Source of the DNA: an uncultured Solibacteraceae bacterium
GTDB taxonomy: Bacteria > Acidobacteriota > Vicinamibacteria > Vicinamibacterales > SCN-69-37
NCBI GenBank assembly: GCA_964471115.1
Contig: CAYYFE010000016.1
Location: 6,874 to 70,873, forward strand
Length of the DNA: 64,000 nt
Reading direction: 5' to 3'
Shown: positions 1 through 64,000 of the stretch, in pieces
How the letters are laid out: the number at the start of each line of letters is the position of its first letter
Numbering within the stretch: the stretch's first letter is position 1
Program-made: the position numbers and the translations under genes
The notes under the pieces: generated by a model
The model's input: the letters and a program-made list of their open reading frames with translations, nothing else
What the model was told of the DNA's origin: nothing
The model's database searches: none

Positions 1-67
1 CGGTGTCGCGCCCGCGGCGGTAGGCCCCGCGGCTGACATAAAATGCCCTTCACCTGGAGGGCAGAGC

Positions 68-1804
68 ATGCGGGATCTACGAGCCTCGATCGGACGTCGT
101 GTGTGTGTGGCCGTGCTGGCGATCGTCGCCGGGCTGGCCGCGCCGGTTCACACGCAGCAGCAGCTGCGCACGCAGGCGGAGGAGTCCAACTGGACGGCCT
201 ACACCCGCCACGAGAACATGCTGGCCTACATGCGCGCGCTGCAGGCCACCACGCGCGACATGCGGACGACGTCGTACGGCCGGTCACATGAAGGCCGCGA
301 CCTGCCGCTGGCGATCTTCGCGCGGCCGATGGTCACGCAGCCGTGGGAAGCCATGGCCTCGGGCAAACCCATCATCATGTTCCAGACCAACGTGCACGGC
401 GGCGAACGCACGCAGCGCGAGTCGATCCTGCAGCTCATGCGCGAACTGGTCACGCCGGGCACCGAGCCGAACAAGGCGCTGGATCACGTCATCCTGCTCA
501 TCGCGCCGCAGATCAATCCGGATGGCTTTGAAGCCAGTCAGAACGGCCAGCGCGGCAACGCGTGGGGCATCGACCTCAATCGCGACTACATCAAGCTGGA
601 ACAGCCCGAAATCGCCAATGTGGTCACCAACGTGTACCACCAGTGGTATCCGCACCTGATCATCGACGGCCACAACGGCGGCGCGCGGCCCTACAACATC
701 AACTACGTCACGACCGCGAATGCCTCGGTCGATCAGGCGCTGGTCACCATCGCCAACAACGAGATCTTCCAGCACGTGCGCACGCGCAACGAGGAAGCCG
801 GGCTGAAGGCCTTCTTCTACCCGGGCGGCAACGCCGAGTTCTGGCAGGGGGTGCCGGCGTATCCCCGCATCGGCATGACCTACGCGACGTTCCTCAACAG
901 CTTCGGCATCACGTTCGAGTCACCGGCGCAGCCGATGGAAACGGGCGTGCGGTCGGGCCTCATCAGCTACAAGGCCGTGCTCGAGTGGGTGGTGGCCAAC
1001 CGGCGGAAGGTGCTCGACACGGTGACGGCCGCGCGTCAGAAAACCGTCGAGATGGGGCTGACCGCCGACGGCGAAGTCATGGTGGCGATGGAGCAGGTGG
1101 ACCACGACTTCACGGTGAGCTACGAGATTCCCGATCCGCAGAACCAGGGCCAGTTCATCACCATTCCCAACGGCAAGCTGCGCACCAAGCCGAACGTGCT
1201 GGCCGCGCGCCCGCGCCCGTACGCCTACATCCTGCCGAGGGAGGCGGTGCAGGCCGTGGCGCTGCTGCGCCAGCACAACATCACCGTGGAGGTGCTGCGC
1301 GAACCGAAGGCGCTGACCGTGCAGGCCTATGAACTGGGCGACGTCTTCTATCGCACCGAATACGACCATCAGGGCGCGACCACCGTCACCGTCAAGGCCG
1401 TGCACACGGTGGAGCGCACGTTCCCGGCCGGCACCTACGTCGTGTCGACGGCGCAGATGCTGGGACGCCTGGTGGCGCATCTGCTTGAACCGGAGAGTGA
1501 CGACAACGTCGTGCTCTGGAATCGCATGGACGCGTGGCTGCCGACGTCGCGCATCCGTCCCGCGCCGGCGAATCTGATTCCCGAAGCGTGGCCCGGCCGC
1601 GGCCAGGGCGCGGGCCCCGCCGGTGCCGCAGCCGCAGGCGCGGGCGCGGCTCAGGGCCGCGGGGCCGGCCGTGGCGCCGGTGCCGGCGATCCCGAAGCCC
1701 AGCCGCCCGCTCGCGGCGGCCGCGGTGGCGCACCTCAGCCGCCGCTGATTCCGATCTTCAAGCTGATGAACCGCACGCCGCTGCCGGCGGTGTTGGTGAA
1801 ATGA
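68..1804 (+). CDS. Secreted M14-family zinc carboxypeptidase-like protein with Gly/Arg-rich C-terminal insert
   Basis: Signal-peptide-like N-terminus; zinc motif NVHGGE (HxxE), NPDG, DLNRD and IDGH; GGAGG RBS at 56-60. Confidence 0.85.
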   Translation: MRDLRASIGRRVCVAVLAIVAGLAAPVHTQQQLRTQAEESNWTAYTRHENMLAYMRALQATTRDMRTTSYGRSHEGRDLPLAIFARPMVTQPWEAMASGKPIIMFQTNVHGGERTQRESILQLMRELVTPGTEPNKALDHVILLIAPQINPDGFEASQNGQRGNAWGIDLNRDYIKLEQPEIANVVTNVYHQWYPHLIIDGHNGGARPYNINYVTTANASVDQALVTIANNEIFQHVRTRNEEAGLKAFFYPGGNAEFWQGVPAYPRIGMTYATFLNSFGITFESPAQPMETGVRSGLISYKAVLEWVVANRRKVLDTVTAARQKTVEMGLTADGEVMVAMEQVDHDFTVSYEIPDPQNQGQFITIPNGKLRTKPNVLAARPRPYAYILPREAVQAVALLRQHNITVEVLREPKALTVQAYELGDVFYRTEYDHQGATTVTVKAVHTVERTFPAGTYVVSTAQMLGRLVAHLLEPESDDNVVLWNRMDAWLPTSRIRPAPANLIPEAWPGRGQGAGPAGAAAAGAGAAQGRGAGRGAGAGDPEAQPPARGGRGGAPQPPLIPIFKLMNRTPLPAVLVK

Positions 1805-1849
1805 TGAAGTGATGAAGTGCTGACGTGCTGGGGTGCTGAGGTGCTCAGG
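1802..1849 (+). repeat. Degenerate 8-bp tandem array, 6 units (TGATGAAG x2, TGCTGACG, TGCTGGGG, TGCTGAGG, TGCTCAGG)
   Basis: Read directly; starts at the M14 stop codon and contains the stop of the four-helix-bundle gene. Confidence 0.85.
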
Positions 1850-2243
1850 TGCGCTTGTGGCGGAGGCGCTCCTTTGGAGTTGGCGTGTTCTGAAGGTATC
1901 GACGCAGCCGATTGGTGACATCGATGGTCTCGGCGATCTGCGCCGTGAGACTACCGTGTTCCTCCGAGCTGATGTAGCCCTTCGCGGACGCTTCTTCACA
2001 GAGATCGAGTAGTTCGTTGAGCGAACCCAGACTGATCACGGTGAATCGCGCGAAGTCGGGATGCCGATACCGTCCGAAGCCCTCCGCCAGATTGCGGCAG
2101 GCGGAACTGCTGGCTGAATCGAACTGGTCACGAAACTTCAGATCGCCCGCGATCGCCCTGCGCTGACACAAGCTGATGACGGCCTTCCGCACGGCGGAAG
2201 CCGACTGCCACGCCCTAAGGTCCTTGAAGCTTGAGACTCCCAT
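1845..2243 (-). CDS. Four helix bundle protein (TIGR02436 / 23S rRNA IVP-like; structural relatives include DGR Avd)
   Basis: MGVSSFKDLRAWQ...FRDQFDSASSSACRNLAEGFGR...FARFTVISLGSLNEL matches the family pattern (F.DL..WQ, DQ..RA..S...NIAEG.GR, A.GSL.E); start set at the Met at 2243. Confidence 0.88.
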   Translation of the reverse strand: MGVSSFKDLRAWQSASAVRKAVISLCQRRAIAGDLKFRDQFDSASSSACRNLAEGFGRYRHPDFARFTVISLGSLNELLDLCEEASAKGYISSEEHGSLTAQIAETIDVTNRLRRYLQNTPTPKERLRHKRT

Positions 2244-2255
2244 GCCGACGGACGT

Positions 2256-2271
2256 TGCAGGCGCTATGCCA
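2256..2271 (-). promoter_or_regulatory. Putative sigma54 (-24/-12) promoter of the four-helix-bundle gene
   Basis: Minus strand TGGCATAGCGCCTGCA = GG-N10-GC, close to consensus TGGCAC-N5-TTGC. Confidence 0.45.
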
Positions 2272-2332
2272 GCGCCAAGCCACGTCTGACGCCGCCAGTA
2301 CGCGATTTCTGCCACCCTGTCTGCTATTGGCG

Positions 2333-2406
2333 CCCCCCCGCCCCCCCGCCCCCCAGCACCCCAGCACCCCAGCACCCCAGCACCCCAGCACCCCAGCACC
2401 CCAGCA
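2333..2406 (-). repeat. (CCCCAGCA)7 array at 2351-2406, preceded by (C7G)2; reverse complement of the 1802-1849 array
   Basis: Seven perfect 8-mers read directly; the minus strand reads (TGCTGGGG)7. Confidence 0.95.
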
Positions 2407-4287
2407 TCACCTGATCCGTATGTCCTGCCTCGTCTCGGTGCCCGTCGCGATCGTGACCCGGATGGCCGTGTCGTAGATCGTCGCCAGGAACTCGGGCCGT
2501 CGATGGTCATCGTTGTCGATGTCGTCGACGGCGGCCAGACGGTAGTCGCCGGGCGGAAGGCCGGTGAAGGTGAACCGGCCGTCGGCCGCGGGCCGCAGGA
2601 CGCGCTGGCGCGGCGACCCTGCGTGCCACAGCGCGCGGTCGTCGGGAAAAACGACCAGGAAATAGTCGGAGACCGGCGCGCCCGATTCGGTGGAGAAGTG
2701 GCCGCTCAGTGAGGCCTGTGCGCGCGAGAGCACGATCTCGACACCGCTGATGGACCCGGTCGTGAACGTCAGCGGCCGATCGCGCAGGTCGCGCCCGTCG
2801 TGCATGACGCCTGACAGATGCCAGCCCGCCAGCGCGGGGGGCAGGGTCGCGATGACCTCGAACTCGCCGGACGTCAGGCCGTCCACCCGAAACGTGGCGT
2901 CCGCTTCCACCGCCACACTGCGCGTCGCGCCGGCCAGAACGGCCGTGCGCACCTGATGCCCGGGTGGCGTGATCGGCCGCACCTGCACACGAGCGCGCGT
3001 CCACGCGTCCGGTTCGAGCGTCGCGCCGGCGGCCACCAGGCGGCCGCTGAAGGTCTCGCCCTCGCGCAGTTGCAGGGTGACGCCCTCAATGTCGTGCCCC
3101 CCGACGATGAACTCGGTGGTGGCCCATTGGGTGTTGCGGATGGAGTTGATCGAATATCCGCCGCCTGGAGCGGTCGTCACGCCACCGGCTCGCGCGGTCA
3201 CCCGGTACGACCCCGGTGGGACATTGCGAATCCTGAACCGGCCGGCGGCATCCGGCATGTCCGTGCGCAGGGCCATCGAGGCGGCGATCGGGACGGGTGG
3301 CCCCAGGGCCTCGATCGACAACTGCGCGGCCGGTGTCGGCTGGCCATCAACACCCAGGACCACGCCGCTGATGGTGGATGAGGCGACCGCCGTGATGGTG
3401 AAGTCCACGCCCAGCCGTTCTTCACTCAGGCCCAGCGACACCGGCACGGCCAGTGCGGGCACGGCGGTACCGGGGAAGTACGTCGGCGCAAACGCTGCGA
3501 GCGGCCGGGACGCCGGCGACGCGCTGCCGGCGGGCGCGGTCCCCGTCACCGAGCGCGTGAGGGTGGCGGCGACGGCGTCGTACTCGCCCGCGCTGGCCGG
3601 GTCGAAATCACCGCGACCAATGGCCGGGTACGCGGCCACCAGGTAGCGATCGGGCGGCAGACCGTAGATCCGGTATCGCCCCTCATCGTCGGTTCGAATC
3701 GGCACGCTCGCGTCGATGATGGTGCCGCCGGCCTCGGCCATGCCCATCGGGACGACGCGCACTTCCGTGTCGGTCAGCGGTTGGCCGTTGGGCAATGTCA
3801 GCTGTCCCGCGATGACGCCGCCCCTGGGCAAGGTGATGGCCAGGTTCGTGACGCGCTGGCCTTCCGCAAGCACCAGTGTCGTGCCCTGCCGTCCGGGCCG
3901 CTTCGCCCCCCACGCGGTCGTCAGGTGCGCGGGTTTGGTCGCCGTCACCGTGTACCGTCCCGCGCCAACACCGGCGATGGCGAACTCGCCGTTGTCGCCG
4001 GTGACGACACTGCGGTTGGCGCCGGTGCCGACGTCGGTCAACGTGATGATGGCGCGACGCACCGCAGCGGGGGAGTCACCCGGTGTGGTCACTCGTCCGG
4101 CCACCACGGACGTGCCACGGGTGATTTGGGCAGGGATCGCGTCGCGTGCCGCCGATGTCGACACCGGAGGCGGTGGCGGAGGCGGGGGTGGAGGCGGGGG
4201 CGGCGGCACCTGCGCGAGTGCGGTGCCGGCCACGCCGCCACACAGCAGGGCCACCTGGAAAATCAGCAGCCACGCGCGACGGGTCAT
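2407..4287 (-). CDS. Secreted carboxypeptidase-regulatory-like domain (beta-sandwich repeat) protein
   Basis: Signal peptide, 14 consecutive Pro, repeated I.G.V...G.P / TD..G.YRIYGLPP.RY / APTYFPG / G.FTFTGLPPGDY motifs. Confidence 0.8.
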   Translation of the reverse strand: MTRRAWLLIFQVALLCGGVAGTALAQVPPPPPPPPPPPPPPVSTSAARDAIPAQITRGTSVVAGRVTTPGDSPAAVRRAIITLTDVGTGANRSVVTGDNGEFAIAGVGAGRYTVTATKPAHLTTAWGAKRPGRQGTTLVLAEGQRVTNLAITLPRGGVIAGQLTLPNGQPLTDTEVRVVPMGMAEAGGTIIDASVPIRTDDEGRYRIYGLPPDRYLVAAYPAIGRGDFDPASAGEYDAVAATLTRSVTGTAPAGSASPASRPLAAFAPTYFPGTAVPALAVPVSLGLSEERLGVDFTITAVASSTISGVVLGVDGQPTPAAQLSIEALGPPVPIAASMALRTDMPDAAGRFRIRNVPPGSYRVTARAGGVTTAPGGGYSINSIRNTQWATTEFIVGGHDIEGVTLQLREGETFSGRLVAAGATLEPDAWTRARVQVRPITPPGHQVRTAVLAGATRSVAVEADATFRVDGLTSGEFEVIATLPPALAGWHLSGVMHDGRDLRDRPLTFTTGSISGVEIVLSRAQASLSGHFSTESGAPVSDYFLVVFPDDRALWHAGSPRQRVLRPAADGRFTFTGLPPGDYRLAAVDDIDNDDHRRPEFLATIYDTAIRVTIATGTETRQDIRIR

Positions 4288-6185
4288 CGCTGGTCTCCAG
4301 TCAGCCGCACGGTCACCGTGACCGTCGCGCCGGCGGTGAGGCGCGCGGCGGTCGCCTGGCGGGCCGCCGCCTCGATGAAGCGGTCATCCCCCAACCGGAT
4401 CCGGTCTGCGGCCGGCACGGCGATGGCCAGATACTCGCCGGGCGGCAAACCCGTCATCCGCCACTGGCCGCGCGTGTCCGCCCCGGTGGTGCGGAACCGC
4501 AGTGAGGCCGCCGCCGCATACGGCCACAGCGCTCGCGCTTCGGGAAACACCAGCACGACCGCGTCTTCCGCCGGCGTTCCGTCCGCGTGCACCACCGTGC
4601 CGGTCAGCGTGGTCGTCGCACGGGTCAGGGTGATGGTCACGCCGGTCACCGGCGTGCCGGGTTCCACCTCGAGTGGGGCGTTGAGCAGGTCGCGGCCGTT
4701 CCATTCGGCTCGGGCGATGCCGAACTGGGTGCCAATCAGGCCCGCCAGCATGTAGCGGCCGGGCAGCACGTTGGTCACCGTGAACGGGAGGGTCTCGGCG
4801 GTGACTGCCTTCGGTCGCTCGAGCGCGCTGATGCGCGGTCCGCCGAACGGCGAGAGGTCCACCGGTTCAAGCCGCACGGCGGGGACCAGCGGGCCCTCGC
4901 CGGCGACCGGCCCCGGGGTGTCGAGCTGCAACGTCCCAGAGACGGTCGTGGCCGGCTGAATCGGGACCATCAGATCTGCGATGGGCTCGCGGCCCACACT
5001 GACGGGCAGCGTGCCGACGCCATCGGGACCGGACATCGTGTGGGTGGAGAGCATGACGCCGTTGCCGGCACTCTGGTTGATGAACCCGCTGTTGACGTTC
5101 GCGGGCAGCCACCGTCGCACCGAGGAGGCCAGCTGCGCCGCAAGATACGACGCCGTGCGGCCGGCAATGAGCAGATAGTCGCCTTCCGGGACGGCGTCGA
5201 ATGTGAACACACCTTCGGCGTTTGTCTGCGTGAGCGCCGCATCAGTGCCTGCGACCAGTGCGGTGTCGCCCGAGGGCACGAGGCGTACGGTCATGCGCGT
5301 GACCGTGTCGGCAGGACCCACGAGCCGCCCGGTCACCCGCACCGTCGACACCAGGAGCAGTTGGACATCAATGCCTGCCCGTCGTTCCCCGGCCTTCAGC
5401 GTGAGCACGGTGCCGTCCTCGATCCGGCGCGCCGAGGGGTAAAACGCCCCGGCGAATGCCCGGCCGCTGCTGCCGTCGCCGATGGCGCCGAAGAGGGTGG
5501 ATCCCACGCCGTCCTCGCCGCGAATGACGGGAGGCGTCGGCGCCGGCACCAGCGCGCTGCTGGTGGTGCCGCCCACCGAGGTGGTCCGCGCGGGCGTGCC
5601 CACCGCCGCGGCATCGGCCGGGACGGTCAGGGCGATGTGCGGCGCGTGCACGAGGTAGTCGCCGGGGGGCAGTTCTCCGAAGCGCCAGGCCCCGCGGTCG
5701 TCCGTCTGCGTCGACGCGACGTACGCCCAGCGCGCGGCGCGGCCCACGATGGCCCGTCTGAGCAGTTGCACCGGGCCTTCGACGATCGCTTCGCCGCGGT
5801 CGTCGATGAGTGACCCGGACAGCGACGCCGTGCGCCACATCCGCACGTTGATGTCGGTGCGCCACTCGCCGTCCTTCAGCGACACGCGGCCCGGCAGCGG
5901 GTCACCGGGCCGTCGGCCGTATCCGCCGTCGAGATACCCGGCCGATGCGGTTGACACGATGTACGCATCGCCGGCCGGCAGTCCGGTGAAGATGAACCGG
6001 CCGGAGGCATCCGTCACCTTGCGCGGCAAGCCCTGGACCTGCACGAAGACCCCGGACAGCGCCGCCCCGGTCTCGCCGTCGGTCACCACGCCGCTGATGG
6101 CGCCGGTGGCCGGCGGTGACGGCTGGGGCGCTTGTGCCGAGACGCCCACGGCCGCCGCCAGCACACACACTGCAATGAGTCGCAT
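4284..6185 (-). CDS. Secreted carboxypeptidase-regulatory-like domain protein (paralog of the downstream gene)
   Basis: Start MRLIAVCVLAAAVGVSAQ at 6185; ISGVVTD, TDASGRFIFTGLPAG, TDDRGAWRFGELPPGDY motifs; ATGA overlap with the next gene. Confidence 0.8.
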   Translation of the reverse strand: MRLIAVCVLAAAVGVSAQAPQPSPPATGAISGVVTDGETGAALSGVFVQVQGLPRKVTDASGRFIFTGLPAGDAYIVSTASAGYLDGGYGRRPGDPLPGRVSLKDGEWRTDINVRMWRTASLSGSLIDDRGEAIVEGPVQLLRRAIVGRAARWAYVASTQTDDRGAWRFGELPPGDYLVHAPHIALTVPADAAAVGTPARTTSVGGTTSSALVPAPTPPVIRGEDGVGSTLFGAIGDGSSGRAFAGAFYPSARRIEDGTVLTLKAGERRAGIDVQLLLVSTVRVTGRLVGPADTVTRMTVRLVPSGDTALVAGTDAALTQTNAEGVFTFDAVPEGDYLLIAGRTASYLAAQLASSVRRWLPANVNSGFINQSAGNGVMLSTHTMSGPDGVGTLPVSVGREPIADLMVPIQPATTVSGTLQLDTPGPVAGEGPLVPAVRLEPVDLSPFGGPRISALERPKAVTAETLPFTVTNVLPGRYMLAGLIGTQFGIARAEWNGRDLLNAPLEVEPGTPVTGVTITLTRATTTLTGTVVHADGTPAEDAVVLVFPEARALWPYAAAASLRFRTTGADTRGQWRMTGLPPGEYLAIAVPAADRIRLGDDRFIEAAARQATAARLTAGATVTVTVRLTGDQR

Positions 6186-6225
6186 CCCGAGGGCATTAGA
6201 CACCGCCCGGGGCGGGATGGCCCAC

Positions 6226-6247
6226 CTCCGCCAAGGCTTCGGCGGGG
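6226..6247. repeat. Short GC-rich palindrome (CCGCC-AAGGCTTC-GGCGG), REP-like
   Basis: Hairpin in a divergent intergenic gap. Confidence 0.4.
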
Positions 6248-6263
6248 CAAGCCCCAGCACCAC

Positions 6264-6269
6264 TACAAT
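6264..6269 (+). promoter_or_regulatory. -10 box TACAAT 7 nt before the GGT start codon (leaderless-type)
   Basis: TACAAT-cgcccgt-ATG with no Shine-Dalgarno. Confidence 0.55.
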
Positions 6270-6276
6270 CGCCCGT

Positions 6277-8166
6277 ATGCGCGCACTCACTCTGCTGGTG
6301 GCCGGTGTCTTCCTCCTGCTGATCGCTCCTGTGACGGCCCAGCGGCCGCCGGTGATGGGCCGCAATGCGGCGGTGTCCGCCGGACATCCACTGGTGACGT
6401 CAGCCGCCATGGAGATCCTGCAGGCAGGCGGCAACGCGTTTGACGCGGGGGTCGCCGCCATGTTCGTCGGCGGCGTGGTGGAACAGGATCTGTACGGCCT
6501 GGGCGGCGAAGGACTCGTGCTGGTGTACCCGAAGTCGGAGGGCACGGTGACCTCGGTCGTGGGGCAGGGCTGGGCGCCGAGAGGCGCCACCATCGACTGG
6601 TACACCTCGCGCGGTCGCACGCTGGAAGGTGAGGGGCTGGACCCGGTCGTTGTCCCCGGCGCCATTCATGCCGCGCTGACCGTACTCGAACGGTGGGGCA
6701 CCATGACGGTCGCGCAGGTCACGCGACGAGCCGTGGAATATGCGCGCGACGGCTTTGCCCTGCGCCCGCGCACCGCCCGCGCCATCGTGGGCCAGCGGCG
6801 CTTCATCGATCGGTGGCCCACCAATCAGCAGATGTGGCGCAAGAGTGACGGCAGCGACTACGAGGCCGGTGACACGATCACCATGCCCGACCTGGCGGCC
6901 ACCCTGCAGAAGCTCGTGGACGCCGAGCGGCAGGCGTCCGCCGCGGGCCGCGCGGCCGGCATCACCGCGGCGCGCGACCGGTTCTACAAGGGCGACATCG
7001 CCAAGGAAATCGTCGCGTTCCTCCAGCAACACGGGATGCCGTGGGATGTCAGTGACTTCGCCGAGTTCTACTCACGCGTCGAGCCGGCCACCTCGATCAC
7101 CTATCGCGGGTATCAGGTCTACAAGCAGGGCTTCAATTCGCAGGGCCCCTCCATGTTGCAGGCCCTGAACATCCTCGAGACCTACGACCTGCGGCAGCTG
7201 GGCCACAACTCCGCGGATTACCTGCACGTGGTGACCGAAGCGCTCAAGATGGGCTACGCGGATCGGGACACGTACTATGCCGATCCGCAGTTCGTGGACG
7301 TTCCCGCTACGGGACTGTTGTCGAAGGGGTACGCGAAGCAGCGGGCGTCGCAGATCGACATGGCGCGCGCGCAGACCGAGCAGGTGGCCGGCGATCCGCT
7401 GCCGTTTGACGACAAGGTCAAGTCCTGGGGGTATTGGCGGGCAGGGCACGTGGCGGCGGGTGGCGGCGAGTGGCAGCAAATGGCGGCGAGTGGCGGGGAG
7501 TTGCGGCAAGTGGCGGCGAGTGGCGGCGAGGGTGGAGCAGTGCGGCCGGGGGACGCGGACCCGTCGCTCAAGGACACGACGCACATTGCGATCATCGACA
7601 GGGACGGCAACGTGTTTGATGCGACGCCGTCGGGCGGCTGGATCACGGGCGGTGTGGTCGCCGGCAACACCGGCATCGGATTGTCGACCCGCGGGGAGCA
7701 GTTCTGGCTCGATCGCACGCGCGCGGCCCAGCTGCGCCCGCGGTCCCGGCCGCGCTACACCCTGACACCCAGCCTCGTGCTGCGCAACGGCCAGCCCGTG
7801 ATGGCCATCGGCACCCCCGGTGGCGACAACCAGGAGCAGACCATTCTGCAGACGCTGCTCAACGTCCTGGAATTCCAGGACCGCTGGTATCCCAACCTGC
7901 ACACGGCGTTCGAACTGCCGCGCCTGCAGACGTTCCACTTCCTCGGGTCATTCTGGCCGCACCGGATCGACGCCAACCGGCTCGACCTGGAAACGGGCAT
8001 CGCACCCGACGTGCTGGAATCCCTCAAGGCGCGCGGGCACAACGTGCGTTTCGTGCCCGCGCTGTCGATCAGCGGTTGCGCGACCGCCGTGTGGATCGAT
8101 CCGCGCACCGGCACTCGCATCGCCGGCGCCGACCCGCGCCGCGACTGCTACGCGGCAGCGTATTGA
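6277..8166 (+). CDS. ggt: Gamma-glutamyltransferase family protein (Ntn hydrolase)
   Basis: GGNAFDA, GLGGEG, DTTHIAIIDRDGN (N-terminal nucleophile Thr), AIGTPGG, GADPRRD; signal peptide from 6277. Confidence 0.9.
   Translation: MRALTLLVAGVFLLLIAPVTAQRPPVMGRNAAVSAGHPLVTSAAMEILQAGGNAFDAGVAAMFVGGVVEQDLYGLGGEGLVLVYPKSEGTVTSVVGQGWAPRGATIDWYTSRGRTLEGEGLDPVVVPGAIHAALTVLERWGTMTVAQVTRRAVEYARDGFALRPRTARAIVGQRRFIDRWPTNQQMWRKSDGSDYEAGDTITMPDLAATLQKLVDAERQASAAGRAAGITAARDRFYKGDIAKEIVAFLQQHGMPWDVSDFAEFYSRVEPATSITYRGYQVYKQGFNSQGPSMLQALNILETYDLRQLGHNSADYLHVVTEALKMGYADRDTYYADPQFVDVPATGLLSKGYAKQRASQIDMARAQTEQVAGDPLPFDDKVKSWGYWRAGHVAAGGGEWQQMAASGGELRQVAASGGEGGAVRPGDADPSLKDTTHIAIIDRDGNVFDATPSGGWITGGVVAGNTGIGLSTRGEQFWLDRTRAAQLRPRSRPRYTLTPSLVLRNGQPVMAIGTPGGDNQEQTILQTLLNVLEFQDRWYPNLHTAFELPRLQTFHFLGSFWPHRIDANRLDLETGIAPDVLESLKARGHNVRFVPALSISGCATAVWIDPRTGTRIAGADPRRDCYAAAY
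7451..7530 (+). repeat. 10-bp tandem array, consensus TGGCGGCGAG, 8 units, inside the GGT coding sequence
   Basis: Units aligned at 7451, 7461 ... 7521. Confidence 0.9.
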
Positions 8167-8253
8167 CGGATCAGCACAGTAGGCATGGAGGCATGGAGAA
8201 ATGCCAGCGGGCAGGTCACGCCGGCCGACCGCTGGCGCCGCCGCAGGCGGCGA

Positions 8254-8334
8254 CGTGCGAGGAGCGCACCCACGGGTGAATGACGTGGTCAGTTGACGCA
8301 GTCGTCATTCACCCGCGGGTGCGCTCCTCGCACG
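8254..8334. repeat. 32-bp inverted repeat with 17-nt loop (REP-doublet-like or bidirectional terminator)
   Basis: Arms 8254-8285 and 8303-8334, one mismatch; each arm holds an inner palindrome CACCC-RC-GGGTG. Confidence 0.85.
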
Positions 8335-8410
8335 AGGCCCGACTAAGTCGGGCTCCAGCGGTCGGCCGGCGTGACCCTCCCAGCCCTCCAATGCTCCTGT
8401 GAAATTGCTC

Positions 8411-11400
8411 TTACCGCCCCCGGTACTGCCACAGCCCTTCCTTCAGCATCTTGAGGGCTTCGTCGACCGCGGTCTGCAGTTCGCGGTCGAAGCCCTTGAG
8501 TTCGTCCTCGGGCGTGTTCTCGACCCACACGTCGGGCGCCACGCCGAAGTTCTCGAGGTTGATGCCGTAGTTGTTGGGCCGCTCGGGGTCGTAGGTCACC
8601 ACGAGTGAGCCGGGCGTGCGGATCGATCCGCCGTTGATGAGCGCGTACGACCCGGTCGCGATGACCGCGGCCGACGTGGGATTGCCCACGATACGGCCGA
8701 GCCCGAGGTCGCGGAACGCCTGGGGCGTCACCTCCGAGTCCGACGCCGATCGCCAGTTGATCATCATGACCTTCGGTCCCGCGATGGCCTGGCGCGGCCG
8801 TCGTCCCCACTCGGGCGCGCCCCAGCGGTTGTTCCAGTATTCGTACGGGCGCCGCTCGAGGATGTCGATGATTTCCTGGTCGGTGTTGCCGCCGCCGTTG
8901 TACCGGATGTCGACGATGATGCCCTTGGCGTTCCAGAACTGATTGATCTCGTTGCGGAACTTCTCGAGCGAGGGCTGGTTCATCGCCTGGATGTGCACGT
9001 AGGCGATTTCGCCGTTGGTGGCCTTGGTCACGAACTCGCGGTTCTTCGCCACCCACGCGTCGTATTTCAGGGTGTTGAGCGAGGAGACCGACTGGATGCG
9101 CAGGTCGCGCGTGTTGGCGCCGGCCGCCGTGTCGGCCACCGTCACCTGCACGTACTCGTTGAGCGGCGAGTTGAGCAGCGTCCAGTAGTTGTCGCCCGCG
9201 CGCACCGGCGTGCCGTCAATCGCCAGCACGAAGTCGCCCACCTTGACGTTCAGCCATTCCTTGTCGGCCGGGCCGTTCGGGTAGATGTGCGTGACCTTGT
9301 ACCGTCCGCCTTCGGGCGCGAGTTCGAGGCCCAGATACCGCGTCTGATATTCGGACGGCTGCGGGTCACTGTCGGGGCCGCTCACGCCGGTGTGGGACGC
9401 GTTGAGTTCGCCAATCATCTCGTTGGCCAGGTCGTACACGTCTTCGTTGGCGCCCACGTACTTGAGCAGCGGCTCGTATTTCGCCTTGATGGCGTTCCAG
9501 TCCTTGCCGTGCATCTTTTCGTCGTAGAAGCGGTACTTCATCACCCGCCACGACTCGTCGAGGATCTGGGCCCATTCCTGGCGCTGATCCACACGCACGT
9601 TCACCGTGAACGGCACGCGTGTGCGCCGCCGCTGGCCGGTCATTTCCATGTGCCAGAGTTCGTTGTTCTCGGTGAAGAACACACGCCGCCGATCGGCGGT
9701 GGGCGTCAGCCCGGCAAAGGCGCCTGCCGCCAGGCGCTGGCGATCCTGCCCGTCGATCCCCACAGAGAAGAGCGCGGGACCCTGATCGTCACGTGACCGG
9801 AAGTACACCGTGCGTCCGTCCGTCGACAGGAAGAAGCCCTGGACCGGGTTCGTGCCCGACGTGATGGCCACCGCCCGACGGTCGATGCGTGTCAGGTTCG
9901 GCGTCGTCAACGGCGCCGCCGCAGCCGCCGCGCCGGCGCCTCCGCCCCCGCCGCCGCGACCAGCCGACGCCCGTCGCAGGCGTTCCTTGACGACCGGGTC
10001 GTTGGGATCCTCGGTCAGGCGTGCCAGCGGCAGGACGAACAACTGCGCCGTTCCGGCATTGCGGTCGCTCACGAAGACCACGCGGCTGCCGTCCGGGGTG
10101 ACAACGCCCTGGGTGTCGGTCCACGGGTTCTGCGTCACGTTCAGTTCGCGGCGCGTGGCCACCTCCATGAGGAAGACATCCGCGTTCTGGTCGCGATCGC
10201 GCTTCGTGTACACCAGCCAGTTCCCGTCGGGCGACCACCCGCTCACCTGATACCCGCCGGCGATGTTGTAGCCCAGCTCGGTGGTCGCGCCCGTCTCGAC
10301 CACGGTGACGAACAGGCGGTTGTTGGCCACCCACGCCAGGCGCGACGAGTCGGGCGAGAACCCGGCAATGGTCTTGAACGATTCGTGGGTGGTCAGCTTG
10401 CGGTTGGTCCGCGCCTCACGGTCGTACACCCAGATCTCTTCTTCCTTCGATTCATCGGAGGTGTAGGCCAGCCAGCGGCCGTTGGGCGCAAACGTCTGAT
10501 TGCGCTGCCGCCACGAGTTGGAGGTGACCTGCTGCTTCTCGCCGAACTCCGGATCGGACGGCACGATGAAGACTTCGCCGCGGCTGTCGATGGCCGCGTA
10601 GTCGCCGTCGGGGGTGATGGAGAAGCCATCGGGACGATTCTGGACCTGCACGGTGCGCGTCAGGTTGCGCTGCCGGTCGAACGCGATGTCGATGACCACG
10701 CGCGTGGGCGTCCGCTGACCAACCTTCAGCGTCCAGACCTCGAAGTCGTTCTCGTAGGCGATGGTCGTCCCATCCGGGCTCATCGACGGGAACTGCACCC
10801 CATCGTCGCTGTGGGAGGTGACCTGCGCGGGGGCGCCGCCGGTGGGCGCGATTCGCCAGATGTTGAAGTGGCCGCTGCGCTCGGAGGCGAAGTAGATCTG
10901 GCCGTCCGATCCCCACATCGGATACACGTCCTGCGTGAAGTTCCGGTATTCCTTCAGATTGGTGTCGGTCAGCCGCGTGATGCGCTGGGTCTTGAGGTCC
11001 TGAATCCAGATGTCGTCCGAGCGATTCCCGCGATAACCCTTGCGCCAGTAGCTGCCGCCCATCCGGTTGAAGGCCAGCATCGTGCCGTCGCGGTTCAGCA
11101 TGCCCTGCACGCCGCCGTCGATGGGCAGGGGCGTCGGCAGACCGCCGTCGACCGGCACGATGTGCAGCGGACTGCGCCACGGACTCACCGACTGGTTCGT
11201 CGCCACGATGACGCCCTTGCCGTCCGGCGTCCAGTTGAGCACCGTCTCCGGCGTCGTGGCTAAGGTGAGCTGGCGGGGTTCACCGCCCGTCGCCGGGATC
11301 AGAAACACGTCGGTGTTGCCGAAGCGATCCGACGTAAACGCGACCCACCGGCCGTCGGGGGACAGTCGCGGGAACACGTCGCGGGCGACGTGCGCCGTCA

Positions 11401-11569
11401 GCCGCTGCGGACTGGACCCGTTCTCGTTCGCGATCCAGATGTCGCCGTGATAGCTGAACACCAGCTTGCCCTGCGACACATGGGGATAACGCGCGAACTT
11501 GATCGGTTCGGCCCACGCCGTGGCGGTGACCAGGAGGGCGGCGATGAGAAGCGTCAGGGGTCGAGTCAT
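8411..11569 (-). CDS. Tricorn-like S41 family peptidase with PD40 beta-propeller repeats and PDZ domain
   Basis: PD40 repeats (PRLSPDGRWVAF), IIVDIRYNGGG, SASDSE catalytic Ser region, GVAPD. Confidence 0.92.
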   Translation of the reverse strand: MTRPLTLLIAALLVTATAWAEPIKFARYPHVSQGKLVFSYHGDIWIANENGSSPQRLTAHVARDVFPRLSPDGRWVAFTSDRFGNTDVFLIPATGGEPRQLTLATTPETVLNWTPDGKGVIVATNQSVSPWRSPLHIVPVDGGLPTPLPIDGGVQGMLNRDGTMLAFNRMGGSYWRKGYRGNRSDDIWIQDLKTQRITRLTDTNLKEYRNFTQDVYPMWGSDGQIYFASERSGHFNIWRIAPTGGAPAQVTSHSDDGVQFPSMSPDGTTIAYENDFEVWTLKVGQRTPTRVVIDIAFDRQRNLTRTVQVQNRPDGFSITPDGDYAAIDSRGEVFIVPSDPEFGEKQQVTSNSWRQRNQTFAPNGRWLAYTSDESKEEEIWVYDREARTNRKLTTHESFKTIAGFSPDSSRLAWVANNRLFVTVVETGATTELGYNIAGGYQVSGWSPDGNWLVYTKRDRDQNADVFLMEVATRRELNVTQNPWTDTQGVVTPDGSRVVFVSDRNAGTAQLFVLPLARLTEDPNDPVVKERLRRASAGRGGGGGGAGAAAAAAPLTTPNLTRIDRRAVAITSGTNPVQGFFLSTDGRTVYFRSRDDQGPALFSVGIDGQDRQRLAAGAFAGLTPTADRRRVFFTENNELWHMEMTGQRRRTRVPFTVNVRVDQRQEWAQILDESWRVMKYRFYDEKMHGKDWNAIKAKYEPLLKYVGANEDVYDLANEMIGELNASHTGVSGPDSDPQPSEYQTRYLGLELAPEGGRYKVTHIYPNGPADKEWLNVKVGDFVLAIDGTPVRAGDNYWTLLNSPLNEYVQVTVADTAAGANTRDLRIQSVSSLNTLKYDAWVAKNREFVTKATNGEIAYVHIQAMNQPSLEKFRNEINQFWNAKGIIVDIRYNGGGNTDQEIIDILERRPYEYWNNRWGAPEWGRRPRQAIAGPKVMMINWRSASDSEVTPQAFRDLGLGRIVGNPTSAAVIATGSYALINGGSIRTPGSLVVTYDPERPNNYGINLENFGVAPDVWVENTPEDELKGFDRELQTAVDEALKMLKEGLWQYRGR

Positions 11570-11584
11570 GGCAGGTCTCTCCGT

Positions 11585-13102
11585 CTACTGCAGCAACAGG
11601 CCGGCGCCGGGTCCCAGCGGCAGGCCGAAGGTGAACCAGAGCGCCAGCAGCGCGCTCCAGATGGTGAGGAAGACGACCGAATACGGCAGCATCGTGGCGA
11701 TGACGGTGCCCATGCCGGCCTTCTTGTCGTACTTCTCGAAGAACGCGACGATCAGCGCGAAGTAGGACATCATCGGCGAAATGATGTTGGTCGTGCTGTC
11801 GCCCACGCGGAAGGCGGCCTGCGTCAGTTCAGGCGTGTAGCCGAGCAGCATGAACATCGGCACGAACACCGGGGCCATGATCGCCCACTTCGCCGAGGCG
11901 CTGCCCATGAAGAGGTTGATGAACGCCGTGAGCAGGATGAACATCACCATCAGCGGCGCGCCGCCCAGCGCGGATTCGCGCAGGACGTCGGCGCCCTTCA
12001 CGGCGAAGATCAGTCCCAGGTTGCTCCAGTTGAAGAACGCGACGAACTGCGCCGCGAAGAACACCAGCACCAGGTAGCCACCCAGGCCGCTGATCGACTT
12101 GCCCATGCCGGACATCACGTCCGCGTCGTTCTTGAAGGTGCCCGCCCCGAACCCGTACGCGGCGCCGGCCACGACGCCGAGCAGGAAGATCAGCGCGACG
12201 ATGCCCGACATGAACGGCGACCGGAGGAGATCGCCCGTCTGTGGATCGCGCAGGAAGCCGTCGCCCGGCACCGTGCCCCACAACACGATGGCCGCCAGCA
12301 CCAGCGTGGCGATGCCGGCCCAGCGCAGGCCGCGCCGTTCCAGATCATTGAGGCCCTCAATCGCCTCCGCCTTCGACGCGCCGGCGTATTCGCCCAGCCG
12401 GGGGACGACGATGCGTTCGGTGACCCACGTGCCGGCAATCGTGAGCAGCGGCGTCGACACCGCCATGAAGTAGTAATTGGCCGCCGCGTTGACGGCATAG
12501 TCGGGACGCACGATGCGCGCGGCCTCTTCCGACAGGCCCGCCAGCAGCGGGTCCACGGTGCCCAGCAGCAGGTTGGCGCTGTAGCCGCCCGACACACCCG
12601 CAAACGCGGCCGCCATGCCCGCGATGGGATGCCGCCTGGCGCCGAGGAAGATGAGGCCCGCCAGCGGCACCAGAAGGACGTACCCGAGTTCGCTGGCCAT
12701 GTTCGACATGACACCCGCGAACACCAGCACCGAGGTCAGCAGCCGCGGCGGTGCCGAGAGCACGAGCAGCCGCAGGCTGGCGCTCATCAGGCCCGACGCT
12801 TCCATCGCGCCGATGCCCAGCATCGCCACCAGCACCGTGCCCAGCGGCGCGAAGCCCGTGAAGTTGGTGACCAGGTTGGTGAGAATGCGATGCAGGCCCG
12901 AGAGGCTCAGCAGGTCGACCGGCGTAATCGTCGCGCCCGTGCCGGGGTGGACGGCCGAGATGCCCGACATCGCGGCAAACGACGACACCACCACGACGCC
13001 CAGCGCGAACAGGGCAAACAGCGAGGCGGGATGGGGCAGCGCGTTGCCGCCCTTCTCCACGACGTTCAGGAAGACGGTCAGCCAGCTCCGGCGTGCAGTC
13101 AT
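11585..13102 (-). CDS. abgT: AbgT family transporter
   Basis: [45 protein letters not shown] motifs. Confidence 0.92.
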
Positions 13103-13121
13103 GCGGGGACTCTACCACCAA

Positions 13122-13233
13122 CCCGCGAGCCCACCAGCCCACGAACCCACGAACCCACGAGCCCACGAGCCCACGAGCCCACGAACCCACAAGCCCACGA
13201 GCCCACGAACCCACAAGCCCACGAGCCCACGAT
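13122..13233. repeat. 8-bp tandem array, consensus CCCACGAR, 14 units
   Basis: Fills the gap between the K+ channel stop and the AbgT promoter. Confidence 0.95.
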
Positions 13234-13235
13234 GA

Positions 13236-14924
<1,689 letters not shown>

Positions 14925-14940
14925 AGTGGAAGGATCATGA

Positions 14941-14968
14941 AGGGATCAGGGACGAGGGACAAGGGAAA
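14941..14968. repeat. 7-bp degenerate array (AGGGATC/AGGGACG/AGGGACA/AGGGAAA)
   Basis: Four units read directly. Confidence 0.6.
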
Positions 14969-14988
14969 ATGGAGGGGCCGAGGGAGCA

Positions 14989-15044
14989 ATCGATGGATCA
15001 ATGGATCAATGGATCGATGGATCGATGGATCGATGGATCGATGG
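14989..15044. repeat. 8-bp tandem array ATCRATGG, 7 units
   Basis: Read directly; ends 8 nt before the DUF2200 ATG. Confidence 0.95.
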
Positions 15045-15052
15045 GGGGCACG

Positions 15053-15424
15053 ATGAAGGTGACCGAGGCGCAGGACGAGCGGATTGCGGGGATGACGTTG
15101 GCGTCGGTGTACCCGCACTACGTGGCGAAGGTGGAGAAAAAGGGGCGGACCAGGGTGGAACTGCATCAGGTCATCACCTGGCTGACCGGGTATGACGAGG
15201 CCCAGTTGCGGGCGTGTCTCGACCGGAAGGTGACGTTCAGGACGTTCTTCGAGGAGGCGACGCTCAACCCGAACGCGCGGCTGATCACCGGCGTCATCTG
15301 CGGGTACCGCGTGGAGGACATCCCGTTCCCGCTGACCCGGCAGGTGCGGTATCTCGACAAGCTGGTGGACGAGCTGGCGAAGGGCCGGCCACTCGAAAAG
15401 ATCCTTCGGACCGCAGCGAAATGA
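15053..15424 (+). CDS. DUF2200 family protein
   Basis: ASVYPHYVAKVEKKGRT, WLTGY, ITGVICGYRVEDI, RYLDKLVDELAKG; start set at the Met at 15053, downstream of the repeats. Confidence 0.88.
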   Translation: MKVTEAQDERIAGMTLASVYPHYVAKVEKKGRTRVELHQVITWLTGYDEAQLRACLDRKVTFRTFFEEATLNPNARLITGVICGYRVEDIPFPLTRQVRYLDKLVDELAKGRPLEKILRTAAK

Positions 15425-15452
15425 GCTCGGAGGTCATTGACCTCCGAGCTCA
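15422..15452. terminator. Perfect 15-bp-arm palindrome spanning both convergent stop codons (bidirectional terminator candidate)
   Basis: TGAGCTCGGAGGTCA-T-TGACCTCCGAGCTCA. Confidence 0.6.
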
Positions 15453-17855
15453 GGACTCGCTCATGGTGTCCCTCGGCGACACGCGGGTGGCGCGCAGGGC
15501 CGGGGACCAGCTGGCCAGGAGCGTGACCGCCAGCTGCAGGACCAACGCGGCGGCGTAGAGGCGTGGATCGAAGGGCGAGACGCCGGGCAGCAGTGCGCGG
15601 GCGGTGGAGGCGGCGGCGAAGGCGACGAGCAGGCCGACCACCAGGGCAGGCCCGGCCAGGCGCAGGGATTCGCCGATGATCAGGCGGCGCAGGTCGGCGG
15701 GCGTGGCGCCAAGCGCGAGCCGCACCCCGAATTCACGCGTGCGCTGGCTGACCAATTGCCAGGTGACGCCGAACAACCCGACCGTGACCAGAATCACGGC
15801 CACGGCGCCGCACGTGGCGAAAAACGCGGCGGCCACGCGGGCCGGCCAGAGGGGCAGCGCCATGCGCTCCTGCATGGTCTGCACGGCCGCCGGCGGCAGC
15901 GTGTCGCCCAGTTCACGCCAGGCCTCGCGCATCGCGCGGGCGCCCGCGACGCCGTCGGTGTGCGCGCGGACGACCAGCGTCAGCGCGTCACCCAGCCCCG
16001 ACGGCTGGAGCGGAACGTACACCATCGGGCGCGCCGTTTCCTGCAGCTGTGAGACCGAGACGTCCGCCGCAATCCCGATGACCTGCCGCGGCCGGCGCTG
16101 ATCGTCGTACAGCCATTGACCCACCGCGAGGGCGCCAGGCCACAACGCCCGGGCGGCCGCGTCGTTGACCATCACCACGTCGGTGTCGCGGCCCAGTGGG
16201 GCCGCAAACGCGCGGCCTGCCCGCAGGGTGATCCCCATCGCGTCAAAGTAGGCGGGTGACACCGCCACGGCGGCGGCCGTGACGCAGCCGCCCGCAGCGC
16301 AATCACGGCCATCCGCCGAGGCCGTCATCGACCGGCCCACACCGAGCTGGAACGGCACTCGCTCGGCAATGCCGACCGCCGCGATGTCGGGTCGCGACGC
16401 GAGACGGTCCGTCAACTCGCGCACCAGTTCCGCCTGCCGTTCCGGAGACGCCAGCGTCCTCGACGGGCTGATCTGCATCGTCGCCGTCTGCGTGAGGTTG
16501 AAGCCCGGGTCGCGCCGATCGAGCGCCACGAAGCTCGCGACAAAGAGCAGCGCCAGTGTCATGAAGGTGGTGGCGCCCACCACCTGAAGCCGGACGAACA
16601 GGCGGCGCGCCGTGGCCGGCGCGAGGGCGCCCGACGCCGGACCCGAGCCGCTGCCCTTGAGCCAGCGAATGGGATCGACACGCGCGATGCGCCACGCGGG
16701 CGTGAGCGTGGGGACGGCCGCGGCGACCAGCACGAGCGCCGCCGTGAACGCGATCATCCGCCAGTCGACCGAGAAGTGCAGCCGCTGCGGAATCGGCGCC
16801 GGCAGACTGAGGCCGCCCAGCAGCGACTCGCTCCACGCGGCGACGAGCAGCGCGGCCGTGCCCGCCAGCGTGGCCAACACGAGGCCTTCGGCCAGCAACA
16901 GGCGCGTGAGCCGGTGACGGCCCGCACCAAGTGCCGCGCGAATACCCAGTTCGCGCTGGCGCTCCACCGACCGAGCGAGGATCAGACCGGCGACGTTGAA
17001 ACACGCGATCAGCAGCACCAGTCCCACCGCCGCCAGGCCCAGCAGCGCCGCGCTGCCCAGCTGGCGCGCTTCGGGGTGCCCCTCGCGAATGGGGATGTAC
17101 TGCGCGCGCACGCGATCGCGCTCGCCGGTCTCGGCGAGTCCGCGCGCCAGCGCCAGCATCTCCGCGTCAATTTGCGCCCGGGTCGCCTCCGCCTTCGGTC
17201 GCGCCACCATCGTCAGCCATTCGGCGTTGCCGTCGGCCGCCGGGTCGAGGCGCAGCGCGGGCAAGGCGTCAAAGGTGAACCAGACGTGGGGTTCGAACAG
17301 GCCGCCAGGGCCCTGGAAGTCGTCGGCCACGATGCCGATGACCGAGGCGAGTTGTCCGTTGAGCACCGGTGTGATCGTCGTCAGGTCTGCGGCGCCCCAG
17401 CGCGCGCGCCAGTACCGCTCGCTCATCAGGATGGGCACGGCGCCTGACGGCACATCACGGCTGCTGAGCACGCGCCCGGCCACTGTGGGCGCGGGGACAA
17501 TCGTGAAGTAGTCGGAGGAGACGGCCAGCGCCCAGATCTGTTCGGGCCCGGCCGCGCTGACGGCCGTCAGCGGCAGCCGGCCCTCAGCCGCGGCCACGTC
17601 CAGCGTGGACGCCGCACGCACCGCGTCGAACGTGGTTCGGCTCACCGACGCGTGGGGATCGGCCGTCGTGCCGACAAACACCCAGCCGTACGTGTCTGAG
17701 CCGGCGACGGCAAACGGCCGGAACACCAGGGCGTTGACGCTGGAGAAGGCCACCGTATTGACGCCCAGTCCGAGGGCCAGGGTGAACACCACCAGAGCGG
17801 CGTGGGCCGGCCGTCGACTCAGACTGCGCAGGGCGTACTGCAGGTCAGCGAACAT
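15450..17855 (-). CDS. ADOP-type duplicated ABC permease (MacB/FtsX-like, no adjacent ATPase)
   Basis: DLQYALRSL, LALGLGVNT, LLIACFNVAGL, RELGIRAALGA, REFGVRLALGA. Confidence 0.88.
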   Translation of the reverse strand: MFADLQYALRSLSRRPAHAALVVFTLALGLGVNTVAFSSVNALVFRPFAVAGSDTYGWVFVGTTADPHASVSRTTFDAVRAASTLDVAAAEGRLPLTAVSAAGPEQIWALAVSSDYFTIVPAPTVAGRVLSSRDVPSGAVPILMSERYWRARWGAADLTTITPVLNGQLASVIGIVADDFQGPGGLFEPHVWFTFDALPALRLDPAADGNAEWLTMVARPKAEATRAQIDAEMLALARGLAETGERDRVRAQYIPIREGHPEARQLGSAALLGLAAVGLVLLIACFNVAGLILARSVERQRELGIRAALGAGRHRLTRLLLAEGLVLATLAGTAALLVAAWSESLLGGLSLPAPIPQRLHFSVDWRMIAFTAALVLVAAAVPTLTPAWRIARVDPIRWLKGSGSGPASGALAPATARRLFVRLQVVGATTFMTLALLFVASFVALDRRDPGFNLTQTATMQISPSRTLASPERQAELVRELTDRLASRPDIAAVGIAERVPFQLGVGRSMTASADGRDCAAGGCVTAAAVAVSPAYFDAMGITLRAGRAFAAPLGRDTDVVMVNDAAARALWPGALAVGQWLYDDQRRPRQVIGIAADVSVSQLQETARPMVYVPLQPSGLGDALTLVVRAHTDGVAGARAMREAWRELGDTLPPAAVQTMQERMALPLWPARVAAAFFATCGAVAVILVTVGLFGVTWQLVSQRTREFGVRLALGATPADLRRLIIGESLRLAGPALVVGLLVAFAAASTARALLPGVSPFDPRLYAAALVLQLAVTLLASWSPALRATRVSPRDTMSES

Positions 17856-17864
17856 GCACTGCCG

Positions 17865-18500
17865 TTACGAGACATCCGGGGGTGTGGTTCGGTTCCGCGC
17901 GTGGAGCAGGCCCACCGCCAGCACCCCCGACCACAGCAGGAACGCGTAGAGGAAGACGCGTTCGACCACGCCGACCCCCGGTGTGGGCCGCTGCCAGATC
18001 ATGAGCGGGACGTACACAAACGTGCCGAGGCCGAACAGGAACGCGACGGGAGTCACCAGTCGCGAGAATCGACGGAACCGGTTCCCCAGCGCGTTCGTGC
18101 CGGCGAACATGGTCGCGGTCAGCAACAGCACCATCAGCGCGCCCATCGCGATGTGACCGGCGTCAGTCACCGCGAAGGCGTCGCCGCGTTGATGCATCGG
18201 CACGAACGACCACAGCGGCCCCGAGAGGACAAACGCGACCATCAGCCAGCCGAGCACCCGCACCTGCGGGCGCGTGCGGCCTTCAAGGACGATGGCGGTG
18301 GTGAAGGCGGTGAAGAGGAAGGCGTAGACCTGCAGAAACGCGCCCCACAACGCCGCGGTCGGCGCGCCAACGGCCGACAGTTCGCTGATGACCTGATGCG
18401 CGAAGCTGTAGTTGGGATAGCGGAGTCCGCAGACGACATCCGCGGCGATGTAGACGACCGGCGACAACGCGCCCAAGACGAGCAGCAGGGTTCGAACCAC
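17865..18500 (-). CDS. DUF998 family membrane protein
   Basis: YSFAHQVISELSAVGAP, several TM segments, GVVER; GTG start at 18500 preferred, alternative ATG at 18551. Confidence 0.7.
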   Translation of the reverse strand: MVRTLLLVLGALSPVVYIAADVVCGLRYPNYSFAHQVISELSAVGAPTAALWGAFLQVYAFLFTAFTTAIVLEGRTRPQVRVLGWLMVAFVLSGPLWSFVPMHQRGDAFAVTDAGHIAMGALMVLLLTATMFAGTNALGNRFRRFSRLVTPVAFLFGLGTFVYVPLMIWQRPTPGVGVVERVFLYAFLLWSGVLAVGLLHARNRTTPPDVS

Positions 18501-18550
18501 GGCAGTGGTGCTCCCGGCCCCGGGCGGAGAGGCCCTGCTCTGAGCATACA

Positions 18551-18640
18551 TGGTGCCGGGGGTGGGAATCGAACCCACACGTCCCTGTGGGGGACTCGGG
18601 ATTTTAAGTCCCGTGCGTCTGCCAGTTTCGCCACCCCGGC
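18551..18640 (-). tRNA. trnL: tRNA-Leu (anticodon TAA), 90 nt, CCA encoded
   Basis: GCCGGGG acceptor stem, anticodon arm CGGGA-CTTAAAA-TCCCG, long variable arm, T-loop TTCGATT, ACCA end. Confidence 0.97.
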
Positions 18641-18683
18641 AGGGGGCTGAGTGAAGGTAGCACGGGGGGATGGGAGTTATTTG

Positions 18684-18761
18684 GGATTGAGGATTGAGGA
18701 TTGAGGATTTGTCCGCACTTCGCACTTCGCACTCCGCACTCCGCACCGATCGATCCTCAAT
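18684..18761 (+). repeat. Composite 7-bp array (GGATTGA)3-4 + (CGCACTY)4-5 + inverted ATCCTCAAT
   Basis: Read directly; near-copy in reverse orientation at 31615-31712. Confidence 0.9.
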
Positions 18762-18790
18762 TCGAATAGAATCTCCCCCAGGAGCGTCCC

Positions 18791-19240
18791 ATGGAAATCC
18801 TCTGGTGGCATTGGCTCGTGATTGGCCTGCTGCTGGTATTGGCGGAACTGGCCACGGCCGGCGGGTTCTACGTGATCTTCTTCGGCGTGTCGGCGCTGAT
18901 CGTCGGCGTGCTGGCGGGTTTTGGCGCGGCCGGCCCGATGTGGGTGCAACTGCTGCTGTTCTCCGTCCTGTCGGTCGCGTCGCTCGTGCTGTTCCGCGCG
19001 CGGCTGCTGCAGTGGGTGCAGCACGACCCGCAGCAGCCCGAGATTGACACGCTGGTCGGCGAGATCGGCGTCGCCAGCTCCGAACTGACGCCCGGCACGG
19101 TGGGCCGCGTGGAAGTGCGCGGCGCGGCCTGGTCGGCGCGCAACATCGGCGCGGCCGCGGTCACCCCCGGCACGCGCATCCGCGTCGTCCGCGTGGACGG
19201 CCTCATGTTGGATATCGAACCGGAAGGAGCCCGCTCGTGA
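18791..19240 (+). CDS. NfeD family membrane protein (C-terminal OB-fold type)
   Basis: WWHWLVIGLLL..AEL, LVGEIG, GRVEVRGAAWSAR; adjacent to an SPFH gene. Confidence 0.9.
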   Translation: MEILWWHWLVIGLLLVLAELATAGGFYVIFFGVSALIVGVLAGFGAAGPMWVQLLLFSVLSVASLVLFRARLLQWVQHDPQQPEIDTLVGEIGVASSELTPGTVGRVEVRGAAWSARNIGAAAVTPGTRIRVVRVDGLMLDIEPEGARS

Positions 19241-20154
19241 ACGAAGGCGCCGTCGTTGCCATTGTCCTGGCCGTCCTGGTCCTCATCATCATCGCCAAGA
19301 CGGCGGTGGTGGTGCCGCAGCAGAGCGCGTATGTCGTCGAACGACTGGGCCGCTACAGCGGCACGCTGTCGGCCGGGTTCCACATCCTGATCCCGTTCCT
19401 GGATGTCATCCGGTACAAACACTCGCTGAAAGAAGCCGCGCTCGACATCCCGGCGCAGGTCTGCATCACCCGCGACAACGTGCAGGTGGGCGTCGACGGC
19501 ATCCTGTACCTGAAGGTGCTGAACCCGGAGCGCGCGTCCTACGGCATCTCGGACTTCGTGTTTGCCATCAGCCAGCTGGCGCAGACCACGCTGCGTTCGG
19601 AAGTCGGCAAGATCGACCTCGACCGCACGTTCGAGGAACGCATGAACATCAACGCCTCGATCGTCTCCGAACTCGACAAGGCGAGTGAGGCGTGGGGCGT
19701 GAAGGTGCTGCGCTACGAGATCAAGAACATCACGCCGCCGCACGACGTGCTGGCCGCGATGGAAAAACAGATGCGCGCCGAGCGCGAAAAGCGCGCGGTG
19801 ATCCTGACGTCGGAAGGCTCGCGCGATGCGGCCATCAACACGGCTGAAGGCGAAAAACAGCAGGTCATCAAGGCGTCGGAAGCCAACAAGCAGCAGCAGA
19901 TCAATGAAGCCGAAGGTCAGGCCGCCGCGATCCTCGCCGTCGCCTCCGCGACGGCCGAAGGCATCCGCAAGGTGGCCGAAGCCATCCGTCAGCCGGGCGG
20001 CATGGAAGCCACCCAGCTGCGCGTGGCCGAGCAGTACGTGGAGCAGTTCGGCCAGCTGGCCAAGGTGGGGAACACGATGATCCTGCCCACCAACGCCGCC
20101 GACGTGGCGTCCATGGTGGCGTTGGCCTCGAAGGTGTTCAAAGACACGAAATAA
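19237..20154 (+). CDS. SPFH/band-7 (stomatin/paraslipin-like) protein
   Basis: VVERLGRY, ITRDNV, AQTTLRSEVGKIDLD, WGVKVLRYEIKNI, AEREKRA. Confidence 0.93.
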   Translation: MNEGAVVAIVLAVLVLIIIAKTAVVVPQQSAYVVERLGRYSGTLSAGFHILIPFLDVIRYKHSLKEAALDIPAQVCITRDNVQVGVDGILYLKVLNPERASYGISDFVFAISQLAQTTLRSEVGKIDLDRTFEERMNINASIVSELDKASEAWGVKVLRYEIKNITPPHDVLAAMEKQMRAEREKRAVILTSEGSRDAAINTAEGEKQQVIKASEANKQQQINEAEGQAAAILAVASATAEGIRKVAEAIRQPGGMEATQLRVAEQYVEQFGQLAKVGNTMILPTNAADVASMVALASKVFKDTK

Positions 20155-20160
20155 AGGTCA

Positions 20161-20216
20161 CAGGGCGCAGGGCGCAGGGCACAGGGCACAGGGATCAGGG
20201 AACAGGGATCAGGGTG
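20161..20216. repeat. 7-bp tandem array CAGGGNN, 8 units
   Basis: Between convergent genes; overlaps the MgtC stop codon. Confidence 0.9.
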
Positions 20217-21445
20217 AACCCGCCCACGCCGAGCACGAGGGCCATGGCCAGCAGGCCGGCGAAGGCCAGGCCGCGATACACGCCCTGACCGAGCACCAGG
20301 GCGAGTCCGGCCTTGAAGATCGTGTTCGAGAGGATGCCCAGCGTCAGCGCGGCGGCGGCCGCGCGCAGATCCGCGCCGTCAGCCGCGCGCTGCGCCATCG
20401 ACACCGTCAACGCGTCCACGTCCGTCAGGCCCAGCACGGCGGCCGAGCCGAACAGGCCGGCCGCCCCGAAGCGGTCCTCGGCCAGCGCCACGATGATCAG
20501 CACGATCTGAAACGCCACGGCCATCTGCAGCGCGGCCGAGACCTGCAGCGGGTTGTCCTGTGCCGGCGCCTTGTGCGCCGTGTCCGACGTCCGGATGCCG
20601 CGCGCCAGCAGCAGCAAACCGATGGCCACCGGTCCAAGGAAGACGGGCCAGATGGCCGCCGCCAGCGACGGCGCCAGCACCGCGGCGGCGACCAGCACCC
20701 GAGGAAACAGCGTGACGTTGGCGCCCATCACTCCGGCGGCCAGCGCCAGTCCCGCTTCGGGATGCGCGCGGCTCAACCGCGAGAACGTCAGCGTCACCGA
20801 GGTGGACGACACCAGGCCGCCCAGCGCGCCCGCCACGGCGTACCCGCGGCGGGCTCCCCAGGCGCGGCGGGCGAGGAACCCGAGAAAACTCAATCCCGAG
20901 AAAAAGAGCACCAGCATCCACAGCTGACGCAGACGGATGCCCTCGAACGATCCGACGGGCCAGATCGGATCGGCGGGCAGCAACGGCAGAATCACGGTGG
21001 CCATCACCGCAAATCGCGCCGCCGAGATGAGTTCGGTTTCGCCCAGCCGGCTGACCAGGCCGTGCAGGCGGGATTTCTCGGCCAGCAGCAGCACCGTGAC
21101 GGCCGTGATGGCCGACGCCACCGTCGGCTGGCCATACCCGGCCAGCACCCCCGCCACGACGACCACCAGCGCGGCGACTTCGGTCGTGGCGTCGACATCG
21201 CCACGGCTGGCCGACACGTACGCGGCGATCACAATGCCGACCAGGCCGGCCAGAAGCACCGTCGCCGGTCCCTCCATGCCGGTGCCCAGCCACCAGCCCG
21301 CGATGCCGGCGACCAGGCCCATCATCGTGAACGTGCGCAGCCCGCCGAACCGGGCGTTCACGCCGGTGGCGTGGCCGCTCCATTGCCGTTCCACGCCGAC
21401 GGCCAGGCCGGTCAGCGTGGCGATGACGAGCGCGTCGAGGGGCAT
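20195..21445 (-). CDS. MgtC/SapB family membrane protein with DUF4010 domain
   Basis: GLAVGVERQW, GGLRTF, DATTEVA, GGLVSSTSVT, GLTDVDA. Confidence 0.88.
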   Translation of the reverse strand: MPLDALVIATLTGLAVGVERQWSGHATGVNARFGGLRTFTMMGLVAGIAGWWLGTGMEGPATVLLAGLVGIVIAAYVSASRGDVDATTEVAALVVVVAGVLAGYGQPTVASAITAVTVLLLAEKSRLHGLVSRLGETELISAARFAVMATVILPLLPADPIWPVGSFEGIRLRQLWMLVLFFSGLSFLGFLARRAWGARRGYAVAGALGGLVSSTSVTLTFSRLSRAHPEAGLALAAGVMGANVTLFPRVLVAAAVLAPSLAAAIWPVFLGPVAIGLLLLARGIRTSDTAHKAPAQDNPLQVSAALQMAVAFQIVLIIVALAEDRFGAAGLFGSAAVLGLTDVDALTVSMAQRAADGADLRAAAAALTLGILSNTIFKAGLALVLGQGVYRGLAFAGLLAMALVLGVGGFTLIPVP

Positions 21446-21446
21446 G

Positions 21447-22376
21447 TCACTTCCCGAACGGCAGACCCTCGTCGAACGTCCGAATCGCCACCGCCATCGT
21501 CTGCACGACCCGGTAGAAGAAGTCGTGGGTCATCGTCTCGTAGTCGTCACTGGCCTTGTGGTGGTTCTCGAAATCCTCGACGCCGAAGTAGAGGCACGGA
21601 ATCTTCGCCTCGCAGAACGGGAAGTGGTCGGAGGCCCGTGTCCAGTCCTCCACACCTTTTTCGTCCGGGTTGTCGTGGCCCATGCGCAGCGTGATGTTGG
21701 CCGCCGCGGCGATGCGTTCGATGTACGGCTTGAGGAACGGCTGCTGGTGTGTGCCGACGACGTACAGCAGGTCCTTGGCGTCACGGCCGATCATGTCCAT
21801 GTTGATGTTCAGCGCCAGCTGGGCGAGCGGCACCGGCGGCTCGGCGACGAACCGGCGCGCGCCCTGCAGGCCCGACTCTTCCGCATCGAGCGCCGCAAAG
21901 ATGATCGTGTTGGCCGGGCGATTCGCCGAGAAGTACTTGGCCAGCGCGAAGAGCGCCGCGGTGCCCGAGGCGTTGTCGTCGGCGCCATTGAACACCACGC
22001 CGTTGCGCACGCCGAGATGGTCGTAGTGGGCGGTCACGACAATGGCGCGATCCGGCGTGCGTGTGCCGGTGATACGGCCCAGCACATTGACGCCGGTGCG
22101 CGTCGCGCCGCCGGCGCCGCGGCCCGACGTGAACTCGAAGGGATGTTCAAACGACGCGCCCAAGGGCTCGAGGCCCGACGCCTTGAACCGTTCGATCACG
22201 TACGCCCGCGCCTTGGCGCCGCCCGGGGTGCCGACCAGCCGGCCTTCCATGTCGTCGGCCGAGAGAATCTGCAGATCCTTGAGCAACTGCGCGCGGTCGA
22301 TGGGGATGGCGCCGGCCGGCGATTGCGCCGTGACGGCTGTGAGGGCGAAGAGCAGAATCGGGAGAAGTCGCAACAT
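21447..22376 (-). CDS. Secreted M28 family aminopeptidase
   Basis: LSADDMEGR, TAHYDHLG, NGADDNASG, AEESGL, NMDMIGR, SDHFPF, HHKASD; start MLRLLP at 22376. Confidence 0.92.
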   Translation of the reverse strand: MLRLLPILLFALTAVTAQSPAGAIPIDRAQLLKDLQILSADDMEGRLVGTPGGAKARAYVIERFKASGLEPLGASFEHPFEFTSGRGAGGATRTGVNVLGRITGTRTPDRAIVVTAHYDHLGVRNGVVFNGADDNASGTAALFALAKYFSANRPANTIIFAALDAEESGLQGARRFVAEPPVPLAQLALNINMDMIGRDAKDLLYVVGTHQQPFLKPYIERIAAAANITLRMGHDNPDEKGVEDWTRASDHFPFCEAKIPCLYFGVEDFENHHKASDDYETMTHDFFYRVVQTMAVAIRTFDEGLPFGK

Positions 22377-22383
22377 GGGTTGA

Positions 22384-24932
<2,549 letters not shown>

Positions 24933-24936
<4 letters not shown>

Positions 24937-26030
24937 GGCAGGTCGCGCAGGGCGATCGACAGGCGGCGCAGGCCTTCCGCCAGCGGCGCGGTGGCGCCGG
25001 CCAGGCTGATGCGGATGTGCGACGGCGCGTCGAAGAACCGGCCGGGCACCACGGCCACGCCGTGCCGTGCCGCCAGGTCGTCCACAAACGCGTCGGCTGA
25101 CGTGAGCCCGCGCACCTGGGGAAACATCACCGTGGCGCCGACCGGGCCGCCCAACGCCAGCCGTGTCTCGGCGAGCGCGAACCCGCGCGCCAGCTCGAGA
25201 TTGGCCGACACGATCACGCGGGTCCGTTCCTGCAGGCGCGGCATCCTCGAGAACGCGAATGCGCCAAGGCGGTCCGACACCGCGCTGCCGACCGCTTCCA
25301 CCAGGTCGCGCACGCGCCACAGGCGCGTCACCAGCGCCGGCGGCGCAATCGCCCACCCGCACCGCAGACCGTTGAGGCCGTACGCCTTGGTGAGGCTGCT
25401 GGTCACCACCACCGGACCATCGAGCCGCGTGGCCGAGACGACCGGCGCCGCGTGGCCCGCGGCCAGGTTCACCGCATCCAGATACACCTCGTCCACCAGC
25501 AGATACGCGCCCGCGGCATCGGCCAGCGCCACCAGGCCCTTCAGCGTGTCCTGATCGAGGCACGTGCCCGACGGATTGTGGGGCGTGGTGACGATGATCA
25601 GGCGCGTGCGGATCGTGAGTTTGGCGCGCACCTCGTCGAGGTCGATGCCGAACCGCCGGCTGAGCGGCCGGCCGAAGCGCTGGACGCGCGCGCCCAGCAG
25701 GGTGCAGGCGCCGACCAGCGGGTCGTATCCCGGTTGCTCAATCAGCACCTCGTCACCCGGCCCGACCAGCGCCGCGATGGTGAGGAAGTTCGCGCCTGAA
25801 CAGCCCGTGGCCGTGACGACGCGCGAGGCGGGCACGCCGGCGTGGGCCGCGATGGCCTCGCGCAGCGGCGCATAGCCGTTGTCGTTGGGCGCCGTCAGCT
25901 CGAGGGCGTCGGCCGCGCCGGGCAGGTCGTCGAGCCGGCAGGGCAGCAGGTTGCTGCCGGCCAGATCGATCTCGGCCGGCGTCCGCGTTTTCGCCCAGAG
26001 CATGTATGGCGCAAGGGATTCGGTGAGCAT
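24933..26030 (-). CDS. PLP-dependent aminotransferase class I/II
   Basis: PHNPSG, DEVY, SSLTKAYGLNGLRCGW (PLP lysine). Confidence 0.9.
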
Positions 26031-26040
26031 GGGGAGGCGC

Positions 26041-26277
26041 TCAGTCCTGAGTCAGGGTGCGTCGCAGGTCCGTGATGGCCGCTTCCAGGGCGCGCCGACG
26101 GGCGGGGTGGGTGGTGGCGGCCAGCGCCTGTTCGGCCTGCGCCAGCGCCATCACCACGCGCTGCCGCGCCTGGGTGCGCTGCGCGTCCTCCGGCGTGATC
26201 GGACGCACCCGCGTCCGCGCCGCCGCGCGCTCCTCCTGCTGGGCTTCGACCGACTTGCTCTCCCACCCTCTGGCCAT
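26041..26277 (-). CDS. Small helical hypothetical protein
   Basis: MARGWESKSVEAQQEE..., 78 aa, translationally close to the aminotransferase. Confidence 0.7.
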   Translation of the reverse strand: MARGWESKSVEAQQEERAAARTRVRPITPEDAQRTQARQRVVMALAQAEQALAATTHPARRRALEAAITDLRRTLTQD

Positions 26278-26298
26278 CGTGTGACCTCGACGAATCCT

Positions 26299-26334
26299 GG
26301 ACCCCGCCGGACCTCGGACCCTGGACCATACAAT
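26299..26334 (+). promoter_or_regulatory. Degenerate GGACCNN repeats ending in a -10 box (TACAAT 26329-26334) for the tesA operon
   Basis: Read directly. Confidence 0.45.
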
Positions 26335-26350
26335 ATCCGTAAGGCTGTCT

Positions 26351-27076
26351 GTGATGTTGCTCCTGAATCGTCGTCGATCGTGGTGGTCCCCGCTGTTGTT
26401 GCTGCTCGCGGCCGGCTGTTCGGTGCGTGACGCCGCCTGCGGCCGGCAACCTGAAGCGCCCGTGGTCATCTCCGAGCAGCAGGCCGCGGCGATCAAGGGT
26501 GAGGCGCCGCCGACCGTCCAGATCGCGGTGCTGGGTGACAGCCTCACGGCTGGCTTCGGCCTGCTGCAGTCCGAGGCGTTTCCCGCGTTGCTCGGCGAGG
26601 AGTTCGCCACCGACGGCTACGCGCAGGTCGAGATGGTGAACGCCGGCGTGAGCGGCGACACGACGGCCGGCGGGTTGTCGCGGCTCGAGTGGGTGCTGGA
26701 GCCGAACGTCCGTGTGCTGGTCGTGGCGCTGGGCGGCAACGACGCGCTGCGCGGGGTGCCCGCCAGCGCGACCCGCGACAATCTGTCGAAGATCGTCGGC
26801 ACGGCCAAGAGCCGCGGCGTCATGGTCCTGCTGGCCGGCATGGAGGCCCCGCCCAACCTGGGCGAGGACTATCGCGCGGCGTTCCGCGCGGTCTTCCCGC
26901 AGGTGGCGGCGGAACACGACGTCCCGCTGGTGCCGTTCCTGCTCGAAGGCGTGGCGGGGCAGCCGCACCTCAATCAAGCCGATGGCATCCATCCCACCGC
27001 CGAGGGCCAGCGCATCATCGCATCGCTGATCTACCCGCGCCTGCAGCCCATCGTCGACGACCTGCTGAGCCGCTGA
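26351..27076 (+). CDS. tesA: Arylesterase / acyl-CoA thioesterase I (SGNH hydrolase), probable lipoprotein
   Basis: LGDSL, NAGVSGDTTAGG, LGGND, DGIHP; LAAGC lipobox-like. Confidence 0.9.
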   Translation: MMLLLNRRRSWWSPLLLLLAAGCSVRDAACGRQPEAPVVISEQQAAAIKGEAPPTVQIAVLGDSLTAGFGLLQSEAFPALLGEEFATDGYAQVEMVNAGVSGDTTAGGLSRLEWVLEPNVRVLVVALGGNDALRGVPASATRDNLSKIVGTAKSRGVMVLLAGMEAPPNLGEDYRAAFRAVFPQVAAEHDVPLVPFLLEGVAGQPHLNQADGIHPTAEGQRIIASLIYPRLQPIVDDLLSR

Positions 27077-27753
27077 TGATTGAACTTGTCGAGGTGTCCC
27101 GCACCGTCACCGGCGGTGCCGGGCCGCTCACCATCCTGCATCCCACGTCGCTGACGATCGCCGCGGGCCGCATTGTCGCGATCACCGGGCCGTCGGGCAG
27201 CGGCAAGTCGACGCTGCTCGGGCTGCTGGCCGGCCTCGACACCCCGACCACCGGCCGCGTGGTCATCGACGGCGTCAACATCACCGCGCTGGGCGAAGAG
27301 GCGCTGGCCGCGTTGCGCGGCGAGAAGATCGGCATCGTCTTTCAGTTCTTCCACCTGATTCCCTCGCTGACTGCGCGCGAGAACGTGATGGTGCCGATGG
27401 AACTGGCCGGCGTGGCGGATGCGCGCGCGCGCGCCGAGGCGCTGCTCGCGGAAGTCGGGCTCTCCGAACGCGGCCACCACTATCCGTCGCAACTGTCGGG
27501 CGGCGAACAGCAACGCGTGGCCATCGCCCGCGCGCTGGCCAACGATCCGCCGATCCTGCTGGCCGACGAACCCACCGGCAATCTGGACTCCGCCACCGGC
27601 CACCATGTCATCGACCTGCTGCTCTCGGTGAACCGCCGGCAGGGCCGCACGCTGGTGCTCGTGACACACGATCCCGAACTGGCCGCGCGCGCCGATGAGG
27701 TCATCGCCCTGCGCGATGGGAGGGTGCAAGTGGCGGCAAGTGGCGGCGAGTAG
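27076..27753 (+). CDS. ybbA: ABC transporter ATP-binding protein (YbbA-like)
   Basis: GPSGSGKS, LSGGEQQRV, LADEPTGNLD. Confidence 0.9.
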   Translation: MIELVEVSRTVTGGAGPLTILHPTSLTIAAGRIVAITGPSGSGKSTLLGLLAGLDTPTTGRVVIDGVNITALGEEALAALRGEKIGIVFQFFHLIPSLTARENVMVPMELAGVADARARAEALLAEVGLSERGHHYPSQLSGGEQQRVAIARALANDPPILLADEPTGNLDSATGHHVIDLLLSVNRRQGRTLVLVTHDPELAARADEVIALRDGRVQVAASGGE

Positions 27754-27780
27754 CGGCGAGTGGCGGCGAGTAGCGGCATG
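27731..27780 (+). repeat. 10-bp array TRGCGGCRAG, 5 units
   Basis: Contains the ybbA TAG (27751) and the ybbP ATG (27778). Confidence 0.9.
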
Positions 27781-30309
27781 AGTTTTGTCCTCAAAATGGC
27801 GTGGCGCGAGGTGCGGTCGTCGTGGACGCGCCTGGTGTTCTTCTTCCTGTGCGTCGCCATCGGCGTGGCGGCCATCGTGGCCGTGCGCAGCGTGATTCAG
27901 CAGGTGCGTGACGCGCTCACCAGTGAAGCGCGCGCGCTGGTGGGGGCCGATCTCGTCGTACAGACCGGGCGGCCGTGGACCGACGATGTGGCGGCGCGGC
28001 TGGCCGATGTCTTCAGGTCCGGCGCCGTGCAGGAGGCCATCGAGGTCATCGAGACGGCGACGATGGCCGCGTCCGGCGAGGGGCAGGCCCGGCTCGTGGA
28101 GTTGCGCGCCGTGCCGGATCGTTTCCCGTTTTACGGCACCCTCACCCTCGGGTCCGGGCAGCCGTACACCCATGGCCTGCTGCGCGGCGGCGGCATCGTC
28201 GTGCAGCCGGAACTGCTGCTGCAGCTGGGCGTCGCCGTGGGCGACACGATTACCCTGGCCGGCCGTCCGTTCGTGATTCGCGACACCGTGGCGCGCGATC
28301 GCGTGCAGGGCCGCGGCGGCTTCGCGTTCGGCCCGCGCGTGTACCTCGACCTGGCGGATCTGCGACAGACGACGGTGCTGCAGTTCGGCAGCCGGGTGAC
28401 CTATCAGTGGTATCTGCGGGTGAATGACAACGACCTCGCGCCGCTGACCCGCGCGCTGCGGCAGCAGTTCCGGCGCGACTCGGTCGGCATCCGCAGCTGG
28501 CGCGCGCTCGAGGATCGACTGGGGCGGAACCTGACGCTGGCGGAGAACTACCTCAGCCTGGTCGGGTTTGCGATGGTCGTGCTGGGCGGCATCGGCGTGT
28601 GGAGCGTGACGCGGGTGTTCATCCAGCAGAAGATTCGCAGCGTCGCCGTCCTCAAGTGTGTCGGCGCTTCGTCGCGCACGATTCTGGCGACGTACGTGCT
28701 GCAGACCACGGCGCTCGCGCTGGCGGGCGGAGTGGCCGGGGTCGCCATGGCCGCGTCGGTGGTGGCGGCCATTCCGGCCGATGTCGTCGCGCTGGCCGGC
28801 CTGGAATCGGTGGGCGTGACGTGGTCGGCCGCGTTGCAGGGATTGGCCGTCGGCGCGCTGGTGTCGATGTTGTTCGCGCTGGTGCCGCTGCTCGAACTGC
28901 GCGAGGTGAAGCCGCTGTTGCTGCTGCGCGCCGACACCGCCACCTCGGCGCGCCGGCGCGGCTGGCAGAGCGTGGCGATGGGCGCGGGCATCGGCCTGGC
29001 GCTCACGGCGGTGGCGGTGTGGCAGGCCGACGCGGTGGAGGCCGGCGTGTATGTGTCGTTGGGGCTGGGCGCGGTGGCGGCGGCGCTGGCCGGTGCGTCG
29101 GCGGCCCTGCTGCGGCTGGTCCGGCCCCTGGCGGCATCGCGGGTGTTCGCGCTGCGGCACGCCATCGTCAGCCTCGGCCGGCCGGGCAACCAGACGCGCG
29201 TGATTCTCACGGCCGTCGGGCTCGGGTGTTTTTTCATCCTCGGTGTGCGCGCGCTGCAGACGAACCTACTGGCGGAGTTCTCGCTCGATCTGGGGGAGTC
29301 GACGCCGGACCTGGTGCTGATTGACATCCAGCGCGACCAGGTCGACGGCGTGCGCGCGGTTCTGGCGCCGTATCAGCAGACCGAGCCGCCCATGTTGCCA
29401 CTGATGCGCGGACGGGTGGCGGGCGTGGATGGCGCGCGTGTCCAGCTGGCCACGCCGGAGGACGTGCGGCGCGAGGGGGAACTGGCGCGCGAGTACGGCC
29501 TGACGTTCCGCAACGGCCTGGCCGACAACGAGCGGCTGGTGGAAGGGGAGTTCTGGTCCGGCCCCGCCACCGACCCCGACGCGCCGCTCGAGGTGTCGAT
29601 CGAGCAGGAGATCCGCGACGAACACGGCATCGGGCTGGGCGACCTCATGCGCTTCGACATCGCGGGCCGCGTCATCGAGGCGCGCGTGACCAGCGTCCGC
29701 GAGGTCGAGTGGGACCAGACGGTGAACGGCGGGTTCATCTTCGTCTTCCGGCCCGGTCCCGTGATTGAACGCGCGCCGTACAGCGTGGTGGGGTTCGTCC
29801 AGGTGCGCGATGACCCGGACGCCCGCGGCGCGGCGCAGCGCGACCTCGTGCGCGCCTTTCCGAACGTGTCGGTGATCGACGTCAGCGCCGTCCTGGATTC
29901 GGTGCGCGGCGTGGTCGAGGACGTCACGTCCGCCATCACCATCGTCGGGGCGGTGACCGTGGCGGCCGGCCTGCTGATTCTGGTGGGGGCCGTGGCGATG
30001 ACCAAGTTCCAGCGCCTGTATGACGCGGCGATCTACCGGACCCTGGGCGCCAGCACCCGGCGCCTGCTGGCCATGGCGGCCATCGAATACAGCCTGTTGG
30101 GCGCGCTGGCGGGCCTGCTGGGGGCGGCCGGCGCCCTGGGCCTGTCGTGGGCGGTCGCCACACGCCTGTTCGAGATCGACTGGCGGCCGGACTGGGCCGG
30201 TCTGCTGGTCGGGATGGCCGTGTCCACGGTCGTCGTGGCGGCGGTGGGCCTGCTGTCGGGTGTCGACGTGCTGGTCAGAAAGCCCCTCGGCACGCTGCGC
30301 GGCGCCTGA
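27778..30309 (+). CDS. ybbP: ABC transporter permease (YbbP-like, FtsX-type duplicated)
   Basis: MAWREVR, LVGADL, PDLVLIDIQRDQ, YRTLGAS. Confidence 0.88.
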   Translation: MSFVLKMAWREVRSSWTRLVFFFLCVAIGVAAIVAVRSVIQQVRDALTSEARALVGADLVVQTGRPWTDDVAARLADVFRSGAVQEAIEVIETATMAASGEGQARLVELRAVPDRFPFYGTLTLGSGQPYTHGLLRGGGIVVQPELLLQLGVAVGDTITLAGRPFVIRDTVARDRVQGRGGFAFGPRVYLDLADLRQTTVLQFGSRVTYQWYLRVNDNDLAPLTRALRQQFRRDSVGIRSWRALEDRLGRNLTLAENYLSLVGFAMVVLGGIGVWSVTRVFIQQKIRSVAVLKCVGASSRTILATYVLQTTALALAGGVAGVAMAASVVAAIPADVVALAGLESVGVTWSAALQGLAVGALVSMLFALVPLLELREVKPLLLLRADTATSARRRGWQSVAMGAGIGLALTAVAVWQADAVEAGVYVSLGLGAVAAALAGASAALLRLVRPLAASRVFALRHAIVSLGRPGNQTRVILTAVGLGCFFILGVRALQTNLLAEFSLDLGESTPDLVLIDIQRDQVDGVRAVLAPYQQTEPPMLPLMRGRVAGVDGARVQLATPEDVRREGELAREYGLTFRNGLADNERLVEGEFWSGPATDPDAPLEVSIEQEIRDEHGIGLGDLMRFDIAGRVIEARVTSVREVEWDQTVNGGFIFVFRPGPVIERAPYSVVGFVQVRDDPDARGAAQRDLVRAFPNVSVIDVSAVLDSVRGVVEDVTSAITIVGAVTVAAGLLILVGAVAMTKFQRLYDAAIYRTLGASTRRLLAMAAIEYSLLGALAGLLGAAGALGLSWAVATRLFEIDWRPDWAGLLVGMAVSTVVVAAVGLLSGVDVLVRKPLGTLRGA

Positions 30310-30357
30310 GTACAATAGGGAATTGCCGAATCGGCCTGTGGGCCGGACGAGGGAGCA

Positions 30358-30720
30358 ATGACCCAGACCATCCTCGACGAGACGCGCCTGACGGCGCTCA
30401 AAGACACCTTGATGAAGCGGCGGGCCGACATTCTGGCCGCCTCCACCGGGACGCGGCCGTTGCCCGAGTCGGCCGACGTCAATTCGCGCCAGGGCGACCT
30501 GGCCGACCAGGCCGCCGGCAACAACGAGGTGCACATCGCCCTCAAGCTCAAGCAGACCGACGCGAAGATCCTGCAGGCCACCGAAGAAGCGCTGCACCGG
30601 ATTGAGAAGGGCACCTACGGCATCTGCCGCGACTGCGGCGAACCCATCGCGCCGGCCCGGCTGGAAGCGATTCCCTGGACCCGCGTGTGCATCGAGTGCA
30701 AGCAGAAGCAGAGTGCGTGA
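30358..30720 (+). CDS. TraR/DksA C4-type zinc finger protein
   Basis: DLADQA, YGICRDCGEPI...RLEAIPWTRVCIECK; upstream TACAAT at 30311 and GGAG RBS. Confidence 0.9.
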   Translation: MTQTILDETRLTALKDTLMKRRADILAASTGTRPLPESADVNSRQGDLADQAAGNNEVHIALKLKQTDAKILQATEEALHRIEKGTYGICRDCGEPIAPARLEAIPWTRVCIECKQKQSA

Positions 30721-31211
30721 TGGCTCAATCCCAGGCTGACCAGTTGTCCACCCTCACGGCGCTGCACCGCGACAAGCTCACGCTGCGCGAGCGCCACGTC
30801 GCCGTGGCCCGCCACGTCGATCACTACGAGTTCAACAACACGTACCAGTACGTGATCAACCGCGAAGACGCCCACCTGGCGTGGCTCGAGTCGGCGATTC
30901 GCGAACTCGGCGGCACGCCCCACGAGGTGCCCCCGATGACCGTGCCGGCGCCGGGCCGCAAGGCCACGTTCACGCCGCTGGTGGCGCAGGACGCGGCGGA
31001 GGCCGCCGCGCTGGTCGCCACCTGGCGCGGCCGCGCCGAGGCCATCACCAACGTGCGGCACCGCAAGCTGGTGGACGTGATTCTGGGTGAGACGATTGAA
31101 CACGAGCGGTTCTTCGCCCAGATCGCCGACGGCAACGAACTGGTGCTGGGCCGGCGGTTGCCCGGGGCCAGCACCGGACACGGTGTGTTGCCCGAACGCT
31201 GGATGGAGTAG
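30720..31211 (+). CDS. Hypothetical protein, possibly ferritin-like fold
   Basis: Helical pattern with REDAH (ExxH) and ETIEHE; TGATG overlap with the DksA-family gene. Confidence 0.6.
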   Translation: MAQSQADQLSTLTALHRDKLTLRERHVAVARHVDHYEFNNTYQYVINREDAHLAWLESAIRELGGTPHEVPPMTVPAPGRKATFTPLVAQDAAEAAALVATWRGRAEAITNVRHRKLVDVILGETIEHERFFAQIADGNELVLGRRLPGASTGHGVLPERWME

Positions 31212-31216
31212 CCGAC

Positions 31217-31621
31217 GTGGCGCCCGTCAGGGTGGCCATTGCCCTCGGCAGCAACCTGGGCGACCGCGACGCGCACCTGCGGTTCGCCATCACCCGCCTG
31301 CGCAGCGTCCTGTCCGACATGCGCGTCTCGTCGTTCCACAACACCCCGGCCGAAGGCGTCGACGAGCCGCAGCCGGACTACCTCAACGCCGCCGTGTCCG
31401 GCACCACGACGCTGTCGCCGCGCGAGCTGCTCACGTTCATGCTCGACGTGGAACGGCAGCGCGGCCGCACCCGCCTCTCCCCGCGGGCCTCACGCACGCT
31501 CGATCTCGACCTGATTTTTTACGGGGACCAGACGATCGACGAACCCGACCTGACCGTGCCGCACCCGCGCTGGCACACACGCGACTTCGTCACGCGGCCG
31601 TTGGGGGAAGTGTGGGATTGA
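31217..31621 (+). CDS. folK: 2-amino-4-hydroxy-6-hydroxymethyldihydropteridine diphosphokinase
   Basis: IALGSNLGDR, QPDYLNA, RTLDLDL, VPHPR..TRDFV. Confidence 0.93.
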   Translation: MAPVRVAIALGSNLGDRDAHLRFAITRLRSVLSDMRVSSFHNTPAEGVDEPQPDYLNAAVSGTTTLSPRELLTFMLDVERQRGRTRLSPRASRTLDLDLIFYGDQTIDEPDLTVPHPRWHTRDFVTRPLGEVWD

Positions 31622-31712
31622 GGAGTGCGGAGTGCCGAGTGCGGAGTGCGAAGTGCGAAGTGCGGGGATTGAGGAGTGGGGAAGTCCTCAATCCCCAATC
31701 CTCAATCCTCAA
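31615..31712 (-). repeat. Composite array GGATTGA/(RAGTGCG)6/GGATTGA/(TCCYCAA)4
   Basis: Reverse complement closely resembles 18684-18761. Confidence 0.9.
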
Positions 31713-31718
31713 TAACAA

Positions 31719-32204
31719 CTACTGCTTCTTGAAGTACTGCGACGTCGTCATCGCCGGGCCGCCTTCGCGGCCGGGGCGCGTCGTCGAGACCACGAGCCAG
31801 GCGCCGTCCATGGCGTAGGTGATGGTCTGGCCGTTGTCGGAGGTGACCACCAGCTTGGCGCCGTCCCACTTGGCCGTCGACGTGACTTCCGTCTGGCCGC
31901 CGCGGGCCATCATGCTGTTCTTGCTGGGCGACCCATCCAGGTTGTAGGTCGTGGTGATCGTGTTTTCGCCCATCGTCCGGGCGATCACGAGCTTGGTCGC
32001 GTCCTGGGTGAGCGTCATCGGCCCGCCCATGCGTCCACCACCGCCGCCCATCCGGCCGCCGCCACCGCCGGCGTTCGGGTTCGCCGCGGCGGTCTTCTCC
32101 GCGTCGAGCGTCCACGTGCCCGCGAAGTTCGGGGCCTGCGCATACACGCTGGTCGCCAACAGGACGACCGCTGCCGTTCCAAGTGCCATTGCCACACGTC
32201 GCAT
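31719..32204 (-). CDS. Secreted hypothetical protein with Gly/Arg/Met-rich loop
   Basis: Signal peptide, PNFAGTWTLDAEK, TYNLDG, AKWDGAKLVV. Confidence 0.75.
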   Translation of the reverse strand: MRRVAMALGTAAVVLLATSVYAQAPNFAGTWTLDAEKTAAANPNAGGGGGRMGGGGGRMGGPMTLTQDATKLVIARTMGENTITTTYNLDGSPSKNSMMARGGQTEVTSTAKWDGAKLVVTSDNGQTITYAMDGAWLVVSTTRPGREGGPAMTTSQYFKKQ

Positions 32205-32256
32205 AAAGACTGCTCCTGCCAATGACGACTCCGGCGAAACGCCGGAATCGAACCCG

Positions 32257-33474
32257 TTACTCGAAGCGCAGCGCTTCGATGGGGTCCAGCCCGGCGGCCT
32301 TGCGCGCCGGGTAGAACCCGAAAAACACGCCGACGAATCCGGCGAACCCGAAGGCCACCAGGATCGAATCCATCGGGACGACGGCCGGCCAGTTGTTGGC
32401 CCACTTGGCCAGTTCCGCCAGGCCAAAGCCCAGGGCGATGCCCAGGCCGCCTCCCACCAGCGAAATGACGATGGCTTCGACGAGGAACTGCATGAGCACG
32501 TCGCGGCCGCGCGCGCCAATCGCCATGCGCAGGCCGATCTCACGGGTGCGCTCGGTGACCGACACCAGCATGATGTTCATGATGCCGATGCCGCCGACCA
32601 TCAACGAAACGGCGGCGATGCCGGCCAGCAGGGAGGTCATCGTGCTGGTGGTCTGCGTGCGGAAGGCCACCATGTCTTCGAGCGTCTGGACGCGGAAGGT
32701 GTCTTCCTCCCCCTGCGCGAGGCCCTGCGTGATGCGGAGCGAGCCCTTGACCGCCTCCGCCGTGGTGGCGATGCCGTCGGCCGAGAAGGCCGACAACGTG
32801 ATGTTGTTGAGGTGCTGGATGCCCTGCAGTTTCTTCTGCACCGTCGTGAACGGCACGAAGACCTGGTCGTCCTGGTTCTGGCCGCCCGACGAGGCGCCCT
32901 TCGACGTGAAGACGCCAATCACCTTGAACACGTGGTTGCGCACGCGCAGGTTCTGTCCGGTGGGATCGACGCCCTCGCCGTAGAGCAGATCGGAGACGTT
33001 TTTGCCGAGGACCACCACCTTGGCGGCCGCCTGGACGTCCTGCTCGGTGAAGAACTGGCCGTAGAGCAGCGGCCACGCCTTGATGAGCGGCCAGTCGACG
33101 TTGGTGCCCTGCACCTGGGTGTTCCAGTTCTGGTTGCCCGCGATGAGCTGCTGGCGCGTGCTGACGCCTTCGGCCACCCACTGCACCTGCGGCAGCTGCC
33201 GCAGCGCGTTGGCGTCGGCGGCCATGAGCCGGCTCGAGTTGCCTTCACCCATGCGGGCCCCGCCCTGCGTGAAGTTGCCCGACATGACCGTGATCATGTT
33301 GGTGCCGGTCGCCTTGACCTGCTCTTCGATCATGACCTGCGCGCCGGTGCCGAGCGCGACCATGGTGATGACCGCGCCGACCCCGATGATCATGCCGAGC
33401 ATCGTGAGCGCGGTCCGCAGCTTGTTGCGCCCGAGCGCCTTGAGCGCGATTCGAAAGACCATGAACACTGACAT
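32257..33474 (-). CDS. MacB-like ABC transporter permease
   Basis: RTALTMLGMIIGV, GGIGIMNIMLVSVTERTREIGLRMAIGA, YPARKAAGLDPIEALR. Confidence 0.93.
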   Translation of the reverse strand: MSVFMVFRIALKALGRNKLRTALTMLGMIIGVGAVITMVALGTGAQVMIEEQVKATGTNMITVMSGNFTQGGARMGEGNSSRLMAADANALRQLPQVQWVAEGVSTRQQLIAGNQNWNTQVQGTNVDWPLIKAWPLLYGQFFTEQDVQAAAKVVVLGKNVSDLLYGEGVDPTGQNLRVRNHVFKVIGVFTSKGASSGGQNQDDQVFVPFTTVQKKLQGIQHLNNITLSAFSADGIATTAEAVKGSLRITQGLAQGEEDTFRVQTLEDMVAFRTQTTSTMTSLLAGIAAVSLMVGGIGIMNIMLVSVTERTREIGLRMAIGARGRDVLMQFLVEAIVISLVGGGLGIALGFGLAELAKWANNWPAVVPMDSILVAFGFAGFVGVFFGFYPARKAAGLDPIEALRFE

Positions 33475-33506
33475 TGTGTGACCTCGTTCGTCGTTCCGGG
33501 AATGGC

Positions 33507-34289
33507 CTAGTGCGCGTCCGCTGACTCCGGGTGCGGAATCTGATCCGGTTCGGGCGGCGGCAGCGCCGCCAGCGCCTCTTCGGCGTTGCGCCGGTGCGCA
33601 ATTTTCTGGTCGGCCACCACGCGTCCGTCACGGAAGCGGATGAGCCGCGTGCCGTATTCGGCGATGTCCATTTCGTGCGTGATCAGCATCACGGTGATGC
33701 CGCGTTCGACGTTGAGCCGCTGGAAGATGCCCATGACCTCGATGCTCGTGCGGGTATCGAGGTTGCCCGTCGGTTCGTCGGCCAGGATGATGGACGGTTC
33801 GTTGATGAGCGCGCGGGCGATGGCCACCCGCTGCTGCTGGCCGCCCGACAACTGGTTGGGCATGTGGTGGAACCGCTGGCCGAGGCCGACGATTTCCAGC
33901 GCGGCCATGGCGCGTTTGTGCCGCTCGGCGGCCTTCATCTTCTGCACGCCGTTGTAGAGCAGCGGCAACTCGACGTTGTCGAGCGCCGTGGTGCGCGTCA
34001 GCAGGTTGAAGCCCTGAAACACGAAGCCGATCTTCGTGTTGCGGACGCCCGCCAGTTCGTCCTTCGACAGCTTCGACACGTCCTTGCCGTCGAGGATGTA
34101 CTGGCCGCTCGAGGGTTTGTCGAGGCAGCCGATGATGTGCATGAACGTCGACTTGCCCGAGCCGGAGGGGCCCGTCACACAGACGAACTCCCCGGGCTCG
34201 ACGTCGAGCGACACGCCCCGCAGCGCGCGCACCTCATGGTCGCCCATGTGGTAGACCCGCATCAGATCGCGAACAGAAATCACCGGCAC
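33507..34289 (-). CDS. MacB/LolD-like ABC ATP-binding protein
   Basis: GPSGSGKS, LSGGQQQRV, LADEPTGNLD. Confidence 0.93.
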   Translation of the reverse strand: MPVISVRDLMRVYHMGDHEVRALRGVSLDVEPGEFVCVTGPSGSGKSTFMHIIGCLDKPSSGQYILDGKDVSKLSKDELAGVRNTKIGFVFQGFNLLTRTTALDNVELPLLYNGVQKMKAAERHKRAMAALEIVGLGQRFHHMPNQLSGGQQQRVAIARALINEPSIILADEPTGNLDTRTSIEVMGIFQRLNVERGITVMLITHEMDIAEYGTRLIRFRDGRVVADQKIAHRRNAEEALAALPPPEPDQIPHPESADAH

Positions 34290-34305
34290 GAATTCAACTC
34301 CTCAA

Positions 34306-34372
34306 CTCGCCGCTACTGGCCGACACTCGCCGCCACTTGCCGCCACTTGCCGCCACTCGCCGCTACTCGCTA
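34306..34372 (-). repeat. 10-bp array of the TGGCGGCGAG family, 6 units plus a partial unit, minus strand
   Basis: Begins at the adaptor gene's TAG. Confidence 0.88.
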
Positions 34373-36121
34373 CCGCCCGCCGCCGCGGCCACCGCCGCCG
34401 GTGGGGCCGCCCATGCCGCCCATGCCGGGCATGCCGCCGCGGCCCTGCTGGCCCGAGAACGGGTTGCCCTGCGTCGAGCCGGTGGTGGCCGTGGCCTGCA
34501 GCCACGGCATCAGGATGTTGGTGATGAGCTCGGTGCCCACCGCCAGCTCGGGCGGGCCCGAGACCAGTTCGGTGAACGTGCCGTCGGTGATGCCCTGCAT
34601 CACGTCCAGGCGCTCGAGCGTGCCGAACGGATGGGTGGCATCGGCCGGACGCAACACGTACACCTGGCCGCGCGTGGGATTGCGCACGAGCGGCGGGAAC
34701 AACTCATCGATGTTCTGCACGCCGCGCTGGGTGAGCGGCGCGACCGGGCCGGTCTGGCCGTTGTTGCCGGCGCGTCCGCCTCGTCCGGCCCCGCCGCCGC
34801 GGCCGCCTTCACGACCGCCGAACGTGATGCCCGCGCGGCGCATCGCTTCCGCGCGCTGTTCCTGCGGCAGCTGACGGATGGCCTCCATCGCCTTCTGCTG
34901 TTCGGGCGTGAGGTTCATCCCCATGCCGCCCCCCTGGCGTCCACCGTCGCGGCCACCACGGGCGAAGGGGTTGTCACCCGAGGCCTGGCCGCCCTGGCGT
35001 CCCGGCGTCGCGGCCGCCGGCTGGGGCGCGCCGCTCTGCGGCTGGCCCGACCCGGAGCCGGCCTGCGGCGCCGCGGATCCCTGACCCGAGGGCGCGCCGC
35101 CGTTGCGGCCCGGACCCGCGCCGCGGCCGGGCGGCGTCGGCGGCTCCTGCTTGAGCGTCGTCCACATGTCGTTGTTGGGACGGAAGCGGAGGGCCGCGTT
35201 CGGAATGCGCAGCACGTTGTCGCGCCGCGCCACTTCGATGCGCATCTGCGCGGTCTGGCCGGGCTTGAGCCGCAGGTCGTTGTTCTGCACCTCGACCACC
35301 GTCGTGTACGTCACGACGTTGGACTGGACCGTCGGATTGAGGCGCACCCGCGTCACCGTCCCGAAGAAGTCCTGGTTCGGATACGCGTCCACGTTGAAGC
35401 GCACGGTCATGCCCGTGCGCACCTTCCCGATTTCGGATTCGTCCACGCCGCCTTCCAGGCGCAGCTTCGTCAGGTCCGTCGCCACGTCGAAAAACGGCGT
35501 GGCCGTCTGCGAGCCGACGATCGTCTGGCCGCGGTCCACGCGCCGGTTGATGATGACGCCGTCGATGGGGGAGACGATGGTCGCTTCCTTGACGTTGAGT
35601 TCCGCCTGGGCGAGGTTGGCCTCCGACTGCACCTTCGACTTCTCGGCCGAGGCAATCTGGGCTTCGCGGCTGCTCACCTGCAGCTTCGCGGCCTCGAGCT
35701 GCTGTTCGGTCACCAGCTTGGCGGCATACAGCTTCTCGGTGCGGGCCAGGTTGGCCTTCGAGTCGGCCAGCTGCACGCGCTGGTTCTCGAGGTCGACCTC
35801 CTGCCGGGCGATGTTCGCCTTCTGGATTTCCACCTGCGTCTGCAGCTGGTCGGTGTTGATCTGCGCCAGCACCTGGCCGGCGCGCACCACCTGGTTGAAG
35901 TCGGCGTTGAGCTGTTCGATGACGCCCGACACCTTCGAGCCGACCACCACCATGCGGTCGGGCTGCAGCGTGCCCGTGGCGCTCACGATTTCGACCACAT
36001 CCCCCTGCGAGATGGTGGCCTTCATGAACTCCGGCACCTGCGGCGCCTGCTGGCTCTGGTAGTAGTAATACCCGCCGCCCGCGGCGGCAAGGACAACGAC
36101 GAGGTAAATCAGCTTTTTCAT
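34370..36121 (-). CDS. MacA-like efflux periplasmic adaptor with long Gly/Arg-rich inserts
   Basis: SATGTLQP, GSKVSG, IVSPIDG, VDESEIG, LKPGQTA; start MKKLIY at 36121. Confidence 0.9.
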   Translation of the reverse strand: MKKLIYLVVVLAAAGGGYYYYQSQQAPQVPEFMKATISQGDVVEIVSATGTLQPDRMVVVGSKVSGVIEQLNADFNQVVRAGQVLAQINTDQLQTQVEIQKANIARQEVDLENQRVQLADSKANLARTEKLYAAKLVTEQQLEAAKLQVSSREAQIASAEKSKVQSEANLAQAELNVKEATIVSPIDGVIINRRVDRGQTIVGSQTATPFFDVATDLTKLRLEGGVDESEIGKVRTGMTVRFNVDAYPNQDFFGTVTRVRLNPTVQSNVVTYTTVVEVQNNDLRLKPGQTAQMRIEVARRDNVLRIPNAALRFRPNNDMWTTLKQEPPTPPGRGAGPGRNGGAPSGQGSAAPQAGSGSGQPQSGAPQPAAATPGRQGGQASGDNPFARGGRDGGRQGGGMGMNLTPEQQKAMEAIRQLPQEQRAEAMRRAGITFGGREGGRGGGAGRGGRAGNNGQTGPVAPLTQRGVQNIDELFPPLVRNPTRGQVYVLRPADATHPFGTLERLDVMQGITDGTFTELVSGPPELAVGTELITNILMPWLQATATTGSTQGNPFSGQQGRGGMPGMGGMGGPTGGGGRGGGR

Positions 36122-36126
36122 CTCAG

Positions 36127-39100
36127 CTATGCCTGTTCCGGAGTTGACCGCGCCGCTCCGCGCCGCAGTCCAGCCCAACCCTCTTCAAACAACGTGTAGA
36201 CCGTCGGCACCAGCACCAGCGTGACCAGTGTCGAGGCCGTCAAACCGCCGATGACCACCCGCGCCAGCGGCGCCTGCAGTTCCGCGCCTTCGCCGATGCC
36301 CAGCGCCATGGGCATCAGGCCCAGGATGGTCGTGAGCGTCGTCATCAGGATCGGCCGCAGCCGGGTCCGTCCCGCCTCTTCGACCGCCTCCCGCAGCGCC
36401 TTGCCGTCGCGCCGCCGCAGGATGTTCGTGTAATCCACCAGCAGAATCGCGTTACTGACCACGATGCCCGCCAGCATGATTACCCCGATATACGCCTGAA
36501 GACTGAAAGACGTTGACGTCAGCTTGAGCGCCGCGACCACGCCGATGATGGCGACCGGCACGGCGAACATGACGATGAACGGGTCCCGCAGGGATTCGTA
36601 CTGCGACGCCATCACGGCGTAGACCAGCAACACGGCCAGCAGCAGCAGGATCTGGAGCTGGCCGAAGGCCTGGGCCTGCGCTTCGACCTCGGCGCCGAAG
36701 CCGACGGTGAAGTCGCGCGGCACGTCCAGTTCGCCCAGCCGGGCCTGCACCCGCCGGACGGCGTCGCCGAGGGGCACGCCCGCCTCCAGTTCGGCATTCA
36801 CGCGCGCGATCCGCTCCTGGTTCTTGCGTTCAATCTGCGTCGGGCCCCGCTGCGTGTCCACGGTCAGCAGGTTCTTGGCCGGCAGCACCAGGCCCGACGG
36901 GGTGCTGATGAGGACGTCGCTCACCGACTCGGTCTGGGCGCGGTCTTCTTCGCGCAGTCGCACGATGATGGGGAACTCCTTGCCGCGCTCGCGGAAGACC
37001 GCGGCCTGGGTGCCGGCCATGTTGGTGCGGATGGCGTTGGCGACGTTGCTCACCGACAGGCCCAGCAGGGCCGCCTTGGGCCGGTCGACGCGAATGGCCA
37101 GTTCCGGACGGCCCTCCTGACGGCCAATCTGCGGATTGGCCACGCCCGGCGTCGTCTGCAACAGGGCGAGGACGTCGCGCTGCAGCCGGTCGGAGTCCTC
37201 CAGCGAGAACCCGCGCACTTCCACGGCCAGGCGGCTGTCCGAGTTGAGGTTGCCCAGCACGCGGTTGAGCGACTGGTTGCCGCCCGAGGCGCGCGTGGTG
37301 ATGCTGACGCCGGGAATGCCGACCAGCACACGGCGCAGGTCCGTCGCGATCTGGTCGCTGCTGCGCGTGCGCTGATCCTTGGCCGTCAGCTTGACGGTGA
37401 CCGAGACGTTGCCGCCGCCGCCCCCCATGAACCCGCCGCCGCCGGCCGACGTGATGACGTCGACCGCCTCGGGCACGTGCTCGGCGATCATCGTCTCCAG
37501 CTGCAGCGCGATCGACTCGCTGCGTTCGATGCGGCTGCCCACGGCCATGCGCGCGTTGACCGAGACTTCGCCTTCGTCGGTGGTCGGCATCAGCTCGGCG
37601 GGAATGGTGGGCAGGATCAGGATGGCGGCCGCCGTCAGCCCCGTGGCCGTCATGAGGATCGTCGGCCGATGCTGCAGCGCCGTGTGCAACACGCGGCGGT
37701 AACCGTTGTCCAGGCCGTTCAGCGCCCGTTCACTCCAGGTGAACAACGTGCCGGACACCCCGGACCGCTCGCTCTCGGGCTTGGGCAGCACAAGCAGCCG
37801 CGAGCAGAGCACCGGCACGATGGTGACCGCCACGAACAGCGACATCGACAGCGAGAAGATGACGACGATGGCCAGCTGCGTGAAGATGATGCTGGAGACG
37901 CCCGACAGGAAGAGCAGCGGCACGAACACGGCCACGTGGGTCAGCGTCGACGCCAGGATCGCCGACCACACCTCCTCGGCGCCTTCGATGGCGGCCTGCA
38001 TGCGCGGTTTGCCCATCTCCATGTGCCGGAAGGTGTTCTCCAGCACGACGATGGACGCGTCGACGATCATGCCGACGCCCAGCGCCAGGCCGCCGAAGGT
38101 CATCGTGTTGAGCGTGAACCCGGCGAAGTAGAGCAGTGCGAACGTGCCGATGATCGAGATGGGAATCGACGTGCAGATGATGAACGTCGACCGCAGGTTC
38201 CGCAGGAAGCTGAAGATGACGATGATGACGAGGATGGCGCCGAGGATGGCCGCTTCGCGCACCGACGCGATGGACTGCTCGATGAAGCGGGACTGATCCT
38301 CGAGGACCGTCAGCCGGACACCCTGGACCTCGCGGTTGATCCGCTCGATTTCCGCCTTCACGTCCTCGGCGATGGCCACCGTGTTCTTGCCGGACTGCTT
38401 CGTGACGCGCATGCGCACGCCGGGTTTGCCGTTGATGCGGGTGAACGACCGGAAGTCCTCGGTGGTGTCGCGCACCTCGGCGACGTCGCGCAGGTAGATG
38501 GGCACGCCGCCGCGCGTGAAGACGATCAGGTTGCGCAGCGCGTCGAGCGAATCGAACTGGCTCGATGACCGCAGCAGGAAGGTGGTGTCACCCTCGTTGA
38601 CCTCCCCCAGCGGGACGTTCTGGTTCTCCGTCCGGATCGTCTGGATGATGCGATCGACCGGCAGGTCGAGCGCCGTGATCTTCTCACGCGACAGTTCCAC
38701 GCGAATCTGCCGGCGCAGGCCGCCGTCGACGGTCACGGCGGCGACGCCTTCGACACGTTCGAGGCGTGGCACCAGGTCGACCTCGGCCAGTTCACGCAGC
38801 GTCACGCGGTCGAAGTCGCCTTCGACGCCGATGCCGACGATGGGCTGCGAGTTGGAGTCGAACTTGAAGATGGTCGGCGAGTCGGCGTCTTCGGGCAGCC
38901 GCCCGCGCACGCGATCGACGCGGGTGCGGACTTCATCGGCCGCTTCGTTGAGGTCGGTGCCCCACACGAAGTTGAGCCGCACCATGCCCGAGCCTTCCGA
39001 GGCCGTCGAGTTGACCTGTTCGAGCCCCGGCACCGCGGCCAGCGACTGCTCCAGCGGGCGGACGACGAGTTCCTCGATTTCCACCGGGCCGACGCCGCCG

Positions 39101-39252
39101 TAACCCACGCGCACCGTGATGCTCGGGTAGGTCACGTCGGGCATCAGGTCGACCGGCAGCCGCGTGAGCGAGAGGGCGCCCAGCAGGATCACGATCGACG
39201 AGATCATGAACATGGTGATGGGCCGGTGAATCGCGATTCGGGGAATGCTCAT
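36127..39252 (-). CDS. RND efflux permease (AcrB/AcrD/AcrF family)
   Basis: [42 protein letters not shown]. Confidence 0.93.
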
Positions 39253-39282
39253 CGTCGTGTGCTCCGCGGGAAGTGCGCGTCG

Positions 39283-40539
39283 TTATTGGCCGCCGCGGCC
39301 GCCCCGCGCGGGTCCCTGCGCGGGGGCCTGGCCCTCGCGTCCGCCGCCGGGCATGTTCATCGGCGTGATGCGGTCGCCATCACGCAGCGCCAGGACGCCG
39401 GTGGTGATGACCCGCTGGCCTTCGGTCAGGCCCTCGAGAATCTCGATGCGCTCGGCATCCTGAATGCCGGTGACGACCGGCTGGAACTTCGCCGTCTGGC
39501 CGTCGGGCAGGAACACGCCGCGCCGGCCGTCGCTGTCGACCACCGAGCCGCGCGGCACGGTGAGCACCCCGGTCTTGCGTTCCGCGGTGAGCCGCACGCG
39601 CGCGTACATGCCCGGCTTGAGGCGGAAGCCCGGGTTGGGCACTTCGATTTCCATCGACGCCGTGCGCGTGGCCGCGTCAAACACCGGCGCCACGCGGCTG
39701 ACCGTGCCCGAGAATTTTTCGCCGGGGAAGGCGTCCACTTCGACTTCCGCCTCCACGCCCTGCGTGATGCGCTTGAAGTCCTTCTCGACGAGGTTGGCCA
39801 CCATGCGCACGGTGGAGATGTCGACCACCTGCAGGATGACGGTGTTGGCGCCGGCGAAGGCGCCGGGGTCGAGGTTGCGGCGGCCGACGAAGCCGTCGAC
39901 CGGCGACAGGATGTTGGTGTTGCCCAGGGTGATGCGCAGTTCCTCGATGCGCGCCTGGGTCTGCGTCAGCTGCGCCTGGGCCAGGTCGACCGCCGCGAGC
40001 GCCGAGTTGTAGGCGGCTTCGGCGTCTTCCACGGTCTGGCGCGTCGACAGCTTGGCCTCGAACAGCGCCTGCTGCCGGCCCAGCGTCGTCTTGCGCAGCT
40101 GCAGGTCGCTTTCGCGCTGCTTGAGCGTGGCGCGGTTGACCTCGAGACTCTGTTCGGCCTGCTTGACCTGCTGCTGCAGCTCGCGGTCCTCGACCTTGGC
40201 GATCTGCTGGCCGCGGGTGACGCGGTCGCCCAGCTTCGCGGTGATGGTCTCGATGCGGCCGGCCACACGCGGGACGACATCGACCGTGGCCTGTCCGATG
40301 AGGTTGCCGACGACGGTGATGTACTCGACGACTTCCGCGCGCGCCACCGGGGCGGTGTCGACCGTGAGCGCCGGCCGGCCGGTGCCGCCCCGGCCGCCCA
40401 TCGCGCCGCCGCGTCCGCCCGGCGCTGCCGTACCCGCCGCGGGGGCCGAGGTGGTCGCCTCGGCCCCCGAACGGGTCATGTACCAATAACCGCCGCCGGC
40501 ACCGGCCAGCAGGACGACGGCGATGAGGAGCTTCTTCAT
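39283..40539 (-). CDS. RND periplasmic adaptor (membrane fusion protein)
   Basis: VVPRVAGRI, ILSPVDG, FDAATRT, LKPGMYAR. Confidence 0.92.
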   Translation of the reverse strand: MKKLLIAVVLLAGAGGGYWYMTRSGAEATTSAPAAGTAAPGGRGGAMGGRGGTGRPALTVDTAPVARAEVVEYITVVGNLIGQATVDVVPRVAGRIETITAKLGDRVTRGQQIAKVEDRELQQQVKQAEQSLEVNRATLKQRESDLQLRKTTLGRQQALFEAKLSTRQTVEDAEAAYNSALAAVDLAQAQLTQTQARIEELRITLGNTNILSPVDGFVGRRNLDPGAFAGANTVILQVVDISTVRMVANLVEKDFKRITQGVEAEVEVDAFPGEKFSGTVSRVAPVFDAATRTASMEIEVPNPGFRLKPGMYARVRLTAERKTGVLTVPRGSVVDSDGRRGVFLPDGQTAKFQPVVTGIQDAERIEILEGLTEGQRVITTGVLALRDGDRITPMNMPGGGREGQAPAQGPARGGRGGQ

Positions 40540-42158
40540 TACTGAATCTTCTGGACGCGCTCGAATTCCGCGACCGCGTTGATGTATCGAATCGTGGCCG
40601 ACAGCTCGTTGTTGCGGGCGGACGTCAGCCGGTTCTGGAAGTCGATGACCTGGAAGTTGGTGGACATGCCGACCTGGAAGCGGGTGAGTTCCGCCTCCAG
40701 CGTGCGTTCGGCCGCCTCACGCGACTTCTGCGCCGCCAGCAGCTGCTTGTAGGTGCTCTGCACGTCGAGGCCGGCCGTGGTCACCGCCGTGGCGATGGTC
40801 AGCTCCGTGTTCTTGAGCGACGTGCGCTGCTGTTCGAGCGACAGCTCCGAGCGCAGGTGGTTGGCCTTGGCGGCCGACAGCCCCAGCGGCTTGCTGAAGT
40901 TGAGCGAGAGCTGCCAGGTGGGCGTATCGAAGTTGCCGATCGACCGCAGCGCGTCGAAGTAGCCGCTTTCGTTGATCAGCTCGGGCGCGCCGCCCAGGCC
41001 CGACCGGCGGTATTCGTTGCCGCCGACGCCGGCCAGCTGATACGACGCGGTGAACCCGAGGCTGGGCATGATGCCGTTCTTCGACAGCTCCAGGTTCATC
41101 TCGGAGACGCGGATCTGCTGGCGGGCCGTGACGATGTCGGTGCGCTGGTCGAGCGCGCGCTGCACGGCTTCGGGGATGTTCGGATCCTGAATCGTGAACG
41201 ACGCCTGGTCGACCGGGTTGATCGTGGACGAGAAAAACGCATCGCTCGCGCTGTCGACCAGCAGACGCTTGAACGCCAGTTCGGCGTTGCGCCACGCCAC
41301 TTCCGCCGCGAGCAGGCTCTGCTCGCCCTGGGCGATCTGCAGCTCGAGCTGCACCAGGTCGATTTCCGCCATGGTGCCGATTTCGACCTTGATCTTGTTG
41401 TCGGCGAGCTGCCGGTTCGACAGGTCCAGCGACCGGCGCTGGATTTCGATGGCCTCAATCGCCTGGCGCAGCGCCCAGTACCGCGTGCGCACCTGGTTCT
41501 TGATGCTCTCGACCTGGGCTTCCAGCTGCAGGTCGACGATCTGCTTCTGGATTTCACCCGTGCGCAGCGAGTTGCGCTGGTTGTCGATCGTGCGGCCGGC
41601 CAGCAGCGGCTGCGTGTACTGGAAGCTCAGGTTCGACGAGTAGCTGGGGTTGCGCGTCGAAAACGCGCTGTCGGTCGACGTCCGGTTGTTGTTGAAGTTG
41701 AACGACACCTGGCCGCCCTGCCAGGGCAGCCGCTGGCTCATCGACGTCCCCAGCGAGTTGTTCTGGCTGGTCACCCGGGCGCCGCCGTCGAGCTGGGAGG
41801 TCGACTGCTGCGAGGAGTTGCGATAGCTGTAGTTGGCGTTGAGCGTCGGCCGGAAGTTGGCCCGCGCCGCCTGCAGCGTGTAGTCCTGCATCTGCGGATC
41901 CAGCCGCGCGCGCTGGATGTCGAGGTTCTTTTCGAGCGCGCGTTCGATGGCCTGCTCCAGCGTCAGGTCGATGCGCTGCGCGCCCGGCAGCTCCGGCGGC
42001 AGCGCGCGGCCGACCACGTACCGGTCCTGCGGCTGCAACTGCATGCCCCCCGTCGGCGTCACCGCCTGCGGGCCCGCTGCCTGCGCCCACGCCGCGGCCG
42101 GCATCACCAGTGCCGCCACGGCCATCCACGCCATTCCGCCGATCCTCTGCTTCATCAT
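40539..42158 (-). CDS. TolC family outer membrane efflux protein
   Basis: LTLEQAIERALEKNLDI, YTQPLL, RFQVGMSTNFQV; start MMKQRI near 42158. Confidence 0.9.
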   Translation of the reverse strand: MMKQRIGGMAWMAVAALVMPAAAWAQAAGPQAVTPTGGMQLQPQDRYVVGRALPPELPGAQRIDLTLEQAIERALEKNLDIQRARLDPQMQDYTLQAARANFRPTLNANYSYRNSSQQSTSQLDGGARVTSQNNSLGTSMSQRLPWQGGQVSFNFNNNRTSTDSAFSTRNPSYSSNLSFQYTQPLLAGRTIDNQRNSLRTGEIQKQIVDLQLEAQVESIKNQVRTRYWALRQAIEAIEIQRRSLDLSNRQLADNKIKVEIGTMAEIDLVQLELQIAQGEQSLLAAEVAWRNAELAFKRLLVDSASDAFFSSTINPVDQASFTIQDPNIPEAVQRALDQRTDIVTARQQIRVSEMNLELSKNGIMPSLGFTASYQLAGVGGNEYRRSGLGGAPELINESGYFDALRSIGNFDTPTWQLSLNFSKPLGLSAAKANHLRSELSLEQQRTSLKNTELTIATAVTTAGLDVQSTYKQLLAAQKSREAAERTLEAELTRFQVGMSTNFQVIDFQNRLTSARNNELSATIRYINAVAEFERVQKIQ

Positions 42159-42231
42159 CTCTGCTCCGTTCGGGCAGCCGCCTGCGCGGCGCGCTGCGCA
42201 CCTCTCTGGGGTTGTCGTCTCGTCGTGCCGG

Positions 42232-42798
42232 CTACCGGTGGGACTCGCCGCGGCCGGCGCGCTGCTGCTCCCAATACGCAATCAGCTTGGCGTACTGTTC
42301 CGCCGAGAGCACCTGATACACCTGATACAACATCAACGTGCGTGTCTTGTTGAGCGTGGTTCGCTGCGCCTCGACGCGGTCCAGCTGCACGGCGATGACG
42401 TCGCTGCCCACCTTCCGTTCGCGCAGCAACCGGTTGAGTTCGGTCTCCTGCTTGCGGAACTCGCGTTCCTGGGCCCGGGCGTCGGGCAGGCGCTTATGGA
42501 ACAGATCGTCAATCTGTTTGGACTGGTCGGCCGTGATGCCCACGGCCTGCATGGTCTTGACGTCCTTCCACCAGAACCAGTTGCCCCGGGGCGGCACCGG
42601 CAACCCGGGCTGCTGACCGCCGTCGCGGTTGCCCGACTGGCCCTGCCGGTTCTGATCGGCGGCCGGGCGGGCCTGGGTCTGCGCGGGTGAGGCCGGCTCG
42701 GGGGCCCCGGCCGTCTGCGCGTCAGCGGCCCGGGGAGTGGGGGCCCACACCGTCACGGCCAGCAGCAGCCCGCCAAGGGTCAGAAGTCTTGTCTTCAC
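42232..42798 (-). CDS. Spy/CpxP-like periplasmic helical protein
   Basis: Signal peptide, WWKD...GITADQSKQID, VLSAEQYAKL pattern. Confidence 0.7.
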   Translation of the reverse strand: MKTRLLTLGGLLLAVTVWAPTPRAADAQTAGAPEPASPAQTQARPAADQNRQGQSGNRDGGQQPGLPVPPRGNWFWWKDVKTMQAVGITADQSKQIDDLFHKRLPDARAQEREFRKQETELNRLLRERKVGSDVIAVQLDRVEAQRTTLNKTRTLMLYQVYQVLSAEQYAKLIAYWEQQRAGRGESHR

Positions 42799-42842
42799 AC
42801 AATCTCTTACGCCGGGGCAAAAACCCCTGTTTACGGGGGAGT

Positions 42843-44033
42843 TCAGGCGCCCGCCAGCGTTTCCAGGCGGGTGACGACCTGGCCGATGAGGTTATTCGGC
42901 GTCGAGGCCCCGGCCGTCAGCCCGATGCGCACCGGTCCGGCCGGCAGCCAGTCGGCCGTCACGATCTCGGCCACGGCGGTGGTGGAAGGCGCGCCAATGG
43001 GCCGATGCCGAATCTGACTGGCCGACACCAGGCCCCCGGGCTCGGCAATGTGGTAGGTACGCACGCGGTCGGCACAGATTTTCGCCAGATTGCAGGTATT
43101 GCTGGAGTTGTACCCGCCGATCACCACCATCAGGTCGAGCGGTTCCTGGTCGAGCAGGGCCAGCACGGCGTCCTGCCGTTCCTGCGTCGCCGAGCAAATG
43201 GTGTCGAACGCCCGGAAGACGTCGGCCAGCGCCGCCTGACCGTACCGAGCCGCCATCGCGCGGCCGAACATCGCGCCAATCTCGAGCGACTCACTCATGA
43301 GCATGGTCGTCTGGTTGGCGCAGCCGATGCGCTGCAGGTGCACGTCCGGGTCGAATCCGGGCGACGCGGCCCGGCCGAAACGCTGGAGAAACGCCGCGCG
43401 GTCGCCGCCGCGGACGATGTAGTCGCAGACGACCTCGGCTTCGTCCTTGTCGAGGACGATGAGGAAGTGGCCGCCGGGATACTGGGTGGCCTGCGACGCG
43501 GTGGCCTGGGTCTCCTCGTGCGACACCTTGCCGTGGATGACCGAGGTGAAGCCGTCCTGGGCGTAACGCTTCACGTTCTTCCAGACGGTCAGCACCGAGC
43601 CACACGTCGTGTCGACCAGCGTGCACCCCAGCCGATCGAGGCGCGCCATCTCGCTTACCGACACGCCAAACGCCGGCAGAATCACGACGTCGTCGCCGTC
43701 CAGCGTGGTCGCGGCCTCGGCCGTGTCGGACAGGAACCGGATGCCCTGCGCGCGCAACTGGTCGTTCACGTGGGGGTTGTGGATGATTTCGCCGGTCAGG
43801 AACACCCGCTTCTCGGGAAACCGCTTGCGGGTCTGATACGCGTAGTCCACGGCGCGGTCGACGCCGTAACAGAACCCGAATTCGCGCGCGAGATGCAGGG
43901 TGAGCCGCCCGCTGGTCCGCACGAATCCCGCGGCGCGGATGTCATCAACGATGGCCGAGTCGTACGCGACGGCCAGTTCGCCCGCCACCGCGGCCTTCAT
44001 GTCCAGACCTTTGCGGAAGACCAGTGAGGGCAC
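42843..44033 (-). CDS. ispH: 4-hydroxy-3-methylbut-2-enyl diphosphate reductase (long form)
   Basis: [46 protein letters not shown]. Confidence 0.95.
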
Positions 44034-44048
44034 AGGGAAATTGTACAG

Positions 44049-44160
44049 GGTCCAACGGGTCCAACGGGTCCAACAGGTCCAACAGGTCCAACAGGTCCAA
44101 CAGGTCCAACAGGTCCAACGGGTCCGGACCTGATGGACCTGTAGGACCCGTTGGACCCTG
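44049..44160. repeat. 9-bp array (GGTCCAACR)8 followed by 4 inverted units; symmetry centre GGTCC|GGACC at 44125/44126
   Basis: Read directly. Confidence 0.95.
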
Positions 44161-44164
44161 GCTC

Positions 44165-44737
44165 TTATCGGTTCGACGCCAGGATCAGGTCGGAGACCCG
44201 CGGGGTCATGTCTTCGAGCGGCTGCAGCGCGCTGAGCGACGGCCGGTCGTAGGCGCCTTCGAGAATGGCCACGTCTTCGGCGGTCATCTGCGGAGGTGCC
44301 GGGGCCGCCGCGGAGATCGCCGGAGGATCGGGCTGGCGGAGCATGTGGCTCAGTTCGATGCCGATGATGCCAATCATGATGCCCGCCGCCGCGGCGGCCG
44401 CGGCCACCCAGCCGGCGCTCATCTGACGACGGCCCGATTCACGCGCCGACGCCGTCGCCGCAGGGAAGCTGATGACCTTGGACGGGCGATCGAGCTGCGC
44501 CAGCCGATCCAGGACCTGGCTGCGCTGGGCGCGCATCCGGTCGTCGGCACACACCGCGTCGGCCTCGGCCCGGCCGGTGGCCTGCACGTCTTCGAGCCAG
44601 CGGCTCATTTCGATGGCCCGGCTGGCGCAGAGCGCGCATTCATCCAGATGGGCCGGATGCAGGCCCGAGGTCCAGACCTCGACCAGTGCATCTTCCGACA
44701 AATGCCCGCGCCGCAACACGACGTCAGCGAGCCGCAT
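44165..44737 (-). CDS. Putative zinc-binding anti-sigma factor
   Basis: HLDECALC (HxxxCxxC), single TM segment, downstream of and overlapping an ECF sigma gene. Confidence 0.75.
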   Translation of the reverse strand: MRLADVVLRRGHLSEDALVEVWTSGLHPAHLDECALCASRAIEMSRWLEDVQATGRAEADAVCADDRMRAQRSQVLDRLAQLDRPSKVISFPAATASARESGRRQMSAGWVAAAAAAAGIMIGIIGIELSHMLRQPDPPAISAAAPAPPQMTAEDVAILEGAYDRPSLSALQPLEDMTPRVSDLILASNR

Positions 44738-45413
44738 GATGGGACCTGCCTTTCTCTTCCGTAGATACTGCGCCACCCTCACGGGGTGTTTCACTGCCCG
44801 GAGCCAGCAGGCTCCGCAGGCGGCGAATCGCGCGGAACAAATGCACGCGGACCGTCGATTCGTTCAGGCCCGTGACGGCACTGACCTCACGCGACGTCCG
44901 CCCTTCAAAGTGACTGAGCACGAACACGAGCCGCTGGCGCTCGGGCAACTCATCCAGGGCCTTGCGGAGCCGGCGACGGCGTTCCTCCTGCAGCAACTGC
45001 GCCTCAGGGCTGGGGCCCCGCGACGGCAGGTGCTCGGCCGGATCCCGTTCGACGCCGTCGGCATCCACCGTCGGCCGGGCAATCCAGCGTTCGCGGCGGC
45101 GCCGGGCCTTGATCCGGTCCAGGCAGCCATTGATCAAAATGCGCGTAAACCAGACCTCGAACGGCAGCTCCTCACGGAACGTGCCCAGGTGGGTGTACGC
45201 CTTCACAAACGCGTCCTGCACCGCCTCGTCGGCGTCGGCGGCATCCCTCAGATAGTGAAACGCGATGCGTGTGGCCCGGCGCTGGTGGCGCTCCACCAGC
45301 TCGCCATACCGCTCGCGCGCGGCATCCACACGTCCGGCCGCCTGATGGGCCTTGACGTCGATGGCGGCACGCGTGTCGAGTTCCCGGGTCGTTTCTGCGG
45401 AAATGGCAGCCAC
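44724..45413 (-). CDS. ECF RNA polymerase sigma-70 factor
   Basis: ADEAVQDAFVKAY, FEVWFTRILIN, LPERQRLVFVL, STVRVHLFRA. Confidence 0.93.
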   Translation of the reverse strand: MAAISAETTRELDTRAAIDVKAHQAAGRVDAARERYGELVERHQRRATRIAFHYLRDAADADEAVQDAFVKAYTHLGTFREELPFEVWFTRILINGCLDRIKARRRRERWIARPTVDADGVERDPAEHLPSRGPSPEAQLLQEERRRRLRKALDELPERQRLVFVLSHFEGRTSREVSAVTGLNESTVRVHLFRAIRRLRSLLAPGSETPREGGAVSTEEKGRSHHAAR

Positions 45414-45452
45414 TCCTGAAGTGAGGATACGGCGAAAGGGTACTATCGTTTA

Positions 45453-45515
45453 CAGGGCACAGGGCGCAGGGCACAGGGCACAGGGCACAGGGCACAGGGC
45501 ACAGGGCACAGGGCG
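45453..45515. repeat. 7-bp array (CAGGGCR)9
   Basis: Begins 1 nt after the SpoIID stop. Confidence 0.95.
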
Positions 45516-45516
45516 C

Positions 45517-46476
45517 CTATTCCAGGGCTGTGCCGGGAAAGTAATGTTCCAGGATTGACCGGAGACTGTCGCCGCGGCGGGCGCGGGCGAGGGCGCCGGC
45601 CTGGCAGAGGCCCACCCCGTGGCCGAATCCGGAGCCCGCCAGCCGGAATCCGGCGCTGGTGCGTTCGATGCGGAACGCCGTGCTCCGGAGGGCGCGCGGG
45701 CCGCGCGCGGCCGACACGACCGCGCGGAAGACCTCGCCGCTGACCTGCGGGGACCGCGTGCCGTCGATGGCGATGGCCATCGCCCGGTCGCCGGCGCCCG
45801 TGCGGGCGACCCGCAGGCCGGTCAGGACATCACCCACGCGGGTGCGCGGATCGCTGTTGAGCAGGGTGCGCCACTCGACCAGGCTCGCCTCGAAGACCCA
45901 GTCCCCGGGCAGGTGACCGGGCACGTCATCGGGCCGCGCCGGCAGGTGGGGATGATCCGTGCCGCCCCACGCGGCCGAGGGCGTCGTGGTGTGTCCGCCG
46001 CAGTTGGCGTGAAAGACCGCTTCAATCGGCACGCCGTTGCGCCGCACGGTGATCCCCCGCGTGCGGCGCGCCGCCGCGGCGGCGTCCGCCGCGAATCGCG
46101 ACGTCCTGAGCCGCGCCGGCTGATACAGCTGGCAGTGCGTGTCGTCGCAGAGGTCAAAGCCGTCGGCGCCGTGGCGCCCGAGATGTGACAGCGCGTACGT
46201 CCGCGCGATCACGGCCTGCACCTCGTACACGCGCGCGACGACGTCGCCGGACACGCCGGTGGGCGTGACCTCGGACAGCGCGGCCACCGTGACGTAGTCG
46301 TCGATGGGAATCCGCTGCACGCGTCCGGAGACGCGCACCCGCACCACGCGCGCATCGTCGCGCGCCGCCGGGGCGATGGCGCCGGGCAGCGACACGCGGC
46401 CCGGCGCGCAGCCGGTCCACGCGACGGCCAGCGCGACGAGGCCGATTCGAGAGATTGCCGCAGCCCGCGCTCGCAT
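45517..46476 (-). CDS. SpoIID/LytB domain protein (peptidoglycan hydrolase-like), possible lipoprotein
   Basis: QAVIARTYA, LCDDTHCQLY, FHANCGG, GFGHGVGLCQAGA, ILEHYFPG. Confidence 0.88.
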   Translation of the reverse strand: MRARAAAISRIGLVALAVAWTGCAPGRVSLPGAIAPAARDDARVVRVRVSGRVQRIPIDDYVTVAALSEVTPTGVSGDVVARVYEVQAVIARTYALSHLGRHGADGFDLCDDTHCQLYQPARLRTSRFAADAAAAARRTRGITVRRNGVPIEAVFHANCGGHTTTPSAAWGGTDHPHLPARPDDVPGHLPGDWVFEASLVEWRTLLNSDPRTRVGDVLTGLRVARTGAGDRAMAIAIDGTRSPQVSGEVFRAVVSAARGPRALRSTAFRIERTSAGFRLAGSGFGHGVGLCQAGALARARRGDSLRSILEHYFPGTALE

Positions 46477-46503
46477 TTGAAGTATTTTAGAGCCGCGGCT
46501 GCG

Positions 46504-48897
46504 ATGACCACCGAACCCATTCTGGTCGTGGATGATGATCCGTTCGTGTTGGGCATGTTGTCGCATGTCGGCCGCGCTCGTGGACTCGAGGTGGTCGGCG
46601 TCCAGTCCGCCGAAGAAGCGACCACGGCCGTCACGACGCGACGCTTCGGCGTGGTCGTGGTCGACCTGCGGCTCGGCGCCGGGTCCGGACTGGACGTGAT
46701 TCGCGAGGTGCGGGCCCGCGACGTCGCGGCCGAAGCCATTGTCATCTCCGCCGACCGCCGGTTGTCGAGCGCGCTCGAAAGTTACGCGCAGGACGTCTTT
46801 GCGTTCGTCCCCAAGCCGTTTGATCCCGCCCAGTTGTTTGCCACGGTCGATCGCGCGCTGGAGCGCCGCCGCGGCGCGGTCGAGCGCCAGCGGCTGACGC
46901 GTGAACTGCGGCTGCTCAACGACGTGGCGACGACGGTCTCGTCATCGATTGAAGCGCGTGAAGCCCTGCAGCGCGGATTGGATCTGGTCGTCGAGGCGTT
47001 CCAGGTGCCGTGGGCCGTCCTGCGCCTGAGGCCGATCGACGGGGGCCCGCTGGTGGTGCGGGCCGTGCACGGCGCGACGCTCGAGCAGGCGGCCACCGTC
47101 TACGCGACCCGCGTCGACTGGCCGTCCGATGCCATCCTGACCGATCCGGTGCCGGTCCGGCAGGACGATGTCTCGACCGCGGATCTGGGCACGTATCGCG
47201 ATCAGTTTCCGGTGGCCAGTTCCCTGTCGGTGCCGGTGATGGCCGGGGCCGACGTCCTCGGGGTGCTCACGCTGGCCTCGCCCGCCGTGGGTCGCTTCGG
47301 CGCCGATGACGAGCGCGTGCTCATCACCATCGGCCGCCAGATGGGCGCCGCGGTGGCCAACGCGCAGCTGTACGAACGGGTGCATCGCGCCAAGGTGCAG
47401 TGGGAGCGGACGTTTGACGCCATCAGCGATCCCATCGCGTTGTTCGACGGCCAGGCGCGGACCATGCGCGCCAATGCGGCGTTGGCCGCCATGCGTGGAT
47501 GGGATGTGCGCGAGACGCAGGGCCGCACGTGCGCGGAGGTCGGTCTGTGCGGCGGCGGGTGTCCGAACTGCCTGGTGGGGCGCGCCATTCGACACGGCGA
47601 ACGGCTCGATCAGGAAGTGACCTCCGCCGAGGGCCGCATCTTCGCCGTGACGACGCTGCCGGTGCCGGACGCGTCGGGCGCCGCCGTGCAGTTTGCGAAG
47701 GAGATGACCGAGGAACGCCTGCGCGCGCGCCAGTTGCGGGCCCTCAGCCAGGAAGTCTCCGCCACCAACGCCGAACTGGTGGCGACGGTCGATCGCCTCA
47801 GGAACACCCAGGCCCAGCTGGTGCAGGCCGAAAAACTGTCGGCCATCGGGCAGCTCGTGGCCGGCGTCGCGCACGAGCTGAACAACCCGCTGACCAGCGT
47901 GATCGGGTACGCGCAGCTGGTGCAGGAAGAGGTCACGGCGCAGCCCGCGCTGGCGGCCATCAGTCAGGCGCTGCTCGACGATGTGGGGCGCATCGTGTCG
48001 GAATCGGACCGCGCCGCGCGCATCGTGCGCAACCTGCTGACCTTCGCGCGCCGGCAGTCGGCGGAGCGATCGGAGCAGGACATCTCCGAGATGTGCCGCC
48101 GCGTCGTGGACCTGCGGGCGTACGATTCGCGCCTGAAGGGCATCGAGGTGGTCACGCACTACGCCGCCGATCTGCCGAAGGTGCACGTCGACGGGGGGCA
48201 GCTGCAGCAGGCGCTGCTCAATCTGGTGCTCAACGCCGAGCAGGCGATGAAGGGCAGTGACACGCGCCGCCTGGAGATCGCGGTGACCTCCGATCCGTCG
48301 TGCGGCGCCGTGCGGATTGACGTCAGCGACACGGGCCACGGCATCGAAAAGGCCAACGTCGCGCGCGTCTTCGACCCGTTTTTCACCACTCGGCCGGTGG
48401 GCGAGGGGACGGGACTGGGCCTGAGCATCGTGTATGGCATCGTGCGCGACCACGGCGGGCAGATCTGGGTCGGGTCGGAGGTGGGCAAAGGCACGACCTT
48501 CTCGATGCGGCTGCCGGTGCGCATCGTGCCGGACACGGCCGAGCCCGTGGCGCTGGTCGCGCACGGCGACAGTGTGATCCGCGACTTCGTGGCCGCCGCG
48601 TTGACCGGCTGGGGCTGCGTGGTGCGGACCGCGCCGACGGCACGCGAAGCGCTCGAGAGCCTGCGGGAGGATCCGGTGACGCTGGCGGTCGTGGACCGGT
48701 CGGTCGCCGACGGCGACGTCCCCGCCTGGCTGGAGGCCTGGGGCCGGCTGGCGGGTCAGGTGCGGCTGCTGGCGCTGGATTCGGGGGGTGACGATGAGCC
48801 GGCCCGGGTGATCCGGGAGTCGGCGGCGGTCACCCTGCCGCCCCCGTACGAGCTGTGTGCCCTGTTCCGCGCCTTCCAGGCAGTGACTCAATGGTAA
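46504..48897 (+). CDS. Soluble hybrid histidine kinase (REC-GAF-PAS-HisKA-HATPase-degenerate REC)
   Basis: ILVVDDD, GVAHELNNPL, NLVLNAEQA, DTGHG, GTGLGL. Confidence 0.92.
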   Translation: MTTEPILVVDDDPFVLGMLSHVGRARGLEVVGVQSAEEATTAVTTRRFGVVVVDLRLGAGSGLDVIREVRARDVAAEAIVISADRRLSSALESYAQDVFAFVPKPFDPAQLFATVDRALERRRGAVERQRLTRELRLLNDVATTVSSSIEAREALQRGLDLVVEAFQVPWAVLRLRPIDGGPLVVRAVHGATLEQAATVYATRVDWPSDAILTDPVPVRQDDVSTADLGTYRDQFPVASSLSVPVMAGADVLGVLTLASPAVGRFGADDERVLITIGRQMGAAVANAQLYERVHRAKVQWERTFDAISDPIALFDGQARTMRANAALAAMRGWDVRETQGRTCAEVGLCGGGCPNCLVGRAIRHGERLDQEVTSAEGRIFAVTTLPVPDASGAAVQFAKEMTEERLRARQLRALSQEVSATNAELVATVDRLRNTQAQLVQAEKLSAIGQLVAGVAHELNNPLTSVIGYAQLVQEEVTAQPALAAISQALLDDVGRIVSESDRAARIVRNLLTFARRQSAERSEQDISEMCRRVVDLRAYDSRLKGIEVVTHYAADLPKVHVDGGQLQQALLNLVLNAEQAMKGSDTRRLEIAVTSDPSCGAVRIDVSDTGHGIEKANVARVFDPFFTTRPVGEGTGLGLSIVYGIVRDHGGQIWVGSEVGKGTTFSMRLPVRIVPDTAEPVALVAHGDSVIRDFVAAALTGWGCVVRTAPTAREALESLREDPVTLAVVDRSVADGDVPAWLEAWGRLAGQVRLLALDSGGDDEPARVIRESAAVTLPPPYELCALFRAFQAVTQW

Positions 48898-48933
48898 AAT
48901 TGGTCGTTTGTTTGCGCTCCAAAGGAGTCATTC

Positions 48934-50521
48934 ATGTCGGGAACAGGTCGGAAAGTCGGGTTGGACGCGGTCGGCATCCAGAACCCGGGCAAGGTGCACT
49001 GGAGTCTTGGCGTTGCGGCGCTGTATGAAGAGGCGATTCGGCGTGGCGAAGGCCAGCTGACGGCCGACGGCCCCATCGTCTGTATCACGTCCCCCCACAC
49101 GGGCCGGTCCCCGAACGACAAGTTCGTGGTGAAGGAGCCGTCGAGCGAGGCCCACGTGGACTGGGGCAAGGTCAACCGGCCCATCGCGCCCGAGAAGTTC
49201 GACGCGCTGCACGCGCGCATGGTGAAGGCCCTCGAGGGCAAGGAACTGTTCGTGCAGGACGTCTACGCCGGCGCCGATCCCGCGTATCGGCTGCCCGTGC
49301 GGCTGATCACCGAAAAGGCGTGGCACAGCCTGTTCGTGCACCACATGTTCATCAACGAGCCGAATGACGAGGTGCGCCTGCAGCACGATCCGCAGTTCAC
49401 CGTCATCGACGTCCCGAGCTTCAAGGCGGACCCCGCGGTGGATGGGACGCGCAGCGAGACGTTCATCCTGCTGAACTTCGCGAAGAAGCTCGTCCTGATC
49501 GGCGGCACCAACTACGCCGGTGAAATGAAGAAGTCGATCTTCACCGTCATGAACTACCTGCTGCCGCTGCGCGACACGATGCCGATGCACTGTTCGGCGA
49601 ACGTGGGCGAGAAGGGCGACGTCGCGTTGTTCTTCGGGCTGTCGGGCACGGGCAAGACGACGCTCTCGAGCGATCCGCACCGCGGCCTCATCGGCGACGA
49701 CGAACACGGGTGGAGCGCGCACGGGGTGTTCAACTTCGAGGGCGGCTGCTACGCCAAGACCATCCGCCTGTCGCGGGAGGCCGAGCCGCAGATCTTCGCC
49801 ACCACCGAACGGTTCGGGACGTTGATTGAAAACGTGGTCATCGACCCGGTGACCCGCAAGCCGGATTTCGACAGCGATGCCATCACCGAGAACACGCGCT
49901 GCGCGTATCCGCTGACGTTCATCGACAACGCCGTGCCGGAGGGACGCGCCGGGCATCCCACCAACATCGTGATGCTCACGGCGGACGCGTACGGCGTGTT
50001 GCCGCCGATCGCGCGCCTCTCGCCGGAAGCCGCGATGTTCCACTTCCTGTCGGGGTACACCGCGAAGGTGGCCGGCACCGAGCGGGGCGTGAAGGAACCG
50101 AGCGCCACGTTCAGCACCTGCTTCGGCGCGCCGTTCATGGTGTGGGACCCCAACGTCTACGCCAAGTTGCTCGGCGAGCGCATCGCGAAGCACAACGCGC
50201 GGGTGTGGCTGGTGAACACCGGCTGGACCGGCGGGCCGTACGGCGTGGGCACCCGCATGAAGATCGCGCACACGCGCGCGATGATCAACGCGGCGCTGTC
50301 GGGCGCGCTCGACCACGTCGGCTACGATCGGGACCCGATCTTCAACCTCGACGTGCCGTCGAGCTGCCCGGGCGTGCCGCCCGAGGTGCTCAAGCCGCGC
50401 AACACCTGGAAGGACCCGGCGGCGTACGACGCGCAGGCGAAGAAGCTGGCCCAGATGTTCGTCGACAACTTCAAGACGTTTGAAGCCACGGCGTCGCCGG
50501 CCGTGAAGGCGGCCGGGCCCA

Positions 50522-50532
<11 letters not shown>
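48934..50532 (+). CDS. pckA: Phosphoenolpyruvate carboxykinase (ATP)
   Basis: [48 protein letters not shown]. Confidence 0.97.
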
Positions 50533-51970
<1,438 letters not shown>

Positions 51971-52000
51971 TTGACACGTTCGTCACACCTGCCTTACTTT
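51971..52000 (+). promoter_or_regulatory. Putative sigma70 promoter TTGACA-N18-TACTTT
   Basis: Perfect -35 box immediately after the gatB stop. Confidence 0.5.
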
Positions 52001-52020
52001 TGAGGTGTTCCTTTTCTCGA

Positions 52021-52335
52021 ATGGCTGCCAAGAGTCGTCTGGTAAGCGTCGAAGCCCCGCGGGTCCACTGGCCTCTGGCTGGGGCCTCCTGTCAGTGCCT
52101 TGCGGCGTTTTTCCGTGAAGAGTTCGTCAAGCACCACCAGTGCCTCGAAGCGCAGCGCGAGTACTTCTCCGAACTGGCCATCGCGCAGGCCGAAGACGCC
52201 CTGCAGCGCATCCTCAGTCAACTCGATCAGCTCTGCCAGCGCGACGATGCGTGTGAGCTGGTGGCGCAGTTGCTGCGGCAGATCGATGCGGTGACCAATC
52301 TGTCGGCGTGGACCGAGCCGGAACATCTGCACTAG
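52021..52335 (+). CDS. Small Cys/His-containing hypothetical protein
   Basis: 104-aa ORF with GC3-biased codons and its own promoter-like sequence. Confidence 0.7.
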   Translation: MAAKSRLVSVEAPRVHWPLAGASCQCLAAFFREEFVKHHQCLEAQREYFSELAIAQAEDALQRILSQLDQLCQRDDACELVAQLLRQIDAVTNLSAWTEPEHLH

Positions 52336-52438
52336 GCACGGCAAGTTCTCTTGTCAGCACAGTAGACATGTCGGCATGTAGGCTCCGGCGTTGGGCCTAC
52401 GCCCTGCGTGTGGGCTGCTGCTTTGCGTGCAAGGGCTT

Positions 52439-52504
52439 CACAGGAGGCACGGAGGCACGGAGAGTTCCTGGCTTGAAACCCTCCGCGTCTCCGCGCCTCC
52501 TGTG
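52439..52504. repeat. Inverted pair of 8-bp repeats (GGAGGCAC-type), 24-bp arms, 18-nt loop
   Basis: CACAGGAGGCACGGAGGCACGGAG / CTCCGCGTCTCCGCGCCTCCTGTG; abuts the stop at 52505. Confidence 0.85.
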
Positions 52505-53092
52505 TCAGGACTGCTTGAGGATGGTCGCCGTGACCTCGAGCGTGACCTTGCGGTCGGTGGCCGGGTCGGCCGACTCGGTGACGATCATCGGCTTGCCGTC
52601 GACCAGTGCGACGGTGATGGACTCGTGCAGCGTTGGAGCCAGGCCGAGGCGCTGGCCGGACGGGCCGGTGGGCCGCGGCGGCGTGTATTCAAAGGTCAGC
52701 CGCACAGAGACCAGCCCATTCTGATAGGCGCTGGCGAGGGCATCGACGTTCAGCGTGGCCTCCGTCTCCCGATTGTTCGTCCGAATCATCCCGCCGTTGC
52801 CGTTGAGCATCACCATCGTCGCGGTCTTCTTGGTGGGCGTGCCACCGTAGTTGTCCGAGAGCGTCAGTTGCAGGCGGATGTTGGTGGAGGCCGGCATGCC
52901 CTGGCTGGTCGGCAGACCCAGTGAGGGCGCGCGGTTGACCGGCGGTGCAGGCGTCGGCGCCTGCGCGGGCGGCGTCGCGCCGCGTTGGCCTGGCACGGCT
53001 GCGGGCGCCTGCGCGCTGGGCGGCGGCGTCTGCGCCGTCAACGGAGCCGCGACGATCGCGGTGATGAGAACGGTGAATACGAGTTTGCGCAT
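52505..53092 (-). CDS. Secreted hypothetical protein with Pro/Ala-rich N-terminus
   Basis: Signal peptide, beta-rich C-terminal domain; third gene of the ECF module. Confidence 0.75.
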   Translation of the reverse strand: MRKLVFTVLITAIVAAPLTAQTPPPSAQAPAAVPGQRGATPPAQAPTPAPPVNRAPSLGLPTSQGMPASTNIRLQLTLSDNYGGTPTKKTATMVMLNGNGGMIRTNNRETEATLNVDALASAYQNGLVSVRLTFEYTPPRPTGPSGQRLGLAPTLHESITVALVDGKPMIVTESADPATDRKVTLEVTATILKQS

Positions 53093-53103
53093 AACGGTTG
53101 CTC

Positions 53104-53673
53104 CTACCTTCGATTCGGGTCGCCGCTGATCGGCGACATCGTCATCGGCGTCACAGTTAATGGAGTGATCGACAGCAGGTCCGGTTGGATCGAATCGAAC
53201 GTCACCGGCTCAATCGCGATCTGTTCCACCGCCAACGCACCAATGGCGGCCAACGCCGGCACGCGCCGCGCTTCCCAGGCCAGTAGTTCGGGGCTGACGA
53301 CCGGCTGTGCGGCGGTTCCGCGGTTCCTGGGTTCCTGGGTTCTGGGGTTCCGTGCCTGGGTTCGTGGGTTCGTGGGTTCGTGAGTTCCGAGGTTCGCCGC
53401 CACAATCGCACTGCCTGCACCCTGTGCACCTTGTGCACCCTGTGGACCCTGTGCACCCTGTGGACCTTGTGGACCCTGTGGACCCTGTGGACCCTGCAGC
53501 CCTTGGATGAGCACGATGACCGTCAGTCCCGCCGCCACGAGTCCGCCCGCCCAGCGCCAGTCGCCGACGCGGCGGCGTCCGGGCGGCGTGGCGGCGTCCA
53601 GCCGCGCGCGAATGCGCGACTCGAGATCCGCCGACGGTTCGACCTCGGTGATCGCCCGCGCCGCGCTCAGCAT
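53104..53673 (-). CDS. Putative single-TM anti-sigma factor with repeat-derived collagen-like segment
   Basis: Follows an ECF sigma; [15 protein letters not shown] helix, (G-X-Q)9-10; start could extend to 53745 within the repeats. Confidence 0.65.
53314..53396 (-). repeat. Degenerate 8-bp array (GGTTCSTG on +, i.e. CCCACGAA family on -), about 10 units, in CDS
   Basis: Same family as 13122-13233. Confidence 0.8.
53413..53502 (-). repeat. 9-bp array GGT-SCA-CAR encoding Gly-Pro/Ala-Gln triplets
   Basis: Ten triplets: [30 protein letters not shown]. Confidence 0.92.
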
Positions 53674-53761
53674 CTCGTCATCTCGCCATGTCGTCATGTC
53701 GCCACCTCGCCACCTCGCCACCTCGCCATCTCGCCATCTCGTCATCTCGTCATCTCGTCAT
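53671..53761 (-). repeat. 8-bp array (CAYCTCGY on +; RTGRCGAG on -), about 12 units
   Basis: Spans from the sigma stop codon to the anti-sigma ATG. Confidence 0.92.
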
Positions 53762-54366
53762 GTGCGGGTGCGCAGCACACGTCGTGCTTCGGCGACGCGC
53801 CACTTCACGGTGCCGGACGGCACGCTCAGCATCACGGCAATTTCGTCGTACGTGTATTCGCCCGACGCGGCCAGGAGCAGCGTGTCGCGCAGTTTGGGCG
53901 TGAGGCCGGCAATCGCGGCGCGCAGGGCCGCGGCCTCGGCGCGGGCGGCGGCCACGCGCTCCGGGTCGGCGGCGTCCGACGCCATCCGGTCCAGTCCATC
54001 GCCCGCGGCCTCGTCAGCCGGGGTGACACGGCGCCGCCACCAGCGGTCGCGAGACTTGCGCCGGTCGAGCGCCTGCCGCCAGGTGATGGTCAGCAGCCAC
54101 GTCTTGAACGTCGAGTCCCCGCGAAAATCCCCGACCTTCCGCCAGGCCAGCACGAACGCGTCCTGCGCCACCTCTTCGGCGTCCTCGGGCCGCTGCAGCG
54201 CCGCCATGGCGGTGCGGAAGACCGTGCGGAAGTACAGGGACACCAGCGCGTCGAACGCCGCGCGGTCGCCGGCTTGCGCGGCCCGTACCCAGGCGCGCAC
54301 CTGCGGCGTTTCTCCCTCCAGGGGCCGGACAACGGGCGACTCGTCAGCGTCGGGCGTGACGGTCAT
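53758..54366 (-). CDS. ECF RNA polymerase sigma-70 factor
   Basis: [43 protein letters not shown]; start may be 54366 or 54396. Confidence 0.92.
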
Positions 54367-54441
54367 GGCCGGAATGGTCGCAACACGCGGCAGCACCGTC
54401 CCAGTAGACCGCCGGGCGGGCCGGATGGTTGGGTCGGCCGG

Positions 54442-54587
54442 AAGGGCACAGGCAACAGGGCGCAGGGCACAGGGAACAGGGAACAGGGAGACCTTTGGCC
54501 AAATGTGGCCTGTGGCCTGTGGCCTGTGGCCTGTGGCTTGCGGCCTTCGGCCTGTGGCCTGTGGCCTGTAGCCTGTAACCTGTAAGC
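54442..54587. repeat. Inverted pair of 7-bp arrays: (CAGGGNR)7 at 54442-54490 and (TGTGGCC)12 at 54504-54587
   Basis: Read directly; the spacer contains the palindrome TTTGGCCAAA. Confidence 0.92.
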
Positions 54588-54599
54588 GCTGGTAACCCG

Positions 54600-56906
54600 A
54601 TGACTGATGGACAGGTGTTGAATCAAATCCGAGAGCAGGTGGATCACCCCGCCACCGTGAAGGAACTCCTGCAGGTGCTGCGGATTCCTCGGGAGACCCG
54701 TGCGACGTTTCGCCGGGCCCTCAAGCGGCTGGTGGAATCGGGGCAGCTGATTGAAATCCGCGGGAACAGATTCGGCCTGCCCGACCGCATGAATCTGGTG
54801 GTCGGCCGCGTCACGACCAACCCGCGCGGCTTCGGGTTCGTGGAAGCCGAGCGGTCGGGCGACGAGGGGCCCACCAGCATCTTCATCCCCGGCGTGAACC
54901 TGAACCAGGCGATGCACGGCGACCGGGTCGTGGTGCGCGTGGAACGCGCCGGCGACGGCGATCGCGCCGAGGGCCGCATCCTGCGCATCCTGGAACGCGG
55001 CACGGCCTCGGTGGTGGGCCGGTACGAACAGGACGATTTGGGACGCGGTTTCGTCGTGCCGTTCGATCGCCGGCTGCTGATGGACGTGCTCATCCCGAAG
55101 GGCGAGTCGCGCAACGCCCAGCCGGGGGAAATGGTGACGACCGCCATCACGGCCTGGCCGACGCAGACGCGACCCGCGCAGGGGCGCGTGGTGGAAGTGC
55201 TGGGCGACATCAACGCGCCCGGCGTGGACACGGCCGTCATCATCCGCAAGTACAACATCGTCGACGAACACTCCGACGAGGCGGTGAAGGAGGCCACGCG
55301 CCTGGGCGCCGCCGTGAAGCCGAAGGACGTCACCGGCCGCACGGACTTCCGGCCGTGGTCGACGGTGACGATCGACGGCGAACACGCCCGCGACTTCGAC
55401 GATGCGATTTCGCTGGATGTGTTGCCGAACGGCAACTACTGGCTGGCGGTGCACATCGCCGACGTGTCGCACTACGTGACGCCCGGCTCGGCGCTCGATG
55501 CGGAAGCGTACGAACGCAGCACGTCCGTGTATTTCCCGGAGCGCGCCGTCCACATGTTTCCGTCGGAACTGTCGACCGGCCTGTGCAGTCTGAATCCCCA
55601 CGTCGACCGCCTGGTGCAGTCGTGCCTGATGGAAGTGGATCGGCGCAGCGGCGCGGTGGTGCGGTACGAGATGCACGACGGGGTCATCCACAGCGACGCG
55701 CGGATGACGTACACGGAAGTGAACCAGATCCTGACCGAACGTGACCCCGAGGTGCGCGCGCGGTACGCCACGCTCGTGCCGCTGTTCGAGCGCATGGAGG
55801 CGTTGTTCCACATCCTGAACCGCCGGCGGCGCCAGCGCGGGTCGGTGGACTTCGACCTGAAGGAATCCGAGATCCAGCTGGGGGAAGACGGCGAGATCGA
55901 AGCGATTGTCGCCGCGGAGCGCAACGTCGCGCACCGGCTGATCGAAGAGTTCATGTTGCTGGCCAACGAGACGGTGGCCGAACATCTCGAGGCGCACGGG
56001 GTGCCCACGCTGTATCGCGTGCACGAGGAGCCGGACCCGCTCAAGGTGGAGGAGTTCGACGAGTTCATCGGCGCGCTGGGGTACACGCTGGCCGGACCGG
56101 CGGACCGTGTGGAGCCGAAACACTTCCAGAAACTCGTCGAGAAGATCCACGGGACGCCCGAAGAAAAACCTATCGCGATGCTGATGCTGCGGACCATGCA
56201 GAAGGCGCGGTATGACGAGTCGCCGCTCGGCCATTTCGGTCTGGCGACGCGCCATTACACGCACTTCACGTCGCCGATCCGGCGGTATCCCGACCTGGTG
56301 GTGCACCGGTCGCTGCGTGAATCGCGGCACGGCATGTCGGAGGAGCGTCGCGCCGAACTCATCGAGGATCTGCCCGACATGGGGCGGCATACCTCCGAAC
56401 GTGAGCGGCGCGCGGCCGATGCCGAACGCGAGCTGGTGCAGTGGAAGAAGGTGCGCTTCATGGCTGACAAGGTGGGCGATGAGTTCACCGGGTTCGTCAC
56501 CGGCGTCAGCGCCTTCGGTCTGCACATCGAACTGGTGGAGCACTTCGTCGAGGGCATGGTGCACGTCTCGACCATGGCCGACGATTACTACCGCTTCATC
56601 GAGAAGGCGCATCTGCTGAAGGGCGAAAACCACGGCAGGGTGTATCGTCTTGGCGACAAGGTCGCGGTGCAGGTGATTCGCGTGGACCTGGAGAAACGCC
56701 TGATCGACCTCGGCCTGTCGGAGATTCTCGAGGCCGTGAGCCGCAGTGACAAGAACCGCGGTCCGCGCCGGAGCCGCGTGGCCCCGCCGCGTGCGTCGCG
56801 GCGGCAGCCGCAGGCGAAGGACGAACGCCGCCGGGTGAAGAAGGGCAACCGGCCGGGACGCCGCGAGCGCGCCGCGCACAAGGCCGGCCGGCGCAAGAAG
56901 CGGTAG
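54600..56906 (+). CDS. rnr: Ribonuclease R
   Basis: RGFGFV, TIDGEHARDFDDA, VHIADVS, EEFMLLAN, HFTSPIRRYPDL, S1 domain, basic tail. Confidence 0.96.
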   Translation: MTDGQVLNQIREQVDHPATVKELLQVLRIPRETRATFRRALKRLVESGQLIEIRGNRFGLPDRMNLVVGRVTTNPRGFGFVEAERSGDEGPTSIFIPGVNLNQAMHGDRVVVRVERAGDGDRAEGRILRILERGTASVVGRYEQDDLGRGFVVPFDRRLLMDVLIPKGESRNAQPGEMVTTAITAWPTQTRPAQGRVVEVLGDINAPGVDTAVIIRKYNIVDEHSDEAVKEATRLGAAVKPKDVTGRTDFRPWSTVTIDGEHARDFDDAISLDVLPNGNYWLAVHIADVSHYVTPGSALDAEAYERSTSVYFPERAVHMFPSELSTGLCSLNPHVDRLVQSCLMEVDRRSGAVVRYEMHDGVIHSDARMTYTEVNQILTERDPEVRARYATLVPLFERMEALFHILNRRRRQRGSVDFDLKESEIQLGEDGEIEAIVAAERNVAHRLIEEFMLLANETVAEHLEAHGVPTLYRVHEEPDPLKVEEFDEFIGALGYTLAGPADRVEPKHFQKLVEKIHGTPEEKPIAMLMLRTMQKARYDESPLGHFGLATRHYTHFTSPIRRYPDLVVHRSLRESRHGMSEERRAELIEDLPDMGRHTSERERRAADAERELVQWKKVRFMADKVGDEFTGFVTGVSAFGLHIELVEHFVEGMVHVSTMADDYYRFIEKAHLLKGENHGRVYRLGDKVAVQVIRVDLEKRLIDLGLSEILEAVSRSDKNRGPRRSRVAPPRASRRQPQAKDERRRVKKGNRPGRRERAAHKAGRRKKR

Positions 56907-56911
56907 CCGGC

Positions 56912-58816
56912 GTGCGCACCCTGGTTCTCGGCACGGCCGGGCACATCGATCACGGCAAGAGCGCGCTGGTCGAAGCGCTGACCGGTGTCCACCCCGACCG
57001 GCTCAAGGAAGAGCAGGCGCGCGGCATCACCATCGAGCTCGGCTTCGGGCACACCCGCATCGGCGATCTTTCGGTCGCGCTGGTCGACGTGCCGGGGCAC
57101 GAACGATTCGTGCGTACGATGCTGGCCGGCGCCGGCGGCCTGGACGCGGTGCTGCTGGTCATCGCGGCCGACGAGTCCGTGATGCCGCAGACACGCGAAC
57201 ACCTCGACATCTGCCGGCTGCTCGGCGTCCGTCGCGGACTCATCGTGCTGACCAAGGCCGACCTCGTGGACGCGGACGGCCTGGCGCTGGCCGAACTGGA
57301 GGCGCGCGAACTGGTGGCGGGCTCGATGCTGGCCGAGGCGCCGGTCATCGCGACGTCGGCGCGCACGGGCGCGGGCCTCGACAAGCTCCGCGCGGCGATC
57401 GCGGCGCTGGCCGGCACCGCCGCCGTGCCGCGCGCGGGCCGCGCGCGGCTGCCGATCGATCGCGTCTTCAGCGTCAAGGGTTTCGGCACCGTGGTCACCG
57501 GCACGCTGGTGAGCGGCGCGATGGCCATCGACCAGACGATGGAGGTGGTGCCGGCGGCGCGCACGGTGCGTGTGCGCGGACTGCAGGTGCACGGTGAGGC
57601 CGTCTCGTCCACTTCGGCGCCGCGGCGTGTCGCCGTGAACCTGGCCGGCGTCGACGTGCAGGACGTGGCGCGCGGCATGACGTTGTGCGCGCCCGGCAGC
57701 CTGCCGCTCACGCGGCGCCTCGACGCGCATCTGACGCTGCTGCCGCACAGCCCGGCGTTGCGCCATGGCGCACGGGTGCGCGTGCATCAGGGGACGACCG
57801 ATGCGCTGGCGCGCGTCTCGATTTCCGCCGTCCGAGTGTCGGGGGAGTCTGCGTGGGGCGCCGTGAGTCCTGGCGAATCCGACGTGAGCGTGCCCCCGGG
57901 CGGCGAGGCGCTGGTCCGCCTGCGCGTGGCGCGCGCGCTGGCCGCCACGCGCGGCGATCGCTTCGTGATTCGCCTCCCGGCGCCGGCCGGCACGGTGGGC
58001 GGCGGCACGGTGATCGACCCCGAACCGCCGCGCGGCGGCGTCCGGCGGGCCGGCGCGTCAGCGCGGCTGGCCGCGTTGGCCGCGGCTGATCTCGACGCGC
58101 TCGTCGAGACGTGGACGACCGAGGCGGGCGTGGCCGGCGTGTCGACGGCGGCCCTCGCCCGTCGCGCGGGCGTGGCCGACGCGCAGGTGGCCGGCGCGGT
58201 GGCCGCCCTGTCCGCGGCCGGCCGCGTGTGTGTCGTCCACGATCGCGTGTGCGCGTCCGCGGTGCTGGCGCGCGCGGCGGCGGCGCTGACCCAGACGCTG
58301 ACCACGTTCCATCGCGCCCATCCCGACGAGGCCGGCCTGCCGCGGGAAGAAGCGCGCGGTGCGGTGCCGGCCGAGGTCTTCGCCGAGATCCTCACACGTG
58401 CCGGCATCGCCAATGCCGAGCGGCTGGCGCTGCCGGGGCATCGGCCCGCGGTGTCCGGTGAAGAGGCCGCGGCGGCGGCCCGTGTGGAGGCCGCGCTGCG
58501 CGCCGCCGGACTGCAGCCGCCCGATGCCAACACCCTGGCGGCATCGTCAGGGCTGACGCCGGCCGTGGTCACACGCGTGGTGTTTGCACTGACCAAGGCC
58601 GGCCGGCTGATGAAGTTGGGTGATCTGTGGTTTCACCGCGAGGCGCTCGACGCGCTCAAGCGGGAGGTGGCGGCGTTGGGCAGCGGCGCGACGCTGGATG
58701 TGGCGGCCGCCAAGGCCCGGTGGGGCCTGAGCCGCAAGTTTGCGATTCCGTTACTCGAACATCTCGACCGCGAGCGGGTGACGCGGCGGGTGGGAGACCG
58801 GCGGGTGGTCCTCTGA
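56912..58816 (+). CDS. selB: Selenocysteine-specific translation elongation factor
   Basis: GTAGHIDHGKS, RGITIELG, DVPGHERF, PIDRVF, C-terminal winged helices ending LSRKFAIPLLEHLD..RVGDRR. Confidence 0.93.
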   Translation: MRTLVLGTAGHIDHGKSALVEALTGVHPDRLKEEQARGITIELGFGHTRIGDLSVALVDVPGHERFVRTMLAGAGGLDAVLLVIAADESVMPQTREHLDICRLLGVRRGLIVLTKADLVDADGLALAELEARELVAGSMLAEAPVIATSARTGAGLDKLRAAIAALAGTAAVPRAGRARLPIDRVFSVKGFGTVVTGTLVSGAMAIDQTMEVVPAARTVRVRGLQVHGEAVSSTSAPRRVAVNLAGVDVQDVARGMTLCAPGSLPLTRRLDAHLTLLPHSPALRHGARVRVHQGTTDALARVSISAVRVSGESAWGAVSPGESDVSVPPGGEALVRLRVARALAATRGDRFVIRLPAPAGTVGGGTVIDPEPPRGGVRRAGASARLAALAAADLDALVETWTTEAGVAGVSTAALARRAGVADAQVAGAVAALSAAGRVCVVHDRVCASAVLARAAAALTQTLTTFHRAHPDEAGLPREEARGAVPAEVFAEILTRAGIANAERLALPGHRPAVSGEEAAAAARVEAALRAAGLQPPDANTLAASSGLTPAVVTRVVFALTKAGRLMKLGDLWFHREALDALKREVAALGSGATLDVAAAKARWGLSRKFAIPLLEHLDRERVTRRVGDRRVVL

Positions 58817-58827
58817 CGTCTTATCCG

Positions 58828-58980
58828 TTACTTGTCGTCCATGCCACCTTTGGTGGCGTCCTTGAAGTTGCGGATGCCCTTGCCGATGCCCTTGCCCAGT
58901 TCCGGCAGCCGGCTGGCGCCGAACACGAGGATGACGATGGCGAGGATGATGAGTAGTTCCGGAATGCCAAGGCTGGGCAT
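58828..58980 (-). CDS. tatA: Twin-arginine translocase TatA/TatE subunit (50 aa, absent from the ORF track)
   Basis: Translated by hand: [50 protein letters not shown]; AGGAG RBS and TAGAAT -10 box upstream. Confidence 0.93.
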
Positions 58981-59093
58981 GATGTGCTCCTGCCCGCGAT
59001 TCTAGCACCCTGGACGCGGCGCGGGGCACCGGTCTTGCAGGTAAACCCGGTGTGGGGCGACATGCGTATACTGGAAAGGACACCCTGAGCGCC

Positions 59094-59972
59094 ATGAACG
59101 ACACCCCTGAGACCCGCAGGACCGCACCGGCCGCCTCCGGCCCGGGTGTGGTGTCGCACGGCTGGCTGGCGGAGACCTCCGAGTTCTCGCACGCCGACCA
59201 GCGCAAGATGGGGCGCGCCATGTCGGCCTCCCTGGGGCTGCACGGCGCCGCGGTGCTGCTGATTGCGCTCGTCATCGCGTGGCGGCCGCCGGCGCCCGAA
59301 CCGGTGTTCACGCCGCGTGAAGATTACGACCTCACGTTCATCCGCATGGAAGGCCCGGGCGGTGGCGGCGGCGGTGGCGGCAATCAGTCGACCGCGCCTC
59401 CCGCCAAGCTCGAGATGAAGGCCGAATTGCCCGAAGCGCCGAAAATCGAAGTGCCGAAGGTCGACGTGCCTCCGCCTCCTCCTCCGCCACTGGTGGCGCC
59501 GGTGCAGACCAGCGCGGTGCTGCCGGTGCAGACGTCGGGCGTCATCACGGGGCTGACGGCGGCGCCCTCGCTGGGTGCGGGCACGGGCGGCGGTGGCGGC
59601 ACGGGCCGCGGCACCGGCTCCGGCCCCGGCACGGGATCGGGCATTGGCGACGGCACGGGCGGCGGCTTTGGCGGGGGCGCGATGCGGCCCGGAACCGGCG
59701 CGGAAAACCCTGTCCTGATTCGCCAGGTCGATCCGAAGTACACACCCGAGGCGATGCGCGCCAAGATCCAGGGCATCGTCGAACTGGAAGCCGTCGTCGG
59801 CACCAACGGCCAGATCACCGACGTGCGCGTGCACAAGTCGCTGGACCGCGGCTTCGGTCTGGATGAAGAAGCGATGCGTGTGGCGCGCCAGTGGCTGTTC
59901 CGTCCCGCGCGGTATCAGGGCAAGCCCGTCTCGATGGTCGTGATCATTCAGATGGAGTTCCGGCTGCACTAA
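59094..59972 (+). CDS. TonB family energy transducer
   Basis: TM helix SLGLH, Pro/Gly-rich linker, PKYTPEAMRAKIQG.V.LE.VV, GLDEEA...ARQWLFRPA. Confidence 0.88.
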   Translation: MNDTPETRRTAPAASGPGVVSHGWLAETSEFSHADQRKMGRAMSASLGLHGAAVLLIALVIAWRPPAPEPVFTPREDYDLTFIRMEGPGGGGGGGGNQSTAPPAKLEMKAELPEAPKIEVPKVDVPPPPPPPLVAPVQTSAVLPVQTSGVITGLTAAPSLGAGTGGGGGTGRGTGSGPGTGSGIGDGTGGGFGGGAMRPGTGAENPVLIRQVDPKYTPEAMRAKIQGIVELEAVVGTNGQITDVRVHKSLDRGFGLDEEAMRVARQWLFRPARYQGKPVSMVVIIQMEFRLH

Positions 59973-59984
59973 CTCCTGTTCCTG

Positions 59985-61037
59985 ATGTTGCTGACCGAAC
60001 CGTCCCTACAAGTCGAGCAGGAAGCCGAACGGCTGCTGCGCCTGCTGATGCATGTCGACTGCGATCCGCAGGGCCGCGTGTGGAACCTCGACACGTGCCG
60101 TTCGATTGCGCCCCTGACGCTGGACATCGCCCGGCTCAAGGCTGAACGGCACGCCACGGTGCTGGCGCACTCGTACGTGGAGCCCGAAATCGTCTACGGC
60201 GTGGCCGATTATCGCGGGGATTCGTATTACCTGAGCCGCATGGCGCGGGAGTCACGGTCGCCGGTCATCGTGTTTGCCGGCGTGCGGTTCATGGCCGAGA
60301 CGGCCAAGATTCTCGCGCCCGAGGCCACCGTGTTGGCGCCCGATCGCGAGGCGGGCTGTTCGCTGGCGGATTCATTGACCGGCGCGCAGCTGCGCGCGCT
60401 CAAGGCGCAGTATCCCGACGCCGCCGTCGTTTGCTACGTGAACAGCTCGGCCGAGGTGAAGGCCGAGTCCGACGTGTGCGTCACCTCCGCCAACGTGGTG
60501 GCCATCGTCAGCCAGCTGCCCGAACACCGCATTCTGTTCGTGCCCGATCGATTGATGGGGCAGAACCTCGAGGCCGACCTGCGGCGCCTGGGGATCACCA
60601 AGGAGATCATCACCAGCGACGGCACCTGCATCGTGCACGACCAGTTTGGCGCGGCGGAGATCGAAGCGGCGCGCGCGCGGTTCCCGGGCCTCGCGGTGGT
60701 GGCGCATCCGGAGTGTGAACCCGACGTCGCGCGCGCGTCGGACTTCGTCGGCAGCACCGGCGCGATGATGAAGTTCGTCAAGCAGAGTGACGCCGCGTAT
60801 TACCTCATGCTGACCGAGTGCGGCCTGGTGGGGCGCCTCCAGGTGGAAGCGCCCGACAAGCGCTTCCTGGGCGGCTGCCGCCTGTGTCCACACATGAAGC
60901 GCAATTCGCTCGAGAACCTGCGCGACGCGCTGGCGTCGCCGCGGCCCGATCAGATCATCGACGTTCCCGAGGACATCCGCCGGCGCGCTGCCCGCTGCCT
61001 GGATCGGATGTTTGAACTTTCGCCGGTCCCCGCGTGA
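59985..61037 (+). CDS. nadA: Quinolinate synthase
   Basis: LAHSY, GVRFMAETAKIL, GCSLAD, YVNSSA, CIVH, AHPEC, GSTG, CPHMK. Confidence 0.95.
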   Translation: MLLTEPSLQVEQEAERLLRLLMHVDCDPQGRVWNLDTCRSIAPLTLDIARLKAERHATVLAHSYVEPEIVYGVADYRGDSYYLSRMARESRSPVIVFAGVRFMAETAKILAPEATVLAPDREAGCSLADSLTGAQLRALKAQYPDAAVVCYVNSSAEVKAESDVCVTSANVVAIVSQLPEHRILFVPDRLMGQNLEADLRRLGITKEIITSDGTCIVHDQFGAAEIEAARARFPGLAVVAHPECEPDVARASDFVGSTGAMMKFVKQSDAAYYLMLTECGLVGRLQVEAPDKRFLGGCRLCPHMKRNSLENLRDALASPRPDQIIDVPEDIRRRAARCLDRMFELSPVPA

Positions 61038-61888
61038 TGCGTTCGCCGTTTGTCACCCGCCTCATCGATCTGGCCCTCGAAGAAGACGCCGGTCACGGCG
61101 ACCTGACGAGCCGGGCGATCTTCCCCGAGGGCCATCGATCGGCGGCCGTGATTGAAGCGGGGGAGCCGCTGGTCGCGACGGGGCTGGACGTGGCCGCCCA
61201 GGTGTTCGCGCGTGTGGATTCCACGCTGCGCGTCCAGCGTCATGTCGCCGACGGCGCGCGCGTGCGCGCGGGGCGCCGGCTGATGACCGTGCGCGGCGGG
61301 ACCGTGTCGCTGCTCACGGCGGAACGTACGGCGCTCAATTTCCTGCAGCGGCTGTCGGGTGTGGCCACACTGGCGCGCCGCTACGCCGACGCGGTGGCCG
61401 GCACCGGGGTGCGTGTGGTGGACACCCGCAAGACGACGCCGGGCTGGCGGGTGATCGAAAAAGCCGCGGTGCGGGCCGGGGGCTGCGCGAACCATCGCGC
61501 CTCGCTGGGCGAACACATTCTCATCAAGGACAACCACCTGGCCGCGGCCGGGTCGGTGCGGGCGGCCGTCGCGCGGGCGCGGGCCCAGGCGCCGCATCTG
61601 GCCCGGGTCCAGGTGGAAGTGGACACGCTGGCTCAGCTGCGCGCCGCGCTGCGGGCCGGGGCCGACGCGGTGTTGCTCGACAACATGCCGCCGGCGCTCG
61701 TGCGCCAGGCGGTCGCGATCGTGGCGGGCCGAGCCGTGGTGGAAGTCTCGGGCGGCGTGACGCTGCAGACCCTTCGCGAGTTCGCCCTGCCGGGCGTGGA
61801 CGTGATCAGTGTGGGCGCGCTGACCCACTCGGCTCCGGCGGTCGACATCGGCATGCGGCTGCTCGTCCCGGGCCGGGCGCGTCGCTGA
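61037..61888 (+). CDS. nadC: Nicotinate-nucleotide diphosphorylase (carboxylating)
   Basis: EEDAGHGDLT, ERTALN, DTRKTTPG, LIKDNH, LLDNM, ISVGALTHS. Confidence 0.96.
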   Translation: MRSPFVTRLIDLALEEDAGHGDLTSRAIFPEGHRSAAVIEAGEPLVATGLDVAAQVFARVDSTLRVQRHVADGARVRAGRRLMTVRGGTVSLLTAERTALNFLQRLSGVATLARRYADAVAGTGVRVVDTRKTTPGWRVIEKAAVRAGGCANHRASLGEHILIKDNHLAAAGSVRAAVARARAQAPHLARVQVEVDTLAQLRAALRAGADAVLLDNMPPALVRQAVAIVAGRAVVEVSGGVTLQTLREFALPGVDVISVGALTHSAPAVDIGMRLLVPGRARR

Positions 61889-61900
61889 GCCGCGGCCGCG

Positions 61901-62593
61901 TCAGCTTCGGCGGCCGGTCAGACGAACGAGCAGCGGCGCCGCCTGCGCGGCGTTGGTGCCGGTGGCGGCAGTCGGACTCCCGAACACCACGTAGCGCGCC
62001 AGGTGTGGCGTGATCTCGAACGATCCCAGCAGCAAAGTCGCGTTGGCGCGTTCGGTCCAAGCCGGGCCGGCCGGCACGAGGCTGTCGCGCAGGCCGACGA
62101 GTGCGGCGCGCACTTCGGCGTCGAGCACCAGGAGCGCCGCCGTGGGGGCGTCCGTGTAGAGGTGCCACGCCTCGTCAAACGCCGCGTCTCCCGTCGGGAC
62201 GATCGCCGGGGGCGCCTGCGTGAAGCCTTCGAGGCCGCGGCTCCAGCTGACGGGCTGCAACCGCAGTGTGGCCGGCGGCGGCGTCGGCAACGTGAGGGCC
62301 AGCACGGTGAACTGTGTCGCGACGCGGTCCTTGCGCGGGCTGTAGACGTGCGGAATGCTGCGGTTGACGAGCGTGGCGGCCAGGCCCGCGAGGGTGCCGC
62401 GCGCCACGTCGCGTTCGTGGCAGGGGCGTCCTTCGGCGGTCGTGTCCTTGCGCGTGGGCGAGTCGGGCACCGGCGACAGGCCCAGCGCCGCGGCGCACTG
62501 CGCGAGGTCGCGTGTCTTGAGGCGGCCGAGCGCCATCAGGGCGACGGCAAAGGCGACGAGGCCGGCCAGAACGATCAGCGTTTGCGTGGTCAT
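61901..62593 (-). CDS. Hypothetical membrane-anchored protein
   Basis: N-terminal TM segment, ORF in operon orientation. Confidence 0.65.
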   Translation of the reverse strand: MTTQTLIVLAGLVAFAVALMALGRLKTRDLAQCAAALGLSPVPDSPTRKDTTAEGRPCHERDVARGTLAGLAATLVNRSIPHVYSPRKDRVATQFTVLALTLPTPPPATLRLQPVSWSRGLEGFTQAPPAIVPTGDAAFDEAWHLYTDAPTAALLVLDAEVRAALVGLRDSLVPAGPAWTERANATLLLGSFEITPHLARYVVFGSPTAATGTNAAQAAPLLVRLTGRRS

Positions 62594-62600
62594 GGGGTGG

Positions 62601-63887
62601 TCACCGGGCGGGCGCGCCGATCATCGCGCGCAGGGCGTTCCAGTCGACGCGCCGCACGGCGGATTCCGCGCAGCCGGGTGCGGACTGGCCTTCGGCGACG
62701 GCGCTGACCGCGAAGCGGTCGGCCAGCACGATGACGAACTGGCTCTCCCGCCGGGGTTGGTCCCAGCGGTCGTCGATGAACACGTCGCCCTCCGTGCGCA
62801 TGCGCTGGTAGCCGCGCGCCGTCGTGACATCGCGTGTCGGGAAGAGCCGCCGAATCTGCGACAGCCCGAGCGCGGTGGGGGACCGGTCGCCGATCTCCAT
62901 GCGGACCGAGCCCTGGCCGCGCCGGCCGAACGTCGCCTTGGCGATGGCCACCTCCCCGCCGCCCGGCAGCCGTGAGAGTGTGCTCTCGATCTCGGTGCGC
63001 GCCAGGCCGCAGACCTCCAGGGGCATCAGTTCCCCGAGCGCGGACGGCTCCGCGGGCTTGAACGGGATGTTGGCTTCGACGCGCGGCACCTCGCGCTTGA
63101 GCCGCTCGAGCTCCTTCAGCTTCTCCGGGTCGACCATCTCCTTGATGAGTTCATCGATCGACTTGCCGCCCAGGTCATCGAGGTTGAGGGCACCCAGTCC
63201 CTTGTCGTCGGCGCCCTCGAGGCGTTCGTCGGGCGAGGTGGCGCCGCGGCCCTGCGTGGTGGGCAGCGGCGCGCCTTCCGGCAGCGGGGCGACGACCGCG
63301 GCCATCGGTTCGCCGGCGCCGGGCGCGGCCGGCGCGGCGCAACTGGGGATCAGCAGCGCGAGCAGCGCCAGCAGGATCGCCGCCGCCGTGACGGTGAGCG
63401 CGTACGCCGAGGCCCGCGCCTCGGGACACCCCATGACCGGCGGCAGGCCGCGCCGCAGCAGCCAGATTGCCCAGGGCACGCCCGCCCAGACGAGCAGGCC
63501 GACGAGCGGCAGCATCGTGAGCAGCGACAACACGAAGAGCGGCGCCAACGCGCCGGTCACCACCGTCAAGGCGCGCCCGTAGCCGCGACGTCCCTCAAAA
63601 CGCGGGGCGAGCGCGTCGGTCACCCACGCGACGGCCAGCGTCCAGCCCACGAGGAACGCGTACCGTCCGGCCGCGTCGCCCAAGAGCGTCGAGGCCACCG
63701 CCACGCTGGCCTGGGCCCCGAAGATGGACGCGAACAGCCAGAAGCGCAGCAGATAGGCCGCAAAGGGGAGCAGCGCCCAGGGAAGGAGCCAGCCGATCAG
63801 CACACGGGCGGCGCCGGGCGGCGCCTGCGCGATATCCCTCCAGGCGGCGGACGGCGAAGTCAGCAGAGCACGCAGACGACCGATCAC
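62601..63887 (-). CDS. Yip1-domain membrane protein with soluble C-terminal extension
   Basis: LLTSPSAAWRDIA, five TM segments, LAPRFEG, GLPPVMGCP. Confidence 0.78.
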   Translation of the reverse strand: MIGRLRALLTSPSAAWRDIAQAPPGAARVLIGWLLPWALLPFAAYLLRFWLFASIFGAQASVAVASTLLGDAAGRYAFLVGWTLAVAWVTDALAPRFEGRRGYGRALTVVTGALAPLFVLSLLTMLPLVGLLVWAGVPWAIWLLRRGLPPVMGCPEARASAYALTVTAAAILLALLALLIPSCAAPAAPGAGEPMAAVVAPLPEGAPLPTTQGRGATSPDERLEGADDKGLGALNLDDLGGKSIDELIKEMVDPEKLKELERLKREVPRVEANIPFKPAEPSALGELMPLEVCGLARTEIESTLSRLPGGGEVAIAKATFGRRGQGSVRMEIGDRSPTALGLSQIRRLFPTRDVTTARGYQRMRTEGDVFIDDRWDQPRRESQFVIVLADRFAVSAVAEGQSAPGCAESAVRRVDWNALRAMIGAPAR

Positions 63888-63894
63888 GCGCGCG

Positions 63895-64000
63895 TCACCC
63901 GCGCTGGTAGCGCGCCTGCAGGAACTCGAAGTAGATGAACCCGAAGCGCTCGTACCAGTCCTGGGTCTCGTAATAGAGCTTTTCGCAGAGCGCGATGTCG
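63895..64000 (-). CDS. C-terminal fragment of an unidentified protein (runs off the window end)
   Basis: Hand translation ...DIALCEKLYYETQDWYERFGFIYFEFLQARYQRG*. Confidence 0.6.
   Translation of the reverse strand, partial: DIALCEKLYYETQDWYERFGFIYFEFLQARYQRG

Follow-up and report, generated by a model that had tools for sequence, protein, structure and literature searches.

The segment 1802-2409 of the window, the 64,000-nucleotide stretch of DNA analysed here, holds a single four-helix-bundle gene of the PF05635/TIGR02436 family on the minus strand, bracketed by inverted octamer arrays. We favour, by a small measure over even chances, its reading as a stem-loop cassette of the intervening sequence (IVS) type placed between protein-coding genes, outside rRNA. 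By analogy with the IVSs of rRNA, the cassette probably loops out of the transcript and is processed as RNA. Matched inverted arms around members of PF05635 were found at at least 30 independent loci in five phyla, an association of which no description was found in the literature.

Cassette layout, arms and protein

The features of the cassette and its flanks are as follows.

68-1804, plus strand: M14 zinc carboxypeptidase gene (PF00246, E 7e-18), TGA at 1802-1804
1802-1852, no strand: left array, degenerate octamer, 3' arm relative to the gene (Tandem Repeats Finder and inverted complement of 2356-2407)
1845-2243, minus strand: four-helix-bundle gene, '23S rRNA intervening sequence protein' family, 132 aa, starts MGVSSFKDL
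2244-2334, minus strand: leader, 91 nt between 5' arm and start codon (leader alignment, motif scan)
2335-2406, no strand: right array, near-perfect octamer, 5' arm relative to the gene (Tandem Repeats Finder)
2407-4287, minus strand: CarboxypepD_reg-domain gene (PF13620, E 1.6e-33), TGA at 2409-2407

All elements were confirmed at the coordinates of the original prediction, which had bounded the unit by the TGA of the M14 gene (1802) and that of the convergent gene (2409-2407). The stop codon of one flanking gene abuts each array: the left array opens with the M14 TGA and also holds the stop codon of the four-helix-bundle gene, and the right array begins immediately past that of the CarboxypepD_reg gene. 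The latter lies upstream of the four-helix-bundle gene in the same direction and is convergent with the M14 gene, orthologues of which with 79-86% identity were present in Vicinamibacterales metagenomes. TGATG reads inward from the stop codon at both ends, as had been described, and these ends are mirror images and not a direct target-site duplication. The claims of a single cargo gene and of no transposase held as well, the four-helix-bundle ORF being the sole gene between the two stop codons. Its lower GC content was likewise seen, the unit having a GC of 0.585-0.63 and the 200-nt windows on its flanks 0.64-0.80 (0.69 in the whole window), and the gene a GC3 of 0.73 against 0.88 and 0.85 in its neighbours. 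Targeting of stop codons, also proposed, was not established, as the arrays simply fill short spacers beside the flanking genes. An Rfam search of the 64-kb window found a tRNA only and no rRNA.

Tandem Repeats Finder placed the left array at 1805-1852 (period 8, 6 copies, 85% matches) with the units TGATGAAG twice, TGCTGACG, TGCTGGGG, TGCTGAGG and TGCTCAGG, and this array is C/A-rich on the strand of the four-helix-bundle gene. The right array (2335-2406, period 8, 9 copies, 96% matches) consists of GCCCCCCC twice followed by CCCCAGCA seven times, and reads (TGCTGGGG)7 then (GGGGGGGC)2 on the minus strand. That the two ends are reverse complements was borne out, the arms matching over 52 nt at 79% (1801-1852 against 2356-2407) and over the inner 27 nt at 89%, with a sense-strand duplex of -99 kcal/mol (45 Watson-Crick and 7 G.U pairs). 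On folding of the sense transcript, the arrays formed the terminal stem (about 50 bp) of the predicted MFE structure and the ORF lay in its loop (MFE -309.9 kcal/mol, z = -7.2), as the predicted long stem had implied. As the 64-kb window has about 20 further arrays of period 7-10 between genes, several of them abutting stop codons, it is not the arrays alone that are special here but the matched inverted pair around this gene.

The encoded protein scored 70.5 bits against PF05635 (cut-off 33.8) and 63.3 bits against TIGR02436 (cut-off 24), and matched PDB 2gsc (XCC0516; E 7.6e-17). Its AlphaFold2 model (pLDDT 89) gave Foldseek TM-scores of 0.78/0.88 to 2gsc and 0.68/0.82 to Avd (PDB 4dwl). The dN/dS values of 0.04-0.3 among its relatives indicate that it is under purifying selection. 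The leader carries the motif GCAGAAATCGC at 2312-2302, which was found again in the leaders of relatives by alignment and motif scan, and a conserved leader of 90-170 nt is general to the Vicinamibacterales cassettes. This conserved leader may contain the gene's own promoter, and the 5' arm would then lie outside the four-helix-bundle mRNA, a point against the IVS-type reading; a sigma-70 consensus promoter was not found in 2244-2334.

Matched inverted arms across loci and phyla

We compared 22 related Vicinamibacterales/Acidobacteria loci, calling an array as a chain of at least three GTGC cores spaced 6-11 nt apart, with 1882 windows of 400 nt as control. A GTGC-core array was present upstream of the gene in 14 of the 17 loci with enough sequence on that side and a complementary GCAC-core array downstream in 17/21, against 0.85% of control windows passing the same test; as background, related control loci had one array in every 11.7 kb. 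Inverted arrays are hence strongly enriched over controls beside other four-helix-bundle genes too, in keeping with the original prediction. The same layout was found among unrelated neighbours: L001 has an RRM-protein/hypothetical gene pair on one side and an ABM-domain gene on the other, L003 follows a TPR-repeat gene, and L011-L017 and L026-L037 provide further contexts. The repeat unit varies from locus to locus and the two arms of one locus match each other, the shared 7-mers between the upstream arm and the reverse complement of the downstream arm amounting to 0.48 within a locus against 0.12 between loci (permutation p<5e-5), with arm duplex energies of -58 to -208 kcal/mol. At the L003-L010 locus, with an identical protein, complete upstream arrays ranged from 6.6 to 17.6 copies between samples. 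The arrays behave as microsatellites, their copy number shifting between samples and their unit drifting between loci, and the arms of any single cassette remain complementary. Against the IVS-type reading we counted L021, which has the same M14/CarboxypepD_reg junction (CarboxypepD_reg gene 51% identical) and no arrays, L016 and L032, in which the arms are direct and not inverted, and L040, with mostly direct arms on both sides and a local hairpin upstream.

Outside Acidobacteriota, inverted 7-8-mer arms were present in 18 of the 20 loci, which came from Cyanobacteriota, Xanthomonadales, Gemmatimonadota, Bacteroidota and Azospirillum; the array background was 5 in 50 kb of a Nostoc plasmid. 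The insertion sites include accB/accC, nrdB/nrdA, cas6/cas4, cmr2/cmr3 and sufA/sufB, and the gene for XCC0516, the protein of the crystal structure, itself sits between accB and accC with the inverted-array layout. In Xanthomonas the four-helix-bundle gene is flanked by GGGAATC-type arrays, and orthologous genes keep the repeat unit across genera. The Xanthomonas ORF appears to start at a GTG within the upstream array, further upstream than the public gene call, so that the arrays would belong to the operon transcript. The polarity of the arms is fixed, with a G- or G/T-rich arm 5' of the ORF and a C- or C/A-rich arm 3' (upstream G>C in 17/17 loci, downstream C>G in 16/17), and the Vicinamibacterales arms follow the same trend. 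The Azospirillum locus L049 is a canonical 23S rRNA IVS with a PF05635 ORF (Rfam LSU model, 1087 bits), preceded by CAGAGGA CGGATGA CAGAGGA CGGAGGA and followed by TCCGTCC TCTGTCT TCTGTCA TCCGTCT. The claim of an IVS-like architecture outside rRNA, with a predicted arm stem and the ORF in its loop, is supported by this rRNA element that is built alike.

Insertion history and alternative explanations

From the accB-accC spacing, which is 10 nt in E. coli and about 450 nt in Xanthomonadales with the cassette between, the cassette is clearly an insertion in historical terms. Its proposed mobility was not borne out, as neither identical copies at different sites nor a target-site duplication were found among the loci examined, and each recurring protein kept a single context (P0005 on 8 contigs, P0013 on 2). 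Besides, at least two more genomes of relatives carry the cassette downstream of M14 (M14 81-83% identical; closest four-helix-bundle orthologue, from L026, 58%), which marks it as evolutionarily stable.

These findings bear on another reading, a mobile element that acts at the DNA level and has both autonomous and non-autonomous copies, which we consider unlikely though worth weighing. Like a foldback element, it would have terminal inverted repeats, formed by the arrays; the PF05635 protein would be its sole encoded factor, and ORF-less arrays, convergent pairs and ORF-less IVSs its non-autonomous products, the closest analogy being a RAYT transposase gene between its own REP/REPIN sequences. 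Such an element would fit a gene of low GC3 that is found at unrelated sites, even within conserved operons and rRNA, the unit kept across genera, and the L026 unit that was found again 3.3 kb away without a gene. It would also fit Xanthomonas, where the gene-flanking unit GGGAATC is that of 186 dispersed arrays, 70 of them convergent pairs, at a mean of 28 nt past the upstream ORF (PMC4692102), and the polarity would be expected if repeats were added at both 3' ends of a break. However, the protein is just a 132-aa helical bundle with no catalytic domain, the 64-kb window has no other occurrence of the unit GTGCTGGG, and the stability beside M14, the single contexts and the missing target-site duplication speak against transposition. 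It is still less probable that the arrays are protein-binding or structural DNA/RNA elements (operator-like, G-quadruplex) regulating the gene or its neighbours, with an inverted symmetry incidental to stem formation. (TGCTGGGG)7 does fit the G-quadruplex consensus, G-rich heptamers of Xanthomonas and Nostoc have been studied as quadruplex formers (PMC4692102), the conserved leader motif is quasi-palindromic in Vicinamibacterales cassettes, and cyanobacterial 5' arms carry GGAG right before the start codon, which could supply or mask a ribosome-binding site. Most units, however, have no G-tracts (GTGCTCTC, GTGCTCAC, TTAGCTG, TCAGAAG, AACCTTG), and the only feature conserved across phyla is arm complementarity, for which a one-sided binding site would have no need.

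The closest homologue, in L026, lies downstream of the orthologous M14 gene on the opposite strand with arrays on both sides, so that its orientation relative to M14 is inverted with respect to the window, as for a segment that flips by recombination between its arrays and acts as a switch. We hold such a switch to be very improbable, as there is no recombinase, symmetric arms mean that a flip alters nothing obvious for the gene, and the flip was seen only between genomes (M14 83% identical), all 8 contigs of the L003 locus having one orientation. Hardly credible is a coincidence in which an array-rich genome, as the other arrays of this window might suggest, happens to flank an ordinary small gene with two of them; it was ruled out by the control-window rate, the matching of arms within loci, the recurrence across five phyla and the low Nostoc background.

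Proposed element and its closest known systems

In the IVS-type reading, the element comprises a PF05635 gene and a short conserved leader, bracketed by complementary tandem arrays (GTGCT-core octamers here). In any transcript across the cassette, such as sense read-through from the CarboxypepD_reg gene or antisense transcription from the M14 gene, the arms would pair into a duplex of about 50 bp that closes a loop holding the ORF. By analogy with rRNA IVSs, which are cut by RNase III in the stem, this duplex would loop the insert out of host transcripts, and an insert so removed could be tolerated past stop codons, within operons and within rRNA. Processing or gating of the cassette's own mRNA would be a further role of the duplex. 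The most likely role of the protein, to judge from Avd, is to bind the RNA or DNA of the repeat arms. An insertion would have brought the cassette in, with inversion possible through recombination between its arms. Counted against this reading, neither strand gives the more stable duplex overall (sense is favoured at 8 loci and antisense at 7, and other duplex energies were mixed), and the arms might just as well be complementary for reasons at the DNA level. Arrays and inverted pairs without cargo also far outnumber the genes in the window and in Xanthomonas (186 arrays, PMC4692102), which indicates that the gene is not needed in cis.

The 23S rRNA IVS with an S23p/PF05635 ORF is known from Leptospira (Ralph & McClelland 1993, cited in PMC3936711, PMC4990558), and that of Coxiella is excised by RNase III within its inverted-repeat stem and has variable tandem heptamers upstream of the S23p ORF (PMC4990558). 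The window cassette shares with these the protein family in the loop, the enclosing long-stem inverted repeats and a G/purine-rich arm 5' of the ORF, and with Azospirillum the arms made of inverted tandem repeats (heptamers there). It differs in lying outside rRNA between two protein-gene stop codons, in its octamer unit and in the 91-nt leader with a conserved motif that separates arm from ORF, and RNase III excision is known for rRNA IVSs only.

Avd, the accessory protein of DGRs, forms a pentameric nucleic-acid-binding barrel. The window protein shares its four-helix-bundle fold (PDB 4dwl, 8ub7) at about 10% sequence identity, and unlike Avd has no reverse transcriptase or template/variable repeats beside its gene. 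In REP/REPIN-RAYT systems, a lone gene is flanked inversely by a short repeat that is also dispersed intergenically near gene ends, and gene-free copies far exceed the gene. The inverted flanking repeat, its intergenic dispersal near gene ends and the excess of gene-free copies are common to both; however, REPs are single palindromes and not tandem arrays, and the catalytic residues of RAYT, a Y1 transposase, are known, whereas PF05635 has no known catalytic activity and a trans-acting relationship is only putative here. Drosophila FB/Galileo foldback elements and MITEs have long inverted termini of short tandem units in variable copy number around a unique centre, as does the cassette, but the foldback elements are eukaryotic, with a transposase (their own or in trans) and target-site duplications, neither of which was seen here. 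PF05635 has been regarded as Avd-like (PMC10053308).

Short tandem arrays are known genome-wide as GGGAATC in Xanthomonas and as GGGGA(C/T)T and STRR heptamers in Nostoc/Anabaena (PMC4692102), and as TAACTGA repeats in Beggiatoaceae (PMC4679880). They resemble the present arms in period (7-9 nt), variable length and mostly intergenic position near the end of an upstream ORF, and convergent inverted pairs are frequent in Xanthomonas; here, in contrast, a gene lies inside the pair, and each subfamily of the gene has its own unit. A link to PF05635 genes is not made in PMC4692102, which has no mention of S23, four-helix or intervening sequence. One kind of element would unite three features so far described separately.

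The cassette of the window and its two arms

The four-helix-bundle gene is the sole gene between the stop codons of two convergent neighbours, in a unit (1802-2409) whose coordinates, arrays, ORF and lower GC content were all confirmed, so that the original prediction had described it correctly in every detail.

Features of the cassette and its borders
68-1804, plus strand: M14 carboxypeptidase gene, its TGA being the left border of the unit (1802)
1802-1852: left array, degenerate, of the reverse-complement unit; period 8, 85% matches
2243-1845, minus strand: four-helix-bundle ORF, 132 aa, PF05635 and TIGR02436
2335-2406: right array, on the 5' side of the ORF, two GCCCCCCC units and then (CCCCAGCA)7; period 8, 96% matches
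4287-2407, minus strand: CarboxypepD_reg gene, convergent with the M14 gene, its TGA being the right border (2409)

The protein scored 70.5 bits against PF05635 and 63.3 bits against TIGR02436 (curated cut-offs 33.8 and 24, respectively), and a profile of it and its relatives matched XCC0516, the Xanthomonas campestris family member of known crystal structure (PDB 2gsc), with an E value of 7.6e-17. Its AlphaFold2 monomer model (pLDDT 89.2) has four long helices and was superposed by Foldseek on 2gsc (TM 0.78/0.88) and on 2rld (BT_0352; TM 0.72/0.84), and, at a greater distance, on Avd, an accessory protein of retroelements. A homopentameric ring is a further hallmark of the family, whose published motif is GxxRxxxSxxxNxxE (PMC3936711). 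Residues 47-56 (SACRNLAEGF) correspond to the S..RN.AEG motif of the family, in which A53, E54 and G55 do not vary and conservation of S47, R50 and N51 is 90% or more. The protein belongs to PF05635/TIGR02436, with all the defining features that could be tested, and a dN/dS of 0.04-0.3 places it under purifying selection. GC content was 0.585-0.63 inside the unit versus 0.64-0.80 in 200-nt flanking windows, and GC3 of the gene was 0.73 versus 0.85-0.88 in its neighbours. By phmmer, no second copy and no second four-helix-bundle gene was found within the 64-kb window, and the closest relative anywhere is 60% identical. A scan of 1600-2600 returned no consensus promoter or terminator.

The stop codons of the M14 gene and of the four-helix-bundle gene both lie inside the left array, the right array begins directly past the CarboxypepD_reg stop codon, and the two arms are 79-89% complementary. 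Besides these octamer arrays, 1700-2500 had only short repeats, matching over 17 nt at most; the TGATG is mirrored between the two ends and not directly repeated, and no direct target-site duplication was found outside the inverted termini. In the predicted fold of the transcript, the arms formed a terminal stem (z = -7.2), in line with the stem that had been proposed. RNA versus DNA pairing was probed through the G.U asymmetry of the sense and antisense arm duplexes: in the window the sense duplex was stronger (-99 versus -76 kcal/mol; 7 versus 0 G.U pairs), and across loci there was no bias, with 8 favouring sense and 7 antisense, an earlier comparison having been mixed. A Chi- or KOPS-like polar motif was rejected, as GTGCT/AGCAC and related words were neither skewed nor over-represented outside the arrays in the window. 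A G-quadruplex was also rejected as a general function, since it suits the (TGCTGGGG)7 of the window but few other units.

Among known systems, a diversity-generating retroelement was rejected, the neighbours being M14 and CarboxypepD_reg genes, without a reverse transcriptase or a template/variable repeat pair, and so was an insertion sequence or MITE, in the absence of a transposase, a direct target-site duplication or near-identical copies at other sites in the window and among the relatives' contigs. CRISPR arrays have repeats of about 24-48 nt with unique spacers between them; this class was rejected for arrays of period 8 without spacers.

Arrays elsewhere in the window

About 20 further intergenic arrays, with periods of 7-10, occur in the window (GC 0.69); many of them touch stop codons, and they resemble the short tandem repeat (STRR) arrays of cyanobacteria and the GGGAATC arrays of Xanthomonas. 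The arrays of the cassette share with the STRR and GGGAATC types units of 7-9 nt, an intergenic position near the upstream ORF end, variable length and frequent convergent pairs. Such arrays are a genome-wide trait, and the question is therefore whether a matched inverted pair around the gene is specific.

Intergenic arrays of the window
First set: 13122-13232, 14989-15044, 20155-20207, 27726-27778, 34305-34370
Further set: 45452-45514, 53314-53496, 53671-53761, 54443-54576

Several of these repeats have an organization of their own. One, (CCCACGAG)14, takes up the whole gap from one minus-strand gene to the next. Read in reverse complement, the compound array (GGATTGA)3.7(TCCGCAC)5 has exactly the arrangement of (GGAGTGC)6.3...(TCCTCAA)4.1; the two (18684-18746 and 31622-31713) lie 12.9 kb and about ten genes apart and could belong to a dispersed family of compound arrays or mark the two ends of a long segment that can invert or was rearranged. 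The first of them adjoins a tRNA gene (18554-18640, minus strand), the sole Rfam match in the window, which also adjoins a DUF998 membrane-protein gene (17865-18500). At 44049-44157, (GGTCCAACA)8.6 runs straight into its own reverse complement, (GGACCTGTT)3.6, making a cargo-less hairpin with the A/C-rich arm first, a polarity opposite to that of the gene-bearing cassettes. Arrays of the heptamer AGGGCAC (GTGCCCT on the other strand) occur at 45452-45514, 54443-54489 and 20155-20207, two of them just upstream of paralogous ECF sigma/anti-sigma operons (44165-45413 and 53104-54396). Besides, a gap of lower GC3 (51994-52344) holds ORFs of 111 and 116 aa on opposite strands, neither with a Pfam match, beside a G-first pair (GGAGGCAC)2.5 ... 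(CCTCCGCG)2.6 at 52443-52500.

Family-specific cassettes with co-varying arms

The nearest proteins are just 40-60% identical to the window protein, and according to the genome records their hosts belong to Vicinamibacterales (Acidobacteriota). A total of 22 distinct related loci were collected; peptide-pattern scans of the genome and metagenome collections gave only 7 and 11 loci because the pattern was strict. The neighbouring genes are unrelated among the 22 loci: at locus L001, UvrA, an RRM-domain protein and a hypothetical gene lie to one side, with an ABM-domain gene and an S9 peptidase to the other, while L003 has glucokinase and TPR-repeat genes upstream and a convergent gene downstream. 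The order is nevertheless the same in almost all loci when read in gene orientation, that is, an array of 7-9-mers with a GTGC core, often beginning directly past the stop of an upstream gene on the same strand, then a leader of 90-170 nt, the ORF, and a complementary array with a GCAC core that extends to the next gene. Chains of at least three cores were found upstream in 14/17 loci and downstream in 17/21, compared with 0.85% of 1882 control windows; the flanks of other four-helix-bundle genes thus bear out the original prediction, and the architecture is specific to the family. Array density in related control loci was about 1 per 11.7 kb.

The repeat unit varies by locus, being GTGCTGGG in the window and GTGCTCAC, GTGCTCTC, GTGCTCGG, GGGTGCCCA or GTGCGAA elsewhere, and the two arms co-vary, sharing 0.48 of 7-mers within loci versus 0.12 between loci (p<5e-5), with predicted arm duplexes of -58 to -208 kcal/mol. 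Copy number is hypervariable: for one locus recovered from eight metagenomes with an identical protein, the complete upstream arrays had 6.6-17.6 copies, so array length evolves faster than the coding sequence. The leaders carry a quasi-palindromic motif, GCAG-AAA/TTT-nTGC, at 2302-2312 (minus strand) in the window and in L001, L003, L012, L016, L026, L027, L029, L037 and even the array-less L021; it often occurs twice, the second copy TACGCAGAAAcTGCC lying about 70-80 nt upstream of the start codon, and its candidate roles are promoter, operator and RNA hairpin. Arrays of GAGCAC type also occur without a four-helix-bundle gene, as (CCGAGCA)19 within the 3' region called for a NYN/OST-HTH gene (L023, 2690-2838) and as (GCACCCGA)7.5 just 5' of the start of that gene in a relative (L026, 1430-1489). 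Gene calls that overrun arrays end in repetitive peptide tails such as KHQSTKHQST and GPQGPQGPQ (proteins P0004 and P0018; window 53104-53745).

At the M14 junction, locus L026 (M14 83% identical) has the closest homologue of the window gene (58% identical) following M14, with arrays on both sides and on the opposite strand relative to M14. This copy (5001-5414) has an in-frame TAG at 5118 and may therefore be a pseudogene; the next ORF (5612-5944), of 110 aa and without a Pfam match, is flanked by arrays of reverse polarity, as if placed between two cassettes. In L021 (M14 81%, CarboxypepD_reg 51%) the equivalent junction holds a far more divergent family member without arrays, and in L023-L025 (M14 83%) a short array starts from the stop codon, 74 nt beyond which the contigs end. 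The closest M14 orthologues, L018-L020 (86%), and L022 (66%) have no cassette gene and different downstream genes; there was no clean empty site among the examined orthologues, since L018-L020 lack the cassette but differ downstream. From these comparisons the cassette is therefore long-lived at the M14 position, invertible, and losable or replaceable.

The same build occurs in five phyla. Cyanobacterial, Gemmatimonadota, Bacteroidota and Azospirillum copies were obtained by tblastn of a plasmid collection with the window protein and XCC0516, and chromosomal Xanthomonas and Dyella loci through look-ups of XCC0516 relatives. Inverted tandem heptamers or octamers bracket the gene in 18/20 distinct loci, gathered by similarity to the two queries and not as a random sample of PF05635.

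Repeat units flanking the gene (5' unit; 3' unit)
Nostoc: AGTAGGG; CCCTACT
Nostoc, Geminocystis: GGGAAAA; CCCTTTT
Calothrix, N. punctiforme: GGGTGTA; CTACACC
Anabaena: ACAGGTG; CTGTCAC
Aulosira, Trichormus, Nostoc: TCAGAAG; CTTCTGA
Gemmatirosa: GGCAGGAG; CTCCTGCC
Riemerella: GGTTTAA; AAACCTT
Xanthomonas, Dyella: GGGAATC; CCCATTC

The 5' arm has more G than C in 17/17 cross-phylum loci and the 3' arm more C than G in 16/17; in Vicinamibacterales a G/T-rich arm is 5' of the ORF and a C/A-rich arm 3'. As an inverted repeat is identical on both strands, this polarity is a property of the arm pair and not of gene orientation, and it agrees with the "convergent" orientation published for Xanthomonas. 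Insertions were found between accB and accC (10 nt apart in E. coli), nrdB and nrdA, cas6 and cas4 (twice), cmr2 and cmr3, sufA and sufB, and hlyD and an ABC-transporter gene. Family genes inside CRISPR-cas loci have been described (PMC3936711); in this analysis they were also found inside conserved operons such as accBC, nrdAB and suf. As background, a Nostoc plasmid has five arrays per 50 kb, one adjoining its resident four-helix-bundle gene. A cargo-less convergent pair, (GCAGGGGAG)3 / (CTCCCCCTG)4, lies within the annotated CyRepA1 replication gene of Nostoc PCC 7120 plasmid alpha (L064, 30546-30625). In Xanthomonas and Dyella the arms (L042 1430-1462 / 1843-1872; L046 1490-1518 / 1901-1930) pair in blocks of 6 bp, position 7 being mismatched in nearly all heptamers. 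The ORF there appears, from the sequence, to begin within the upstream array, at a GTG; in Xanthomonas the arms would therefore be co-transcribed with the operon.

A probable RNA stem, a possible repeat system and the 23S rRNA intervening sequences

Intervening sequences (IVS) of 23S rRNA are inserted in helix 25 or 45 of the gene. The window had no Rfam match to rRNA, and by its location the element is not an rRNA IVS; it lies between protein-coding genes and shares with the IVS the inverted repeats that form a predicted stem around the insert and ORF. The Azospirillum copy is contained in a 23S rRNA gene (1087 bits with the Rfam LSU model) and is a canonical IVS whose stem arms are inverted tandem heptamers. 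The window element is built like this true IVS, the two builds being identical, and the proposal of an IVS-like architecture outside rRNA therefore holds. In Coxiella, the IVS has variable tandem heptamers upstream of the ORF and RNase III cuts inside the inverted-repeat stem (PMC4990558).

The account we prefer, with somewhat more confidence than doubt, is that of an RNA stem-loop cassette. Transcripts spanning the cassette would pair their two arms, as the predicted fold suggests, and by analogy with rRNA, RNase III would process the arm stem; with such processing, the insert would be tolerated within rRNA and operons and past stop codons, and the mRNA of the cassette itself may be gated. 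Against a purely RNA-based reading, the sense and antisense arm duplexes are equally good, and the Vicinamibacterales leaders may hold a promoter of their own. A DNA-level mobile element, with the PF05635 protein acting in trans on gene-less arrays, is an improbable alternative: the 132-aa bundle protein is the only ORF of the cassette, which accordingly has no transposase, as had been predicted, and the prediction that the cassette is mobile found no support, as no recent transposition was seen across the examined M14 junctions and relatives' contigs with an identical protein always share a single context. Smaller weight was given to an element with a regulatory or structural role, to a switch by inversion (suggested by the opposite strand of the L026 gene) and to coincidence (opposed by the small share of control windows that pass).

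In a further, improbable reading, PF05635 proteins would be the trans-acting component of an unrecognised cross-phylum repeat system, maintained or spread by repeat binding. REP/REPIN sequences are maintained by RAYT transposases, to which such a system may be likened. The gene between complementary arms would then be the autonomous form, and the arrays and convergent pairs that lack the gene, in their hundreds and including Xanthomonas GGGAATC, cyanobacterial STRR, Vicinamibacterales octamers and ORF-less rRNA intervening sequences, would be non-autonomous products, the fixed arm polarity recording how repeats were laid down. Xanthomonas is the one taxon for which the match of flanking unit to dispersed array and the ratio of gene-bearing to gene-less arrays are known, from locus sequence and literature: the unit flanking its four-helix-bundle gene is the dispersed GGGAATC repeat, which forms 186 arrays, 70 of them convergent pairs, at a mean of 28 nt past the upstream ORF (PMC4692102). 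That paper does not mention the PF05635 family, and no published link between non-rRNA PF05635 genes and flanking inverted tandem repeats was found in the open-access literature.

The rRNA IVS with a conserved ORF and the "four helix bundle protein" genes, formerly described apart, are one architecture, which explains how a gene-sized insert sits harmlessly in rRNA and operons. For annotation and assembly there is a warning, as the arrays break metagenome contigs and become translated into the ends of gene calls. The arms of the IVS and of the gene cassettes are built from heptamer or octamer arrays, known genome-wide in Xanthomonas and cyanobacteria and here extended to Acidobacteriota. The PF05635 family thereby gains a testable cis element, for which X. 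campestris XCC0516, with its structure solved, and Nostoc PCC 7120 are tractable models, and the finding has implications for where bacterial short tandem repeats come from and for the ancestry of Avd.

Follow-up and report, generated by a model that had tools for sequence, protein, structure and literature searches.

Short tandem arrays at gene boundaries of a soil acidobacterial chromosome as probable arms of IVS-like repeat elements

Intervening sequences (IVSs) with an S23p open reading frame lie in the 23S rRNA genes of Leptospira, Coxiella and Brucella, in helix 45, 25 or 9. Foldback (FB) transposons of eukaryotes have long terminal inverted repeats made of short tandem subrepeats; the arms differ in length from copy to copy, a central segment can be missing and in some copies bears a gene, and many copies are free of coding sequence. 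The Coxiella IVS combines the S23p frame with tandem heptamers at its 5' end, the number of which varies between strains, and RNase III excises it at the first repeat, cutting in the stem (PMC4990558). Heptamer simple sequence repeat (SSR) arrays are intergenic, often <50 bp from a stop codon and variable in copy number, and frequently form convergent inverted pairs (PMC4692102).

We analysed a 64 kb stretch of a soil acidobacterial chromosome (the window), in which an inverted pair around a four-helix-bundle gene suggests where such repeat arrays originate. Tandem Repeats Finder (TRF) detected 22–28 arrays of 7–10 bp units, the count varying with the settings. The strict setting (period 6–11, ≥3.5 copies, score ≥50) gave 22 arrays in 64 kb and none in 67 of the 80 control loci, which were centred on PEPCK and drawn from many phyla; laxer settings gave 4.4 arrays per 10 kb in the window compared to 0.5–0.7 per 10 kb in the controls. 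The window is about 94–95% coding, 1100 of the 1427 array bases are non-coding, and arrays make up 35% (about a third) of its non-coding bases. A stop codon lay inside or ≤5 nt from 10 of 18 array clusters; 5000 random placements gave 1.15 such clusters on average and never more than 6. Start codons or divergent promoters host the clusters at 14940–15044, 18684–18746, 26299 and 54443–54585, and in-frame intragenic arrays occur in the gamma-glutamyltranspeptidase (GGT) gene (7450–7530) and an anti-sigma gene (53314–53496).

Units, compared in any rotation and on either strand, recurred far more than composition predicts. Exact unit pairs numbered 5 (0.17 expected), and pairs that differ by at most one mismatch numbered 14 (2.6 expected; 0/2000 simulations reached 14). 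Shared 8-mers supported the TGGCGGCGAG family at three sites, the CAGGGCA family at three sites plus 14940, CCCACGAR at two, in opposite orientation at the second (53357), and the GGATTGA+CGCACTY composite likewise at two. The two composites, at 18684–18770 (+) and 31615–31713 (−), are 13 kb apart and align end to end over about 100 bp, with unit variants in identical order and shared flanks. Folding was much stronger than in shuffled sequence (z −3.7 to −10.6) for the inverted pairs 1797/2335, 31615–31713, 44049/44126, 52443/52480 and 54443/54504; about half of the window arrays are solo, with no inverted partner. An earlier note, made from the letters of the window, had described about 20 short arrays at gene junctions, most of them at or close to a stop codon, in these same recurring families and partly in an arm-loop-inverted arm arrangement. 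That observation was confirmed, as TRF placed an array at 19 of its 20 positions; the remaining one, 26299, is weak, and the listed position 53413 corresponds to the array 53419–53496.

The only gene-bearing pair, hereafter the cassette, consists of the following features.

1797–1852 (+): 3' arm, array (TGARGTGC) x6 (TRF), GCACYTCA on the gene's strand
1845–2243 (−): four-helix-bundle gene, the cargo, 132 aa (PF05635 23S_rRNA_IVP; TIGR02436)
2256–2271 (−): sigma-54-like −24/−12 motif TGGCATAGCGCCTGCA, score 17, ending 12 nt before the ATG
2335–2406 (+): 5' arm, array (CCCCAGCA) x9 (TRF), TGCTGGGG on the gene's strand

The gene belongs to the family of the 'S23p' of 23S rRNA IVSs, related to Avd, and the solved structure closest to its protein is 2GSC/XCC0516. 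The arms span stop codon to stop codon: the 3' arm includes that of an M14 peptidase (1802–1804), and that of a CarboxypepD_reg gene (2407–2409) directly adjoins the 5' arm. The arms share 7 inverted 8-mers, and the whole 623-nt cassette transcript folds with the 5' arm on the 3' arm (dG −311, z −8.6). The remaining arrays are as follows.

7450–7530 (+): array (GTGGCGGCGA) x8 (TRF), in frame in the GGT gene, directly preceding the catalytic Thr (DTTH)
13122–13232 (+): array (CCCACGAR) x14 (TRF), GGYTCGTG on the transcribed strand; fills the junction bounded by the stop of a TrkA-channel gene (13236) and the start of AbgT (13102)
14940–15044 (+): adjacent arrays (AAGGGAC) x4 and (ATCGATGG) x7 (TRF), divergent promoter region
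18684–18770 (+): composite (GGATTGA) x3.7, (CGCACTY) x5, then TCCTCAAT (TRF, alignment), between tRNA-Leu and an NfeD gene
20155–20214 (+): array (CAGGGCR/CAGGGAW) x8 (TRF), from the Band7 stop and overlapping the MgtC stop; convergent junction
26299–26327 (+): weak GGACC-type array, 3–4 imperfect copies read in the sequence; absent from the TRF list at minimum score 30
27726–27778 (+): array (GTGGCGGCRA) x5 (TRF), includes an ABC ATPase stop (27751–27753) and extends to a permease gene start
31615–31713 (+): inverted form of the 18.7 kb composite, GGATTGA, (GRAGTGC) x6, then a GGATTGAGGA / TCCTCAATCC hairpin (TRF, fold z −5.2); fills a convergent junction from the HPPK stop onward
34305–34384 (−): TGGCGGCGAG-family array, inverted (TRF, shared 8-mers), between an HlyD stop (34370) and an ABC ATPase start (34289)
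44049–44157 (no strand): hairpin in which (GGTCCAACR) x8.6 runs straight into (GGACCYGTT) x3.6 (TRF; dG −76, z −7.3), anti-sigma / IspH junction
45452–45514 (+): array (CAGGGCA) x9 (TRF, shared 8-mers), abutting the SpoIID stop (45517)
52443–52500 (no strand): inverted pair (GGAGGCAC) x2.5 and (CCTCCGCG) x2.6 (TRF; dG −57, z −10.6), the stem measuring about 30 bp; the stop of gene 52505–53092 (−) is 5 nt away
53314–53396 (+): arrays (GGTTCCKG) x5 and (TGGGTTCG) x4 (TRF), translated in the anti-sigma frame
53419–53496 (+): array (GCACCCTGT/GGACCCTGT) x8.7 (TRF), encoding the (GPQ)n linker of the anti-sigma frame
53671–53761 (+): array (CATCTCGY) x11 (TRF), across an ECF sigma stop and the anti-sigma start
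54443–54585 (no strand): imperfect inverted pair (CAGGGMA) x6.7 and (TGTGGCC/CCTGTAR) x10 (TRF; z −3.7), upstream of RNase R

The same layout was found around related genes elsewhere. Three homologues (41–55% identity) have a cassette arranged as in the window. Among 80 metagenomic loci examined, an array lay upstream in 55/71 and downstream in 53/70; both sides carried arrays in 39/61, reverse-complementary in 31 of these 39, and array density was 16.8 per 10 kb beside the gene compared to 1.5 elsewhere on the same contigs. Many of the contigs with four-helix-bundle genes are very short. Arrays also accompanied 16/16 plasmid-borne copies from cultured organisms (both sides in 15, inverted in 12–13), which cover Cyanobacteriota, Bacteroidota and Gemmatimonadota as well as Azospirillum (genera Nostoc, Anabaena, Calothrix, Trichormus, Pseudanabaena, Picosynechococcus, Stanieria, Geminocystis, Riemerella, Gemmatirosa and Azospirillum). 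The host of the Azospirillum lipoferum copy is a gene for 23S rRNA (Rfam LSU, 2548 bits); the arms of this copy are heptamer arrays, and its fold is a closed stem (z −10.5). The median distance between cassette arms and flanking stop codons is about 3 nt, the sigma-54-like motif occupies a fixed position in 69–85% of cassettes compared to 2.5–14% of controls, and a palindromic leader motif, GTACGCAGAAACTGCG, occurs at −90 to −140. The arm unit core is conserved across proteins 35–55% identical, with variable spacer and period (7, 8 or 9 nt), and protein clades agree with unit core, period, leader length and features such as nested arms ([A][B]-gene-[B'][A']). These results strongly support the cassette as a conserved, widespread architecture that extends across phyla and to a genuine 23S rRNA IVS, with an arm unit type inherited along the gene lineage. 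Of the partner genes that the earlier note had named, the four-helix-bundle gene thus went with arrays at most metagenomic loci and every plasmid copy, and none of about 50 ORFs scanned was a RAYT, reverse transcriptase or GxxExxY gene.

Compared to the described 23S IVSs, the window cassette has the same gene family (PF05635/TIGR02436) and the same placement of the frame in the loop of a long stem formed by terminal inverted repeats, and the fetched Azospirillum copy is itself such an IVS with heptamer-array arms. In contrast, it lies between two protein-coding genes and not in rRNA, each arm is a long array (6–9 copies in the window, and elsewhere as many as 23), a sigma-54-like promoter forms part of it, and many gene-less arrays are present besides it; cleavage by RNase III is here a prediction. 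The Xanthomonas (GGGAATC) and Nostoc (GGGGAYT) SSRs and cyanobacterial STRR resemble the window arrays in their 7 nt units and many copies per genome, whereas the window has many 7–10 bp families instead of one dominant heptamer, mostly without G3 tracts, shows no four-unit preference and belongs to another phylum. The XCC0516 gene has a GGGAATC array at its annotated start, and heptamer arrays flank the four-helix-bundle genes of Nostoc, Anabaena and Calothrix; two papers on heptamer arrays (PMC4692102, PMC4679880) make no mention of such a gene. The likeness to FB transposons is one of architecture only, the host here being bacterial and the units shorter, with no transposase found and no target-site duplication seen. 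REP/BIME, MITE and MIRU elements are likewise small, foldable non-coding repeats that colonise intergenic or operon junctions, MIRU even those with overlapping stop and start codons. However, a REP is one imperfect palindrome of 20–40 bp that bears a GTAG/CGTC head and is partnered by a RAYT, MITEs are bounded by unique TIRs and show target duplications, MIRU units measure 40–100 bp, and none of these is made of 7–10 bp tandem units or carries a four-helix-bundle gene. PMC9879509 describes pervasive, fast-evolving tandem repeats between and within genes of Borgs, including intragenic disordered linkers comparable to the anti-sigma (GPQ)n and the GGT insert; the origin it reports is independent at each site, whereas window units recur across loci and also form inverted pairs, in another host and replicon.

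We therefore favour, at a probability of about 0.55, the reading that the arrays are arms, and probably also relics, of IVS-like, foldback-type repeat elements. The complete form would comprise a 5' array, a leader with a sigma-54-like promoter, a TIGR02436/PF05635 gene and a reverse-complementary 3' array, with arm units of 7–10 bp. The window would then hold one complete copy (1797–2406), arm-loop-arm hairpins without a gene (five or six) and solo arrays (about eight), the last being half-elements or independent offshoots. Such elements may enter gene boundaries as DNA, and their arrays may later lengthen or shorten through slipped-strand mispairing. On read-through from a flanking gene, the arms could anneal, whatever the register, to give a long stem of dsRNA, which host RNase III would cleave, as established for rRNA IVSs; the insert would thereby leave the transcript and be tolerated in rRNA helices and at operon and convergent junctions.

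Dispersal, which the earlier note had preferred over independent slippage, is supported, as opposed to local slippage alone, by four results. Besides the composites, three related Vicinamibacterales genomes have no insert at the anti-sigma / IspH junction: there the genes abut or overlap (0 to −4 nt) where the window has a 131-nt hairpin, which leaves no seed for slippage. In another relative (L183), a solo arm has non-repeat flank sequence in common with a hairpin arm, and cassettes 76–87% identical in DNA occupy unrelated flanks and carry similar arrays. Slippage acts too: the copy-number variation that the earlier note had proposed to check was found between samples, at 6.6 to 17.6 copies at one locus, 9.5 vs 4.5 at a second and 10.2, 11.2 or 13.2 at a third. 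The further claim that gene-less arrays are cassette derivatives was only partly borne out, and the tie of solo arrays to the cassette is the weaker part of the reading. Three cassettes elsewhere (L096, L116, L139) have arms with a unit identical to that of 53419–53496; overall, 8/25 gene-less window units came within one mismatch of cassette-arm units elsewhere (4.1 expected, control maximum 10), which is no better than chance. Inverted arrays bracket a tRNA-Ser gene in L178, so arms are not exclusive to the four-helix-bundle gene, and the roughly half of window arrays with no inverted partner fall outside the stem/RNase III logic. The interpretation of the earlier note is thus partly supported.

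Other observations also count against the favoured reading. No target-site duplication, recombinase, transposase or reverse transcriptase was found, and three array-rich Gemmatimonadales loci have no four-helix-bundle gene within 20 kb. In the close relative L183, the junction of the window cassette is occupied by another four-helix-bundle gene, which faces the other way and has no arrays. Because the sigma-54-like promoter sits between the two arms, a transcript started from it would not include the 5' arm. G.U-type mismatches between arms were not specific to one strand (55 sense, 46 antisense, 115 other), and RNA-level selection is accordingly not demonstrated.

It is possible, although rather unlikely, that the arrays are ordinary long SSRs, each born in place by slipped-strand mispairing in a lineage mutationally biased to 7–10 bp duplications. 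Units would then recur because selection favours certain motifs (G-rich tracts, G-quadruplexes, terminator-like hairpins), and the four-helix-bundle gene would merely lodge in, or acquire, such hairpins. Hypervariable copy number across samples agrees with this, as do a different repeat in the GGT loop of a relative and the lack of a counterpart in cassette arms for most window units. Long 5–11 bp SSRs are enriched in large, GC-rich, free-living bacterial genomes, and Xanthomonas GGGAATC arrays lie near stop codons and form 70–75 inverted pairs (PMC4692102). GGG recurs every 7–9 nt in several window families (CAGGGCA, CCCACGAG, CCCCAGCA), but G3 tracts are missing from most. Birth in place also fits poorly with two composites homologous throughout, with the hairpin at a junction left empty in relatives, with a 10-bp unit common to three loci (chance negligible) and with an arm type that follows the gene lineage and moves with the gene to unrelated sites.

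Less probable still is that the arrays are putative binding sites through which an oligomeric protein regulates neighbouring genes, each unit combining a conserved core of 5 nt (for example GGTGC or GGTTC) with a spacer of 2–4 nt. The candidate reader would be the four-helix-bundle protein as a pentamer on DNA or RNA, TRAP-like, or alternatively a sigma-54 enhancer-binding protein. A constant core with variable spacer and period suits this proposal, and so does co-variation of the core with the protein clade, although simple co-inheritance predicts the latter equally. The promoter at fixed distance and the palindromic leader motif also point this way; sigma-54, however, is generally held absent from Cyanobacteria, which have the same arms. 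Arm complementarity without an RNA-specific signature likewise suits the proposal, but operators would hardly be expected within coding regions or at 3' ends, where some arrays lie. PMC4990558, citing Lin 2006, gives the XCC0516 homologue as a toroidal homopentamer; in Coxiella, however, the element persists with a seemingly untranslated ORF (PMC4990558).

Assembly or binning artefacts of a metagenome-assembled genome, finally, are essentially refuted as a source of the arrays. Short-read contigs often break in arrays, and the shortness of many four-helix-bundle-bearing contigs would fit such an origin; an independent Logan assembly of run ERR3494947 (L085) itself ends within the array 53671–53761. 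Yet the same assembly is 100% identical over 53732–57592, covering the arrays 54443–54585, read length exceeds most arrays, frames stay open across the arrays in the GGT and anti-sigma genes, and the architecture recurs in finished plasmids of cultured strains.

The window is a chromosomal stretch with a GC content of 69% that carries housekeeping genes (PEPCK, GatB, RNase R, SelB, NadA/NadC, IspH, HPPK, DksA, GGT and an AcrB-type efflux operon), and its gene order near PEPCK is that of Vicinamibacterales (Acidobacteriota) MAGs, with protein identities of 64–72%. The earlier note had listed 20 positions of short tandem arrays; Tandem Repeats Finder (TRF) returned an array at 19 of them, with 26299 marginal, and revealed short units head to tail in at least three copies, as in long SSRs/VNTRs (unit 5–11 bp). 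The features considered here were located as follows:

1797–1852 and 2335–2406: inverted copies of an array with a TGGGGTGC-type unit
18551–18640 (−): tRNA-Leu(TAA) gene, 44 nt from a composite array
18684–18770 (+): composite array
31615–31713 (−): composite array
34406–34438: 9-bp array (GCCGCCCAT) × 3.7 within the 3′ end of an HlyD-family gene, encoding an MGG-type repeat and adjoining an intergenic array
44049–44157: hairpin array at the anti-sigma/IspH junction

With one set of TRF thresholds, 22 arrays were detected in the window, whereas 67 of the 80 control loci, taken from other bacteria, had none; when the thresholds were relaxed, the density was 4.4 arrays per 10 kb in the window and 0.5–0.7 in the controls. 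The coding share of the window was approximately 94–95%, yet 1100 of the 1427 array bases were non-coding. Arrays thus made up 35% of the non-coding bases, and nearly all intergenic gaps of at least 80 nt were mostly array. The proposed association with stop codons held, as 10 of 18 array clusters contained or touched one (1.15 expected), and others lay at start codons or divergent promoters. Unit families were shared between loci far more often than composition predicts, and they were the families that the note had named; its inverted arrangement was likewise recovered, with several reverse-complementary array pairs predicted to fold as long hairpins.

Three arrays were translated in frame, two of them in an anti-sigma factor, where one is read as (GPQ)n, and one in GGT, where it forms a 27-codon insert directly before the catalytic threonine. 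A repeat insert occupies this GGT loop both in the window (7450–7530) and in L183, a related locus (~21260–21420), with unrelated units (WRRVAASGGE-type and TSGNVFDETAP-type, respectively). The tRNA-Leu gene was the sole Rfam match in the window; the called ORF 17865–18746 (−) overruns it, so the true DUF998 start must be further downstream.

The arrays at 1797–1852 and 2335–2406 enclose a gene for a four-helix-bundle protein of 132 aa (PF05635, TIGR02436), the ORF type expected of an intervening sequence (IVS) in a 23S rRNA gene, whose product is S23p. This cassette exactly fills the gap between two convergent stop codons, with an M14 peptidase gene and a CarboxypepD_reg gene as its neighbours. 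In the predicted fold of its transcript, the two arms were paired (z −8.6), as in the terminal-inverted-repeat stem of an IVS. The window copy does not lie in 23S rRNA helix 9, 25 or 45; no rRNA was found in the window, and an Rfam search with the cassette gave no match even at E ≤ 1. The solved structure closest to the protein was XCC0516, and no relative of the gene was found in viral contigs.

Two relatives differ at this locus. In L183 (M14 81% identical), a different four-helix-bundle gene (11794–12207; 37% identical, 56 aa) occupies the same M14/CarboxypepD_reg junction, inverted and without arrays, accompanied only by the hairpin GGTGTGCAG/CTGCACACC, which suggests that the junction is an insertion hotspot or that a replacement or inversion took place here. 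In L178 (2340–2686; M14 orthologue 86% identical), the downstream neighbour is not that of the window, and the inverted arrays (CCAAGGGT) × 6.5 and (GGACCCTT) × 9.6 surround a tRNA-Ser gene and span the interval between the stop codons of two convergent genes. Arms of this kind are thus found around other genes as well as four-helix-bundle genes. No clean empty site for the whole cassette was present among the relatives examined.

Homologues of the four-helix-bundle gene with 41–55% identity exhibited the same layout. Among 80 metagenomic loci, an array lay upstream in 55/71 and downstream in 53/70, and in loci with both, the two were reverse complements in 31/39. Array density next to the gene was ten times that of the remaining parts of the same contigs, and cassette arrays lay at a median of ~3 nt from the neighbours' stop codons. 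None of the 80 control loci, three array-rich Gemmatimonadales loci included, contained the gene. The Gemmatimonadales MAG loci L029, L042 and L052 carried 5–7 arrays of 7–9 bp per 11–21 kb, with inverted pairs 30–90 nt apart and no four-helix-bundle gene in the fetched 20 kb.

On the gene strand, upstream units carried GGTGC or GGTTC and downstream units GCACC or GAACC, with periods of 7, 8 or 9 nt composed of a conserved core and a variable spacer. The type of unit, its period and the length of the leader tracked the protein tree, and nested double arms occurred in one subclade. A sigma-54-like −24/−12 motif, which in the window lies at 2256–2271, was located at a fixed distance of 28 or 34 nt upstream of the gene start in 69–85% of cassettes, compared to 2.5–14% of controls, and half of the long leaders carried GTACGCAGAAACTGCG ~100 nt further upstream. 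This palindrome, often present twice, was found at −90 to −140 from the gene start (e.g. in loci L098, L101 and L139; window ~2300–2320) and may serve as an enhancer-binding site or form a small RNA hairpin. Genes with 76–87% DNA identity had unrelated flanks and similar arrays; in true orthologues, by contrast, the flanks were more conserved than the cassette. One metagenomic contig (L103) carried a second four-helix-bundle gene (144–503), which is separated from the first by 4.5 kb and closely followed by a GAAC-type array, showing that one genome holds several cassettes of different arm types.

A search of finished plasmids by tblastn identified the gene in heterocystous and other cyanobacteria, Riemerella, Gemmatirosa and Azospirillum. 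In the fetched plasmid copies, 7–8 bp arrays adjoined 16/16 genes, on both sides in 15 and inverted in 12–13, and the cassettes lay precisely at gene junctions (nrdA/nrdB, antisense; cas6/cas4; cas10/cmr3). In Azospirillum, the insertion is within a 23S rRNA gene, so this copy is a classical ORF-bearing IVS; its predicted stem pairs (GAGGACG)n with (CGTCCTC)n. The Coxiella IVS contains an S23p ORF and tandem heptamers whose number differs from strain to strain, and its excision by RNase III begins at the first repeat (PMC4990558). In Xanthomonas, 186 GGGAATC arrays have been described, 70 of them in inverted pairs (PMC4692102). One of these arrays overlaps the annotated start of XCC0516; as ~6% of the genes there have an array listed beside them, the overlap is a lead rather than proof.

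Several comparisons indicate that arrays spread and do not merely lengthen at their own sites. At 18.7 kb and 31.6 kb, the composites are two inverted versions of a single ~100 bp element, sharing the order of unit variants (CTT, CTT, CTC, CTC) and the flanks. The anti-sigma stop and IspH start abut or overlap in three related genomes (TAGGTG in one, TAGTG in two) and are separated by a 131-nt hairpin array in the window; comparison of the filled and empty sites revealed no target-site duplication. In L183, a solo arm, which has no inverted partner, and one hairpin arm have the non-repeat flank GAGAATTYGCCCATTCT in common, and the core GGGTCCAA recurs in another relative at other loci with period 8 instead of 9. 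Slippage acts on top of this spread: as in VNTRs, copy number was polymorphic at related loci, with 6.6, 14.6, 16.6 or 17.6 copies at one locus depending on the sample, 9.5 versus 4.5 at a second, and 10.2, 11.2 or 13.2 at a third. Contigs 100% identical to the window were present in the Logan assemblies of ERR3494947, ERR3494953, ERR3494954 and ERR3494961. Exact-protein look-ups (PEPCK, TrkA channel, NfeD, DUF2200) found no contigs, so copy number of the window's gene-less arrays was compared with the ERR3494947 contig L085 only; this single comparable independent assembly was identical to the window.

Among known classes, the long inverted arms of tandem subrepeats, variable arm length and optional centre of Foldback-type transposons are all seen here, and no candidate for a mobilising transposase was found in the 64-kb window or the fetched loci. 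G-quadruplex heptamers (GGGNATC type), which require G3 in each unit and a preference for four units, were rejected: G3/C3 tracts occurred only in CAGGGCA, CCCACGAG, CCCCAGCA and ACCCTGTGG, and copy numbers ranged from 2.5 to 14. REP/BIME elements with RAYT are imperfect palindromes of 20–40 bp with a GTAG/CGTC head and a RAYT gene in the genome, whereas the present units are direct tandem 7–10-mers, and the scanned ORFs of the window yielded no Y1 transposase. MITEs, which are IS-derived and have unique terminal inverted repeats and a target-site duplication, were rejected because the IspH junction showed no such duplication and no parental IS was found. CRISPR arrays have 23–50 bp repeats and unique spacers, unlike these contiguous, spacerless 7–10 bp units. 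A diversity-generating retroelement (RT, Avd, template/variable repeat pair) was rejected because only an Avd-like protein is present, which scored below the Avd model NF033474; no RT domain turned up in the window ORFs that were scanned.

On the best-supported reading, the window contains a single complete element of the IVS type, located outside rRNA, and also hairpins without an ORF and solo arms that belong to the same broad kind. Such elements would insert at gene boundaries, after which array length would change by slippage. The arms would pair in any register in read-through transcripts, and host RNase III would remove the insert, so that insertion would do no harm in rRNA helices, operon junctions or convergent junctions. 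Caveats to this reading are that half of the window arrays are solo and that the window units gave no significant match overall to cassette arms elsewhere, most being unmatched among the sampled arms. A test for RNA-level selection on the arms, comparing G·U with A·C mismatches, showed no asymmetry and no RNA-specific signal. The tRNA-Ser arrays of L178 and the inverted, array-less gene of L183 are further caveats. The main rival, in which SSRs arose in situ and were shaped by selection and the gene is a passenger, is possible, and so is a reading of the arrays as protein-binding sites.

A broader proposal, which we consider improbable, is that all short-unit intergenic bacterial arrays are arms or relics of one IVS-like mobile class, with a four-helix-bundle protein promoting spread and arms guaranteeing RNase III excision. 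The class would take in the STRR heptamers found in heterocystous cyanobacteria and GGGAATC of Xanthomonas, as well as the 7–10-mers of Vicinamibacterales and Gemmatimonadales. Its sole gene would encode an Avd-like, pentameric four-helix-bundle protein recognising the repeated 5-nt core, a polymerase or reverse transcriptase would possibly act in trans in spread, and the tandem arms would assure excision by RNase III from any host transcript.

Each of the three components, IVS elements, S23p and heptamer arrays, has been described before. The literature covered, which is incomplete, contained no paper in which intergenic tandem arrays outside rRNA are tied to four-helix-bundle genes. Not found in the searchable literature are the joining of the three in one architecture outside rRNA, arms built as long arrays of 7–10 bp units, the sigma-54-like promoter of the cassette and the presence, alongside it, of gene-less arrays as a genome-wide population. 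Two old puzzles may share one answer: the origin of the 23S IVS and its conserved S23p ORF, which 'remains unclear' 25 years on (PMC4990558), and the source of the heptamer-type arrays that abound, with no evident mechanism, in cyanobacteria, Xanthomonas and other bacteria (PMC4679880; PMC4692102). If the arrays are IVS-like arms, rRNA IVSs would be the visible tip of a far larger population between ordinary genes, and about a third of the non-coding DNA in some abundant soil bacteria would be element-derived. Arrays also break short-read assemblies of Acidobacteriota and Gemmatimonadota, offer hypervariable markers and put disordered linkers into proteins.

Several plasmid cassettes lay within CRISPR-cas operons (L185, Anabaena sp. 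90; L187, Pseudanabaena galeata; L194, Picosynechococcus PCC 7003). The domain '23S rRNA IVP' has been listed among CRISPR-linked domains (PMC10910872), and cassettes in cyanobacterial cas operons may be the reason. The same protein, WP_010994075.1, is encoded on plasmids gamma and alpha of Nostoc sp. PCC 7120 (L192, L193), and transposase genes adjoin each of the two copies. The AGGGAAC/CAGGGAA heptamer forms the cassette arms in L199 (Nostoc sp. C052) and in the Anabaena sp. 90 plasmid. An identical unit makes up part of the CAGGGCA/CAGGGAA family of the window (54443–54489), which may reflect convergence or a shared family.

Follow-up and report, generated by a model that had tools for sequence, protein, structure and literature searches.

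In the window analysed here, a stretch of 64,000 nucleotides from an uncultured soil acidobacterium of the Vicinamibacterales, a gene encoding a small membrane protein next to the gene of a stress-type (ECF) sigma factor carries a run of collagen-like Gly-X-Y triplets that is itself written in tandemly repeated DNA. The question raised by this locus is whether the run is a working collagen-like domain or a product of the repeats. In the best explanation, to which we give a probability of roughly 0.75, repeats have recently expanded in a conserved ECF sigma partner, within a disordered spacer that tolerates them as long as its length is kept. Here we describe the gene and its arrays, compare them with their orthologues and with other arrays of the same genome, and weigh the alternative readings where the evidence bears on them.

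The gene and its neighbours

The open frame lies on the minus strand at 53104..53745 and, according to ORF listing and translation, encompasses a 9-bp array and two 8-bp arrays. ATG 53697 is preferred as start codon over the longer ORF from 53745: the MTTWRDDEM N-terminus of the resulting 197-aa form matches orthologue N-termini in the alignment, and a SD-like GAGGTG is found 5 nt 5' of this ATG. The gene at 53104..53697 (minus strand), as delimited by the ORF list, orthologue N-termini, upstream GAGGTG and family membership, would encode a single-pass membrane protein of 197 aa, the putative anti-sigma partner. A plus strand ORF at 53380..54585 is antisense to the sigma gene and was for that reason dismissed as spurious. 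A promoter and terminator scan around the locus gave no match, and Rfam gave only a sub-threshold chance match on an upstream hairpin.

The AlphaFold monomer model predicts two N-terminal helices and a single helix at residues 48-67 that is preceded by positive charges. The predicted cytoplasmic N-terminal domain (residues 1-47; 53557..53697, minus strand), defined by AlphaFold and conserved columns, has helices 3-17 and 25-36 with block-mean pLDDT 74-88 across residues 1-40, and its conserved columns in the family alignment are A13, R14, E20, P21, R28 and R32; inspection of residues 1-47 showed no Cys or His. RRRVGDWRW, a positive-inside signature, directly precedes the transmembrane helix (residues 48-67; 53497..53556, minus strand; AlphaFold and sequence). 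Over residues 69-128, a segment that takes in both arrays, the pLDDT stays under 50 almost throughout. The protein ends in a conserved C-terminal module, predicted to be periplasmic (residues 137-197; 53107..53289, minus strand), that is seen in alignments A1 and A2 as well as in the AlphaFold model, where it shows helices 136-152, and that is marked by the motif AW.ARR.PAL ... SIQP..LSITPL.

Directly upstream, on the same strand, lies an ECF-type sigma-70 factor gene (53758..54396, minus strand), identified by Pfam (Sigma70_r2 1.1e-14, Sigma70_r4_2 1.8e-9) and TIGR02937 (83.6 bits versus a cut-off of 42.9); its stop codon is at 53758-53760 and the start of the 197-aa gene at 53697. A third gene downstream (52505..53092, minus strand), known from the ORF list and from synteny at 47-55% identity with congeners, encodes a putatively secreted 195-aa protein with a signal-like segment at its N-terminus and a Pro/Ala-rich stretch, for which no Pfam match was found. 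The three genes form a syntenic trio in 16 genomes of the same genus, and in several of these congeners they abut or overlap. Identities across the 16 genomes are 56-77% for the sigma factor, 42-56% for the 195-aa gene and 32-40%, plus one short 72% match, for the 197-aa gene.

Membrane-bound anti-sigma factors of ECF sigma factors include RseA, RsrA/ZAS and RskA, and there are short class II domains such as that of CnrY. The 197-aa protein resembles these in that its gene directly follows an ECF sigma gene in the same orientation, and in its predicted combination of a small helical cytoplasmic N-terminus, one membrane helix and a periplasmic C-terminus. It differs from them in a cytoplasmic part of only about 45 aa and in the lack of the H-x3-C-x2-C zinc motif, of an anti-sigma model and of a match to a solved structure: no zf-HC2 motif, RskA or other curated anti-sigma model was detected in the protein, and searches of Pfam, NCBIfam and PDB with the protein and with family profiles A1 and A2 gave no match for its family. 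The label anti-sigma in the original prediction hence agrees with gene context and topology and finds no counterpart among these motifs and models. On context and topology, the protein is probably a minimal anti-sigma factor or sensor with a cytoplasmic N-terminus and a periplasmic C-terminus.

Given the difficulty of assembling repeats and the absence of the exact 197-aa protein from a collection of 15 billion proteins (four start-codon variants were looked up), one may suspect a misassembly or a decaying pseudogene whose repeat peptides are never made. We give this next to no credence. Logan contigs from three independent runs are 100% identical to the window over both 8-bp sub-arrays and six 9-bp units, which shows that the arrays are no assembly artefact, although the contigs end inside the perfect part of the 9-bp array and its full copy number thus lies beyond their reach. 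The frame is unbroken from the conserved N-terminus through three arrays to the conserved C-terminus, all residues invariant in 14 orthologues are retained in the alignment, and the SD-like GAGGTG stands ahead of the start codon. Judged by its sequence, the gene is intact and has a real, conserved frame.

Arrays in the gene and their genome-wide families

Ten uninterrupted Gly-X-Y triplets make up residues 66-95 of the translation (53413..53502, minus strand) and start directly at the end of the membrane helix; their core is encoded by the 9-bp array. Tandem Repeats Finder reports this array at 53419-53496 with 8.7 copies and 89% matches, the unit being ACCCTGTGG on the plus strand and CAGGGTCCA on the coding minus strand. 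The tract had been described as (Gly-X-Gln)10; the ten triplets are indeed uninterrupted, but nine are Gly-X-Gln and the tenth is Gly-Ala-Gly. Pro takes the X position in five of the ten. The codons of the array are rare ones (GGT 8.5% of Gly, CCA 3.8% of Pro, GCA 3.0% of Ala), as one would expect if the sequence arose at the level of DNA. In three of its six reading frames the 9-mer places Gly at each third residue, which makes a collagen look nearly automatic.

The single 8-bp array encoding 21 aa that had been proposed beside the tract consists of 8-bp repeats, but of two sub-arrays of different types. Sub-array a (AACCCACG type; 53357..53387, minus strand) has 3.9 copies at 95% and encodes approximately THEPTNPRT; sub-array b (AACCCAGG type; 53314..53352, minus strand) has 4.9 copies at 83% and encodes about 13 aa (both by Tandem Repeats Finder). 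They are out of register with each other, with 4-5 nt in between, and reach 77% matches if taken as a single array. Tandem Repeats Finder detects a further 8-bp array of CGAGATGA / CGAGGTGG units, with 11.4 copies, at the junction of the two genes (53671..53761, minus strand), where it spans the sigma stop codon, the intervening sequence and the first eight codons of the 197-aa gene and provides the SD-like GAGGTG as well as several ATG codons. Orthologues L005 and L002 also have 8-bp arrays at this sigma/partner junction.

These arrays belong to dispersed families. A census of the genome identified 359 arrays of period 7-10 bp that are built from just 80 canonical units. By a composition-based, approximate test, coding-like ORFs contain 38 of the 359 (about 11%), a location more frequent for 9-bp units (18/55) than for 7-bp units (4/149); overall, 7-10 bp arrays are under-represented in coding sequence. 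Of the exact 9-mer family ACAGGGTCC the genome contains 21 arrays, or 25 within one mismatch and 31 within two; the unit AGATGGCG has 17, and the 8-mer family of ACGAGCCC and AACCCACG about 13 together, including CCCACGAG x13.9 at window positions 13122-13232. A neighbouring family of the 9-mer, GGTCCAACA at 44049-44125, shares six of nine bases in register. The genome counts of the ACAGGGTCC and 8-mer families thus bear out the claim that the units of the gene resemble intergenic arrays. Likewise, the arrays are, as had been proposed, DNA-level repeats, found by Tandem Repeats Finder and with units from families dispersed over the genome, and they do serve as coding sequence just outside the membrane helix, in frame within a real conserved gene.

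The ACAGGGTCC 9-mer is also read as protein elsewhere in this genome: as GPQ in an ABC-F ATPase, where it separates ABC_tran from ABC_tran_CTD, as GPQ/GAQ in the linker that joins the lipoyl to the E3-binding domain in an E2 acyltransferase, and as GPQ in the C-terminal tail of a MFS transporter. In congeners the E2 linker contains other repeat-derived peptides. Six of eight coding-like occurrences of the 9-mer use the GPQ frame (p=4e-4 against 1/6), a statistic that is inflated as the composition test also let in antisense frames (C58, C1, C25:2235), about three of the frames looking antisense. Weight was therefore placed mainly on proteins with Pfam domains; where the ORF encodes a recognisable protein, five of six read the GPQ frame. 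This preference could mean a positive use of GPQ, beyond tolerance.

Long SSRs, with head-to-tail units of 5-11 nt that recur at many unlinked loci, are known as dispersed families with units of 6-9 nt, such as the GGGAATC heptamers of Xanthomonas and GGGGA(C/T)T of Nostoc (PMC4692102) and the TAACTGA repeats of Beggiatoaceae (PMC4679880); the STRR heptamers of cyanobacteria are a further such system. The arrays of the window genome have the same head-to-tail structure (9-bp x8.7; 8-bp x3.9, x4.9 and x11.4) and the same recurrence of units at unlinked loci, with few unit sequences forming tandem arrays at hundreds of them, a strong under-representation in coding sequence, a frequent position just past stop codons between co-directional genes, and variable copy number. 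They differ in that the window genome mixes unit lengths of 7, 8, 9 and 10, that its units are not of G-quadruplex types, that about 11% of its arrays are in frame within genes, where they encode linkers, and that the lineage is Acidobacteriota (Vicinamibacterales). Our literature search found no paper on such repeats in Vicinamibacterales.

A probable spacer, constrained in length, free in sequence

A homology search with the whole 197-aa protein returned only collagen-repeat proteins and was uninformative on its family. The family comprises 1130 clusters at E<=1e-3, with lengths of 157-210 aa (median 173), and is an uncharacterised, widespread, ECF-sigma-linked family. Alignments show a common layout of conserved N-terminus, membrane helix, linker of highly variable sequence and conserved C-terminus. 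Linker length has a median of 60 aa and an interquartile range of 57-66, with 73 in the window protein. This defines a group of ECF-sigma-linked membrane proteins whose spacer appears constrained in length and free in sequence.

The tract itself is private to the window protein. None of the 16 syntenic congeners shows a Gly-X-Y tract, and the longest run in the 135 other family representatives is at most four triplets, versus ten here. The proposed comparison of orthologues for presence or absence therefore yields absence, with none of the 135 above four triplets, and argues that orthologues hold no ancient, synonymously diverged collagen repeats.

At the same site behind the helix, orthologues have GTCCAGG or GTCCAGA (7 bp) arrays, 8-bp arrays of GTCCAGGG, CCCAGGTC, GGTCCTGG or CGAAGTTC, a 9-bp unit CATCTCAGT, or no array. 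The arrays surround a shared seed, GTCCAGGGTCC (VQGP), and GTC CAG GGT CC is found right behind the helix in at least eight orthologues. The site is a hot spot of repeat growth with species-specific outcomes. The 7- and 8-bp arrays have settled as 24- or 48-bp in-frame super-units, and a 48-bp in-frame indel sets apart the 8-bp arrays of two orthologue contigs with 98.6% identity. A metagenome scan with the family alignment found nine loci, all only 33-48% identical and thus no same-species alleles, and a profile scan of genome contigs added nothing to the genomes already found by genome search.

These data bear on the idea, offered by the original prediction, of a trimerising collagen spacer. 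In its strongest form, (Gly-X-Y)10 would fold as a working collagen-like triple helix, hold three copies of the protein together and keep a C-terminal sensor at a rigid distance from the membrane. It draws on ten uninterrupted triplets, half of them with Pro at X, on weak matches to the Collagen, Scl and Lcl profiles and on the favoured GPQ frame of the 9-mer in coding sequence. BclA of the Bacillus exosporium has a variable (GPT)n tract whose length follows the DNA repeat number. Scl1 and Scl2 of Streptococcus pyogenes resemble the window tract in that near-identical 9-bp units encode Gly-X-Y, with tract length varying with DNA repeat number, and bacterial collagens fold without hydroxyproline (PMC4066190). 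Nevertheless we regard a triple helix as very improbable. Pfam Collagen (PF01391) scores 20.4 bits for the 213-aa form and 22.2 bits for the 197-aa form, below the gathering threshold of 27.2, and the NCBIfam models Lcl, SclA and SclB reach 22 bits where 325-500 are required. No known trimerisation or nucleation domain was matched in 136 family members, a search that a trimeriser of unfamiliar type may escape, and AlphaFold shows only short helices, in a single-chain, monomer run that is blind to a triple helix. Bacterial collagen-like proteins have dozens of triplets, Scl2 being (Gly-X-Y)79 plus a trimerisation domain (PMC4066190), whereas the window tract has ten. The tract is missing from every orthologue although the module is conserved, and function hence can do without it; the same array fills cytoplasmic linkers of this genome that require flexibility, such as the E2 swinging arm; its codons are rare; and periodic Gly is given by three of six unit frames anyway. 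Rather than a working collagen domain, the tract seems to be a by-product that this repeat-prone genome tolerates.

The 8-bp arrays call for a separate assessment. In simulation, adding or removing 8 or 16 bp cuts the product short at 159 or 167 aa; the shortened forms retain the N-terminus, membrane helix and GPQ tract and lose the conserved C-terminus, while gain or loss of three units keeps the frame. The sub-arrays, perhaps with the junction array, might thus form a slipped-strand contingency switch that toggles the ECF regulon in a subpopulation, similar to the tetranucleotide repeats of Haemophilus influenzae (PMC2651432), with which they share a position within an ORF, a unit length indivisible by three and a one-unit change that truncates the product. 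The genome is prone to slippage, and contigs from several assemblies end in such arrays. We hold such a switch to be improbable. The sub-arrays are short and impure, unlike contingency loci, and identical in the Logan contigs of two independent runs; no on/off variants were observed, in contigs that show one allele and drop rare variants. The only polymorphism seen in orthologues is the 48-bp in-frame step, their 7- and 8-bp arrays form in-frame super-units, and coding sequence is poor in 7- and 8-bp units. The host, moreover, is free-living and has hundreds of mostly intergenic arrays.

Origin of the tract

According to the preferred reading, a disordered spacer between the membrane helix and the conserved 60-aa C-terminal module would be held at about 55-75 aa and be free in sequence, and in this genus it is a hot spot of short tandem-repeat growth. 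Growth, by replication slippage or by microhomology-mediated tandem duplication, would start from GTCCAGGGTCC (Val-Gln-Gly-Pro), an ancestral word located where the helix ends, and different species would have expanded 7-, 8- or 9-bp units from it. In the window genome the 9-bp unit may have grown in the frame GGT-CCA-CAG to give (Gly-Pro/Ala-Gln)9 and Gly-Ala-Gly, with an 8-bp unit growing beside it. Selection would demand no more than an overall length that preserves the frame and a harmless peptide, hydrophilic and flexible; collagen-like periodicity would be a side effect of the G-rich 9-mer. On this reading the 9-bp array of the gene would be recent, polymorphic in copy number and neutral.

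Some features of the 9-mer family point elsewhere. Its 25 arrays contain two unit variants, GGTCCACAG (72 units) and GGTCCACAA (32 units), and both variants of this CAG/CAA dimorphism occur in 21 of the 25 GGTCCACAR arrays; about half of the arrays, the window array included, terminate in GGTGC. Pure independent in-place slippage leaves this shared dimorphism and these ends unexplained. Together with the derivation of 359 arrays from only 80 unit types, they favour a GPQ array that was copied in ready-made from another family array, whether by ectopic recombination, by gene conversion or through some unknown means of dispersal. This account comes close to the repeat element domestication proposed originally. 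We consider it unlikely, if worth keeping in mind: many orthologues already have the seed GTCCAGGGTCC at the site, together with related units that differ in length, and in the 25 arrays no conserved flanks marking a mobile element were found beyond 3-6 nt or partial units, hence there is no sign of a transposable unit. Domestication is correct in so far as DNA-level arrays have become coding sequence; in-place expansion of an ancestral seed in a sequence-tolerant spacer describes it better. One may go further and postulate a Vicinamibacterales process that generates repeats from a small fixed vocabulary of 7-10 nt, whose arrays are captured as flexible or collagen-like spacer cassettes, with the tract a nascent triple helix already trimerising the sigma regulator and the 8-bp arrays a stochastic off-switch; this conjunction we find very improbable.

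In-place expansion in a tolerant spacer would make the locus a clean natural case of protein sequence written by DNA slippage. From one ancestral 11-nt seed at one homologous site, 7-, 8- and 9-bp arrays would have grown in sister species, and one of them gave ten Gly-X-Y triplets. Collagen-like periodicity can thus arise almost free from a G-rich 9-mer, which bears on the origin of bacterial collagen-like proteins, from which the window tract is set apart by its length, a score below the Pfam threshold, the lack of a trimerisation domain, its conservation in no orthologue and its recurrence in cytoplasmic proteins of the genome. Similar tracts in repeat-rich lineages should not be annotated as collagen adhesins, nor such genes as pseudogenes. 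A further parallel is offered by the Ala/Pro-rich swinging-arm linkers of 2-oxoacid dehydrogenase E2, interdomain spacers that are constrained in length and flexibility and not in sequence, although the linker of the 197-aa protein would be periplasmic, membrane-adjacent and part of a signalling protein; the E2 linker of the window genome itself bears a GPQ/GAQ 9-bp array.

The partner gene and its surroundings

The partner ORF was found at 53745..53104 on the minus strand. Alignment with orthologues places its start at ATG 53697, 5 nt downstream of an SD-like GAGGTG, giving 197 aa. An ECF-type sigma factor gene (54396..53758, minus strand; Sigma70_r2 1.1e-14, Sigma70_r4_2 1.8e-9, TIGR02937 83.6 bits) ends 60 nt upstream of it, and after 11 nt it is followed by a gene for a 195-aa product with a signal-like N-terminus (53092..52505, minus strand). 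This order is kept in 16 same-genus genomes, with identities of 56-77% for sigma, 32-40% plus one short 72% match for the partner, and 42-56% for the third protein. Searching 1.84 billion representative proteins by profile identified 1130 clusters at E<=1e-3, all full-length matches (157-210 aa, median 173). None of 136 family members matched any Pfam family at threshold, and two profiles of the family (A1 and A2) matched no solved structure. By these comparisons the partner gene is a real gene, belonging to an unnamed family.

The orthologue alignment has four parts. A conserved cytoplasmic N-terminus (~35 aa) precedes the membrane helix; then come a linker whose sequence is not conserved and a C-terminal module that is, with motif E.AW..RR.PAL ... 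SIQPE.LSITPL. AlphaFold2, supplied with this alignment, predicts helices at residues 3-17 and 25-36 (block-mean pLDDT 74-88 across residues 1-40), short helices at 136-152, and the membrane helix at 48-67; almost all of residues 69-128 have pLDDT under 50. A zinc anti-sigma domain was ruled out, since the N-terminus has neither Cys nor His. The anti-sigma label of the original prediction thus agrees with context and topology but is backed neither by a zinc motif nor by a match to a curated family; the protein resembles membrane anti-sigma factors by context. That it acts as an anti-sigma is a reasonable inference from gene context and topology.

Repeats also occupy the gene borders. Tandem Repeats Finder reports an 8-bp array of 11.4 copies at the sigma-partner junction (53671-53761, minus strand; units CGAGATGA / CGAGGTGG), bridging the stop codon of sigma and the first eight partner codons and coding for MTTWRDDE. 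The array contains an SD-like GAGGTG, and nearly every unit supplies an ATG or GTG, so that these occur in all three frames. Among congeners, junction arrays are present in L005 (CGAGATGG x8.8, again MTTWRDDE) and L002 (GGAAATGG x5.9), L012 has a 7-bp array, and in other congeners the two genes abut or overlap. Directly 3' of the 195-aa stop, inverted 8-mer arrays (52443-52500; GGAGGCAC x2.5 facing CCTCCGCG x2.6) make up a repeat-built hairpin, without T-tract, at a terminator position. The RNase R and sigma genes are divergent, and opposed 7-mer arrays in the gap between them (54443-54585; AGGGMAC x6.7 and TGTGGCC x10.4) fold as one long imperfect hairpin of -73.5 kcal/mol (z = -3.9; none of 200 shuffles as good), for which Rfam gave only a sub-threshold chance miRNA match. 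The 7-mer CCACAGG is the partner gene's 9-mer less two bases.

The Gly-X-Y tract

The predicted 9-bp and 8-bp arrays after the membrane helix were recovered by Tandem Repeats Finder, all on the minus strand: a 9-bp array of 8.7 copies with 89% matches (53419-53496; spacer unit CAGGGTCCA) and two 8-bp arrays of 3.9 (53357-53387) and 4.9 copies (53314-53352). Both kinds fall in the low-pLDDT segment. They are not an assembly artefact: in each of three independent runs, Logan contigs match the window at 100% identity along the two 8-bp sub-arrays and six of the 9-bp units. Being in frame, the 9-bp array encodes ten unbroken Gly-X-Y triplets (residues 66-95, opening GLQ, GPQ x4) directly past the helix. 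Its codons are rare ones (GGT 8.5% of Gly, CCA 3.8% of Pro, GCA 3.0% of Ala), a mark of DNA-level origin and not of selection for translation.

BclA and Scl proteins likewise have Gly-X-Y tracts encoded by DNA repeats. In Scl2, a characterised bacterial collagen, (Gly-X-Y)79 is accompanied by a trimerisation domain (PMC4066190). The partner protein, in contrast, scores below the Pfam Collagen threshold and contains no trimerisation domain, so that the proposed trimerising collagen spacer was not borne out. Orthologues contain no collagen tract, ancient or otherwise: the longest run is at most 4 triplets in 135 other representatives. Ten hydroxyproline-free triplets with Gln at Y and no nucleating domain would be marginally stable at best according to host-guest peptide data. 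Moreover, three of the six frames of GGTCCACAG, two of them on the sense strand, place Gly at each third residue (GPQ, STG/GST, CGP), and the others give peptides rich in Trp, Cys, His or Arg. Such peptides would hardly be tolerated, which suffices to account for the predominance of GPQ among coding units (6/8 coding occurrences by a composition test, about three of which look antisense; 5/6 among ORFs with a recognisable protein). Folding of the tract as a triple helix is therefore very improbable, and the collagen look of the protein is probably incidental.

The linker across orthologues

At least eight orthologues read GTC CAG GGT CC (Val-Gln-Gly-Pro) in the DNA immediately past the helix. 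The linker is a repeat hot spot with this sequence as a common seed, from which point arrays differ by species. Five loci (L003, L004, L007, L012, L037) have 7-bp units GTCCAGG or GTCCAGA; 8-bp units are GTCCAGGG in L014, L036 and L038 (up to 18.8 copies), CCCAGGTC in L011, GGTCCTGG in L034, and CGAAGTTC or CAGGAGTC in L015 and L016; in L009 a 9-bp CATCTCAGT encodes (SSQ)n. No array was found in L002, L005, L010 and L017, and in L006 an unrelated 9-bp unit occurs just three times. Linker length is held in a narrow band while the sequence turns over (median 60 aa, interquartile range 57-66), the source protein lying near the upper end with 73 aa.

Orthologue contigs of different metagenomes that are nearly identical (98.6-99.9%; L036, L038, L014/L030) all start inside the 8-bp GTCCAGGG array; three contigs with such a start were counted. 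The L036 and L038 contigs are 98.6% identical and differ by one in-frame 48-bp super-unit of this array (L036 1-153, L038 1-93). The indel and the contig starts indicate that the arrays are dynamic and that persisting variants keep the frame.

The 8-bp sub-arrays have the anatomy of a contingency switch: in simulation, adding or removing one or two units of either sub-array yields products of 159 or 167 aa without the conserved C-terminal module, and three units restore the frame. That they act as a phase-variation switch is nevertheless quite unlikely, given that neither sub-array is long or pure, contigs of two runs show one identical allele, the sole orthologue polymorphism seen is an in-frame step, and older 7-/8-bp orthologue arrays have settled as 24- or 48-bp super-units.

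Arrays throughout the genome and their origin

Tandem Repeats Finder was applied to the whole 4.39-Mb assembly, retaining arrays of period 7-10 with at least 3.5 copies. This gave 359 arrays (149, 126, 55 and 29 for periods 7, 8, 9 and 10) with 80 canonical units, six of which make up half: ACTCCGC 56, ACCTCGCC 44, ACCCTGG 22, ACAGGGTCC 21, AATCCTC 21 and AGATGGCG 17. The families of the partner-gene units are thus common, ACGAGCCC and AACCCACG together adding 13 arrays. Several common units hold GGAG or GAGG, Shine-Dalgarno-like words, on one strand. By the composition-based test 38 arrays lie inside coding-like ORFs, 18/55 of the 9-bp against 4/149 of the 7-bp arrays, the pattern that selection against frame-breaking arrays would produce.

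The partner gene's 9-mer is also read as GPQ/GAQ in several other proteins. It fills the linker that joins the second ABC domain to the C-terminal domain in an ABC-F ATPase, and the lipoyl to E3-binding linker in a 2-oxoacid dehydrogenase E2. An MFS transporter has it in its C-terminal tail, and an unassigned protein ahead of a coiled-coil segment (example sites on source-genome contigs: C25:3584-3652, C12:17217-17295, C15:3573-3670, C15:3059-3103). ABC-F and E2 proteins are cytoplasmic and their linkers must be flexible, which makes GPQ arrays a general linker filler in this organism and not a feature of extracytoplasmic signalling. At the same place in E2, 10 congeners have other repeat-derived peptides (SRGAEVPK, GSTGSTG, VQGSRGPG ...). 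The predicted domestication of repeats is better described as in-place expansion of an ancestral seed. The partner linker is a real, good example of protein sequence arising from tandem repeats; it is one case of a lineage-wide habit, and neither a new kind of domain nor a new mechanism. In behaviour the arrays resemble the dispersed long simple-sequence repeats of Xanthomonas and Nostoc (PMC4692102) and of Beggiatoaceae (PMC4679880).

The 7-, 8- and 9-bp spacer arrays probably grew in place from the seed, by slippage or microhomology-mediated tandem duplication, as is favoured by the conservation of the seed and by the occurrence of related units in sister species. GTCC...GTCC spaced 7 nt is a textbook substrate for such duplication, reportedly the topic of a 2026 preprint. 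Within the GGTCCACAR family (25 arrays within one mismatch of the 9-mer), GGTCCACAG (CAG) has 72 units and GGTCCACAA (CAA) 32, both occurring in 21/25 arrays with other variants rare, and about half of the arrays, including that of the partner gene, end in GGTGC. Independent slippage alone does not explain this dimorphism, which together with the shared ends suggests exchange between arrays or a strongly biased mutational process. Some copying between loci is accordingly conceivable but, with the seed and sister-species units pointing to growth in place, on the unlikely side. No conserved flanks were found around the 25 arrays beyond partial units. Many begin right at a stop codon (TAG/TAA, then CAG). 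At 44049-44157, GGTCCAACR x8.6 is immediately followed by opposed GGACCYGTW x3.6, an array-built hairpin beginning ~20 nt past the stop of ORF 42687..44027.

Follow-up and report, generated by a model that had tools for sequence, protein, structure and literature searches.

The inverted pair of heptamer arrays located directly upstream of rnr (ribonuclease R) is most probably (probability about 70%) a gene-less, hairpin-forming member of a species-specific CAGGGYR/CAGGCCA repeat family, whose gene-carrying member is a four-helix-bundle (PF05635) cassette on contig C13 and which spread or persisted together with this cognate cassette. Two points are added by the present analysis: the rnr pair has an identifiable gene-carrying relative, and the dispersed gene-less arrays use the units of the same genome's own cassettes. 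The genome, that of a soil bacterium of the Vicinamibacterales with relatives labeled Vicinamibacterales/Acidobacteriota, comprises 4.39 Mb (68% G+C, 87 contigs, 98.6% complete). The window, i.e., the whole 64,000-nt stretch of DNA that was analyzed, corresponds to C16:6874-70873; coordinates given without a contig refer to the window.

Structure of the array pair upstream of rnr

The arrays are placed between two divergently oriented genes, with the following arrangement.

53758-54368, minus strand: ECF sigma factor gene (likely start ATG at 54368; longest ORF from GTG at 54396)
54404-54434, minus strand: conserved block GTAGACC-N16-GGTTGGGT (minus-strand reading ACCCAACC-N16-GGTCTAC), kept in congener spacers
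54442-54489, no strand assigned: left arm, approximately seven CAGGGNR units, one of which is CAGGCAA
54490-54503, no strand assigned: 14-nt loop or spacer GACCTTTGGCCAAA, equal to GACC-TTTGGCCAAA
54504-54587, no strand assigned: right arm, 12 TGTGGCC units (reverse complement CAGGCCA)
54600-56906, plus strand: rnr (TIGR02063, 804.9 bits; ATG at 54600)

An earlier note on this DNA had described seven CAGGGNR units, a spacer containing a palindrome and twelve TGTGGCC units, situated in the divergent sigma/rnr region and ending 12 nt before the rnr start codon. The window sequence confirmed this description, with a spacer of 14 nt and 12-13 nt between the last right-arm unit and the rnr ATG. The plus strand of the left arm (54443-54489) reads AGGGCA, CAGGCAA, CAGGGCG, CAGGGCA, CAGGGAA, CAGGGAA, CAGGGAG; it is G-rich, with six GGG tracts and 4-nt loops between them, whereas the right arm contains only GG. 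In the latter, four TGTGGCC units are followed by the degenerate units 5-7 (TGTGGCT, TGCGGCC, TTCGGCC), two further TGTGGCC units and three degenerate final ones (TGTAGCC, TGTAACC, TGTAAGC). Tandem Repeats Finder (TRF) assigned both arrays a period of 7, with 6.7 copies (scores of 59-71) on the left and 10.4-12 copies (score of 111) on the right.

The 6/7 match noted earlier between the left unit (CAGGGCA) and the reverse complement of the right unit (CAGGCCA) also holds: six positions are complementary and one differs. Over 45 nt, arm-to-arm complementarity amounts to 76%. The pair is predicted to fold into a single long imperfect hairpin (RNA: -94.8 kcal/mol, z = -4.65; DNA: z = -5.8), in which the 10-nt palindrome TTTGGCCAAA (54494-54503) forms the apical stem, and none of 200 shuffled sequences folded as well. 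The arms are more uniform internally than they are complementary to each other, which implies that local slippage must shape them after their arrival. Since the 14 nt between the arms hold no PF05635 ORF, the pair was classed as a gene-less relative of the cassettes described below and not as a cassette.

Scanning of the region 54200-54750 revealed no promoter-like or terminator-like site; intrinsic terminators (a GC-rich hairpin followed by a U tract) were represented by zero sites, and the pair lies upstream of both genes. An Rfam scan of the pair gave nothing at the gathering threshold (eukaryotic miRNA-precursor hairpins scored ≤29 bits against thresholds of 67-128), and a search for tRNA and tmRNA at this locus found none. 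Comparison of the junctions with the spacers of congeners showed no visible target-site duplication; the pair is without the fixed terminal inverted repeats plus target-site duplication that define a MITE.

The sigma-rnr locus in related genomes

All 19 congeners keep the divergent arrangement of the two genes, together with a GTAGACC-N16/17-GGTTGGGT block. This block (54404-54434 in the window, where the array starts 8 nt beyond it) is probably an autoregulated ECF-type promoter of the sigma gene; the assignment was made because ECF promoters follow a general AAC / GTC pattern. In the congener spacers, the GTAGACC block is followed by a TA[C/G/A]ACT box at a distance of 6 to ~130 nt from the rnr ATG. 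Three congeners have it just 6 nt away, which suggests that their rnr mRNA is leaderless. In the genome studied here, the pair is placed between GGTTGGGTCGG and the rnr ATG, and the box has been replaced, displaced or weakened. Its best counterpart is weak (GGTAACC), and the rnr promoter could not be placed in this genome.

The orthologous sigma-rnr spacer is devoid of arrays in 17 of the 19 congeners. This comparison, which the earlier note had proposed, shows a gain in the present lineage: the rnr pair is recent and lineage-specific, and not an ancestral or conserved regulator. In the two array-bearing congener spacers, the units match those of resident cassettes. The G016 spacer carries a solo CAGCACC array downstream of the TA[C/G/A]ACT box, and in that of G022, a representative of another genus, GGTTGGG and the box are separated by an inverted GATTTAGA pair. 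In each case, the unit matches the arm units of a PF05635 cassette in the same genome (GGTGCTG/AGCACCG in G016 and GAAATTTA/CTCTAAAT in G022), and 14-16-mers are common to the spacer arrays and the resident cassettes. A resident cassette is therefore matched by all three array-bearing spacers (this genome, G016, G022). On the scale of the order, a 6-10-nt repeat array is found ≤350 nt upstream of rnr in 11 of 76 species, with a different unit each time.

Further arrays were observed around this locus. In two other Vicinamibacterales MAGs (L150 and L201), the region upstream of rnr contains the inverted pairs GTGCGCCG/CGCACCCG and CCACGATGC/CATCGTGTC. In the window, the sigma gene is followed by an anti-sigma gene, which has the arrays GGTTCCGG, TGGGTTCG, ACCCTGTGG and CATCTCGC inside it or at its edges (53314-53496 and 53671-53761).

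The position of the pair raises the question of whether it serves specifically to regulate rnr, the sigma gene or both, acting as a structured or G-quadruplex 5' leader or as a promoter spacer dependent on repeat number. It occupies a divergent promoter region up to 12-13 nt from the rnr ATG, the box conserved in congeners has been replaced or displaced, the six GGG tracts with 4-nt loops correspond to the G4-forming pattern of the Xanthomonas/Nostoc heptamers (PMC4692102), and heptamer repeats acting via a 5' UTR and RNase III are on record (PMC12721329). However, it is absent from 17/19 congeners and the unit differs where arrays are present, so the pair is not conserved; the same family is found at ~30 unrelated loci, and the scans described above yielded neither a promoter-like or terminator-like site in 54200-54750 nor an Rfam family above threshold. 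We therefore consider such a dedicated function improbable. A side effect of the pair on rnr expression is likely.

Four-helix-bundle cassettes and the gene-carrying relative of the rnr pair

A PF05635 search of the genome identified ten four-helix-bundle genes, every one of which lies between inverted tandem arrays; the units are all different. The cassettes and solo arrays of relevance are as follows.

Cassette arm units (ten): TGAGGTGC (window 1797-2406), AGTGCGG, GGCAAGTGGC, ACGGGTCCA, AGGGTCC, AATAGGG, CAGGGCA, GGATTGA, TCGTGGGT, GGCGAGGT
1797-2406, minus strand: window cassette (TGAAGTGC/TGAGGTGC array at 1797-1852; gene at 1845-2243, minus strand; CCCCAGCA array at 2335-2406)
C13:25,890-26,500: gene-carrying cassette of the rnr-pair family (PF05635, 46.5 bits, cut-off 33.8; PDB 2RLD, E = 2e-9)
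20155-20214, plus strand: solo array of the rnr-pair family (CAGGGCG/CAGGGCA/CAGGGAT units)
45452-45514, plus strand: solo array of the rnr-pair family (nine CAGGGCA units)

The earlier note viewed the rnr pair as the window cassette architecture with the ORF missing. The architectural part of this claim is supported by the ten bracketed PF05635 genes and by 45 gene-less pairs in the genome, but the counterpart is the cassette on C13: the window cassette is alike in architecture and has an 8-nt unit family unlike that of the rnr pair. The two solo CAGGGCA arrays that had been noted near 20161 and 45453 are both real, and it is plausible that they are half elements, as the note proposed.

The organization is not restricted to this genome. 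Outside it, 29 of the 35 scoreable cassettes of the genus are bracketed by inverted arrays (39/45 when its own ten are included), as are most of the C13-type homologues fetched across the order (n = 29). For the 45 cassettes, protein similarity and arm similarity are correlated (Mantel r = 0.135, 0/2000 permutations), and whole protein clades hold related units across species, e.g., ATTGnnG, at 40-57% protein identity.

In the C13 cassette, the PF05635 gene is flanked by arms in which CAGGGCA and CAGGC(C/T)G units are mixed. The possibility, raised in the earlier note, that related genomes hold no cargo-bearing version is thereby dismissed, as one is present in this very genome. The left arm consists of CAGGCCG, CAGGCTG, CAGGCTA, CAGGGCA and CAGG, and the right arm of CCTGTGC, CCTGCGC and CCTGCAG units, so both unit types of the rnr pair (CAGGGCA and CAGGC-type) occur together in the cassette arms. 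They are also mixed within at least six further arrays, at C13:60494, C58:3339, C17:23565, C67:1818, C25 and C35. An inner inverted repeat of the C13 cassette, ACAGGTACGGA/TCCGTACCTGT, has nine copies in the genome, all beside CAGGNNN arrays, and is found on both sides of two gene-less pairs with loops of ~40 nt (C25:9572-9680 and ~C52:22620-22740). Both have the appearance of C13-type cassette derivatives without the gene. The right end of the rnr pair, CCTGTAGCCTGTAACCTG, resembles the right end of the C52 pair, but its loop differs, the TACGGA motif of the C13 cassette being absent. Given this loop and the difference between the arms at one position per unit, the rnr pair did not arise simply by deletion from a copy of the C13 cassette.

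The genome contains ~45 CAGG[GC]NN arrays. The pattern CAGGGCR x3 (≤1 mismatch) gave 85 matches in it, none in 14 congeners and a single locus in a fifteenth (G006), and the nearest C13-type protein outside this genome shares 46% identity. The rnr-pair family is thus essentially confined to this genome. This distribution bears on another origin of the pair, namely replication slippage in situ from a proto-repeat with no relation to cassettes, for which the congener sequence TACACTCAGGAC, resembling CACAGGC/AACAGGG, offers a starting point. The junction is indeed like the ancestral box (aagTACACTCAGGAC in G008 and G011 vs. aagGGCACAGGCAAC here), and unit number is surely altered by slippage. 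Nevertheless, identical 7-mers are present at ~30 loci of the same genome and in almost no congener, and the inverted partner arm, the strict polarity described below and the shared inner repeats would be left unexplained. Slippage in situ as the sole origin is therefore highly improbable.

Inverted same-family arrays 338-1293 nt apart were considered as further cargo cassettes and rejected: they enclose ordinary host genes (beta-lactamase-like, MBL-fold, TonB-like, phosphoribosyltransferase, DNA glycosylase) and are mostly C-rich-first. Host genes bracketed in this C-rich-first manner are located at C17:18848-19670, C33:17560-18407, C43:32421-33279 and C22:27515-28936; the brackets are the outer halves of two neighboring elements, not cassettes. 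All three GxxExxY (TIGR04256) genes were observed between inverted repeats, i.e., ACATGCCT arrays at C10:43144-43470, ~200-nt palindromic elements at C8:77565-77888 and 46-nt-period arrays at C62:14275-14472. GxxExxY is a second cargo type, packaged as in the four-helix-bundle cassettes.

Abundance, pairing and polarity of arrays in the genome

In the whole genome, TRF identified 663 non-overlapping arrays of period 6-10 (290 of period 7 and 213 of period 8), built from only ~122 unit types. A composition-matched simulated genome (Markov-1, equal size; period 6-10, ≥3.5 copies) contained five such arrays. According to crude, GC3-based gene calls (2834 genes, 81.5% coding), 206 of the 663 arrays lie inside genes.

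The gap between neighboring arrays is ≤60 nt in 74 cases, comprising 27 same-family inverted and 40 heterologous neighbors; a second gap group of inverted same-unit neighbors is seen at ~400-750 nt. Among the 45 gene-less close inverted pairs of the genome, 27 could be classified by context with the crude gene calls: 14 convergent, 10 tandem and three divergent. The intergenic background is 17% convergent, 65% tandem and 18% divergent, and pairs are thus enriched in convergent gaps (Fisher p = 4e-5). The divergent position of the rnr pair is an unusual case.

In same-family pairs whose G/C skew is clear, the G-rich array precedes the C-rich one whichever strand is read (29 vs. 0 in the reverse order, p = 4e-9), and this polarity is common to the rnr pair and all ten cassettes; another example in the window is the pair at 44049-44157. 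Where the flanking genes converge, the G-rich strand of an array coincides with the sense strand of whichever gene is closer (59 vs. 6). Chance juxtaposition would not yield such strict polarity, which argues for a directional process or constraint.

These data also allow an assessment of whether the rnr pair might consist of two solo arrays that were acquired independently with the same preferred polarity, as chance neighbors of related unit that were never a cassette. Each arm is homogeneous, yet one position per unit differs between them; the arms are unequal in length (7 vs. 12 units); 40/74 close neighbors are heterologous; and the convergent-gap rule (59 vs. 6) would by itself create G-rich-first "pairs". 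On the other hand, the 27/74 same-family inverted neighbors are well above chance for ~10 major families, CAGGCCA and CAGGGCR units co-occur in single arrays and in the C13 arms, and the C25 and C52 pairs bear the matched inner inverted repeat. Moreover, the genes flanking the rnr pair are divergent, so a rule placing arrays after stop codons cannot explain its location. Independent acquisition of the two arms thus seems rather unlikely.

Dispersed arrays and resident cassettes

After removal of cassette arms, 641 dispersed arrays remained. A match was defined as a unit identical by rotation or strand. Of these arrays, 396 (62%) carry an arm unit of the ten resident cassettes, compared with 88 (14%) matching any of 88 arm units from 39 congener cassettes.

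The association was also seen across genomes. Each of the six genomes in which the C30-type gene is flanked by ATTGAGG arms contained 8-85 matches to the pattern ATTGAGG x3. Of ten genomes lacking such a cassette, eight had ≤3 matches and two had more, namely G003 (69 matches) and G015 (10). The difference is significant (Mann-Whitney p = 0.005), with no phylogenetic correction, and shared descent is a confounder. No C30-type four-helix-bundle gene was detectable in G003 (91% complete) despite its 69 matches; the assembly may lack the gene, or else arrays may persist after its loss. With GGTTCTG x3, many matches within the genus were found only in G015, whose cassette arms are perfect; the arms of the G008, G014 and G012 cassettes are too degenerate to be matched by this strict pattern.

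A possible mode of spread

In the explanation that we favor, with the rnr pair as a gene-less relative of the C13 cassette, arrays would spread or be maintained together with their cognate cassette, as REPINs are with RAYT. After arrival, each arm may grow and homogenize locally by slippage. The rnr pair would be a passenger, gained in the interval that separates the rnr start from the conserved promoter block of the sigma gene, where it may add a ~150-nt structured leader or re-space the rnr promoter. A repeat hairpin of ~145 nt separating the upstream region from the start codon is evidently tolerated by a housekeeping RNase gene.

We infer that the PF05635 protein may drive its own repeat family. 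The reversed causality, with genes landing in pre-existing array pairs, could also be envisaged; an argument against it is that protein clades retain related units. Extended to many bacteria, it is a tentative and somewhat doubtful proposition that PF05635 (Avd-like, "S23p") proteins are sequence-specific trans-acting partners of STRR-like heptamer/octamer families, with each lineage recognizing its own unit, and that gene-less pairs and solo arrays are their non-autonomous offspring. If true, such a relationship would amount to a symbiosis of the RAYT/REPIN kind, resting on a non-enzymatic protein that binds nucleic acids together with the replication or repair of the host.

A search for a mobilizing enzyme revealed no recombinase, nuclease or reverse transcriptase associated with the arrays. 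An origin of the arrays by reverse transcription, as in diversity-generating retroelements (DGRs), was considered because Avd, a DGR accessory protein that works with the reverse transcriptase, is a member of the PF05635 family (PMC10053308); it was set aside, as the reverse transcriptase domain PF00078 is absent from the 98.6%-complete genome. A RAYT origin was likewise rejected. The sole PF01797 gene of the genome (C2:34198) has different flanking palindromes and no arrays. This Y1 transposase locus (C2:34050-34870; PF01797, 51 bits) has a ~50-nt perfect palindrome on both sides (GAAAATGAGCTCGGAGGTCATTT...AAATGACCTCCGAGCTCATTTTC); it represents a typical RAYT/REP-like unit that has no relation to the heptamer arrays.

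The origin of dispersed heptamer repeats and the function of the very widespread "23S rRNA IVS protein" four-helix-bundle family (TIGR02436), both puzzles of long standing, become one testable question in this genome. Its ten cassettes with ten distinct unit families provide ten natural cognate/non-cognate combinations for binding and mobilization assays.

Comparison with known repeat systems

An analogous organization is found in REPIN/RAYT systems, in which a REP-associated tyrosine transposase is accompanied by its own dispersed palindromic repeats. In both, inverted copies of a repeat flank a single-copy gene, further copies are scattered without a gene as singlets and doublets, each paralogue has a repeat family of its own, and the families are lineage-specific. 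In contrast to RAYTs, the gene encodes a small helical Avd-like protein without a known catalytic domain and not a Y1 (HUH) transposase (PF01797), and the repeats are tandem arrays of 7-10-nt units instead of single palindromes.

Bacterial hairpin MITEs include ERIC, Correia/NEMIS and others. Like them, the gene-less pairs are short inverted-repeat hairpin insertions in intergenic regions, present or absent at orthologous sites. Unlike them, they have no defined termini, target-site duplication or cognate transposase, and their length follows the number of units.

Dispersed heptamers as such have been known since 1990, as the STRR repeats of cyanobacteria. The G-rich heptamers GGGAATC / GGGGAYT of Xanthomonas and Nostoc form G-quadruplexes, and Xanthomonas contains 70-75 array pairs in convergent orientation that are able to form stem-loops (Rehm et al., 2015, PMC4692102). 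The arrays described here share with them the tandem 7-nt units, GGG tracts, hundreds of dispersed, mostly intergenic copies and variable unit number. A position between divergent genes, such as that of the rnr pair, is under-represented in Xanthomonas/Nostoc as well as here (3/27 classifiable pairs). The difference is that ~10 families coexist in this genome, and for each of them a resident PF05635 gene has arms of matching unit; in the Xanthomonas/Nostoc study, no gene was linked to the heptamers, and S23p, four-helix bundles and intervening sequences are unmentioned (PMC4692102).

An intervening sequence (IVS) of 23S rRNA is by definition inserted in an rRNA helix and excised by RNase III. 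The IVS of Coxiella burnetii and Leptospira encodes S23p, a member of the PF05635 family (Warrier et al., 2016, PMC4990558). The gene lies within terminal inverted repeats that form a long stem, and the number of tandem heptamers at the 5' end varies among strains (PMC4990558). The full-length cassettes of the present genome carry the same protein family. In contrast, the rnr pair is without an ORF and lies between protein-coding genes, not in rRNA, and the arms here are long arrays, unlike the 28-bp stem of the S23p IVS. A literature search for a link between four-helix-bundle/S23 genes and dispersed tandem repeats found nothing. Both inverted heptamer-array pairs (PMC4692102) and a PF05635 gene in an inverted-repeat stem (PMC4990558) have thus already been published, and no paper joining them was found.

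Finally, upstream of the HMW adhesin genes of H. influenzae, heptamer repeats act through the 5' UTR and RNase III (PMC12721329). The rnr pair resembles them in that a 7-nt tandem array lies after the promoter and before the start codon, where it could modulate expression via 5'-UTR structure. The HMW array is single and direct and is tied to one gene class and to phase variation, whereas the rnr pair is inverted, comes from a family that is dispersed, and lacks conservation at the rnr locus.
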